A stretch of DNA of 64,000 nt, from the NCBI GenBank assembly GCA_905178155.1, contig CAJINV010000007.1, positions 528,020-592,019 of the forward strand. Reading direction: 5' to 3'. This DNA is from Amoebophrya sp. A120. Taxonomy: Eukaryota; Protista; Dinoflagellata. The notes below the pieces were generated by a model. It saw only the letters and a program-made list of their open reading frames with translations. It ran no database searches and was not told the origin of the DNA. The translations under genes were made by a program, and so were the position numbers. Positions 1 to 64,000 of this stretch are shown here, piece by piece; position 1 is the first letter of the stretch, and each line of letters begins with the position of its first letter.

Positions 1-951
1 GATCAACCGTCCCTATCCCTCCCCCGTTTTAGATAGACCGTTTTGCGCAGCCATAAGCACGACTTGAAAAACAAAAAAATACAAATAATTTTTTGTGTAG
101 ATCACATTTTTACGTGCGTTTTTTCGGCATCGGCGGCATTCGCACTTCGAACCCGGAGTAGTTTCCAAAAGTCCCTCGGCATCTGGGTCATAGTACAGCT
201 TCAGGGTTCCGCGTTTGCTAAATGCACGGCTTTTCGCACTTAGGTCACTAGTATCGCCTGTTCCAAATCAGCTCGACCATTTAATATTCGTGGGCCTCCC
301 CTTAGAGGAAGCGGGTGCGCTCGGTGGGCCGTTTTCATAGGTTGGTCATGGGGGACCTGCTCCCCATTTGTAATGCATGACTGGCCGCCGAAGATCTCAG
401 TTTGCATTTGCGTGCTCGAGTACCGGGGCGCAGGAAGGCGAATTAGTTCTAATAGATATTTTGAAAAATTTTAATCTCTTCGTGCAGCGGCTTACTGCGC
501 ATACAAATATTCTCGACCGATATCTTTGTATGTGGGCGCGCAGAAACTTTTTTTCGATTTACTACGACCCCATCTACCTCCCCTGGTGGACGTCTGCCGC
601 GGCTTACGGCTCTAGACGTTAACTAGGATTCAGTGCGTTGTGCGGGGTTTAGGGTTCAAAGTAATTTTGTATCTCCCACTGCTGCATGCACTCTGCTGGC
701 GATCTTATCATGCAAAACAACCTCCGGGTTGTTCCCGCGTATCAGGAGTAGTCCTGGTGCGTGAGGGCCGCAGAAGATGAAGAAAGGTGATGGTTTAGGG
801 GGTTCGCCGATTTTGTACATGTGTGATGCAAAAGATGAAAAGAATTTCGCGCGTGGGAGCGCATTAGTAAGCACAACGGGTGGGTGCCGTTCTCACCGTA
901 ACACAAGCCCACAAGAACAAGAACATGATCCGCTCCCGCAGGCAAAAAAAA
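1..951 (+). mobile_element. 3' part of a poly(A) retroposon nested in a family-C introner (5' end outside window)
   Basis: Ends ATGATCCGCTCCCGCAGGC+A8 (925-951), the same 3' end as 27774-27887 and 63060-63090. It is followed directly by internal family-C sequence. Confidence 0.65.
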
Positions 952-1121
952 TTTGCGACCACAGATCCTCTCTGTCTTGCACGAAGGCAACCCCACAGGC
1001 CCCGCAGTATTATGTAGGCAGTTTGTGATGCTATTGGGCCTACAGCATAGACGTTTAGCATGCTAAGCACCTAGGCCAGCGCCTCTCTACTCGGGCTTGA
1101 TATGGGCTTGCAGTCCTCTAG

Positions 1122-1216
<95 letters not shown>

Positions 1217-1282
1217 GTGTAAGCAGATCTGGCATCAGAAGCTTCGTTACGATATGGGGAGGGGGGATTTTTCCTTTTGATA
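952..1282. mobile_element. Right half of family-C TIR introner
   Basis: Resembles the interior and right TIR (GATATGGGGAGGGGGGATTTTTCCTTTTGATA) of 46477-46797. The left TIR is not in the window. Confidence 0.8.
1123..1215. repeat. (ACT)31 microsatellite inside introner
   Basis: Perfect trinucleotide run. Confidence 0.95.
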
Positions 1283-2798
1283 CAGCACGGACGAACAGCA
1301 GTCGGGACCTAGTCCGACTCCCGTATCATATGTAAAAACGTTCCCACCCCATAGTCAGGTTGGGAACTCAGCAACACAAATGCAGAAGTTTTGGGAGCCA
1401 CGCATGACAAGTTGCAGTAGTCCGCAGTATAGTGCACGTTAGCAAGGATATCTTCCGCATCGCAAATCCATGTGCTTGTCTTGTTTGCAGCATCACAAAT
1501 TCCAAAACAGGACTGGAAATGCCTCCGTTGGGGATGCGCATTACAAATGTTCCTGTAGTCGCAAATCTGCATGACAACTCTGGGAAGATGGGGACGTGTT
1601 TACACAGGATATCCCAGCGCCACACCTTATGTTTCTCCACCAGGGGAGGAGTCCGCGATTACCACATTGCACCTCATTATGGATGTGTCAGGAGTGAAAT
1701 CGACAAAGTTGAAATGATTTGTTTATGCATAAAATGCAGCCCACAACGTGCCTGGCTTGCAGAGTAGGCAAGTGAGGCAGATTGTAAGCCTGTTGAGGGG
1801 TAGAAACTGAGCTGCTAAAATAGCATGCCAAAAGGCGTTTTCTTTACCCAAACAGCATCACAATCTGGATTTCGGTTCTACCCAAATTTGTCATGCACCA
1901 CTTGGAAACTGGGCTTCCAACTGGTATCGATTTTATGCATGACAAACTATTTTAACTTGGACGATTGCAATCCTGACACTCCCATAACCATTCTGATCTG
2001 GGTTGCCGTGGTCTTGGTATTGGTGGGTGGAGGGGTCGTCATGTACTATTTGGGGTGGTGTGACGACGGCTCTCACTATTCGCTGAACGAGTATGCCCGC
2101 GCGTCGCGGTATGGAACTGTCAGGATTGAAATTGACAAAGTTGAAATGATTTGCCATGCATAAAATGGATGCCAGTTGGAGCCCAGTTTCCAAGTGGCGC
2201 ATGACAAATTTTGGCGGTCCTTAAATCCAGTCTGTCATGCTGTTTAGGCAAAGAAGACTGATTTTCTCATGCTACTTTAGCAGCTCGAGCTCCAACCCCA
2301 AACAGGCTTACAATCGGCCTCACTTGCCTGCTCTGCAACGCACGTACCTCGCGTCATGCATTTTCTGCATTGCAAATTATTTCAACTTTGACGATTTCGA
2401 TCCTGCCACACCCATACGCGGGCGTCCAAGGGGGCCGGGTCCATGCGGAAAGGAGCAGGGAAAAGCACGAACCGGGCGAGTCAAATGCGCCCGTCGAAGG
2501 GGGTATCACATGCAAAAATGTCTGGGTCTGGAGGATTGCGAGATTTGTCATGCTAGTCTAGCATGACTCTGCACTCTGTATTCCGTGGCCACCAAGAGGT
2601 CCTCGTCTTGCCTGCAATGCAAAAGCGCAGTTTCTCATGCGAAATACGCAGCACAGAAACACGAAAAAACTTGTCATGCTTGGCGGCGCATTTACAGAGC
2701 ACTTTATTGTTCACCGACTTGCATCACAAGTTTCCAGACCCAGACATTTTTGCAGTTGATAGGGGGGCGGCTACGCGGCTCAGGGGGGGTATTACTGA
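1283..2798 (+). CDS. C-terminal part of a type-I membrane protein (4 introners)
   Basis: Removing element+5 nt joins TDEQQSGPSPTP..SAITTLHLILIWVAVVLVLVGGGVVMYYLGW..ASKGAGSMRKG..GGGYAAQGGYY* (TGA 2796-2798). Confidence 0.75.
1324..1611. mobile_element. Family-B TIR introner
   Basis: TATCATATGTAAAAACGT..ACACAGGATA; DR TCCCG/TCCCA. Confidence 0.85.
1678..1986. mobile_element. Family-D TIR introner
   Basis: TATGGATGTGTCAGGA..TCCTGACACTCCCATA; DR CTCAT/ACCAT. Confidence 0.8.
2110..2416. mobile_element. Family-D TIR introner (opposite orientation to 1678)
   Basis: TATGGAACTGTCAGGA..TCCTGCCACACCCATA; TSD CGCGG. Confidence 0.85.
2504..2761. mobile_element. Family-A TIR introner
   Basis: TATCACATGCAAAAATGTCTGGGTCTGG..CCAGACCCAGACATTTTTGCAGTTGATA; TSD GGGGG. 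Confidence 0.9.
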
Positions 2799-3803
2799 CC
2801 TTCTGTAGAAGTTCCACCTATGTTGACCAGGCTTGTCGCATGAATCACACAAAACAAGTCCTCGTGTTTTACTAGAACCTCTCAAGAGCGCGACCATCAA
2901 AGTGGTCCAGAATCAAACCCCATAGAAAGAAGAAACCAATTATACCAAAATGCACACAAATTTTTATTCACGTACTTATCAAGAACATATCAGTTCCAGA
3001 TTTTTTGCTTACCTCCCCGTTTTCATGTTCGAGCTCAGGAGCAAACACGTATCTTCAAAATTTCTACTTTTCCCCCCCTGGCGCTAAAATTTTTTCTTCG
3101 GTTTTTCCCGGCCCCGAGAGGGAGAGGGCGCGAGGAGCTGGGCCTCAAACAAGACCGGGCCCATTTTTGTCTGAATTTAATGTTCCGGTGTAAAAGTAAG
3201 TATAAGTATTCTTGGCAGCGCCAGCGTCGTGCTAGCGGTTGTTGTTGTACGCAATGAAACTTGGCCCTACTTGTTCTCCCGTAAAAGTACTGAATCTGAA
3301 AATTTTTCCACTACTGTGGTACCCGTGGTTCTTCCCGTTAAACTGACACAGGCTTTTCGTCTCTCGTAGGTCGTTCTCCTTCGTTCAGACGATATAAGAC
3401 ATCAAAATTGATGTCCTGATGTCGTAGAAAAAAGTCGTCCATTTCGTCTCGTTCCGAACTGTCGTGCCGTGATGATTTTAGCATTGGCTTCCTACTCATC
3501 GTCCTCGAATAAGCTGGTTGTTTGGAACGCCCAAAGCCGCTGTTACTGCACGGCGTTCGTCGGGCCCAGCTGCACCGAGGTTCCCACTGCTGACAGCAAG
3601 CTTTTGTCTTAAGGTCATGAATATGAATACTAATCACAGATGATGTTAACAACTGCCACCCCGACCGGTCTGATTTGATGACACCGGAGATGATAGACCA
3701 CGCTACAGACTAAGAGGAACCGCTCCTCCTTTTACAGAGACCTTGTCCCGAAGTAATTTTCCTCTCCCCGCCTTGTCGTTGGCTTCGAGGTGGTGGACGA
3801 GAC

Positions 3804-6800
3804 ATGTTAAAAACCATTTCGAAAAATAAATTTCGCTTGACAACTTGGTCACAGCGCTTCTTTCAGTTTCGTCTCGTGGTCGTTTTATTTCCACTTCTAC
3901 TTTTCTCCCCGACTTGTTTGACCCTACTTGACGATGTCCGAGGACCCGGCCTGCTGCACTGGATCCTGTTGGCTCCTACTTCAAAAATGGAAAACGGGCC
4001 ACCCTTCAGCGCTGGTACTAGAAGTTATACAACGTCTTTATTTTCCGGTGCGTCATCAACTGGGTCAATAATATTCTCCCACGCCTACAGGCTGCAGACC
4101 CGAAATAAAGCGACGACGAAGAAAACCACCTTGTCCCGGGTAGTTCATTTCGCGACACACCGAACGACAGAGGAGAAGGACAAGCAGGGAACTACTAGTA
4201 CTGCGCAGGAGAACAAGAACACAGCGGAGGTGGAGAACAACAGGAACGAAGATGATGTCCATCATCGTCCTGAGGGGACTTTCCTAGGTCTGCACCAAGG
4301 ACGAGAAAAGAATTCTGAGAGCGCCGGTTATGGAGATGAGTCTGATGGTTTTCAGAATTATCCTGGCGAGCATCTGGGAAAAATTTTGCAGGAGCAGGAC
4401 CAACAAAACGGTGAGCTGTACGATAAGGAAACTACAAGCACAGGTAGAGCAAGGACCTCTAGACGGGGAAGCAAAAGCAATAGAGGATCAACATCCCCGG
4501 TACGGAAAGCTTTGTTCGCGGGAAGGGACAGTCGAGAAATAAAGAGAAGCAGTGGCAGGTCTAGTATTTCTCGAGAGCAGCCGAGGACCACGACAGGCGG
4601 GGAAGATGAAACGCAAAAAACGGCCTCCTTGGCCGAGCTAAAGTTGGAGCAAGAGTCTACTTTTTATCAGGTGGGACAACGAGAGAGCATCCAAGCAGCA
4701 GCTGCAGTAGTAGAACGGCAAGAAGAAGGCCTGGCTCAACATGTAGTCGCGAAAAATAGCAGAACCGCACAAACACAGCACCTGGGCGGCTGCGAGCATG
4801 AGACGTGCCGGTACCCGAATGCCGGGTTTGGCGGCTGCGCGTGCGACGTCGGGCGTGGCGGGACGCAGGAGTTCGTGTTGTGCCCACAGTCGGAAATAGC
4901 AGCGGAGTTGCGACAGGCAGACTTGCAGCAGTACACGAGGCAAACGCAGCTACCCGCTTGCAGCCAGATCCACTGCCAAATGGCCTGTGACGACAACAGT
5001 GATGCCGGGGGTTACTTGTACCAAACCTCCACGTGCCTGTGTCGTCTCTTTTACATGTGGGGCGACGCCTTGATTGGGTATGCGCATGTGCACGCCGGCG
5101 GCGGGCTTTCCCAATTTGCGAACGATGGGTGCATGAGGAAAGTGGACACGACAACCGCGCCACCGCTTACGCCAGCCACGACCACCGTTGTCCACGCGAC
5201 AAATTCCGGTGGCATCGGAACTCCCCCGACTGGAACCCGGCCCACGGAAGCGCCGCCGACCACGACAACAACCACGACGACAACAACGACCACGACCACC
5301 ACGACTACGACCACAACTTCAACCACATCGACCACTACCATTTACATCGACCCCAACGGCCCCTGCGCGACGCTGCCAACGAAAGAGCTCTGTGACGCCG
5401 CAAAAGCGCGGAATTGTATCTACGGGCAGAAGAAGCGAATTCAAATTGTTTCCGGGGAGAAAAAGTGGCTGAATGACGGTCCTTATCAAATGCAAAAATG
5501 TCTGGGTCTGGACGAATCTAACTTGTCATGCTAAATCTGAATCATTCGAAAATCTGTGTTGCATGATTGCCAAAAGCTGGCCACTTTTGACCTAATCGAG
5601 AGGCAGTCTCTCATGCAGGATAAGCATGATAGAAATCTCACAGAATCTGTCATGCTATGTCCTACACACCAGACCTCATGGGTCATGGAAAACCTGCATG
5701 ACAAGTCTGCATTCTTCCAGACCCAGACATTTTTACATTTGATAGTCCTGTGCAATGTTTCGACTGCTCAAAACTCCTAGCCACGCAGCCGATCGCCGAG
5801 TTGCCCTACACTAATTGCGACATGCTCAGCGGAGGGCATTGTAAGCCCGAGGAAGGTCTTACGATTAATTCGGTTGAATGCGTGCTCAATCCGGATCCGA
5901 GCAGTAGCCCCTTCGCGATTTACGGTGCATCATATGAAAGTGCACAACTCCCCCTCCCCCTCATTTGTATTGCATGAACAGCAATACAAGCGTCAGCAAG
6001 AAGAATACAGGTTTTGCATGACAAATTTGGATAGGAGTGTAGGGCTATTTCGGCTGCCAGAACTTGTCATGCAAACATTGCCAAGAGCCAAGGCGTAAAT
6101 TACTTACGTATTTCGCATGACAAATGAGGGGGAGGGGGAGTTGTGCACTGTCATACATCAAGTACAGAAGAAGAAGCGCCCGTCGGAGGAGGAACTGGGG
6201 ACGAGCAGGGTGAAGGAAATACTATCAGCTCGACTACCGGCCTGACCCAAGCCGACATCAACAAAATCCTCATCGCCGTCGGGATCTGCGTGACCTTACT
6301 CGCGGTCTGGGTCACCTGCTTGCTGTGCGGCTGCTGTAGTAAGGAACAAGAGGAGGACATGATGGAGCATTATGATGCAGACGGTAATTTAGTTGACGTT
6401 CATGGAGGCGACGAGGACTATCAGTTCTTCGAAGAGGGAACGTCAGATGACTATCAAATGCAAAAGTGTCTGGGTCTGGAACAAAGCAACTTGTCATGCG
6501 CATTTCAGAACACACAAAAGTCTCTCATGCATAAGTAGCAAGGGCTGCTCACTTTCTGCCACCAAAATGGGGGATTTATCATGCGGGTTCGGCATTGCGG
6601 AAGCTCCTCGAAACCTGTGATGCTAGAGCTTCCATGCCAGACCTTCTGCGTCATGCAGAAACAGCATGACTCTTCCAGACCCAGACACTTTTACACTTGA
6701 TAATGACGGGTATCATAATAACACCTACGGGTATGACGATCCTGGTGGCTATGGAGGCGACGAGAGCAATTACCATGCAGGTGGAGGAAAGCACGGTGGG

Positions 6801-6992
6801 TATCACCACCACCAAAAGTCTCAAAGATACAAGGGTAACAAGAACGACTACTACGAGTCGGGAAAAAAGGGAAGTTACGACGACTACGGCGAGGACGAGT
6901 CGTACTATGGGAAGGGTAGAAGCAAAGGGATGAAAAAAGGGTACAAGCAGAAGGGGTACAATGATAAGGGCGGGGGGTTGCACGGGTATTAG
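3804..6992 (+). CDS. Type-I membrane/surface protein: hydrophobic N-terminus, Cys-rich domains, Thr-rich mucin stalk, TM, Gly/Tyr/Lys-rich tail
   Basis: ORFs 3804, 5750, 6143 and 6666 join in frame after removing 5484-5749, 5933-6160 and 6452-6707. TM ILIAVGICVTLLAVWVTCLLCGCC. Confidence 0.8.
5484..5744. mobile_element. Family-A TIR introner
   Basis: A-type TIRs; TSD GTCCT. Confidence 0.92.
5933..6155. mobile_element. Family-I TIR introner
   Basis: ~35-bp TIR TATGAAAGTGCACAACTCCCCCTCCCCCTCATTTGT; TSD CATCA. Confidence 0.9.
6452..6702. mobile_element. Family-A TIR introner
   Basis: A-type TIRs; TSD ATGAC. Confidence 0.9.
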
Positions 6993-7876
6993 TTAGTAGG
7001 ACCAGAAGATATTTTTATCAGCACGAATCGTGGTCGAACATTTTGCTTTTTTGTCTCGATTTTGGAAAACCGTAAACGAAAATGTGAAAGTGAATGTCTG
7101 TTTCAATATCTTCACCTGCTCGTTCGCCTTGACGGCGAAGTTTGTTTCCACACCGATGTGCTTTTTCTCTCCTGGCTGCTTCATGCTGAGCAGCGCCAGT
7201 GGTTCAACTACTTAATAATTGTTCCCATTCGAATTTCAATTTCTTGTCCCGAGGCTCTTCCGCTCACCTTGAGAAGCGCACGCGTCATTCAATTTCTTGT
7301 CCCGAAAGATTGTAACCTCTGCAAAGGCGTTCTGCTGATCACGAGAGCTCTTGTTTCAACTCACAAGTCCGCCACAGGTTAGCAGGCGAAGAGCAGGCAG
7401 GCAAAAGCGACGTTGATCATTTTTTTCGATACAGTGTTGTAGTTGCAAAACGAAAAAAGGTTCTGATCGTCTCTCTGATCTGCTAAAGAAGCGAAGAGGG
7501 ATGAAGGTTTTTGCTTTGCTACCGCTGAAGATAAAGATCCAGAGACTTTCTTTCATTTTTCGCATAAATTTGTTGGGCTTGTTTGCATTCGGCTTCATAC
7601 CACACAGGAGGATTCTTTTGATCGTCTCTCTTTCCATTCTCACAGCGACATGAAAACGACAACAAGCAATAAAATCTTGTGATAAGGTATGATCGTATCC
7701 AAGTCGAGAATTTTGTTACTACAGTGTTGCTAGTATTGTAAAATCTTCTTTTAAAGCCCTATTCCACCACCACCTACACAACAACAATGACGCGCTTGCG
7801 TCTCATCTTGTCACCTGTCTATTAGACTTCTTCACCCGTAAGAAAGAAACCCCACAGTAGTTCTACCAGCAAAACA

Positions 7877-10800
7877 ATGGCCTTCCGCGGTTTTTCCTTC
7901 AACGCCGGCCCTGGCGGCGGAGACCACCAGCGGCCCAAGATAAACCCCAGCTCGATCCCCCAAGGGCCTGCAATTGGACCGATGGGACCCCCACCAGCAC
8001 ACGATAGTGCTATCAAAAGCAAAAATCCCCCCTCCCCATATCGAAAAGGTATGTTTCCGAAAATTTGTGTTGCTGATTTGAGGTCGCAAATCGCATTTGT
8101 ATTGCAAGAAGACAAGGGCAGAAGCTTCCGCCCCACTATGGAAGCGATTTGCCATGCTGTTGGCCCTAAAAGTGACCCGCTTGCCATGCTGCACAACTAG
8201 ACCCATACGGCCCTACCTAGCCTGGGGATTTGGCCGCAGTGCCTCTCTGCAATACAAACCTGATTTGTGTACGTAAATCCAGCATCAGAAATTCCGTTTT
8301 GATATGGGGAGGGGGGATTTTTCCTTTCGATAAGTGCAATGCTATCTTCGGGATCGGGTGATCCAAATAACCTGTACAATAAGAGACCTTCCCCCGAGGC
8401 TTTGATGGCGCGAGATTTACGAACGGAGCAGTGGGAGCCGGTGGCGAAAAAGAAAAAGAAGAAAGACGATGAACCTGTAGCCGCGCCTCCGCCAGAGGAT
8501 GACGACGATGACGACCCGTTGGCGGCTTTTATGAAGCAAAATGCAGCGGTATTGGAGAAGGAAAATGTCATGAAGGCACAGAACCCGGGGATGGCGATGC
8601 AGACCAAAGGGGAAATTTTAAATGACAACATGGAGGACGACGCCGTGGCGGAGTATAAGATATATCGTTTTCATGCGTACGAGCGTACTAGGTAATATCC
8701 ACTTTTCATCCTCTGACGTCTTCCATTTTATTCTGTAACTGCAGCGGGGGCTCCTATCAATGTTTTATTTCACTTCCCTAACAGCGCCCAAGAGCAGCTG
8801 GAAAAGGAGCTGGCGGAGGCACGCAAGAAGAAAAAACAGAAGGAGGGAAAAGACCAGAACCAAGACAAAGAATCCCCGGACGACATCGATGAAGAGGGGC
8901 AGAATGCGCTGAAACGCGGCGGAATTATATCATTTGTAAAAACGTCCCCACCTCCCCAGAGTCAAGATGGGTATTCTGCAACACAGATCCAGAAGTTTTG
9001 GGAGTAACGCATGACAAGTTTTTCTCTGTAGTGTAATGCGGGTTAGCAAGGACAGCGGCATCACAAAGCCATCCTGGTATCCTGTTTACAGCATCACAAA
9101 TTGCATAACACGATTGAAAATGCCTCTGCTCATGGGGATGCGCATTAGATAGTAATTCTGCATGACAAGTAGAACTCTGGGGTGGTGACGTTTTTACACA
9201 GGATAAATCAAGTTCGATGTTTTGGATACCAATGTGGACCACAGCAAGATAAAGTACCCGGAATTTGAGAAGAACTTGTATGACGAACACGACAGCGTGA
9301 AACAAATGACGGAGGAGCAGGTATAAATTAGAGCAACTATTGTGTTGCTGTTTATAAGTTCTTTGTCATGCACAAATTGCATGGAAAATACATTCTGTGT
9401 AGGAGCTTTTCATCCACGTGTCAACAACAAACAACTACGTGCAAGAACTAAAAATCAGATACTGAAAATCTCTACCAGGTTTCCTCCCTTCGCGACAATT
9501 TAGAACTCCGCTGTCTGGGCCAGGACATTCCCCGCCCGGTGTACAGCTTCGCGCAGTTTTCACTGGACGAACAGATCATGCAAGTGTTGCGGAAAAACGA
9601 CTATGAAACCCCGACCGCGATCCAGTCCCAGGCTATTCCGGTGGCGTTACAAGGTCGCGATTTGATCGGCACGGCTCAGACGGGCAGTGGGAAGACTCTC
9701 GCGTATGTTTTGCCGATGTTGACGCACTGTATCTTCAACTGGGAGTCGAATGGGAGCAAGGAGATGCAGAACGCGGGGCCCATGGCGTTGATTTTATGTC
9801 CCACCCAAGACTTGGCGATTCAGATCGAGAAGGAGATCTACAAGTTCGGGAAGAAACAGCAACTCCGGTCCGTCACCTTAGCCGGGGGGCTGTCAAAGCA
9901 GGAACAGTGGAAGCAGTGCAAGAAGGGCTGCGACATCGTGGTCGGATCGCCGGGGAGAATCATGGATTTGATCAAGCAGAAGGCGATCAGCTTAATCCGA
10001 TGCAGTTTTTTAGTTTTGGACGAGGCGGATCGCATGTTTGAAATGGGCTTCGAGAACCAGGTGACTTCTATTATAAAGAACTTGAACCCGAAGAAGCAAA
10101 CCTTACTCTTCTCCGCCACTTTCCCGGCGAAAATCGAGATGCTGGCGCAGAATTATTTGAACAAAGCCATTCGCGTGATCGTCGGGAAATCGAAGCAGGG
10201 GGAGGCGGCGGATACGGTGGTGCAGAAACCTGTCGTCGTGGACGATGACGAAGTGAAGACGAAATTACAGTATTTGGTAAATTACCACTTCGGGGAGACG
10301 GTGAAGGGGACGAAGGATTTGGATTTACTAGAAATGTCAAAGTCGAAAAATCTGCTCGAGCGGATGCATGCGCAGGTGGACGAGACCAGGAATTCGTGGT
10401 ACGCGGATGCAAATCCGGTGGACGATTTTGGAAACCCGCTCTTAGATTCGATGAACCTCCCCTTACGGACAGCAGTTGGCGCGGTCCAGCTGCAAAACGG
10501 GTTCGAATCTGGGAATTACGTGATGAACCAAAACCCGCGCGCGCCGGTGCCGCTGCCGTCGGAGAGCAAGCCTGATCCTGAAAATCTTCCCGAAGAGGAG
10601 AAGCCACACGACTTGACCGCGTTGGACCAGCAGACCTTGATTTTCACGAGGAGTAAGGATCGGTGCGAATTGCTGAAAAAGCTCCTCGAGCAGGAGATGC
10701 AGCAGTTGACCCGGTTAGTCGGGGGGAAGAAGCAGCAGAAGAAGGAATTCAAGCAGCACAACTTGCCGGTAATTAGATGCTTACACGGGGACATGGAGCA

Positions 10801-12244
10801 GAGGGACCGAATCGAGATTCTGGGGAAGTACCGGAAACAGAAAATCCAAGTTTTGATCGCCACGGACGTGGCCGCTCGGGGCTTAGACATCGCGGGCATC
10901 AAAACCGTGATTTGCTTCGACGGGGCGCAGAAACTGGAGACCCACACACACCGGATCGGGCGGACTGGACGCGCGGGGTTGATGGGGACGGCGTATACTT
11001 TGCTGGTGGAGGGGAAGGACCAGAAGTTAGCCGCTTTCATCGTAGAGGCGATCATGAAAAGGCAGCAAAGGGAGCAGGAACAGGAAAAAATAGAACCAGG
11101 ACAGCAATTACCCAACAAGAAAAACATGATCCCAAAGGAAGTGATGGACCTGGCCTTCCAGCACGCCCCCTTCGCTGCGCATTTCCGGAAGATGAAAAAG
11201 GAAAACGCGAATTTCGGGAAAAAAATCGTCGTCGACGATGCGGGCAACGCGGATGATGCGGAATTAGAGGAAAAAACGGAGTTTGAGCAGATGAGCCAGT
11301 CGTTAGCGGACTCGGTGTTGAACCAGCAGCAATCCATGATCTCCGCGAAAAAAACCGCGGGCGGAATTTTCCAGTTGCAGGCCAAGCAGCGGGGGACGGT
11401 TGGGGTCGGGTTTACGGAAGACGGAGATAATACCAACAGCAAGAAACATATAAAACGCATCACCCGGGAAGAACTCGAGACGCATCGGAAGGAACAAGAT
11501 TTGAAGACGAAAATCACGATCACCTCCTTCAACCAGTCGGGGGAGCGGAAAACCGAGACCGCGGAACAGGCGTTACATGGACATCACGGAGCAACGAACC
11601 AGCAGAACAAGACTCACACAGTCGTCGTTTCCCCCGGCGGGACAGGGAAGACGAATGACGATTCCTCCGACAGCGATGACATTTACGCCCCGGGCGTGAC
11701 AGCCGGGTCGAACATCATGAGTCACTACGCGAATATGGTTGGGCCGGCGAACAATTCTAAAGGCGGGAAGAAAGGCGGGAAAAGCGGGAAGCCGGGGATC
11801 AACCCCTTTTTCGCCGCGAATCCCGGTGGTGCGGGGGGTGGAACTGGTGGGAAAGGAGGTAACATGAATCTGAATGTGCTGCCAGTATCTGGCTTCTCGG
11901 GTGGAAATAATGCGGGAAATACAACTTCTACCGGAATCACCAGTCGGATAGTGCAGCAGCCAGGAACAGTTTCTGGGTACCACGCGCCGCCGCCACCGGT
12001 CAGTAATAGTATGCAGCAGCAAGCCGCAGCGGGGGGGTCTTTACCCGGACCGGCAGCCGCAGGGGGAAATCAGCCGAGCCGGAATAGGCCGGGGAATGGG
12101 TACGACCAGAGCAGCAGTCGGAGTCGGGAGCAGGGTCGGGAAAGGGAACGGGAGCGAGACAGGGGAAGAGATCGCGATAGCAGAAGAAGGAGCCGGGGCG
12201 GCGATAATTACAAGCGAGATGATAGTAGAAGAAGGCGACGATGA
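7877..12244 (+). CDS. DDX42: DEAD-box RNA helicase, DDX42/SF3b125-like
   Basis: Motifs AQTGSGKT, DEAD, SAT, ARGLD and HRIGRTGRAG. N-terminal DPLAAFM and VDHSKIKYPEFEKNLYDEH resemble DDX42. Exons 7877-8010, 8338-8691, 8785-8927, 9211-9320, 9479-12244 (2 introners, 2 GT-AG introns). Confidence 0.85.
8011..8332. mobile_element. Family-C TIR introner
   Basis: TATCAAAAGCAAAAATCCCCCCTCCCCATATC..GGATTTTTCCTTTCGATA; TSD AGTGC. Confidence 0.92.
8692..8784 (+). other. Canonical GT-AG intron
   Basis: AG|GTAATA..CTAACAG| keeps the frame. Alternative donors at 8653 or 8677 are also in phase. Confidence 0.55.
8928..9205. mobile_element. Family-B TIR introner
   Basis: B-type TIRs; DR AATTA/AATCA. Confidence 0.85.
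9321..9478 (+). other. Canonical GT-AG intron with CAGGT at both junctions
   Basis: Joins MTEEQ|VSSLRDNLELR in frame. Confidence 0.8.
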
Positions 12245-13064
12245 GTTATGTGGTCGAAAAACTCACTTTCTCGACCATCATGAAGAAAGAAGCTAGAAAT
12301 AAAGACGGGCGAAAGAGAAAGTTCTTTTCAAAACTGAGAGTATTCTAACGACACCTACAAGAACAATCCGAGCCGAAATGTGACTGAGCTTGCGGGAAGT
12401 CCCGTAGACGCTGTGTGAGTTTTTTTGTGGTGTTTGTGCCCGATTGTCCAGTGTGTGTGCGAATCGGTTCAAAGCAGATGATCCTGACGGTTTATGTGTT
12501 GATGTGGCAAGATCAAGAGAAAGTTCGTTCACGTAGTTCCGGTCACAGCGATGGATCAAACGCATCAAGAGAACCATTGGTGCACAGTCTACTTTTTCGT
12601 TGGTGATTGCATCGTGAAGCGTGTTTTCATCTTCCGCTCGTTAACGGTAAGTGAGGATGGATTGCTGCCGCGGCGAAGATCTGTATTTCCCTTGGACGCG
12701 ATAACTAACGATATCAAGTGCGCCAAAGGAAGTCCTGATCCTCTTCGGAAGGTAACTGCGGGTCCGATGCGATAACGAGATCATCATCTGCCTGTTTTCT
12801 GGCCAAAGGAGAAGGAAGATCTGGACAGTTGTTCCAAAAAGAAACTTGTTATCGATCGATGTAGTAGAAATGCGGAAGATCAGTACATAAGGTGACGCCA
12901 GGACGCATAAAAACCAGCTGACGCTGCTTTTGTCATGTAGTTGTAGACCGAATGAATAAAAGGGAAAAGAAAATGTTGATAGCGTTAGTGATGAAGGAAA
13001 TGAAAGTCAAAGTGCATTGTTCATACTCATATTTCGGAGCAGCCTCGTACCCCTGGATCATACC

Positions 13065-16000
13065 ATGATGCTCTCCACGAGCGTGCTGCCCTCGTCGATC
13101 CAGCAGAAATATGCTCGGAGCAGGAACTTTCTGTTCCGAACGTGTGCCCGACGGCATTTCGGTGTGGCCAGGGTGGCGGAAAATCAAATTGGTTTTGCCA
13201 GTGCCACTAGCGACAAAACCACCAAGAAGGTCACGCCTTCAGGTTTTTCCGGCGTTGCACCAGAGCAGCAGCAGCAGTCCTTGCTGAAACATCAGCCTTT
13301 CAAGGCGAAGACGAAAAAGAAGCTGAATAAGTCCGACTATGTTTCCGTGCTGGTGGACTGTAATGATGCGCCCGCGTCATCGTCAACACACGGCCAGAAA
13401 AACGCGTGGAAGAGAAAGGCGTATGAAAATAGAACAACCGTGCTGGCGACGCGTGTTTCACTACGAGACTACTTCTTTCTAGGGGAGCGGATGACAGCAA
13501 GCGGCGCTTGTATTGCAGCCTCTGCATCACGACCACTCATAGCACCTCCCAGCCAGCGCTCCACTCCTCTAGTGCCGGCCGTGCTCGATGGGCTTTTTGC
13601 GTCAGCAACAAACTTGCGGAGAGCGAAGCATTTGAGTCGTGGTGTGAATGCAGTTACTATTTCTCCGGAAAGTAGAAGTAGCACGTGCGGTTTTTCAGCT
13701 CTCGCCAGAACTATGACCAGTGCCGCTCCCCTAGAAAGAAGACGAAGTAGAGTCACAGAACAACAGCGTCAGCCGTTGTTTATTCCCTCGGATACGAATT
13801 TCACAAACAACGTCCTCCAATCCGCGAAGTTGCAAAATAGAATCCAGAACACGGGGAATGTCGACGACGTTTTTTCCATTCTCGACGACTGCTTCGTCGG
13901 CGACACCGATTTGCAAAAGCAGTTGGACGAAGTGCACATTGCGACGTTATTGGTGAAGCTCGCAACGTTTTCAGACAGTACAAATAACGTAGGGCGCGAG
14001 CGCGACCGCCCGGGGCATCATGTGAAAAACAAGGAAAAGAACTGTTCTTTTGCTGCTTCCTCATCTTCTGCAACTACTCTGCCCAAGAACCAGAACGGCC
14101 CTGGTGTTGCGTCGGAAAGCAACGGGCCTTCCAATGCTGTCATACAGCAGAGGATTCTGGAGTCAACAACGAAACTGGTGGAGAAGCTGATGAATGAGTT
14201 CGTCAGGTGTAACAAGTCCACGGGGGCTTCTACCAGCGGCGACGGCTTCCTACCTGCAACACAAACGAAGCTCGCTACCGACCCGCGGTGTGTGTGCAAC
14301 ATCGTTTACGCGCTAGGGAAGATCCTGATGAAGCACGGAAAGAGCAGGAGGCACGAAGAGATGAGTCACGAGTTTGGAGCAGTGCAATTCCGCAAGGACA
14401 AGGAGAATCACTCCTCAGACGTTGTTGGTGCAGACGTGGGCGGATCAGTGCGGGACAGCTCCTCTTGCAGTGACCAGAATCGACGACTAAAGCTCTTCTC
14501 TCAGGTGCAACAGCTTCTAAACTTCTTCCACGCGAACATTTTTGAAAAAGTCGGGAACTACATCAAGCGGGAGGATGCGACAGGTTCCGGCCTTGCTAGA
14601 TCTTGTGTCGAAGAACAAGAGCAGATGAAGCGCCAGCAACATCAGAGAGAAGACAATACCACAATCCCCTCCTCCGAGATTTGGTCCCAGAAAAAGCGGA
14701 CAAGAGACGAAAAGCTGGAAATCCAGGAGTTGCGACGGACGAAAAGCGACGGGAGTGTTTTTTTTTCCGAAGTCGGACTGGCGCAACTGCTGAACGGGTA
14801 TGCGCATTTGTACGGTTTTTTCGCTGCGGGATCACTATCACCGGGGGAAGGATCAACGAGCGGGGATGGTGCTTCCCCGGGCGGAACTGGTGGCACTGGA
14901 ACTGGTATTATTCCGCCACCACATTTGTCACTCCTATCAGAAGTGAAAAGCAGATTGCAGATGGACGAAATGATGCCGAAGGCGATGTCGTTGATATTAT
15001 CGAGTTTGGCCAAGATTTACACGATTGAGGAGAATCTGATGAATGATCGTGGTCTTCTTTCAACGGAACAAACAAGCGGGCGTCTCGTGGATCCTGACAA
15101 AGACGACGCAGAACCACGGGAACAAACCTCTAACGACGGTTCTCGTTCTACCACACCAACGTGTAGTACTAATCATGCTTCCACCGCCACACGACACCAA
15201 TCTATCTCCTTCCACACGGCCGTCCGGTCGATTTTCGAGGAGGAAGTGCTCCATAAAGTGGATTTTAGCAAGAAGCACTTCATTCCCCAGCAGATTTCCC
15301 TCATTTGCTGGAGCGTCGCCACGGTGCTGTGCGAGGAGGTAGGTAGGAAGATGAGGATAAAGGGACAGGTATCCGGAGTAAAAACGTACCCACACCAGAG
15401 TTGTAATGCAGATTTGCCACGACAGGAACATTTGTGATGCGCAACCCCATGACAGGCATTTTCAATCGTGTTTGGGAACTTGTAGTGCTGTAAACAGGAT
15501 CAGACGGTCGCTTTGTGATGCGGCTTTCCTTGCTAACTTGCACTACCTTACGGACTGAAACTTGTCATGCGTGACTCCTAAAACTCCTAGGTTTGTGTTG
15601 CAAAATCCCCATCCTGACTCTGGTGTGGGTGCGTTTTTACTCAGGATAACAGGAGATCTTCAGGAGCTTGATGCAAGCTTGTATGATATGATAAATGTGG
15701 TCATGATAAGGTCGGTGGACATGAACATTTTGCCTACAACAACTTGCGTGGTGAGGCTTCTCTATGGTCTCCTGTCCTTTGTAACTGTAATACAGCATCT
15801 GGCTGCTCCGGGATAGCCGCCGCGTGTGCTCGTGGCAAGCGAAAATCGGCGGAACACACTCTGGAGAGGTTCTGGCAGAGTGTGGAGAATGCGTTCCGCT
15901 TTCATCAGAAAGTAGGTGGAACAAAACGAGTGGCTGACGCAAAGAATGACGCGGTGAAACAAAGACGTACAACTACACTCCTAGCAGACGCGTCCAACGA

Positions 16001-18788
16001 GTCCCTGTCGCAGCTCTGTGTTGCCCACGCGAAACTGAAGGGGAAAAATCACTCAATATTGAGAGGAAAAATCCCCCCTCCCCATATTGAAAAGGTATGT
16101 TTCCAAAAATTTGTGTTGCGGATTTGAGGTCACAAATCACATCTGTCTTGCAAGAAGACAAGGGCAGAAGCTTCCGCCCCATTATGGAAGCGATTTGTCA
16201 TGCTGTCTGGCCTACAGGGGGGCCGTTTTCCATGCTGAACTACTACGCCCATACGCCCCTACCTAGCCTGGGGATCTGGCCGCAGTGCCTCTGTGCAATA
16301 CAAAGCTGATCTGTGGCCACAAATCAGCATCACAGATTTCCGTTTTGATATGGGGAGGGGGGATTTTTCATTTTGATACTCAAGAGAAGATCTTTATGAT
16401 GAGGCCACGACTTGTAAAAATCTTGGGCACAACGACGAGAATGGTTTTTTTCAAACTCACCTGGTAAAAGAATGCTTCCACCGGCTACAACAGCAGACGG
16501 GGCCGCACATCAGCGGACCGACGATGAAAATAAATACGCCTAATTTAGGTTCTCAGGAAATCGGGTCTATTGCCTGGTCGCTGGTGAAAATGGAGAAATT
16601 CCACTTGGCAAAAAGTTGGTGCGAGGTTGTCTTTTTCCAGCAATCAACATCTGCGACAGGACTACAACCTTCTACCATGATGTTGACAACAACCAGTCTG
16701 AACGCCCGCGCAGTGGCAAACTTGGTTTGGGTTTATGCGACCGCCACGCCTAAAAATTTGTCGACGACGAGCACGAACAGGGCCGGCAGCAAAAGTTTCA
16801 GTTGTGAGCACCAGAACTACGAGCCAGTAGTAAAAGACCAGAAAACTACGACCACTGCTACTGCAACTTCGTACGAGACTTTTTTGAAAGTTCAGTTAAA
16901 TCAGCAACCGATTGTGCAGCAATTTTTGCAGGATGAGGCGGCCTTGTCGCAGTTTCTCTATTCTACCGCGAAGCTCATGAACGATTTCGGGGAATTTAGC
17001 AGCAGAACTTTAAAAAACCGACAGCTGTTGAGGGAGACAAGATTGCTGAAAGAGGTTGCAAACGCGCTGGCAGGTAAACGGCAAAGCGGACATTATCCAA
17101 ATTGCAACTCAACAATAAAATCTAATTCCAGCCCTTGCGCCAATCAACATTTTCTACGCATCAAGAAACCACAACACTTGGCGAACCTTTCGTGGGCGTT
17201 GTGCGTCATCGGCGGAATGGACCAGCTTTTGGTGGAACTGTTAGACCCGCGTAGTTTACCTCGTGGTGATGGTACTGCAATTATCCCACACGGGATGAAC
17301 TACTACGGCAATCAAGAAGAAAAACACAGGAGGAGCGCGTTACACGCAGTAACAGACCCCCGCCACATCAGCGCTTTGTGGTACGTCTGCAAACGGGCGA
17401 CGGTGGTGAGAAAAGATTTGTTGGAGTTGCTGATTCAGAAAACCACGAGGACCTCCGCGGAGTCGATAGAGAGGAATGCGAAGATGTCATATGAACAAAT
17501 GAAGACCTCCTCTCTGTTGCTCTCGGACCAAGACATTCTCTTGCGACTTTTCGCGTTGCAGGCAATCGCCCGGTGTTGCTCTGTTGAGTTGGAAGGAGGC
17601 GGGGTCGTGGTGTCCTCGGATAGCAACGAGCTCAGTGCAGTGCAGCAGAATGAGAAGAAGCTTCTTGTGCGAAAATTTGTGTTGGAGATGGTTGAAAGCC
17701 TGCTTCTTGTGGCAACTTCATCTACTTCCGGACCGGCCTCAGCTGTCACAACTTTACCTGAAAAGGAACAAACGCGCAAGAAGCAACACCCGGCGACCAA
17801 GTCTTGTCTCCATGCCGACGATCTCGGCGGCCCCGTCGCGATGGTGCTGGTAACTCTGGCGGCGATGGATAAAAGCGGAGAAATTCGGAAGCTGTTGCAG
17901 GAACACCCGGCCCTGCTGCAGACCGTGTTCCGACAGCTGTTTTCGAGTTTTGTCGTTTCCCCGCTACAGGACGAAATCGGAGCACTCGCTACTCCAGAAG
18001 AGGAAATAAGAACTGAGGTGCTTTTGAAGAATGGCAAGACGAAGAGTTGTTCCAATCATCTCCGCGTTTCCAACGAGGAAGCCTCGCATTCCCTGCACCA
18101 AGCGTACCGGGCGTACCTGGCCTGCAGCGTGCTGTATCCCGAATTAATCGCGGGGGTGGACGAGGAAGCCGAACTCGGTGCCTACAGTCAAGTAGGAAAC
18201 AGAGAGAACAAGAAAGCAGCTCCTGTGCCGAAGATTCCGTCCTCCTTGCCGCAAAACCCTTCTCCAAAATCCAGCACGACGCACGACTTGTTGCGGCGGA
18301 AAATCCAGGAGCTCGGTCAAGTTAGTTGTAGGGGAAAAAAATCTTCTTCTTTTGAAATCAACCGCATCGAGAACGAAGTGCCGCTCTTTCAACAACAGCG
18401 GAAAGCCGTCCTGCAAAAAGATGTTGATAATCGCTCTGCAGGAGAAAGAAAATCTTCTTCATTGTCGAATCTGGAAATAAAGAACAACCGTGTAGTGATT
18501 CAACCCGAGTTTTTCGTCGACTTAGTGGTGAACGGAAAGCTGTGTATCGAAGTCAATGGCCCAGAGCACTACTTTTCTCTTCTGGATAGTTGTCCTTCTT
18601 CTACTATGCCAACAACTTCTACCACCCGGCGGCTTCAAATCGGGGAGAACTGTCTGAAGCGAAAAATCGCGGAGAAACTTGGGTATGCCTATCTAGAATT
18701 CGACGCTGTGAAAGAGTTAGATGTGAAGTTGAAAGCGACTGACTGCTTGCAGTGGCTGGAAGAAAAGTTGAAAGCGAAATGGATTTAG
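13065..18788 (+). CDS. RAP-domain helical-repeat (OPR/HPR-like) RNA-binding protein, probably organellar
   Basis: C-terminal VDLVVNGKLCIEVNGPEHY..LKRKIAEKLGYAYLEF is RAP-like. Repeats include PQQISLICWSVA, SQEIGSIAWSLVK and PQHLANLSWAL. N-terminus is Arg-rich. Confidence 0.75.
15370..15648. mobile_element. Family-B TIR element (probably within GT-AG intron 15343-15795)
   Basis: B-type TIRs; TSD ACAGG. Confidence 0.9.
16057..16378. mobile_element. Family-C TIR introner
   Basis: TSD CTCAA; removal joins ORF 15744 to ORF 16524. Confidence 0.92.
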
Positions 18789-19374
18789 TAGATAACGCGA
18801 GTCACTTCACTTTACTCGAAGTAAAGAGGTGATAGCAGAACCGAAAATTATCCTAGAACAGCTGCGATTGCACGACAGCAGGAGATGGAAGGTTTAGTAG
18901 GCTTCATTTCAACTATGCAGCTGCACGAGTGTTCACTCCATTGCAAGTTCCAAGGTTACTTACTCTGCTGTTTCTCGTAATCCTAGTCCTGAGCCATCGA
19001 CTCCCGCCGCATCTGGCTTGCTGCTGCTGTGAATTCCTCTTGTGCAGCCGCGACCTGAGATGTAGTTGACGAAGCGCTGGGGTTGAACGATGTTTGATCC
19101 TCACCACGCCCACCCTGAAACAACGCACCGGATTCGAGTGAAGATGTCACTAAATCTAAGATCACGAGTACATACTAAAAGCTGAGTAAATAAAGAAATA
19201 CGAACACGCCGAGAACTTATGAATGTACCTCCTACGTCCTACCGGCGTGACTGAGTTGCTACTTCTGTACGTTAATAATGTGAGGACAAGCTACTTTCAC
19301 AATCCACCATCAATCCTTTGAACATTTTAAACTTTTAGTATCGATAGTAGTGAAGAACTATCGCAGCTGCCAAG

Positions 19375-21925
19375 ATGTATCAGCAAGTTGCGACGACGGA
19401 GAAGGGCAAGGAGCTCCTGGAAGGAGTGCGGGGGAAGTTCGGCGGGATGTTTAAGTTCATGTTCTTCACCTCCGCATCAATAGTAACGTTCTCGGGGATA
19501 CTATCGATTGTCGTCGCCGCGACAAACATGAGGCCACCCTTCGACTTCATCAATTACGTATCGTATATTTGATAGAGGATTCTTTCGTGTATTGTTTGTC
19601 ATGCGAAATACTTCCCGAAGAGGAAAGATTTCTGTCATGCAAAAAACACATCAAAAACAAGACTTCTAAAACTTCCACTTTTCAGGTCTTCCTGACAATA
19701 TTCGGGCTGATAATGATGGCGATGGATGCACCAAACGAGACACCCTTTCTTAGAGGATTCCGCTTATCGAAGTGGGAAAGAGCGTGCCAGTGTTGAACAC
19801 CTAAATCTGTAGCCTGTAAAACATGCAAAACATCATTCGCGTTACATGCTTGTCATGTCAGGGAGCCAGTTTTTACGTAGGTAAGCACAACTCGAATAAG
19901 TACTGCTGATCGCACGAATTTGTAGTACACTAAAGCGCGCTTTCTTTCCCTGGATTTCGAGCGGCATTGCTCTACTACGCACTCTTCATGACGAGATTTG
20001 TCGGCAGGGGAATATGGTAAGTCTACAGATTTTGATGCTCTGTATATGCCATTGCAATTGCTGCATGACAACCGAGGCTATCTTTGTGCGGTTCTGCATG
20101 ACAAATTCATGACAAATTTCCATCAGGTACCTTTTTCTGGGCAGCATCACAGTCGGTGCGCTCTACGACAACGACATACTACCAGCACTCGGATATGGAT
20201 CGGAAAAAATTATTGCTAGCGCTGCTAGGGCGGAGAAAATAATTGCTAGCGCTGCTAGCGCTGCTAGGGCGGAGAAAATTAGGTTTGTTTATGATGCTTG
20301 CATACGAGAGCTCCCAAACCAGGTGGAGGCGCCGCCCTGGTTGCTGGTTTGGGTGGACGCAGCTCTCGTGTGCCGGAGCACCTGTATGCCGCTGGGGGAC
20401 GCAACAGCTTTTTGCTGTTGAATCGGTCCGGATTAGCGCAGCAGGGGCCTTGCTTGAGGCCCCTCCCCTGTGCTTCGTCCCTGCATGCATAAGGACCTCC
20501 AGGGCTGTGCATCATGTTCGATCTACGTAGACACTCGCTGCGTGTCTACGCCTTCGCGCAGCATGGGTCCGGTCCCATGTTGCACGTTGTGCCTGCCTTT
20601 TCGCGCGCCAGCCCCTTTTGCTTCTACCGCTACCGCTCGTCTTACGAAAGGCCTTGAGAATTTATTTCCATACGTATTTACAAACGCTTAACTATGAGTA
20701 GCAGTACTAAGTTTATTTCCGATTTACTTAGTTTCTCAGTAGAAGTTTACGTTACGTAGTAGCTTAGCATTTACCAGTTTAGTAGGCCTCTGAACGGCAA
20801 AGGGACGAACAGCCCGTAGACCTCCGATGTGATGCAGAAGTTCTAACTGCAATAGCTTTTGTGATGCTTCAAGGCCTGAAGAGGCAAACGTCAATGCTTG
20901 ATAGTACGCCACTATTACCAGTGTGCACGACCACCGCATGACAAGTCCTTCAGACATGCGCTAGCGCCGTTTTTCCATCCGATGCCGATTGGGTGCTAGG
21001 CGGTTACATTATGGGAGTGGCGTCTTACAGTACTTTGTTATGAACAATTTTGATGTTCCTTCATCATGCTGGTAAGACTGCATAGCATATTTCAACGACA
21101 AGACATTGCCTACAGTATGTACGAATTTGATGTACAAGAACCCATCAAGGTATCTTCTACGGAATCAAGCTGAGTAAGAACCTGGAGGCGGTGCGAAAGA
21201 AAATCTTGGACCAGGGTCCGGAACAGTGGGGCGCATACATTCCACCAAATGGATATGGGAATGAATTCTGCTCTTGAGTCACGATGACGGAGGTGAAGAG
21301 GTCTGTCATGCGTAAGAAAGCTACACAGCGGATGAACTTTGTCATGATCCGAAGCGAAAAAGTACGAGCAGCATCCAGGAGAGAAGTAGCCACATGGATA
21401 GACCACGTCTGTCACGTGACTCTCAATGCTTTCCAATGGATCCTGCCATGTCAAAAATCCAGCTCCGGGACCTCGCCAGCGCATTAACAAGTATCTTTCT
21501 ATCAGTTCCTTTCGTTTTGCTTTCCTTCGTTGCATGAGAAAACAAAATAACTTGGTGATAACTTCTTTGCTTGCAGCATGGGAAATCACTGGTCATGATG
21601 CGTCGACAACAGTGGTACCTTGGAGCAAATGAAAAAACGAAAACAGCTGTAACATTCAAGGACGAAGAGCTCAATTACATTGTCGCCGGCATGAGCGTAT
21701 GCTGTGCAGAAGTATCGTACTCGCATAAGTGCATTACAAATTTCCTCAGCATGAGAAATAAAATTTGTTATGCCGGTTTACCTCAAGAAAAAAAATGCAT
21801 GATTGCAATTACTACGAGTACGATGCTTTTGCAATGCATAGAGCATGGACTTCCGAGACGACGGCATCATCAGCCAGGATGAGTTCGAAGCGTGGGTCCG
21901 GGGGCCGGATATGCTGGTGTTGTAG
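19375..21925 (+). CDS. COPI-associated-family multi-pass membrane protein with C-terminal EF-hand-like motif
   Basis: Exon pieces PPFDFINY|VFLTIFGLIMMAMD, YLFLGSITVGALYDNDILPALG|WVLGGYIMGVA, YGIKLSKNLEAVRKKI and DFRDDGIISQDEFEAWVRGPDMLVL*. Some internal junctions are unresolved. Confidence 0.6.
20194..20989. mobile_element. Long, degenerate non-canonical intron with imperfect TIR
   Basis: TATGGATCGGAAAAAA..GCTAGCGC / GCGCTAGC..TTTTTCCATCCGAT; removal joins LPALG|WVLGGY. Confidence 0.5.
21698..21840. mobile_element. Family-G short TIR introner
   Basis: TATGCTGTGCAGAAGTATCGTACTCG..CGAGTACGATGCTTTTGCAATGCATA; DR GAGCG/GAGCA. Confidence 0.85.
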
Positions 21926-23215
21926 TTAGAAATCGGTTGTTGTGGTACACCAGCATGCTTTTTTACGAGAGTCTCGTTTACTATGGAATCTGCAAGAACT
22001 ACTTATCGCAATCGCGATCGACGGTGTCGCGCAAGCCAAAAAAGCGCAACGCAAGTCCCACTCTCATTTTCCTGAAAAAGTCCACGTAAGATTCTGAAGT
22101 AGTGCAAGCAACAAGCGCAAGGCGATAAATCACACAGCTGCTTTGTGGTGGCCTTGCGCTTTGAAAGTCGAATAACTCCAATGTCGACTTGTGAAAGCCA
22201 GCTTATATACGAGGAATGGTCCAGCATAAATATTCACCTCGAGGAGGAGCGAAAAAGACGCGAGGAACTACTGTGCCGTGTGTATATTGAAGAATTTGCC
22301 GCGTCAAGATGAAGAAAAAGGAGAAGTCGTACGACCGGAGAAAAATATTGCTCCACCCCCTTGTGCAACTTCCTATCGACAGAATGACAGGTCATGCTGT
22401 CGACACCGTGCTCAAGGTTCGAGAAGCGGACTTGATCCTTATCGTCGGGAAGGAAGTAGAAACACAAGGGTTCTTCCGAGTGTTCTTCGTTAGAGCTTCT
22501 TTGAAGAAGTCGTCGTTGCGTCTGGGATGGAAGTCGTCGTACTATGTATTAGAACATCATATGTGGAGGCAGGTCGACTACTTGCCGTCTTCTCCCCACG
22601 CTCCGAGAAAAAGTCTTGTCAAGGGAGTGTGGTCGTCGTATTTGCAGAACAAATTGTAGAACAATCATCAAAATAACGAACGTGCAGGTGTCGTTAATCC
22701 AAAAGGCCGCGTGCGGACTCATCATAAGTACCTGCTGCACCAGCTGCGAAGATATTTTCGGTTTTTGACATTTGAAAATGGCCCATTCGTAGTTTTATAC
22801 TAGGCAGAACGTTCCAGTAGCAGCACTTGATCCACCGACCGAATCTGAAATCGAATTCCAGATCTTTCTCTCGTCGTCTCATCGTTCAGCACTTAGTAGC
22901 AAAAAATCGTTTTCGGGAGGGGCAGTTGTAGCAGCAAGTGCTCTTCGTCTTTCGTAGAAGCATTGTATGTAGTCGCTCGTTCATCTTCATTGTCGTTGCA
23001 ACCGATCGTGACGAGGTTTATTTTGTGGGCCGATCTTCTGTAGCCAATTACAATTTTCTTTTGAATTTGAAGGAATACAAGATTTGAGAAGTACAAATAC
23101 AAAACGAAAAGAACTAGAGAAATAAATACCAAAACGTCATGACAATGAAGATTCGCCTTAGAAGCCCAACTCAGACGCAGCTTCCTCACTTGTGGAGGAG
23201 TCGTTTTATCGCGAC

Positions 23216-23467
23216 TATCAACTGTAAAAATGTCTGGGTCTGGAAGAATTCATGTTTGTCATGCTTGTCTGGCATGACTCTTAAATCTGTCATGCACGTT
23301 ACCCAAGAGCTCCGTTTTTCTGTGATGCAGAAGCGCAGTTTGTCATGCAGAATAGGCAACACTTAGGAGCTCAGAAACTTGTCATGCTGAGCCAGCATTT
23401 GTAGCCTCATCATGAGACGCCACCCAGCATCACAGGTTTCCAGACCCAGACATTTTTACATTTGATA
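23216..23467. mobile_element. Family-A TIR element (host frame unclear)
   Basis: TSD GCGAC. Confidence 0.9.
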
Positions 23468-23650
23468 GCGACAGCAGCAGACCACGGAGTAGGACTGCAG
23501 CAGCCGGATTGAACGGATTGATGGTGTGGCAATGATCAATTCGTTTTCCTTAGGCAGCTTTATTATTTTGCCGGCATTCGTTTCTTTGAACGTACGCGGT
23601 TAATTCCGACCCTTTCACGTGACCAGAGCCGATCGCTTTCACGTTCGGAT

Positions 23651-23910
23651 TATCAACTGCAAAAATGTCTGGGTCTGGAAGAGTCGGGGCTTGTCATGCA
23701 CATTTTGCATGACCCGTGAGGCCTGTGATGCTGGTGCTAGCATCACAGATTTTTTGAGAGCTTCTTGATGCTGATTACGCATGAGAAATGCCCTCTTCGT
23801 GTGCCACGATCTGACTCCCCTTGCTCCCCATGCAACACAGATATTTTTAAAATCCGCAGACAGCATTACAAGTTGCAATCTTCCAGACCCAGACATTTTT
23901 ACAGTTCATA
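23651..23910. mobile_element. Family-A TIR introner
   Basis: TSD CGGAT. Confidence 0.9.
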
Positions 23911-23971
23911 CGGATTCCTCGCGCCGTTATCGGTCAGAAACTTCACCTCCTTCTCCGGCTTGCACTCGGAA

Positions 23972-24276
23972 TATGAAAGCCTCAGGTTGGAAATCCTCAA
24001 AGTGGAAAACATTTGTAATGCAAAAAAACGACTCCAGTTGGAGCACCATTTATAGTCGGCGCATGACAAATTTCCCGGGCACTCAAAACGTGTCTGTCAT
24101 GCTAGTTAGGCAAAGGCGTGCCCTCGTCTCATGCTAATCAGGAGCTCAATTCTGAACCCGTACATGCACAATAGTCGGCCTCCATTGCATTCTCTGCAAT
24201 GCAGTCTTTTTGGTGTCGCATTTCATGCATCACAAATTATTTCCGCTTTGAGGATTTCCATTCTGAGGGTGTCATA
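23972..24276. mobile_element. Family-D-like TIR introner
   Basis: TATGAAAGCCTCAG..CTGAGGGTGTCATA; TSD CGGAA. Confidence 0.85.
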
Positions 24277-24622
24277 CGGAATCCAGGAAGAGCTCCAGGG
24301 AGTACACCTGCCAGCAGTCGACCGAGTCATCGGCTTTGAGGCGCCACTGGGTGCCGGTGAAGCCGGGTCTGGCGTGGCCCGTGCCGCCACCAAGGTCGTA
24401 AAACCAGGAACCGGAGTAGTCGGTCAGAGAAGCTGCACCAACTTCAACCGCAGGGTCGAACCTGATAGATTAGTAATGAGTTTTTTGCATGAAGAATTTC
24501 ATGGATGATGTGAAACTCGCAACACAAACAGAAGTAGCGGATGGCGTTGCAAGCTGAAACAAGACAACAACTTCGTCCTAAATCCTATGTATACCACCGA
24601 ATGCCGTTCCAGGTTTCCAGCC

Positions 24623-24713
24623 AGCCGATCACGGAGTAGAACTGCAGCAGCCGGATTGAACGGATTGAGCCGATCACGGAGTAGAACTGCAGCAGCCGGA
24701 TTGAACGGATTGA
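24623..24713. repeat. 45-bp tandem duplication; third partial copy at 23483-23521
   Basis: AGCCGATCACGGAGTAGAACTGCAGCAGCCGGATTGAACGGATTG x2. Confidence 0.9.
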
Positions 24714-24871
24714 GGCACTTAGTCGCTCGAAACTTTTCTTCAGAACAGCGGAAGACGTGCGACGACTTTCTGAGTTGGCACCCGTAGGTTTACAACACAC
24801 GCGAACAGCTGCAATCTCGCACTGTCCACCTCGCCAGTTCGACTTTCAGCACTTGAAGCTGCGCAGCGACA

Positions 24872-32119
<7,248 letters not shown>

Positions 32120-32127
32120 AAAGCTTT

Positions 32128-32406
32128 TATCCTGAGGAAAAACGTACCCACACCAGAGTTGTAATGCAGATTTGCAAAGACAGGAAGACTTGCAATGCGC
32201 ATCCCCATGAGAGCCATTTCCAGTCGTGTTTTGGAATTTGTGATGCTGTGAACAGGATGAGCAGATGAATCTGTGATGCGGCTGCGCTTGCTAACCTGCA
32301 CTACACTGCATTGTGCAACTTGTCATGCGTGACGCACAAAACTCCTAGGTTTGTGTTGCAAAATCCTCATCCTGACTCTGGTGTGGGTACGTTTTTACTC
32401 AGGATA
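32128..32406. mobile_element. Family-B element in 3' UTR, inverted near-identical copy of 31756-32034
   Basis: TSD GCTTT. Confidence 0.93.
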
Positions 32407-33749
32407 GCTTTTGCAGCTTGTTTTATTGATCTCACTTACAACACCGAGGGAGAAGAATGACACCTACACAACATCAGCTCGTGCAGCCACCTCCAGTGGC
32501 TTTCATCGTTTATCGTTCTGTCGAGTAGAAGAAAATAATTGCAAAAAAACAAAAAAACAGCCTCTTTCGATCATAATTTTCTTGTTTGTTCACCTTGTTC
32601 ACACGCGTTTTGACACCGATACCGAATTTTTACGTTTCTGTTGCAAGAAGATGAAGAAATTTACATTTTCACAACTAACTTGTTGCTGTACTACAGGCTT
32701 GATCTTTTTACCACAGTTTTAATGTTTCACTTTTAGCATTTACCAATTTTTGGACTTTTCACTTTAATGTCGTTGATGTCGCCCACGTGTTCTAACGCAG
32801 GTGTAGTATACTTCTAAAATATGTAGTGTGTCAGTACCGTGTTTCTACTTCACGAAAAATAGGAAAAAACAGAGAGGATTGAAGCTGGTACAGCCGTCGA
32901 GGCGGGAAGAGCTCGCGAACTTTGTTACTCCAGTCCGTCTAGAGCGACACAAGTTCCATACTTTCGCAGCAACTACGGGATCGAAATATACGAAACTGCA
33001 CCGAGAAAATTAATCACTGATCGCGCGTTGATATTTTTTGTTTCGTTTACCACTCAGAGGTACTCACAGACCTGTACAGTAAAAAGATAGGAACTTCAGT
33101 ATAGTTCTACGTCAGGCGGAAAGAAGATGAAAGTCGAGAATTGAGATATATTTGCACATATGGTTTGGAAAATGTAAAAAAAAATCCAAGAAGGTGACTG
33201 CGCGGCGGCATTTGCCGGACCACGCATGTGCTTCTGCTTGTTCTCCGCGTCGTGCGTCGTCGTTTTTTTTTGCGTCATCGTCAAAGTCGTGCGGTGCCCA
33301 GCAGTGGCAGGGTCTTCCTTGTGGAAATTAAACGAAAAAGAAAATAGTTTTAGAAGTCCACCGCGTGGTCTTTTGTTTCGTTCCTCCTATCGTAGGCTGA
33401 TCGTCCGAAAAATTATCATCGTGAAGTAAATCGTGTTCGTACGACTCGTTCTGGTTACAAAAAGTTGGTCTTCGTGCCTTGCGAAAAAGCGTGGTTCTAG
33501 GAGACCTGCTTCTTGCACTACGAAAAATTTGTCGTATTCTTACCCGTCGCTCTACCACGTCGACGACGAGACAAAGCACCTCCAGAGCGGAGACAGTCAT
33601 TCTTGTTAGCGTTGAAGTCCCACTGTGTCTATCAATAACCGCACCACAGCAGGAGGACGGAAGTAAATTGCTGGATAGATCATGAATGAACATTCAAAAG
33701 TTTCTATTCTAAGCAATAACAAACGGAGGACATCCATCGTCAAGTGATC

Positions 33750-36700
33750 ATGATCATGCTACTCCGGTGTGCGAAGTTCGCAGTTCTTCATCTTCTGGCG
33801 CATTGTTTTGTGGCTTCTCCATCTTCCCTATTTGGCCTCTTGGGTGTTTTGCAAATACGCGATGTCGCGAAAACCGCCGCGGCGGCTCGGCCCCGAAGTG
33901 AAGCCCACGGTCCGACGTCGGAAGAACTCCTTCTCGGTCGCAAGTACATTGGTGCACCGGGAAGAAACATCAACCAGAAGGCTATTTTGCGGGGACAAAG
34001 AAGAAAAGCAAGAATATCATCACACAAGCGCTCGTCGCTCCTGGAGCGGCAGCAAAAGCGGAGAAGGTCTTCAAAGTTTGCCTTCGCAGCTCGCAGTCAG
34101 GATGATCCGGGAGAACAAGTTGTCGTGGCGGGTCCAATTTCAAAGGATGTTGGAGCTGTGGAGATGAGTCCAAGAAGAACTACTTCGAAGCGAAATAAAG
34201 CGGGCAATAGCAACACCTCGACCTTGTCTTCCAATCTGTTGGAACTACAAGCGACACCCAGCACCGTGGGAGGACACATCTCTGTCGCCCCCGAGTCCCT
34301 CCTACCGCAGGGCCTGTCAAGACTCGCTGAGGGGAGGGAGCTCCATGGGCCGACAGACAGTGCAACAGAAAACGAAGGAATAGACGAGCGGAATGAAACA
34401 TTGAATCATGATGCTCCTGAGACGACAACAAGAACACATCATTCTCCTCAGCTGGAGAACAACTTCTACGCGGACGATCTTCGTGATGGGAACAAAAAGG
34501 GTATTGGAGCAGGACGAGGAAAAAGCTTATTTGACGAGAACGTCTATAACGTTAACGTGAGTGCGAGAGACAGAGACAGAATGGCGGACGAACACGATCA
34601 CGAAGCTGGAAAAACAGATACTACTAGCGTTCGAGTGGTGACCCGTGGAAGAACTACAACTACGCCGTCAACAGCTGGGAGCAGCAACAGCGCCTCCACT
34701 CCTGGTTCAACATCCGTGGGCGGTCATGAAAGTAAAACTAGTTCTTCTCTACCGCCAGTAGAAGATCAACAGGAACATCAACTACCAGTACAACAACAGC
34801 TAACCCGCGCGAGGCTGCAAGAAAGGCTTTTCGAATCCTGTATTGTCCAGTGCGCGCACGCGCCCGGGTTCCAGCCGGGAACGCCGGTGTGCGGTGCGGA
34901 CTTCCTATCACACAGAAAAAAGCTGGAGGCAGGGCATATTTGTAATGAAAAATAACTACACAAAAAAATATGCCATGGATGGCCCCGTAGCATGCTGTTT
35001 CGTATATGAAATACAGATCTTTTTGTGTATTTATTTTTGCATTACAAATGTGACCTGCCAGTTTTTTTCTGTGTGATACTTCCATTTTTTTCAAGACGTG
35101 AAGTTTCCGTCCCTCTGTTACGAGCAGTGCTACTACACGCAAGTGAAAGCGACCGTATGAAATGCAAAAATGCCTTGGTCTGGAACATTCTAAACTTGTG
35201 ATGCTGTTTCTGGATTCTGAAAAAATTTGTATTGCATGACCAGCAAGAGGACTCCAGTTTGTCCTAAGCAGAGAGGGCGTTTTCATGCGGCAGAGGTATC
35301 GCAAAGCGCTCTAAAAATCTGTGATGCTACGGCATGCATCACAGACATCATGGGTCACGGAAAATATGCAAGACAAATCTAGAAATCTTCCAGACCCAGA
35401 CATTTTTGCATTTGATAGACCGCCCAGGCGTACAACATCGACCTCATCCAGACCGCTGACACGGAAGACAGCAAAATGTGGGAGGTGGCGTATCCTGAGT
35501 AAAAACGCCCCCACGAGGACCCGAGAGCTGTAATGCAGATTTGCAATTCCAGGAATGTTTGTAATGCGCATCCGCATGATCCCCATGAGAGGCATTTGCG
35601 CATGATCCCCATGAGAGGCATTTCCAACCAGTGTTTGGCATTTGCAATGCTGCAAACAGGATATACAACAATACGAAGAGGAAGTTGTCATGCGTGACTC
35701 CCATGACTTCTCAACTTGTGTTGCTAAGTTCCCAAAAATCATTAACTCTAGGGTCGTGGGGACGTTTTTACACAGGATATGGCGCGTAAGCAAGCCTGGT
35801 TGTCTAGCGGACAGACGGGGCTGTCCGAGGCGGAGGTTGAAGCGGTGGCGCGGACCTTTCTCCACGTGCCCGGGGTGTGTCAGGAAGAGGGGATTCAGTA
35901 CTTGAACATGCTCTCAGAGGTCATGTTTCACGCCACTCTTATGGAAGTGTCAGAATCGAAATTGACAAAATCGAAAAACTTGTGATGCATGAAATCGATA
36001 CCAGTTGGAGCCTCAGTTTGTAAGTGGCGCGTGACAAATTTCGGGAGCCCCTAAATTCAGTCTGTCATGCTGTTTGGGCAAAGAAGACTGCTCCTGTCAT
36101 TCTACTCTGGCAGCACATTGTATACCCCTAAACACGCTTACAATCGGCCTCATTTGCCTGTTCCCCAATACAGGCCTTACGTGCCCTACATTTTACGCAT
36201 CACAAATTTTTTGATTTTTTCGATTTCGATCCTGACACATCCATAACTCTGGGAGACCTGCTACGGCACGCCGGAGTAGTTCTTGCGTCGCAGAAGAACA
36301 ATCATGTGGTAGAAGGACTAGGGCCTGCTCCTGCGAGGGACGACGAGAGCGGTACAACTACTAGCGGGGAACATCAAGTAGTAGAGCACGACATTGAACA
36401 ACAAGTACAACAAGACGCTGCAGGGTTGAAGATTAATACCAACAAGCCCCCGGCGCGGTCTCCAAACTACAGGGGAGCTGGAGAGGATAGTGCAGCTAGC
36501 GGCGAGGAGGGTTCATCCTGGGGCGTCGAGAACAACAGGGAGCAGGAGCAGGGGAAAGTCTTTTTCAAACGTGGCCGCGACAATTATGGCGGCCGGGGGT
36601 TGTGGGGCGACAAAGCAGGTGGATCAGGAGAAGAGGCGGAGACTGCTGGAGCGGCTGACGGCGACCCATTGCACGCTCCCCCTCCAGTGCAGTTAGATGA

Positions 36701-37436
36701 TGATGATGATGATGATGAAGCCAAAACAATGTCAAACGAAGAGGCCGATGTTGCCGACGCGCGCGAAGATTGCGCGCAGGCCATTCCCTCCTGGGCGCTG
36801 CTTCTGGTCGGCATCATCGGGCTGGTCATGATGTTGAGCGGCTTTGTGTGCCTCTGTGCGCAGTACGACTTGATACACAGCAACGCAGGGTATGAGCAGG
36901 GCGATGAGGTACTTGACGAAGATTCCTCTCGGTACCCCGACGGGAATTGGGCGCGGAGGACCTCCCAGCTGCAGCAAACCTACCGAAATGTGTTCATGAA
37001 CACGGACGGGACCGACTTGCTGCCCTCTAGTACCGAACAAGAGTCCGTCAGTGTTGCGCAGACGTTCACCAAGGCGCGTATAAATACTAAGTCACCCGCC
37101 CCTCCTGCCGCAGCAGCGCGAAACAAGCGTTCGCCCGGCCGCGCAGCTGGATCATCTGCAAATAAGCGGCGTGGCGGGGAGCGGCTACGAGAGACGGCGA
37201 CGGAAAGTGACTCCAGCACCGGCAACATGGGGGGCGGAGACGACCCGGCGTTTGGAGGGAATAGAAAGGCCGCTGTGCAAGTGCAGGGGAATAAAACGAG
37301 GTTGGCCCGCCCGGGCGCGAATACGAGTAGGAGTACAACGCAGCAGGAAAATTTTAAAGATCCGACTCGTCGGCCCGGGCAAGTGCAGGGCGGGGGCGCG
37401 AATTTTGCCAACCTGGTACGGGAGACGATGATATGA
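33750..37436 (+). CDS. Type-I membrane protein with Kazal-like domain (4 introners)
   Basis: Signal-like N-terminus. Spliced CIVQC..PVCGADFHFFQDVKFPSLCYEQC. TM WALLLVGIIGLVMMLSGFVCLCA. Confidence 0.75.
34906..35078. mobile_element. Family-E introner
   Basis: TATCACACAGAAAAAAGCTGG..CCAGTTTTTTTCTGTGTGATA; TSD CTTCC. Confidence 0.9.
35156..35417. mobile_element. Family-A introner
   Basis: TSD GACCG. Confidence 0.9.
35491..35779. mobile_element. Family-B introner
   Basis: TSD TGGCG; internal ~26-bp tandem duplication. Confidence 0.88.
35940..36245. mobile_element. Family-D introner
   Basis: TSD ACTCT. Confidence 0.9.
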
Positions 37437-38111
37437 GAGAAGACGTAGCTTTAGAGAAATATTCGTACGTCACTTCATGCATTATAGCATGGCTGACAGA
37501 TGAACTATTGCCCTCCATAAGGCATTGCCTCCTGCCTTGAAGACAACAAGCACAGAGCGAGATTGCAGCAGCGCCCCAGATAATCAATTCTATATCTTCA
37601 TCAGGCAGAAAAATAAGAAATTTGAGCCTGTTTTGTTGAAGGGAATGTGCAGAGTTTCAGAACTGCGGGTCGCAGGGTCTGCGTGGATGCTTCCTTGACG
37701 GGAAGCGGTGGCAGTGCACTTTGTTCTTTTTTTTTTAAACTTTTGCTCGAGGAGTGCTTGAGTGTTTTCCAAACAAAGAGAGATGAGTTGACACGTGTGC
37801 TGCCGACGTACATTCTTGAGTGCTGGCGGAGTTCAAAATTTTTTTTTTTTGTGAGAAGAATTATGTATCTTCCTAGTCTACAGAATATCCTTTTCACTTC
37901 CGAAGAGAAGTAGATATGGAATGCGGGATCTTCCGGAGCTCTGATCTAATATACTTTCAGATCAGTACTATCTTGTTCTGTCGATCGCAAGAGACGGCGC
38001 TGCTATGTTCGTGCTCCATCCAGGTCGGTTCGGAAAAATTTGCTTTCGCACTTCAACTTAATGTCTGATCAGTTTGCAAATTGACGAAAGACATTGACAT
38101 AATTGTCGAAG

Positions 38112-41100
38112 ATGTTCGGGCAGCAGCAGCAGCAGGTGCAAACACATTCGGGTTCATCCCCACCGGCTCCTCCAGCGACGGAGCAGGTGAAGCCGATTCT
38201 GGAAAAATTGAACGGGATCCGCCAGTATGAACTGGAAAAGTGTCTGGGTCTGGAAGAGTGCGCGACTTGTCATGCAGCTTTTCCATGACCCATGAGGTCT
38301 GGAATGCAGGATCTAGCATGACAGAGTCTGTGCGATCTCTCTCATGCCTATCCTGCATGAGAAACTCCCTCCCGACTTGGTCAAAACTGGACGACTTATG
38401 CTGGTAATCATGCAACACAGATATTTGCATGCTTCAGATTTAGCATGACAAGTTGCATTCCTCCAGAGGCAGACATTTTTACATTTGATAGCCAGCTCGC
38501 GGGAAACGCTGCGGAACTTCGCCGGAAGGAGTTTTTCGAGGAATCATATCAAATGTAAAAATGTCTGGGTCTGGAAGAATGCAACTTGTCATGCTGTTTT
38601 TGGATTCTAGAAAAATTAGTGTTGCATGACCAGCAAGAAAGGTCCAGTTTGTGCTACGCAGAGAGGGCATTTCTCATGCGGAAGGCGCATCAGGAAGCCC
38701 TCCAAAAGTCTGTGGTGCTAGGTCATGCATTACAGGCATCAGGGGTCATGAGAAATATGCATGACAAGTCTTGCATTCTTCCAGACCCAGACACTTTTGC
38801 ATTTGATAAATCACAAAGGCAGTTCATTCTGAACAACTATGCGGAGGAAAAACGTCCCCATGCAAATTTGCGCACGCAGGATGTTGGTGCAGGATGTCTC
38901 TCATCGACGCCGGCCTCCTCAGGAGCATTTTCAAAAACGTTGTGTTGGAATTTGTCATGCTGTAATTTGGTTTATTAGGTGAAGAGCGATTTGCGATACG
39001 GCCGTATTAGCTGCGCCTCCAAAGTCGTCATGCGCATCGAGATCGACAGCCAAATGCTGAATCTGTGTAGCAAATTTTCCGTCGCAACATTGCCATGGAA
39101 ACGTCGTTTTTGCACGGGATATCACCTGTTTCAACCTGTTGCTCGAAGACCAAAACTTTGACGAGCGCCTGGTCACGCAAGAGGTGTTTTGCAATGCGTT
39201 GCTGAAAAGCTACCACCACAATCCGAACATTACCAGCCTAGCGGCCTCTGCTTCGTTTGCCGCGCGGGGAGAGCAGGATTTTGCGCACGGTGCCGGCGGG
39301 GGTGCAGCACTAAACAGGGGGTCTATCGCAAGAAAAGACTGTTTCACTGTAAACTTGTGATGCGTAGATTGCAGCACAGGACGCATTTGTCTTGCTACAC
39401 ATGCAAGACATTGGGTTTTTCCACGTGTTTTCCCTTAGGAAGTACGCATGGCAAGTTGTCTTTGTCATGTGTAACGAACTTGTAGTTGTAATGCAAATAT
39501 ACTTGCAAAATAAGCCTTACTAGTGAAACACTTTTTTCTCGCGATAGGTTCAGGTGGAGGTTCATCTACTACGCCTCCTGCGGTAGCAGGGTTGAACCTT
39601 TACAGTCCCTACGGGACGACGGCAGCGCAGCATAATGTTGGCACCGGAAGTAGAACCGGTAGTATGCCGGGCGAGGAAGACGACATGGAAAATACCTTGG
39701 CGCCGCAGTCGTTTTTCAACCTGCACGCATTTGAGGACAGCATTTACTTCTTCACGAAAAGCGAAGATGAGCAGCATGATGAGCAGCAGCAAACGACCGG
39801 CACAGGGATGATTGTTATATCCCCGGACGAAGCAGCGGCAGCCCCGGACCCGGTCAGAGGAGAGCGTGAAGACCATGCACTTCACGGTTTTTCTAAGCTC
39901 GCCAGCGGTGCTGGCACGACTACCACGGCACGATTTGCCCGCGACGGCGAAGAACAGAGGCTCTGTGTACTACCCACCACAACAGCCGCCGCAGTTGTGC
40001 AAACAAGTGACAACAAACTGCAGAGCTGTATCGATGAGATACTTCGACCGGCGGATAGCCTGATGTATCTCGGGAACAGCGATAAAGATTTCGGTCATCT
40101 ACCTGGCAGCTCCGCGTCAGTTACGACTTCCGCGAACCATTACGCCCATCCGATGATTGCAGGAACGACTACTAGCAAAGATGGGAACTTGCTGGTATCC
40201 ACTTGTAAGCCAGTACCGAAAATGCAGCAATACAACGCTGCTCCAGGAGCAGACCACGCGGCGGGTGGAGGCTCGACGCAGGGGGGAATTCGAGCAACGG
40301 CGGTGGAACAAGCCGGATTTTTTTCAGCAGGGATGAATAACAATAAGCAGAACGTTTCCGCCACACCCTCGGTGACTCTGAAGGAAATCCGCCGGCAGAA
40401 CACGGCGTATGCGAAGAATTTAGTGCTTACTCCCACCCTGCTGAAGCAGATGCTGGTGGAACTTACCGCGTCGGATATTGTCCAGTTGTGCGACCTCCTG
40501 GCAGAAACGCTACACAAAGAGCAAACGGCCTACCGCACACTGAAAGTCCAGGTGGTCCAGGACGAGGAGGCGGAAAATCATGGTCAATCACATCCCCGGT
40601 CATCTAGTACCACTGGTTTTACTTCTTCTGCCACGGCAACCAGGAGCGCCGTGAAAAATGGCAAGCCCAAGGAGATCCTGTCGGCGACCTGTCTCTGCCA
40701 CTTTAACGGCTTCATCTACTGTGCGGATTCGGTGGCACATGTGATCTGGCGCTGGCACGAGTCCTGGTTAAGTGGCAGTGGAGGCGGGACAGCGACTTCC
40801 ACTACAGCCGCGGGAGGAAGCATGAACAGTCAGATTGTATCTTCCACCCCAAATGTTAATGTAGTTCGAGGTACTTCTGCTGGTGGTTCTACCAACACAA
40901 ATTATCGTCCAGGACGAGCCTCTTCGTCTGACGCCAACTACGCGGCGAGTCATAGTCCGTCAGCCTCAAGGAACAATGTCTCCGCGTACAGGAATCGTTC
41001 ATGTTCCCCCGCTGGTAAAACGAAAACCCGGAACGCCAACGCCTTAAGCGCTCTGTTGGGAAACAATCGAGGAGATCGGCATGGTATTAATTCGAACGGT

Positions 41101-44100
41101 GCGGCAAATGATCTCGTGGCGCTGCAGAATGGAGTCGACTGCAGTAGTAGCATCGCAGCCGCAGGAGGGGCGGCCGCCCACGGGTCCGGGTTCAATGCGG
41201 TGGTGGCGAATGCGAGGGCGTCAACGACAGCAGTCTCCGCTTTCGCTTCGGAGTTTGCTTCTGGACGAGAAAATTTTGATTTTCCCGCGAAGACCCCTGC
41301 ACCCTCCCCGCCCCCCTTACACCCGGTGATTTTTGCCGGGCAGTACAAGAAATTTGGTTACAAGGACGGTCCGCTCGCGAAATCCTTACTCCACGGGGTG
41401 TCCGGTATTGCGGTGTGTGCGAGTCGGAACTGTTTGTTCGTTTTGGACACGGACAACGACGCGTTGCGCAAGATACATTTAGACTTGGAAATCATCGAAA
41501 CCATACCGCTTCACGAAACCAGCGCCGCAGGACCAGTGGAGTCAGAGCTAGAACAGTCCAATGATTTCGCAGGGGGAGCTGCTGCAGCCGGCGGTGGCGG
41601 GAAAGGGAGATTTTTACCTACTTTCGGCCAGAACAAGCAGATAGAGAACAACGACGATGTCCTGCTCGGGGAGGATCGTCTAAACGTGAGTCATCTGCCA
41701 AATTCAGATGGAAAAGTAGTAGGAAAGAGAAAAAATTTGAATTTCCCAACTACAAGTAGCTATAATGACGAGGAAACCGACGAAAATAGACTACACATTT
41801 CGTCCCCCCAGGACGTCGAAACCTTCGGCCACCGAATCCGGCCGCGGTGTTTCCGGGCTCCGAAGTGCCTCACCGTACTGAACGGCGACAACGATTTTTT
41901 GCACAAGATTGACCTGGCGCAGGCCCGGCGGATCGCGGAGCAAATGGTGGACTCCTCGACCGAGTCGTCGGATTCAACGGACTCAGAAGATGAGTCATCG
42001 GATGTAGAGGACAGCAGTAGAAGTGGGATCAACAACTCCACCTCGAGCAGCCCGTCGGAAGGACAGAGCAACTCTGCGGAAAACGATCAACCAAGTATAA
42101 TCGCGTCGGACCAACGGGAAATGAGTGAGGATTCTAGGCCCGCTGCTGGCCCCCGCACCAGGAGCTGCTCCTCGGGTCAAAGCCTAGCGAGGAACGAAGG
42201 TAGTGATGATTCTCCGTCCTCTTCGCGAGGAGGCTCATTGTCAGGAAGGGCCAACTACGAAGATGGGGAGAGAGACGATGGAGGTCGGAACGTCGGCGGA
42301 CAGGAAGCGATTTTGAAATTGAAGAACAGAACATGTGAAGACGATTCTGACTTATCTGCAACGGGGGCTGGAAAGGACAATTTGAAGCATGAAGATCATG
42401 ATGCGGACCACACCTCCGACGTCTTACTCGTCGCAGGGAAATTTCAAGAACAGCAAGGTTCTGGACACTCAGAACCAGAATCCGCCGGCGAAGTCGCTGA
42501 AGTCCAGAAAACGAAGAAGAAATCTTCGCTGACGTCGAAAAGCCGAAAAACTTTGACCGGAGTAGCTGGTAGTAGTGCAGCAGCGCCTGGGAAGAAAAAG
42601 AATTCCCAAAAGATTGTGCCTTCTGTCAAAATCAGTATCAATGATTGCGAAATGGTTCAGATGGAGGACACGGGCGCTGCTATTCAAGGAGACACTGGTC
42701 GTGATCATTCGAAGGTTGCAACTGCAAGCAATGCTGCGGAGGATGAAGAGGACTGCGAGGACAGCGCCAAGGATATTGATGACACGAACACTGCTAAGAA
42801 TAACAGCGAAAGCAAAAGTGCCCAGCACCAGATCGTTCCTGCTACAAGCAATACGACATCAGGCGCGTCGAAAAGAACATCGACTGTTCCTCCGAGAGCC
42901 AGCACAGCAACCCCACAACAACAGCAAACGCATTCTCAACCGACGAAAAAATCGCGCAACACTTTGAAGCACATGAACCTAACGGACGTTAGGGAGACGC
43001 TTATCCTGAACAAAAACATCCCCACCCCAGAGTTGTCATGCAAATCTGCATGCCAAAAAAGTTTCTCATGCGATGAAGTCCCATGGCAGCCATTTTCTCA
43101 TGCTATCTGGGAGTTTGTCATGCTGGAATCAGGATAAGGAAGTCAATTTGTCATGCTGTTGCACTAGCTCAACAGGATTTTACTGCGAGGCCAAACTTGT
43201 CATGCTCGACAGTGACAACTGGGAGATTTGTGTTGCAGATTTCCCATCTTGATGACTCTGGTGTGGGGACGTTTTTCGTCCTGATAACGCTACTGAAACT
43301 CGTTCCCGAAACGCTCGACCCGGGGCGGCGGAAATACAGCATCATGGCTATTGAGAGGAAAAATCCCTCCTCCCCATATTGAAACGGGATGTTTTCGATC
43401 GAAAATTTGTGTTGCTGATTTGAGGTCACAAATCACATTTGTCTTGCAAGAAGACAAGGGCAGAAGCTTCCGTCCGATTATGGCAGCGATTTGCCATGCT
43501 GTTGGGCCTAAAGATCAGCCGTTTGCAATGCTGAACAACTAGACCCATACGCCCCTGGCTAGCCTGGGGATCTGGCCGATATGCCCTCCGCAATATAGAG
43601 CGGATTTGTGTACACAAATCGGGCATCAGAAGTTCCGTTCTGATGTGGGGAGGGGGGATTTTTCCTTTCGATAATGGCCGACGAAGCGCCCCTCCGGCCG
43701 CCGACCGACCGGGCTTTGTCGGTTTTGTCAAAAATCTCCGGGCCGGTCAGGTCCAGAAGCGCCAGCCGCGCGATGAGTATCTGCAGAAATGACAGTACCG
43801 ACGGGGAGATTGATGTTGTGGGGACTGATAATATCGCGACAGAAGGTAACGACCACGTGAAGACCAAGATGCCAAAATTTGTGGAAAACAACACCAGTTT
43901 CTTGATGCAAGACGAGATGTTGAAAACTACAACCGGTGTAGATGTAGAAGTTGCAGCTTCCTCGAAGAACAAAGGGTTCTTTGAAAACACCAGCAAGCAG
44001 AATTCCACCAAGAAAAGCACCTCCAAAGAAAAGGGCAGTAAGCTGATCACGGTTGCGCACCGGAAAGATAAGAAGCTACTGCTGGATACCACCTTGGACG

Positions 44101-47100
44101 AGCAAAAAAGACCTTGCGACGGCGTAACTCCTGGTATGACGAAAGAGCCGAACCTGCTGGTGGCGTCGGCGATTGACAATGCTTACCGAGAGATTGATGA
44201 TCGGGAGAACACTACGGTGAAGAAGGACAAAAACTCCCTCGACGACGATGAGGAACTATTGGACGACAACCAACCCATGACACGACTGGTGATCTCTGCA
44301 GACCACATGATTTGGTATGTAAACCCAGACTCCGGCAGCTGCGATGTGCTCGCGGGCGACCGGGAAGGCGGCTATGGGTATCGGGACGATGTTTCCGGGA
44401 AGCTGTCCCGGTTTTCGTCGCCGAAGGGCCTGGTGTATGCACTGCTAATATGTCTGGCTCTGGAAATCGAAATTTGTGTTGCTCATACTCGCATTGCAGC
44501 CTAGCCGCATCTACGAAATAACAGCATCAGAAGTGTTGCGAGGCTTATTGCAGATTCATTCGTGGAATGCATGACAAACTACTTACCATGTCCAGCACGA
44601 CAAAAAAGTTATGGCCAAACGCATTCATGCATATGCATCACAGATCTTCTTGTCCTTCACTTCTCGCATCACAAATCCAGACCCAGACGTATTTGCAATG
44701 CATATGGTGCAAATCCGGACAATCCTCTTTGTGTCGGACTACTGGAACAACGTGATTCGCTCAGTGAACCTGCTGACCACGCAGGTTGACACGGTCTTGG
44801 ATATCACGCCTATCGGTCCGGTTTCGTTCGCGATTGCGCCAGACAACGGGATCTTGTACGTTTTAGACGCTGAATACATCCACTACATAAACGTCCTCCG
44901 CATCACCTCCGCGCCGAACAGCAAGGGAAGGCAAAACAACGAGCTCTCCGACGCGTTGTCCGGGGGTCTCTCCAGTGCGGACCGGCACGATTTTAACAGT
45001 GAGAAGGAGGCGATTTTCAGCGGTCACCGGTCGCGCGCGTCCTCTATCGCGAGCGGCATGACCACCGCGACGGCGCAGACGGAGCTTATCCTGAGGAAAA
45101 GCGTTCCCAAGTCGGAATCTCTGCAACACAAATCCGGAAGTTTTGGCAGTCACGCATGACAAGTTTGTCGCTGTACTTATTGTATCAGAAATGCAGGTGG
45201 CCAAGGACAGCCGCAGTACAAAGCCACCATCCAAGAATTCTGTTCACAGCTTTACAAATCCAAAAACACGATTGGAAACGCCTCTGTCGGAGATGCCCAC
45301 CACAAGCGTTCCGTTAGTTCTGGCTTGGAAACACTTTTGCTCAGGATAGAGCTGTGGGATTCTCTAGCCAGAAAGGGCCTGAACGTGCAGCGGCCGAGTC
45401 AGATCATGATGAACCTGGCGAACAGCAATATGTCGTCGATTAACCTCTCCGCCGACCGGTTGAGCAGGTTGGGGAACCAGAACGCCGACAGGATCGGCAC
45501 CGGGGAACTGTTATCAAATGCAAAAGTGTCTGGGTCTGGAAGAATGCAAGATTTGTGATGCATATTTCTCATGACCCATGATTGTCTGTGATGTATGCTC
45601 TAGCACCACAGATTTTTAGAACCCTTCCTGATTATGCACCTTCCGCATGAGAAATGCCCTGGCCGTGTAGCAAAAACTGTGCCCCTCTTACTGGTCATGC
45701 AATACAAACTTTCTTAGAGTCCAAAAACAGCATGACAAGTTGCAATCCTCCAGACCCAGACATTTTTGCAGTTGATAACTGCATGGAAATAGCCACTTGA
45801 TAGTACCCGGGGGAGGAGGTGCAGGCGCTGCTGGTACAACTACTGCGTCTCTAGGATCGGACGACGGTAATGGAGGTTCAAACAATGTTCGAAAATCGCT
45901 CCTGTCAACAGGCTCAGGTAATCATGGAGTGAACAGCACAAACAGTGAGACCAACTTCCTTTCCGGTCTGAAAGCCGGGTTTTTGAACACTTTAAACTCG
46001 CTGCACAACGACGAACACATCTCTGACAAGAAGAAAAAGAAGAAAAAGCGGGCGGAAGTGAAGGAATTTTTGGCGAAAAATCTACCAGTTGGTGGAAGTG
46101 CGTTCGTTCCGGGAAATAATCCCGAGAATGGCCTTCACCAGTCGCAACCAGCAGCTGGTGGTGGTGGTGGTAGCTCCTCTCACCCGCATCCACCAGTGCA
46201 GCACCAAAAAGAGCAGAAGCCGGACATTGATGAGATGCTGCAGAAGCACCGAAAGTCGATCGCGATTACCAGCGCAGCGGCGGCAGCGGCTCCAAACTAC
46301 GGGGCAGGAGGATTGAACCCAAACTTCCCCCACCACCAAATGGTGCAGCTGCAGCCGACGGCGATGACGCTGTCTGATTTGGGTGTTGTCGGGCCGAGTC
46401 GCCGGGGCTCGATGCTGCACGTGGGCAGCAGCGATTTTACGCGCCGGACGAGTGTGTCCCAGAGCCGGAGGGGGTCTATTGTGAGGAAAAAACCCCCCAC
46501 CCCATATTGAAAGCGCATCCTTCTGAAAATCTGTGATGCGTATTTGTGACCACAAATCCTATCTGTCTTGCATGCGGGCAAATCCAGAAAATCCGCCGCA
46601 TTATGCAGGCGGTTTGTGATGCTATTGGGCCTACGCCATCGACGTTTTTCATGCTAGGAGCCTACGCCAAAACGTCGTGGCTCAGGCTTGGCATATGCCT
46701 GCAGTCCTCTACTGCAAGACAAATCTGATTTGTGTAGTAAAGTCCAGCATCAGAAACTTCTTTTTGATATGGGGTGGGGGGATTTTTCCTATTGATAGGG
46801 TCCAGTTTGAATTTACTGAACAACGCGGTTGACGAAGAGTCGGAAAATATCAACCTGCAAGTTTCCAACTACGCGAGTCAGCAACGCAGGAAATCTATCC
46901 CACAGAAAAAAGCTGGCAGGGCACATTTGTAATGCAAAAATAAACACACAGAAAAATCTGTCATGGGCGGGCTCATAGCATACTATTTAGGATATGCAAT
47001 GCAAATTTTTTTGTCTATTTATTTTTGCATTACAAACATGACCTGCCAGCTTTTTTCTGTGTGATAAAATCCAGCGTCGCTGCCTTGAACATGCAACTGG

Positions 47101-50100
47101 CGACGACGAATAGTGCTGGCAATATTGCCAACATGACTAACGGAAATTTTGGAGGACCTATGGGTAGTACTAGTGGTGTCTCGCTCCACCTCGGGCCTGG
47201 TGCAACTACAGCGCAGGGAGCCCCGGCACTACAACTACATCAACATCCAGGTTTGACACCCACTACCAATTCCCCAGCGACCTTCGGGAGTAGTAACCAC
47301 TTGCAAGCGCAGCAGACGCAGCAGCGGCGGCTGTCCGGCCGGGGGAGCTTGATGGTGAAGGACGGGAAAGTTTTCAATGCGAGAGACAGAACCTTGTCGC
47401 TGGTTAATACTGGAGGTGCAAATCATGCCACGTCTATTGGCGCAAGAGCAACTTCTGGCGGACAAAATTTCAATGCAGAAATTATGACAAACCTGGGCAG
47501 CGCTTCCACGTCCCACTCCCGCCGCACATCGCGGGTCGCGATGGAGGGACTGACGGAAGACGGAGAAAGCGTCCGGTTTTTCGATTTGAAAAATCTCCCG
47601 GTGCGGTCGGATTCCGGGATTAGTTCGAGCAGTGGTGGCGGGGAAAATGAGGAGGAGGAAATCGATCAGGGTCATCATCTCGATCTGGGTGCAATTGTGG
47701 ATCAAATCAAGGAGAAAGAACAGGAAGATTTTTGCAAGTCTGAAGAAGATCCTCCTGCGCCTTCCGCGCCGGTGCAGATTCTGGTAAACTCGTCTATCAC
47801 TGGCACCGCTCCTCCGGTGCCTCCCGCGGCCGGGAACAAGCGTCGAACCTTGATGATGCCGACATTGTTGGATGTGGAAGAAGACGAAGAGGAAAGTCAG
47901 ACCGTTGAACACGAGGTGGAAAAAAATGATACTGCACCTCCTGCTGTTCTTGATCTTGACCAAAATGCCAACCCGTCCACGACAGAGAAACAGGACGGTG
48001 GGGGGACAGTGGCTGTTGCGGAACAAGATGGAATTGCAAGTGATCCCGCTGCACTCTCGTCAGAAGCTGCAACTAGTGCAGTTGGTCCGCCTTCTCAGAC
48101 AAACATTCAAAACCGGCCGCCCAGTATTCATGTGGAAAGACCACTGCAAACCGGGAACAATGTTCATTCAACATCCGAGAGCCCTTCAAACAATTCCGTG
48201 TCGGTAATCTCCCCTATGTCGAATTCCAATTCTATCAGCCTACCGCCGCCCTGTATCGTTCTCCACTCCCCCGGCGGGGCAAATTCGAATTTGAACGTCG
48301 CGAACACTGGTGGAATGGCGAAGAGTTTGGCCACTAGCATTGCGGAAGAGGCAGGTGGTGATAATGGAGAAGAGGAGAAAGACGCAGATGACCAAGGAGA
48401 ATACTACGACATCTTTGTCGGCCCCGCGGAGTCGCGGCTGCCGTCGAAGACGAGGATGGGTGCGGAGGAGGAAGATGAGAGCCCGGGGCAAGGCGTTTCG
48501 CCGTCTCTATTTCCCCGGCCGAGCATCGCAGTAATCAAGGCGCCGGAGGATGTGAAGAGGATCGAGCAAGAAAACGGCACGGCGCAACATGGAGGTAAAG
48601 ACACAACGTCGGAAAAGGAAGGCGAAGGAGAAAATAAATCCGCCAGCGGAAACACAATTACTGTGACAGGAATAGTAGATTCCCAGGGCGACGCTACTTC
48701 ATCCACCCCGATTCTTGCAGATGGAGCAAGCACAACTTCTACGGCGCTTGTCCCCGCCGCCCAGCATTTCCATTCCCGAGAGCGGCGGAACAGCTTCACG
48801 CCGAATCTAGGCGGAACTCTCGCTGGAACTCCAGGAGCCGGAACAAGCACCATGACAAACTTGACACCACTCGCCCAGCAGCAGCGGAATTCTCTCTTTC
48901 TCAGCCAGCAAATGATAAACCAGCAAAACCGCCCCAGCGTCGCACTGCAATTACCGGACCATATGAATGCAGCTTCGGTATCGAATGCAAAAATGTCTGG
49001 GTCTGGAAACTTGTGATGCAAGTCCGTGAACAATAAGTGCTCTGTAATGCGCCGCCAAGCATGACAAGTTTTTTCGTGCTTCTGTGATGCGTATTTCGCA
49101 TGAGAAACTGCGCTTTTGCATGACAGACCAGAGGACCTCTTGGTCGCCGCGCAATACAAAGTGCAGAGTCATGCCAGACTACCATGACAATCTTCCAGAC
49201 CCAGACATTTTTGCATTTGATATTCGGGGGGTATGAACAACTACATGCGGCGGCGAAGTTCCGTCACCGCGCAGCTGATGTTGGCGGAGTCCAGACGAAA
49301 TTCGAGACGGATTAGTGGGGTGTTGAACAGTGGTCCAGATGGGGCTGCTGCAGGCGGACAATCCGCGGCGCAGCAGTTTCTCTCTCCTCTCTCCTCCGAC
49401 TCCTTGCTGAACCTCCGGCGCCCGAGCAACTACGACACTCTGAAGAATTATTTTCAGCTATTACGATGAAAAATGCCCCCACCCCACACTTGGCAGCATT
49501 TGTATTGCAAACCGTTCCAATAGAAACATTTCCCGTCTTGCATATCTCAGCATCACAAATTTTCCATGCTGAATAGCTCGAATTTGTGTTGCCAAGGGGC
49601 CCTACAGCAGTCGGATCTGTTATGCAAAAGGCATCTTGCGCACCTAGCTTCTGCATCAGAAAGGCTCGCAATCCTTTCATGCAAGACGAAAAGCTTTCAT
49701 TTGGAAACTTTGCATGACAAACTTCTGCAAATTCCGGGATGGGGTGGCATTTTTCATTGTAATATCAGCAACGGGTGAGTTTTATGGCGAACTACGTGCC
49801 GTTCGATATCAAAAGGAAAAATCCCCCCTCCCCATATCAAAATGGAAATTTGTAATGCTGATTTGGGGTCACAAATCATCTTTGTCTTGCCTATAGGGCA
49901 ATAGGAGCCATGTGGCGCATTCCAAAGCCAATCTGCCATGCGCTTTCGGCTACTGCAAACCTGTTTGCCATGTGTACTTGCTAGCCTTCCGCATACCCAA
50001 ACAGGCTCAGAAAATGCCGCCAAGCACTTTCTGCAAGACAAACCTGATTTGTGTACTCAAATCCAGCATCAGAAACTTCGTTTTGATATGGGGAGGGGGG

Positions 50101-52475
50101 ATTTTTCCTCGCAATGTTCGAGCGGGATTTTTCCACCACCAGCAGTGCGGGCTTTTACGAGAACGGAGCGATGTATGAATTGCAAAAATGTCTGGGTCTG
50201 GAAGATTGGAACTTGTGATGCTACCTTTGGACTCTACATGAAGTCTGTATTGCATGAACAGCAAAAGAGGTGTAATTTGTGCTACGCGGAGAGGGCATTT
50301 ATCATGCGGTATGAGCATCACAAAGCCCTCGCAAAATCTCTGATGCTAGGGCATGCATCACAGACCTCATGGGGCATGCAAAATATGCATGACAAACTGC
50401 TGCACTCTTCCAGACCCAGACATTTTTGCAATCCATACGATGGTTGGTTCTGGTTTTTCTGGTGACCACCACCAACAGCAGCTTATCCTGGGCAAAAACG
50501 TCCCCACCCCATGGTGAAGTTGGTAAATCTGCAACGCAAACCTCCAAGTTTTGGGAGTTGTGCATGACAAGTTTCCATCTTCAGTGTTGTGCCAGTTAGC
50601 AAAGGAAGCCGCATGAGAAAGCCATTTTGTCATGCTCTTTCCAGCATTAAAAACACGATTAGAAATGCCTCTTATGGAGATGCGCATTACAGATGCTCCT
50701 GGCATTGCGCATTTGTATGACAACTCTGGGATGGGGACGTTTTTACATAGGATACAGCTTTCCATGTCGCAACAGGAACTGGAACTGCAGAGTTTGCTGC
50801 TTTCCGAAGATTTGGATGACAACGATCAGGACGACGACAACATTGGCCTAGATCTAAATGTATCAACTGCAAATAGGTCGCCTGGTAGTTCGGGATTAGT
50901 GCAGGAGTAGTTTGTCATGCAGGTTTTGGATGCCTGGCGAGGACTGGAATACTGGGTATAGCATCACAGGTAATAATCATGCAAGGGTTCTTTTGCAGTG
51001 CCAATGCGTATCCTGCATAAGAAATTGAAATACCGTTCCAACATGGCCAACAGTGGGCATCTTGTGCTACCCTCGCAAGGCAAATTTTTGTACTGATCTA
51101 CAGGACGCATGACAAGCTGCAGTTACTTCCCGAGGACCCAAGTGTATTTGCAATGCATAAAACGCCGCGCAAGAGGAACTCCACTGTGTTGGCGAGTGGC
51201 GGACGATCTACCTGCCGCAGCCGCTCGGGGCCGCGCATCGGGAATTTACGAAATACCCGAACACCCCGTTGAGTGTGTTATACGTGGACAACAGTAGTGG
51301 CTGTGAAAATGATATTACAGATACGTCAACCATAACGGCGACTTCCCCCGCGTGGCCCTACTTCCTGATCGGTCTACTTTCTCTCCCCGCGTTGCTGCGC
51401 GTGATACCCCCGAAATTAGAAACGCCAGAGTTGCTGAATTCTGGTTTGCCTGGGGGCGGCGGAAACGGGGAGCAACTTCTAGATCAGCAGAACAGCAGCC
51501 AGAACGTGCGGCGCGGCCGATTTTGCACGTTGCCGATTTTTACGCACAAGTGAAAATGCAAAAGGAAGATCAGTGTAAGGCCAATTTTTACGTGTGAAGT
51601 GGAGAGAAGCTGCTCCTTCGCGGCTTGACAAGTTGAGGGCGGTGTGTGAATGTGAATACTTTTCATGCAGCAAACACTATCTATGCTCCGAAGTAGAGAA
51701 CAAAAGAATGTAGAAGTACCGCAGTCAAAGTCATGCTGCAGTGCAAGGTCTGTGATTCTTATTCTTTTGAAGTACCTCCAACTCATCTGAGAAGTTGGCT
51801 GGTCGAGTGATCTTCATCTTTTTGCGATCCATAGCTCCGGGTGGCTTTCTCCTGACAGACGGCAGTTCCCACGTGGTGTTTTTCAGTCCAAGCAGTAATG
51901 CGATCTGTAAGGATCATCACACAGGCCCACGGAGTTCCTCGACCTCGCAGTCAGCTGTTGCCCCTCGTCACGGAGCTGCTGCCCCTGCGGCCTACCAGAA
52001 TTATTTCAAAAATAATTCCTCCAGCAAACATAGTAACACCACCAGTACAAGCTCTACTTCTGCCTCTGGAAATCTTAACGCGAGCAGGTCAACATCTTCA
52101 CGACAGCAGCAGCAGCTCATTCCCATTGCCGGTTCCGGAAAGCGGGGCTACCTAGACGGACCCCTGGAATTTAGCAAGCTTGACTGCCCCGCGGGCTTGT
52201 GTCAGGACCCGCACACGCAGCTCGTGTACGTGTGCGACAAAAACAACCATGTGATACGGCAGCTAGATTTCACCACCGGTTTGATCACAACTGTTTGCGG
52301 CAATGGGCAGCAAGGCAACGCAGACAGCTGCTACCGCATGTTTCAAAACCTGGACAACCCCAGTTCGGTGTCCTTCTCGGAGCCGCGGTTCCTCTTGATC
52401 AGTTGCAGTGACAATTCTGTGCGGAAATTTGATGTCCGGAGCGGCGTGCTGGAAACCGTGCTGATTGGCAGTTAA
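38112..52475 (+). CDS. Very large low-complexity protein with dispersed NHL-repeat (beta-propeller) segments; 17 introners
   Basis: GYKDGPLAKSLLHGVSGIAV..LFVLDTDNDALRKI; FSSPKGLV|QIRTILFVSDYWNNVIRSVNL; GYLDGPLEFSKLDCPAGL..VYVCDKNNHVIRQLD. The junction near 51550-51830 is unresolved. Confidence 0.7.
38226..38490. mobile_element. Family-A introner
   Basis: TSD GCCAG. Confidence 0.88.
38547..38808. mobile_element. Family-A introner
   Basis: TSD AATCA. Confidence 0.9.
38838..39121. mobile_element. Diverged family-B introner
   Basis: DR ACAAC/TCACC; frame restored. Confidence 0.7.
39324..39546. mobile_element. Family-F introner
   Basis: DR GGGTC/GGTTC. Confidence 0.85.
43002..43286. mobile_element. 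Family-B introner
   Basis: TSD ACGCT. Confidence 0.88.
43349..43673. mobile_element. Family-C introner
   Basis: TSD ATGGC. Confidence 0.9.
44436..44704. mobile_element. Diverged family-A introner
   Basis: TSD TGGTG; splits an NHL repeat. Confidence 0.85.
45087..45348. mobile_element. Family-B introner
   Basis: TSD GAGCT. Confidence 0.87.
45512..45777. mobile_element. Family-A introner
   Basis: DR ACTGT/ACTGC. Confidence 0.88.
46477..46797. mobile_element. Family-C introner
   Basis: TSD GGGTC. Confidence 0.88.
46896..47066. mobile_element. Family-E introner
   Basis: TSD AAATC. Confidence 0.9.
48979..49222. mobile_element. Family-A introner (reverse orientation relative to 2504)
   Basis: TSD TTCGG. 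Confidence 0.9.
49459..49764. mobile_element. Family-C-like introner
   Basis: TATTACGATGAAAAATGCC..GGCATTTTTCATTGTAATA; TSD TCAGC. Confidence 0.87.
49807..50116. mobile_element. Family-C introner
   Basis: TSD TTCGA. Confidence 0.87.
50174..50437. mobile_element. Family-A introner
   Basis: TSD CGATG. Confidence 0.9.
50484..50754. mobile_element. Family-B introner
   Basis: TSD CAGCT. Confidence 0.9.
50861..51159. mobile_element. Diverged A-like introner
   Basis: DR AAATG/AAACG; frame restored. Confidence 0.75.
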
Positions 52476-53557
52476 GGAAACGACCCTGAAATTTTTTTTA
52501 TCCCTGAATTCTTTTTTTTTTTGATTTGTTTCAAGTGTAACGACTTGTACTTTGGAATTTGGATTAGTGCGTTTGTAGTATTCGAAAAAGAAAAAGTTAA
52601 AATTTTCAAGTAAGTAAATAGATTATTTGCTAAAGTAGAAAGTAACCGAAGTTGGTCTTGGGATGATTTCTATTATTTTGGTATTTGTGCACCTTTGTCC
52701 ACCGGGAAAAATAAAAAATCAACATGGCCCCGGGTTCACAGGTTTTTGGAAAACAAGTCTATCACGACGTAGAGAGATAGATTCCGATCGGCTTGCAAAA
52801 AGCTGCATAACAAGATGAGACGGGGGGGATATGATGTAAGCCCTACCATAGGCAGGGTCGAAGATTTGATGTTAAGTAGTGCCACCTCCAGGCAACAAGA
52901 ATAAGACCAATCACCAGGATATAGTTGAAAGCAGCGAGGACCTCCCGGAATAAAGACAGGCGCCAACGGCGAATAATGCGCGCGCCGGAACTTGTTTACC
53001 TTTACGTCGTGTTCAGCTCAGGGGATTGGGTATTCCAAGAAAAATCACGACAGCAGGGAGACGTTGTCTCGGCGTCGCGGGTCGTCGGTAGGGGGGCAAA
53101 AGTAGAATTTCGGAAAGGAGCTGCACGAAAAACACCGGGAAAGTTTTTACAGGGGGAGCAGGATCATGTCGGGAGCTCGTTGTACTCAGGAGCAGAAATT
53201 TATTTTCGGTGTCGTGGTACCGATTCTAGATCTAGATCTAGTCCATGACAACAAGGATTGCACGTAGTAGATACTGCATGTCGGTTGTTTCGGTACTAAT
53301 TTCTTAAGTGGAGCGGTAATGTTTAGATCACGACTCTGTATTGAAAAGAACATGAAGAGCAACAGTGGACGAGATATCTTCATACCCTTGGTACGTCGAG
53401 CTCAATGAAAACAACAAGTGTGCAATTATAGTAGTAAGACGAAGATATACATATACTTGGTTTATTTTTGTATTTCATTTCCGTTTCCCCCAGCGCCAGC
53501 GCCGCCACGTGGTGCATTTCCGTCTCCACAAATAAGCCGCGTAAAGAAGCGCAGTAG

Positions 53558-55155
53558 ATGAAAATGACAACATCAGTGAACGACATCCAGCTCCTGTCCG
53601 GCGCAACGAAGGCAGATGGGCTAGAGGCAATCGCCCATTGCATATGGATTGCACATATGTCTGGGTCTGGGAGGATGCAAGGTTTGTCATGCTTGTCTGG
53701 CATGACTGAAGAGTTTGTGATGCATGTCCACGAAGAGACCCTCTTGCTTATCAAAACGCAGTTTTTCATGCGGAAAGCGCAACACTATCACTAAGCCGCG
53801 CAAAGATTTCTCATGCTTGGCTGTGCATTACAGAGAACTCGGATTCGCTACTTATTCACAAATCAGCATTACAAGTTTCAGACATATTTGCACTCGATAT
53901 TGCAGGATACACAACGACGAGCCGGTCGCGGTGTGGCGTGTGAATCCGGAGTATGCAAGAAAAAACTGTTTAAGAAGTGTAACTTTCTTGGAGGAATAGC
54001 ATTACTGCATGACACAGAAGACCTGTCATGCGCGGCTAGTATGTGAAAACACGCACGAAAAGAGCCTCTGACGCATGTCCAGCATGACAGGTGTAGAGTG
54101 TCTCGTATCGAGTCTCCAACTCAAAGTTACACTTACACAGTTTTTTCGATAAGGAGAGCCTTGACGTGAGGTGGAAGCAGAGCGCACCTCCTTGGCCGTG
54201 TTTTCCGTTGTTCGCCCCTTGTTTACCCCTTGTGTACATGGACAACAGGATCGAAAGGGGACATTTGCAGCACACGCTGTACATTCTGGGCAAGAAGAAC
54301 ATCTACAACTTCGTCTTCCCATACGACGTGGGGGCAAAGAAAGCGGGCTGCAACCGGTGTTGCTACACCTGTTGCTATCACGCCAAGACGGGCTACGAGC
54401 CTTTGCGCGTCATGCGGCCCGACGCTTGGGTAGAGAATGTGTGCCACCCCCGCTGCCATCATGTCGATGCCGTGTATCCAAGTAGAAAAAACCGTCTCAG
54501 TCGCGAATCGCTTTGCAGGAGCCTCAGCACTACAAATTCAGTCTCTAGTATGATGACAGCACTACACGTCGACCAAGAAGTCGCTGTGACGCGTCAGACT
54601 GATGAGAGAAAGCACGCACTTTCTAATCGCATAGGAAGCATGATAAATAAACGTCTCAGGGAATGTCCGCATCACAAGTTGACTAAGGCATTTTTTTGTC
54701 GCGATACCGTCAAAATCATGGCGCCGTTTGACTCATCGCTGAACCACCAGCGCGGTGAAAACAAGGGCCACAATGACGGATGGTTCGCGATGTATGTGTC
54801 TAATCCGGAGGAAACCTGCACGATGATCAACAACGCGCTTTACCTATGCTGTGCAAAAGTATCGTACTCGTATTGCAATCATGCATATACAAATCTTTTC
54901 CTTAAGGTAAATCAGCATTACATTTCGTATGCTGAAGAAATTTGTAATGCATTTATGCGAGTGCGATGCTTTTGCACTGCATATTACCTCGCCCGCCAGG
55001 AGGCAGTACAGACGCAGATGGAGACGCAGCCGCCTGCGGTTCCCGTTGGGAGCACGAAGGCCAAACTGCAGGAGTTCGCAGAAATGAGGGACATGGGCCT
55101 ACTTTCCATCCAGGAGTTTGAAGACAAGAAGGCCGAGCTCCTCAGAGAAATGTAG
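53558..55155 (+). CDS. SHOCT-domain protein (4 introners)
   Basis: C-terminal KAKLQEFAEMRDMGLLSIQEFEDKKAELL. Spliced AHC|RIHNDEPVAVWRVNPE|SLDVRW. Start uncertain. Confidence 0.7.
53643..53899. mobile_element. Family-A introner
   Basis: TSD TTGCA. Confidence 0.85.
53952..54151. mobile_element. F-like introner
   Basis: DR CGGAG/AGGAG. Confidence 0.75.
54475..54706. mobile_element. F-like introner, stop-free in frame
   Basis: DR CCGTG/CCGTC. Confidence 0.7.
54845..54983. mobile_element. Family-G introner, stop-free in frame
   Basis: TSD TTACC; homologous to 21698-21840. Confidence 0.85.
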
Positions 55156-55908
55156 AATCAGGTATCGAACTATTTCGAAGATAGAAGACAGGAGGTTATT
55201 TCGCTCGAAGTAAAAAGTAGAAATTCCATCGAGAATATTTGCTTAAGCGGAGGCTTTTCCGCGAACGAGTTTGTTGCAGTTCTTTGCTGCAACACGTAGA
55301 AGAGGTACGCTGAGACGAGTTTGCGTCAGAACCAAAATTTAGATGTTGTCTATAATTTTTGAGCAGATCATCAACTCAGCGTCAACGTACTTACCATCTT
55401 GAAAGAACACTCAAAATCATATCAAGCTCCTCAGTGTACTTAATGTTGAAGATCCAGATCCAGAAAAACACTTTACGATCTTCTTAATTCCGCGAAAAAT
55501 CTAAAGGAGCTATCGACGATAAAAGGTGTTGAAGAAATGATCACTTGTTTATTCTCGGAAGGAAAAGCAAATTCGACAATAGCTGGTAATTCCGAAGGAG
55601 ATCATTTTTTCGATTGACAGAATGGTACGAATACGACTACGACAACCTTAAATACAGATGGTATTTGCACGGAAAATGCGTTCAATCGCCATCGGCGCAA
55701 GCACCCATTCCCGTGATACAACATTTTTCGTGTTTCTTCTCTTCAAATAATTCTTGGCAGGCGAAAAACTAGATTAATGCGACCGGTTGCCAGATTCTAG
55801 CGACAGACGAAACTACTAGTTTATTGTGGTAAGTAGAGCTTGAGTTTTTGTTTTAGAAGTTTTACGCTTTGGTAAACGAAACACAACGGCGACCTAAATA
55901 CAGACAAA

Positions 55909-56440
55909 ATGGGGAACCCGCAGCGAGGCACGAAGAAAAAGAAGCAGAACAAGAAGGGGAAGACTTACAATGTGGTAAGAAAACAGCACGGGGGAAAGCC
56001 GAAAGACCATGATCAGGTAGAATTCTAAAGTTGAAGCTCGATGTAGTTGTTGCGCGAATTGCATCAGAATAATGAGGACCACTTTCGAAAAATTGCGTGA
56101 CAAAAATCTTCACTCTTTGTATTGCATGACAAAAATCTAAATCACTCTCACTCGAGTGTTGAAAGCGAAAGCTTTGTATTGCTTCATCACTATGAAACCC
56201 CAGGTTCACGCCAACTTAAAGCCGGAGAACCGGGCGAAGATAGAAACGGAAACCGCGAAGAACTGCGACGAAGATTTGCCAGGTTTGGGCAGGAATTACT
56301 GCATTTCCTGCGACCAGCATTTTGTCACGAAAGAAGCGCGAGACGCCCACTTCAAGTCAAAGGCGCACAAAAGGAGGCTAAAGGCAGTTCTATCCGACCC
56401 GCACACGCAGGCGGAGGCCGAAGAATTGGGGAAACATTAG
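55909..56440 (+). CDS. ZNF593: C2H2 zinc-finger ribosome biogenesis factor ZNF593/Bud20
   Basis: KDHDQ|VH..DEDLPGLGRNYCISCDQHF..HFKSKAHKRRLK..PHTQAEAE; GT-AG intron 56017-56203. Confidence 0.85.
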
Positions 56441-57420
56441 CAGAGCAGATTTGTGTATTAAGAAAGAAGTGCACAAACGTCAGTGAAGCACGTTTTTTTT
56501 ACAGACGCGGTTGTTATTGCGACCGAAGAAAAAAAAGCCTAAACTGGATTCCTGGAAAAATCTCTTTCCAGCAACCTGCGCGGGTCAATGTCCCTACTCT
56601 TGGCTTTGATTTCGCGCGGCGTTTAAGATGCAACAGCACGTGAACTACGTCTGTTCGATCGTCATTTGTGCAACAGATAATTCTTTTGTTGGTGTAGTGG
56701 AATTCCTGCAACAGACAATTCACGCTGGTGCGACTACTGGTCACTGGAAAAGAAAGGACTGATCTTGTACTTCAGGTGGCGATTTTCGAAGATGAAGATT
56801 AAAAAAGAGAAGTAGTACATAGATCCAATTATAAGTTTGTCTTCGTCCACCTCTTTGTGTTGTCGCTGGACGGCAGGCAAGATCTTTGAGTTGATGATGG
56901 CACAGGATCGCGGTTCGTTTTTGAGATCATGGTCGATTCGGGTTGGTGGACACAAAGGATGGTAGTCTGGACGGGCATATTGTAGCTAAAAGATTCTTCA
57001 ACTTCAACTTAGAGCCCGGTCACGCCGTGATGAAGATGGTGATGATGATGATCGTATTGAGATGGGAGCAGCTCAGCCGTATTCCGTCTCCGTAGCACTA
57101 TTCCTTCATTTTTGCGTTACGGTTACAGCCAAAACCATCAAACTAGTCGTGCGCCTACATCCACAGTCTAGCGCCTTTCTTTGGTTGACTCTCTCAATCG
57201 CGCTACCTCTCATCTAGTTCTAGTTCAGTAGACAGAAGAACTGATAGCACTTTCGAAGATTCTTTGTCGTCAATGTCTAGGTCAATACAGGCCTGTCGAA
57301 GACGCATTTATTCGACATTGTCACCACCTGCGAATACATGAGTACAACTTCTATGAAAACATAAACAAGCACCACTAGTACAATCGCATCCGCTCGTGAA
57401 TAAAACCAATCCGAGGAAAA

Positions 57421-58371
57421 ATGTCGGAGTGCCCCGTCTGCCTCGAAGATTACGACACGGCGGAGAACCAGCCGTTTCTGTGGCCCAGGTGTGGACACGG
57501 GGTGTGCCGTCAATGCCTGCATGAGATAAAACGAAGCCAGGGCTGGCTCTGGAGCTCCAGTCCCCCCTGCCCGACGTGCCGCCAAAACGACTTGCCCCCT
57601 TGCTTTAACCGGCAGCTGGCCGAGTTTTTGGAAGAGAAACAAGCTGCAAAGCATCAACACGTTGTTGACCAAAGAAGTGGCCCACCAGTGCCCGGTGATC
57701 GCCGAACTAATCGGTTAAGGGACGCCATGGAGCAGGCGTTCCGAAGCGCGGCGGCGTTGACGCTGTCGGAGCAGGAAATCGGAGAACTGGCGCAGGCATA
57801 CAGGCTTTGCCACCAGCTTGTCGACGTCTTGGGTTTCTGTTTTCTCCTTTCGAGCCTTCTGTTTTTGATTGCTCTCTTACAGATTCCGTTCAAGCACGAA
57901 TGGAACGAGGTCCCGACCCAACTGCAGATAGTGTACGAGAGCACGCTTTTCGAGAAGTGGGTCATCGGGGTTTCTCAAGGGAAAGACCTCATATGGCTTT
58001 TATTCTATGGCGTCAGGAATGTTGTGGTCTTCTTTTTCGAAAATTTTGTCCAGGTGCTCTACTTCGGATTCTTCTATGGCGTCAAGAATGCTGTCTTCTT
58101 TTTCGAAATTTTTTTCCGGGCGCTCTACTTCGGATTCTTCTACGGCGTCAGGAATGTTGTCTTCTTTTCCGAAATTTTTGTCCGGGTGCTCTGCGTTTAT
58201 CTCACGGGGAGCGATTTCTGTCCTTGCATAAAAGTCGCTTCATTTTCTATTCTTTTTTTGGATATCCATCGAGGTGGGTCCACCGTTACTAGAGGCAGGC
58301 TGACGTGGTGGGCCCTTCTGATGATCTGCCTCGGCAGCTTGAAATTGGCTGAATGGTCGGGACTTTTTTGA
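57421..58371 (+). CDS. RING (C3HC4) finger membrane protein, no introners
   Basis: CPVC..CGHGVCRQC..CPTC followed by hydrophobic segments. Confidence 0.8.
   Translation: MSECPVCLEDYDTAENQPFLWPRCGHGVCRQCLHEIKRSQGWLWSSSPPCPTCRQNDLPPCFNRQLAEFLEEKQAAKHQHVVDQRSGPPVPGDRRTNRLRDAMEQAFRSAAALTLSEQEIGELAQAYRLCHQLVDVLGFCFLLSSLLFLIALLQIPFKHEWNEVPTQLQIVYESTLFEKWVIGVSQGKDLIWLLFYGVRNVVVFFFENFVQVLYFGFFYGVKNAVFFFEIFFRALYFGFFYGVRNVVFFSEIFVRVLCVYLTGSDFCPCIKVASFSILFLDIHRGGSTVTRGRLTWWALLMICLGSLKLAEWSGLF
58003..58193 (+). repeat. ~3x 66-69-bp coding tandem repeat (FYGVRNVVFFFEIFVRVLYFGF)
   Basis: Units start at 58003, 58072 and 58138. Confidence 0.85.
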
Positions 58372-59202
58372 GTTCCATAAAGTGCACAAACATAAGAACA
58401 CGACTTTCTTCTACAGGCGCGGCTTCTATTGTGACCAAAAAAGATGAAAACGCTCTTTGCGATTTGGAACTGCTCGTGAGCGTGTGTTCGGTCGGCATTT
58501 TTAGCTGGTGTTGTGGAATGCGTAAACGAAATATTGGCACGGCCACGGCTCGCCACCGAAAAAAAAAGATCTTGTAGCGATTTTCCAAGATCAAAAGCAC
58601 ATGGATCCAAGTTAGGTCTGCCTTCTTTTTGTCGCTGGGAGTTGTACTATTTTTGAGCTGATCAACATGGCGCATGCAGCTCGCGGTCTTGGAGATCATG
58701 TTTTATTTGTGCTGGATGTTGGCGTTGGGCGAGGCGTTGTATTTAGCTGATTTTCTACCACAATATCCCGATGTCTTCAGCACCTTGATGATGTCGGCGT
58801 AGATGACACGAGCCTGGGTTTTTTAGATTGGCGTATATTCTTTTTTGCTTTGGTGCGTTTATTACATTGCGTTCTGCTCTACAATGCCAGGCAGCACAGA
58901 AAAAGCACATTATAGGCTGAGAAAGATCTCACTGGCTTCATCCAGTCAGACAGAGCTGATAACAAGTAGCCCAGTCGAGGGCGGAGTAGATCAGGTCATC
59001 GCCAAATGATCAATTTGAACCTGTACCGGCCCCCTCGCTGCTCGAACATAAAGACATTGAATCGACAATCGTCTCGCCTGCGAAGACTACACAGTGTTTT
59101 GAAAGGAGGTACAACTACACTTCTATCCAAATAAAGTGGTACCCGTTTCCGTCGTCAAATCGCACGACCCATCAGTCCCTGAAAACCAATCCTTAAAAAA
59201 GA

Positions 59203-62200
59203 ATGTCGGGTTGCCCCGTCTGCCTGGAGGACTATGACACGGCGGACAACCGGCCATTTGTCTGGCCCAGCTGCGGACACGGGGTCTGCCGCCACTGTCT
59301 CTCCCACATAGAACACAGGGAGGGCACGCGGAACCCCAAATGCCCCACGTGCCGAGTGGCCGGCTGTCGCCCCTGCTTCAACCGCCAACTCGCCGACTTC
59401 TTGGAGGAGAGAGCTGCGGCAAAGGAGGAAAGTGGCCAGAATGTTGGTACAACTTCTTCTTCTTTATCGCCGCAGAATAGTACAGCTCTACTTAGCAGCA
59501 GGAGTAGCAGAACGGAGGGAAAGAAAGTTCGCAGACTGCTCCACCTTCTGTTTTACCACCTTATCGACGCCGTGGGCAACTGTTGTCTTCTCTTTGGCTA
59601 TCCTGAGTAGAAACACGGCCCACGGCACGAGGACCCCAGAGGTGTCATGCAGATTTGCATCTAGAAGTACAGGATTTGGAGCATTTATAATTGCACACGA
59701 CCCGCCCCATGAGGGGCAAAAGCATTTCTGGTCGACGTGTTTTCGCATTTGTACTTACGCTGTAAACAAGGTGTGTGATGCGGCTGTCCTTTCTATTAAC
59801 CAGCACTACACTTCTGCAGAAAGAAACTGGATGACATACGTGACTCCCGAGCAAGCTTTGAGATTTTTGTTGCAGAGGTGGTTCCAACTTGATGACTTTG
59901 GGGTGTCGTGGACGTTTTCTTTTTCACAGGATACGGGCTTTATGATTTTCGTTGGGGTGATATGGAGAAAAAAAAGTTTGTCACAGTCACTAACTTGCAG
60001 GCTTTGCATTACAAATTTTCTCAGCATCACAAACTTTCCTTGTATTGCAGAAACACTAGGGAAATCCCTAATAAAGTTTGGCTATGATGCATTTTGACGC
60101 ATGACAAACAATTTTGTATTGCAAAAATACGCATGAGTGATCGTGACGAACTTTTTTTCTTTGATAGGTGATCTTTATGACGGGCTCCCGAACCAACTCG
60201 TATGCAAATGCAATGCAAATATGATGTCTGGACGAGCTGGGTCCGGATCTGTCCTGCGATTGCGAAATTTCAAGGGCAACCAGATCTGTAATGCCTGGAT
60301 AGGTGTGGCATTCGGATTCGCATTCGCATTGCCAATGGGCAGCTTTTTTGTCGTGTTGGGAGGGAGTTTGGCATGCGTTTCATTACGAATAAATCTACAA
60401 AAAGCCACGTCGCAAAAGAACTTCTGATGCTGCTACTACACCGTAATATCGAAGCGGCCACTCAGCAGAGCAAGTATCAACATCGCAAATTTCCAGATCC
60501 AGATCGATAATTTGCAATGCATAGTTCGAGCAATTCTACCATCGCTCGTTTTGGGAGAAGATACTCAGCGGAAAAGACGGCCTACTTGAGTCACTGCGCG
60601 GCATCGGGACCCTACTTCTTTTCCTCGGGAGGTGTTTCTGGGCGTTCTATGAGTACCTCCACGCGGGAGTTTTTTTCGTGTGGAACCTGCTTTCCGAGCA
60701 CGCTGCTTCCGCGTGGAATTTCCTGTACGACCTGGGTGGCCTTCTACCCGGAGCCTGTCACCCGGAGGGAGGCACGCGTTTCTATCCCAGAGAAAAAAGC
60801 AGGCAGGGCATATTGGCAAAAATAAACACACAGCAGAAAAATCTGTCATGGGCGGCCCGTTGGCGTGCTGCTCAGGATGCGCAGTGCTGATGTATTAATT
60901 TTGCATTTACAAATATGACCTGCCTGCTTTATTTTTTCTGTGTGATGCTTTCCACTGGAACACTGTCCGGATCCTCGGAGACATGGATGCCTGTTGGGAG
61001 TTTGTGAGAAAGCTGCCCCTGATCCGGCTACTGTTCTGCGCTGGTACATCAACTATGGGCGGTGCAGCGGACAGCGCAGGAGCATCGACAACTGCAACCT
61101 TTGTGGACCACGGGTTAATAAACGCGACTCAGCCCGCGGCCCAGACGGTGATGAAAAACGTGAATGACTTTGCCAGGACCGGTATCCTATGCAGAAACGT
61201 CCCCACCCCAGATTTGTAATGCGAATCTGCATCCTCAAAGCGTTTCTCATGCGGAGACCCATGAGAAGCACTTCTTTCTAGTGGTGTTTTGTGCTTTGTG
61301 ATGCAAGAATCAGCATGTAATGCAAGATCTGTGATTCTGCTGCACTAGCGAAACACGACAACGCTGCGCGCTCAAATTTGTCATGCGCAACAACCAAGGC
61401 TTGTTGATCTCTCTAGCAAGTTTCCCATCTTGACTAGCAACAGGATCCCATCTTGACTAGCAAGTTTCCCATCTTGATCTCTCTAGCAAGTTTCCCAGGG
61501 ATCGCATCGTAGAAATAGGTCGGTCATTCGTGTTTGGCTCATCGCGGTTGCCACGTCGTTAGCGCAAGGTTTTGACTAGGTATGAAAAAAAAAAAAAATT
61601 AAACATAACAGAAAAAAGCACAACAATGATACCAGCACCTCCCCAATGAAGGGGAGGTGTTTGCATGATATTTCTTTTTTCTCATCCAAAAACTTAGACC
61701 ATTTTTTTTTCTTGATAAGAAGGGGGAAGTCCTTGCATGGAGTCCTAGTTAAGACACATATGCATAAGCTGCTCCAGGTCAGGGCAACTATCACAGACAA
61801 AAGTGCAGATGGAGCATGGGTGTTCTACTTGTGTGAAGTGTGATAGGCCGTGGCTGCAGGTTTCGATTACCAAAAGATTCTGAATGCGCGGCACTAAACC
61901 TTCAAGTAGGTAACAACATCTGCTATGTGATATGTATTCTGAGAAAGTCTCTCGCTGCATTTTCGAATGTGAAACTATGTATGAGCACTGGCTTGGAATA
62001 GCAAATATGTATGCAGAGTAATGTGATGAAGAATACAGAGTGCCTTAACAAAGAAAGGACATGGCTTCTTTTCATCTTAGGGGGCCCAAAGGAAAGGGAG
62101 AAAGAGAAGCAACAGCGGAGGAAGAAGACTAAAGAAAAGAGGCGCCAGGTACGAATGGGTCTGCGACCTCCTTGCTATCGTGTTGCCGCACCATAGCGAG

Positions 62201-63354
62201 GTAAGTGCCAGACTCAGGGAGCTACCTGCTGATCGGAGCAACAGACCAAGACTGAAGGGCTGGACGGGACAGGTATTGACGTGTGAGCGCTCTGTGCCTG
62301 ACACGTCACACATAGCAACAGAGATCAAACGGGCGATACGATTCACACACCACGCCGATGTTGCTATCTGGAGGCAAATCGCAGTCGCATCGCACCCCCG
62401 GGAGAAAAATTAAAGACACAGATGAGAAAAGGGAAAGGCACGCAACTAGGTGACGCGCACTTTTGTACATCTATTTCTCATCGAGTCCAGCAGAATGAGC
62501 CAAGGACACCGCCACCAATCCGTCAGCGGCCGCCCCAGGGTGGTAGGTGTCGACCAGACCGACGGCGATATATTCTGCTGGGTGTGGGATATAGATTGCC
62601 AAAAGAGGAGGGAAGTATGTCAAAATATGCATGAATTGAGTGTGACTCCCGGTAGGGAAGAGCACTAGTGAGCTTGAATTACCTCTAACTATTTAAAACT
62701 ACAGTTTGGCATGCAGAGGTAAGGCAAGCTTGCGCCACCGATCTGTGGGAGGCCTAGATAATTATTGAAACTGGAAGTGAAGTTGTCATGCATGACTTTG
62801 TATTGACTTGTATGAAAAGCCTATGCACTGTGTAGAGCTAAGATTTGTATGAAAAATGAAATTTGTATGAACACTTCCAAGTGCGATAATTTCTGGTAAC
62901 ATTCTAGCGGCAAGAATAGTACCAGTCTGGGCCTCCGCAGGGAGGTAGGAAGACATACTCGAGGCAGGGCGCTAGCCTCTTTGCGCGCTAGGGCCCGAGG
63001 CCCCTTTTCCTTTTCTCCTTATTTTTTTTTTGCATGCGGGTAGCCGTGTATAGAGGCGCATCCCCTCCCGCAGGCAAAAAAAAAAAAAAAGTTTCCCATC
63101 TTGACTATGGGGTGGGGACGTTTTCCCTCAGGATAACCGGTCTTCATGGAGCAACAACATCAAAAGCGCTGGCTTTTTCGTCCACCCCGGAACAACCTTT
63201 CGACGCAGCATCGGTGGAGATGTGGAAAAATAGTGGGTTTTGTCCACTCGCGGCGGTAGAGATGTGCACTGATTGGGGGGTGATGCCGCGGGTGTTTCTG
63301 TCGTTTTGCGAAACCGCCGTCGTGAAAGGATTGGTGGGGAGGGTACAGAATTGA
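59203..63354 (+). CDS. RING finger membrane protein, tandem paralogue of 57421 (5 introners)
   Basis: Near-identical RING. Downstream LPNQL..YHRSFWEKILSGKD aligns to the paralogue's VPTQL..YESTLFEK..QGKD. Ends ..LVGRVQN*. One junction needs non-standard splicing. Confidence 0.6.
59599..59933. mobile_element. Family-B introner
   Basis: DR TTGGC/CGGGC. Confidence 0.78.
59961..60166. mobile_element. F-like introner
   Basis: TSD GGTGA. Confidence 0.8.
60201..60523. mobile_element. Diverged A-like introner
   Basis: DR ACTCG/GTTCG. Confidence 0.7.
60783..60947. mobile_element. Family-E introner
   Basis: DR GTTTC/CTTTC. Confidence 0.85.
61183..63135. mobile_element. Family-B introner enlarged by a nested retroposon
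   Basis: TATCCTATGCAGAAACGTCCCCACCCC..GGGGTGGGGACGTTTTCCCTCAGGATA; TSD ACCGG. Confidence 0.88.
61437..63088 (+). mobile_element. Poly(A) non-LTR-type retroposon insertion
   Basis: TSD AAGTTTCCCATCTTGACTA (61418-61436 / 63089-63107); 3' end ATCCCCTCCCGCAGGC+A15; internal homology to 26652-27884. Confidence 0.8.
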
Positions 63355-64000
63355 GGAGGAAAGGATGTTGTTCTACAACTACTTGCGAGGAGGAAAGTAC
63401 TATTCATACTTTTACACAGTACTAACTGTTGATACACGTACATACATCAGAACTACACCGGGACCACCTCGAGCCGAAGTGCAGAATATACGACATTTTC
63501 TCTGGAAATGAACTCGTCCGGTCCCTACTACATTCAGTCCCCGTGATGTCTTCGCCCCCAAAAAACAGTGAAGATCTGTCAGACTGTGCTGGAAGCATTT
63601 TCTCAATCTGCTGTGGCCGTTGGCGGATCGGTCGCCTGTGTTGACGTGTCATGATTCTTCCTGTAACCGTCACAAACCGCTGGTTCATCTACGATAGACC
63701 AGACTCGGGGCCCTTCCACGGTATTAAGTATCATCGGATGAAGATCCTTTTGGTGCCGGTCCCAATGTGCTAGTAACACACCGACCAGGCTGTATCTGTA
63801 TCACGACCTTCCACGAAAATGAAGTAAGTAAAAAAACTTTTGTCAAGATGGTTTCTGTAGTTTCTCTCCCCATGCTCCTCTCGTTTCAGTTTCTCTTACT
63901 CAATTTCGTGGTCGAGACTGCGCAGCGCGCCACCGCGTATCCCGGGTTGACTAACGTTCGGGGCGGCGGCAAGAACGGTCGAACAAATGCGGGGACGAGG

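What the first reader, a model, noticed from the sequence alone, without database searches (positions are those of the whole stretch)
2504..49222. Removal is orientation-independent
Seen: close relatives lie in opposite orientations inside + strand CDSs (A 2504-2761 vs 48979-49222; D 1678 vs 2110; E 34906 vs 46896), and all restore the frame by the same rule. Inference: polar splice signals (5'SS, branch point, 3'SS) are not needed. Recognition should be symmetric, either an RNA TIR stem or DNA-level excision reminiscent of ciliate IES removal.
Basis: partly seen in the sequence, partly recalled or inferred. Interest (0 to 1): 0.75.

Follow-up and report, generated by a model that had tools for sequence, protein, structure and literature searches.

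The report
Amoebophrya introns spliced in either orientation
These are the already published transposon-derived introns of the marine parasite Amoebophrya A120; copies facing either way stay in the DNA and are cleanly missing from what are likely transcripts, probably because both ends carry the same sequence, which a relaxed splicing machine would read at a fixed offset, so DNA excision of the ciliate kind is unlikely.

Summary
The window is Amoebophrya sp. A120, and the elements are its published TIR introners. The observation mostly holds. Pairs A and D are inverted relatives, but pair E lies in the same orientation. One likely-RNA contig skips 14 elements, each by its length plus 5 nt, including both orientations of two families and a 97%-identical inverted pair. 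A related assembly shows no strand bias. A DNA run keeps the elements, so IES-like excision is unlikely. The inference that no polar signal is needed does not follow, because inverted ends look the same to the transcript in either orientation. Five diverged target duplications fit one transcript-polar cut, 1 nt before TAT and 4 nt after ATA, which puts TAT where GTAT introns have it. No AG or G+1 is needed. Best guess: a relaxed spliceosome reading the ends (0.55); rival: a stem-guided nuclease and ligase (0.3). Two-orientation introners are known in other species. This scan had already noted the 1+4 cut on other pieces of this genome.

The parts
1678..1986 (.). Family D introner, named example; diverged 5-bp duplication (3 of 5)
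   Evidence: host + frame inferred
2110..2416 (.). Family D introner, inverted relative of 1678 (81%) in the same gene
2504..2761 (.). Family A introner, named example
48979..49222 (.). Family A introner, inverted relative of 2504 (88%)
   Evidence: ORF test
34906..35078 (.). Family E introner, near-palindromic, same orientation as 46896
   Evidence: crossed by P0121
46896..47066 (.). Family E introner, same orientation as 34906
24685..33158 (+). Host transcript (842-codon open frame) with 14 introners, all skipped in one likely-RNA contig
26075..26332 (.). Family A introner (minority orientation); diverged duplication limits cut to k=4-5
26392..27953 (.). 1562-bp introner holding a nested poly(A)-ended insert; skipped as 1567 nt
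29049..29272 (.). Family F introner; diverged duplication fixes the cut at k=4 with no ambiguity
29585..29854 (.). Family A introner (minority orientation), right end AGA, duplication 1 of 5; cut k=3-4
30615..30897 (.). Family B introner; cut k=4-6
31756..32034 (.). Family B introner in CDS; 97% inverted twin of 32128; skipped
32128..32406 (.). Family B introner in the 3' UTR, opposite orientation; skipped
39061..51500 (+). Host gene (end approximate): 2868-codon ORF after removal of 14 introners, with both orientations of families A and B
50861..51159 (.). Introner present whole in a DNA contig and skipped in a likely-RNA contig; cut k>=4
7877..12244 (+). DDX42-like helicase gene (identifies the organism) with two introners and two canonical introns, 8653-8784 and 9321-9478, both starting GTATAA

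Best explanation
These are Amoebophrya A120 introners that stay in the genome in both orientations and are missing from likely transcripts together with one 5-base duplication, probably cut out by a relaxed spliceosome that reads only their identical-looking ends. Shown: TAT...ATA inverted ends; a 5-bp duplication made on insertion; both orientations in one gene; skips of length plus 5; elements kept in DNA. Fitted from five junctions: the intron begins 1 nt before TAT and ends 4 nt after ATA, whichever way the element faces. Inferred: N-TAT serves as a GTAT-type 5' splice site with a free first base, the predicted TIR stem brings the ends together, and the 3' cut is measured from the stem without an AG. 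The branch point, if any, would lie within or next to the TIR. Orientation does not matter because the information read sits in the symmetric ends, not because the reaction is symmetric.
For: RNA-level removal in both orientations: X3 record 16 and X4 record 19 skip A(+) 25156, 25719, 28680, 29908, A(-) 26075, 29585, B(+) 31756 and B(-) 30615, 32128; predicted length 3337 equals the contig length. DNA run X5 carries 45087-45348 and 50861-51159 whole at depth ~44, and X1 record 7 skips the latter. Cut ranges 4-5, 4, 3-4, 4-6 and >=4 share only k=4; all five exclude the mirror value k=1. At k=4, TAT sits at +2..+4, and both canonical introns of the DDX42 gene model start GTATAA. All nine predominant non-canonical pairs for A120 in Table S4 of PMC7789003 have T as second base, as do all nine for A25. 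That paper finds 83 of 89 spliceosomal proteins and U2, U4, U5, U6 in A120. The T that becomes +2 is kept in 164 of 164 left ends vs 158 of 164 mirror positions (p=0.03, one of three positions tested). Empty site with a single 5-mer in a related assembly (L072).
Against: No G preference at +1 (57 of 164 vs 192 of 656, p=0.18) and AG at the 3' end in only 12 of 164. No branch point identified; the internal GCATnACA motif is 4:0 on the sense strand in some family B copies and 0:4 in others, and both orientations are removed. U1 snRNA was not found in A120. The GTAT comparison rests on two introns from one gene model; a de novo search for more gave only noise. The whole TAT/ATA triplet shows no polarity in the related assembly (107 vs 107 of 109). 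No family gave an informative junction in both orientations. X1-X4 are one sample and are RNA only by the tool's guess; X5 is another sample.
Confidence: 0.55

Rival explanations
1. A spliceosome-independent protein endonuclease and ligase recognise the terminal RNA stem and cut at a fixed stagger, 1 nt before and 4 nt after it, as is suspected for euglenid nonconventional introns.
For: Both orientations are predicted to form the same terminal stem (z about -7.5; TIR positions 9-25 paired with mean probability 0.68-1.0 in 28 of 28 A and B copies). No junction dinucleotides are needed. A 1.2-kb insert in the loop is tolerated. Euglenid introns pair +4..6 with -8..-6 and leave as circles (PMC11282704 section 6); here +2..4 would pair with -7..-5.
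Against: No sign of selection on RNA pairing: G-U vs A-C mismatches 147 vs 145; sense folds better than antisense in 28 of 53. At 29585 the terminal three pairs are predicted open (0.05), yet it is removed exactly. T at +2 is shared by A120, A25 and canonical introns. No candidate enzyme was identified.
Confidence: 0.3
2. Elements are excised from DNA in the transcribing stage, like ciliate IES, and mRNA is made from the excised template.
For: TIR, TA-rich ends and exact removal with one duplication fit a transposase-like reaction. X5 and X1-X4 are different samples, contigs drop rare variants, and 652 of 667 X5 joints were not shown, so a stage-limited or rare excision is not excluded.
Against: X5 contigs cross junctions and two whole elements at the depth of unique DNA with no differences. 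A two-fold symmetric DNA reaction would not give k=4 five times out of five (about 1 in 32 if tied to element orientation). A separate somatic nucleus is not known in Amoebophrya (own knowledge, not tested).
Confidence: 0.04
3. The introner RNA splices itself as a ribozyme.
For: Stable predicted structure and no need for junction dinucleotides.
Against: A catalytic fold would not be expected to survive reverse complementation, and interiors differ between families and orientations.
Confidence: 0.03

Closest known systems
Introner elements of Amoebophrya sp. A120 (PMC7789003; read: abstract, sections 10, 11, 12, 16, passages, supplement parts 2 and 3 of 5; figures not seen)
   Same: Same organism; IR starts TAT, then less-conserved bases, then a run of A; 3-5 nt direct repeats; hairpin; non GT-AG.
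   Different: In what I read the paper does not address element orientation, and its Fig. 3 legend calls splice positions variable or unknown. Here both orientations are shown removed and one fixed cut fits.
Two-orientation introners of Polarella glacialis and Aureococcus anophagefferens (10.1101/2020.10.14.339549, passages; the Aureococcus paper itself was not held)
   Same: DNA-transposon introns created in either orientation.
   Different: Those use GT/GC/GA and AG sites from the element or duplication, and classes 6, 8 and 10 show a bias to one orientation. Here no AG is needed, any target 5-mer works, and no bias was detected.
Fritillaria borealis non-canonical introners (PMC11282704 section 6; 10.1101/2025.08.15.670264 passages)
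   Same: TIR-derived non GT-AG introns, reported to be removed by an adapted spliceosome.
   Different: They keep preferred ends (AG-AC, AG-AT); here both terminal bases come from the variable duplication.
Euglenid nonconventional introns (PMC11282704 section 6; PMC6221363 passages)
   Same: Terminal stem at a fixed offset from both cuts, duplication-like repeats, unknown machinery.
   Different: Offsets 3 and 5 with CAG/CTG rather than 1 and 4 with TAT/ATA; circles shown there, untested here.
Ciliate internal eliminated sequences (recalled, no paper read)
   Same: Short transposon-like inserts in coding DNA, removed exactly.
   Different: IES are lost from somatic DNA; these elements stay in DNA and have a 5-bp variable duplication.

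Membership tests
Amoebophrya A120 introner elements | Located in the A120 genome | tested here: met
   P0001, 100% identical, named Amoebophrya sp. A120
Amoebophrya A120 introner elements | Terminal IR starting TAT with an A run after seven variable bases | tested here: met
   TAT at 57 of 57 left ends; A at positions 11-13 in 47, 47, 53 of 54
Amoebophrya A120 introner elements | 3-5 nt direct repeat at the boundaries | tested here: met
   Perfect 5-mer in 42 of 57; single copy at an empty site in L072
Amoebophrya A120 introner elements | Repeated and removed from RNA without GT-AG | tested here: met
   7 families; 15 of 15 shown joints (run type is a guess); 1 of 54 GT/GC-AG at k=4
Spliceosomal (U2-type) introns | GT at 5' end and AG at 3' end | tested here: not met
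   G+1 57 of 164, AG 12 of 164; only T+2, A+3, T+4 match
Spliceosomal (U2-type) introns | Branch point and lariat intermediate | not testable with these tools
   Only contigs of the right strain were available
Euglenid-type nonconventional introns | Terminal stem at a fixed offset from the cuts | tested here: met
   Predicted stems; offset 1/4, not the euglenid 3/5
Euglenid-type nonconventional introns | Excised as circles, not lariats | not testable with these tools
   No back-joint among 15 of 24 joints shown, which is not a test
Ciliate IES | Absent from somatic DNA | tested here: not met
   Present in X5 contigs at single-copy depth; one sample, rare forms dropped

The most novel reading that the evidence does not exclude
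Amoebophrya has a second, spliceosome-independent pre-mRNA splicing system: a stem-guided nuclease and ligase that measure 1 nt and 4 nt from a TAT/ATA-closed hairpin, ignore junction sequence and interior, and so make any insertion of these transposons, in either orientation and at any target, a clean intron.
Probability: 0.3. Interest if true: 0.85.

Novelty: already known. Interest (0 to 1): 0.4.

Why it matters
How Amoebophrya removes tens of thousands of non-GT-AG introns is an open question. Orientation independence confines the needed signals to the ~30-nt ends, and the fitted cut gives exact intron ends. That makes lariat, circle and minigene tests possible. The 97%-identical inverted twins in one transcript (31756, 32128) are a ready-made natural test pair. 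It also explains how these elements could spread so freely: neither target sequence nor orientation would matter.

Tried and rejected
E pair as an inverted example: rejected. Minus-strand host for 1324-2761: an antisense frame is also open, but the codon score favours +; a protein search found no database model, nor did one for the large gene. Strand bias of family C (6 of 6 in the window, 7 of 7 with a partial copy): vanished in the related assembly, 20 vs 25. G-U excess and sense-strand folding advantage: none. De novo search for canonical introns: no donor enrichment among 168 candidates, uninformative. P0001 at 8928: synonymous, does not fix the cut. No holder was on record as RNA. Family A TIR in viral contigs: 0 matches. 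Pfam on 16 ORF stretches: no transposase family. Spliced-leader motifs beside the nested inserts: not found (motifs recalled). Two rows (27698, 33032) were dropped as low-complexity false calls; six elements were added later.
Full report
What it is. The window holds at least 57 short elements (17,957 of 64,000 bases) bounded by TAT...ATA inverted repeats; 42 of 57 have a perfect 5-bp flanking duplication. A DEAD-box helicase at 9452-12241 is 100% identical to a protein named Amoebophrya sp. A120. The anatomy matches the A120 introner elements of PMC7789003 (section 11). In locus L072, from a related assembly with about 88% exon identity, the site of element 28680 is empty and carries the 5-mer once, so the duplication is made on insertion.

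The observation. Pair A is 88% identical in opposite orientation and pair D 81%. Pair E aligns better in the same orientation, 84% vs 79%, and is nearly palindromic, so that example is wrong. All-against-all alignment placed 46 of 51 elements in seven families with no inconsistent orientation edge: A 12:6, B 5:5, C 6:0, D 1:3, E 3:0, F 3:0, G 1:1. The best inverted pair is 31756 and 32128, 97% identical. After removal an antisense frame is also open across 1324-2761, but the + frame has a codon score of +13.5 against -10.0 and encodes a hydrophobic, membrane-helix-like stretch, so a + host is likely.

Removal from RNA. Four runs of one sample, RNA by the tool's guess, were laid on 23000-33400. 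All 15 joints shown, of 24 found, skip element length plus 5. Fourteen share the depth of one contig (X3 record 16, X4 record 19); the predicted joined length, 3337, equals the contig length and gives an 842-codon + strand frame. They include four A copies in one orientation and two in the other, and one B copy against two. Element 32128 lies in the 3' UTR and is removed too. Depth on this gene ranges from about 3 to 113 between runs, which fits RNA.

Kept in DNA. Run X5 has even depth near 44 on unique sequence. Its contigs span 45087-45348 and 50861-51159 whole, without differences, while X1 record 7 has exactly the 235 nt expected if 50861 and four neighbours are skipped. Limits: the samples differ, contigs drop rare forms, and 652 of 667 joints were not shown.

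Wider count. A scan for the family C end gave 137 loci from one related assembly. Of 312 element calls, 261 were unique with enough flank, and 109 got a host strand from a codon model trained on this window (on window elements: 34 +, 1 -, 19 uncalled of 54). Of the 109, 12 fit no family and 2 were ambiguous; the rest gave A 14:9, C 20:25, G 7:6, B 2:7, D 1:1, E 0:1, F 1:1. Pooled with the window, after dropping two L072 orthologues and taking all window hosts as +: A 25:15 (p=0.15), B 7:12, C 25:25, G 8:7. No strand bias was detected; a mild one cannot be excluded.

The cut. Let k be the number of left-duplication bases kept. Where the two copies have diverged, RNA gives k=4-5 (26075), 4 (29049), 3-4 (29585), 4-6 (30615) and at least 4 (50861). 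Only k=4 fits all: the intron starts 1 nt before TAT and ends 4 nt after ATA. I noted this; notes of this scan on other pieces of the genome, read later, report the same register. A mirror-symmetric process would give k=1 for half the copies; none of five does. No family gave an informative junction in both orientations, so transcript polarity is inferred.

The ends are inverted repeats, so the transcript sees the same first and last ~30 nt in either orientation. What orientation independence removes is the need for signals in the asymmetric interior. In family B the GCATnACA motif (pattern taken from note e1-10626161) lies 4:0 or 2:0 on the sense strand in some copies and 0:4 in others, and both kinds are removed. 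Introners that make spliceosomal introns in either orientation are described for Polarella and Aureococcus.

Mechanism. For a relaxed spliceosome: k=4 puts TAT at +2..+4, and the two canonical introns in the DDX42 gene model both start GTATAA and have T at -6 and A at -5, as introners usually do (n=2). Table S4 of PMC7789003 lists only donors with T second among the predominant non-canonical pairs of both strains. The future +2 T is kept in 164 of 164 left ends against 158 of 164 mirror positions (p=0.03 uncorrected). Against: no G+1, no AG, no branch point found, U1 snRNA not detected, and no polarity for the whole triplet in the related assembly. For a stem-guided nuclease: both orientations are predicted to fold the same terminal stem, as in euglenids. 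Against: G-U and A-C mismatches are equal, 147 vs 145, sense strands fold no better than antisense, and 29585 is cut exactly although its terminal pairs are predicted open. I put these at 0.55 and 0.3; DNA excision 0.04; self-splicing 0.03.

Novelty. The elements and their removal are published. I found no statement on orientation of A120 introners or on a fixed cut in the parts of PMC7789003 that I read, in passages of PMC12130899, PMC9860276, PMC11453091, PMC12787238, PMC12621601 and PMC8469720, in section 6 and passages of PMC11282704, or in searches (listings only for the other papers). Figures, three of five supplement parts of PMC7789003 (term-searched only), preprint supplements and subscription papers were not seen and may bear on this. 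Verdict: already known elements with a useful, testable refinement; interest 0.4.

Noticed in passing
window 26652-27887, 61437-63090, and ending at 951: Three inserts nested inside introners end in the same ~16-base motif plus poly(A); two have target duplications (8 and 19 bases). They look like non-LTR retro-copies; no long ORF was seen. The 1562-bp host element is still skipped exactly.
   Followed up: partly
L072 1200-2291 vs window 29505-30579: Inverted relative to the window between two family A elements, with non-matching duplications at one: recombination between inverted copies or a misassembly.
   Followed up: no
L072 506-739 vs window 29049-29272: Orthologous element in a related assembly; the duplication copies have changed at left position 5 and right positions 1-2, which are intronic at k=4, and at left position 4, which is exonic.
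   Followed up: partly
TIR positions 4-8 of all elements: These positions are often mismatched between the two ends (position 7: 25 of 54 paired; 48 of 109 in the loci), while 1-3 and 11-13 are nearly fixed.
   Followed up: partly
window 8653-8784 and 9321-9478: Two canonical introns end CTAACAG and CTACCAG, a possible fused branch point and acceptor.
   Followed up: partly
window 24857-32119: 842-codon low-complexity protein with a long His/Glu-rich C-terminus; not scanned against families.
   Followed up: no
window 1118-1216: About 33 TAC units inside the partial family C element that ends at 1282; may be real or an assembly feature.
   Followed up: no
window 57400-58371: RING-finger protein without introners.
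   Followed up: no
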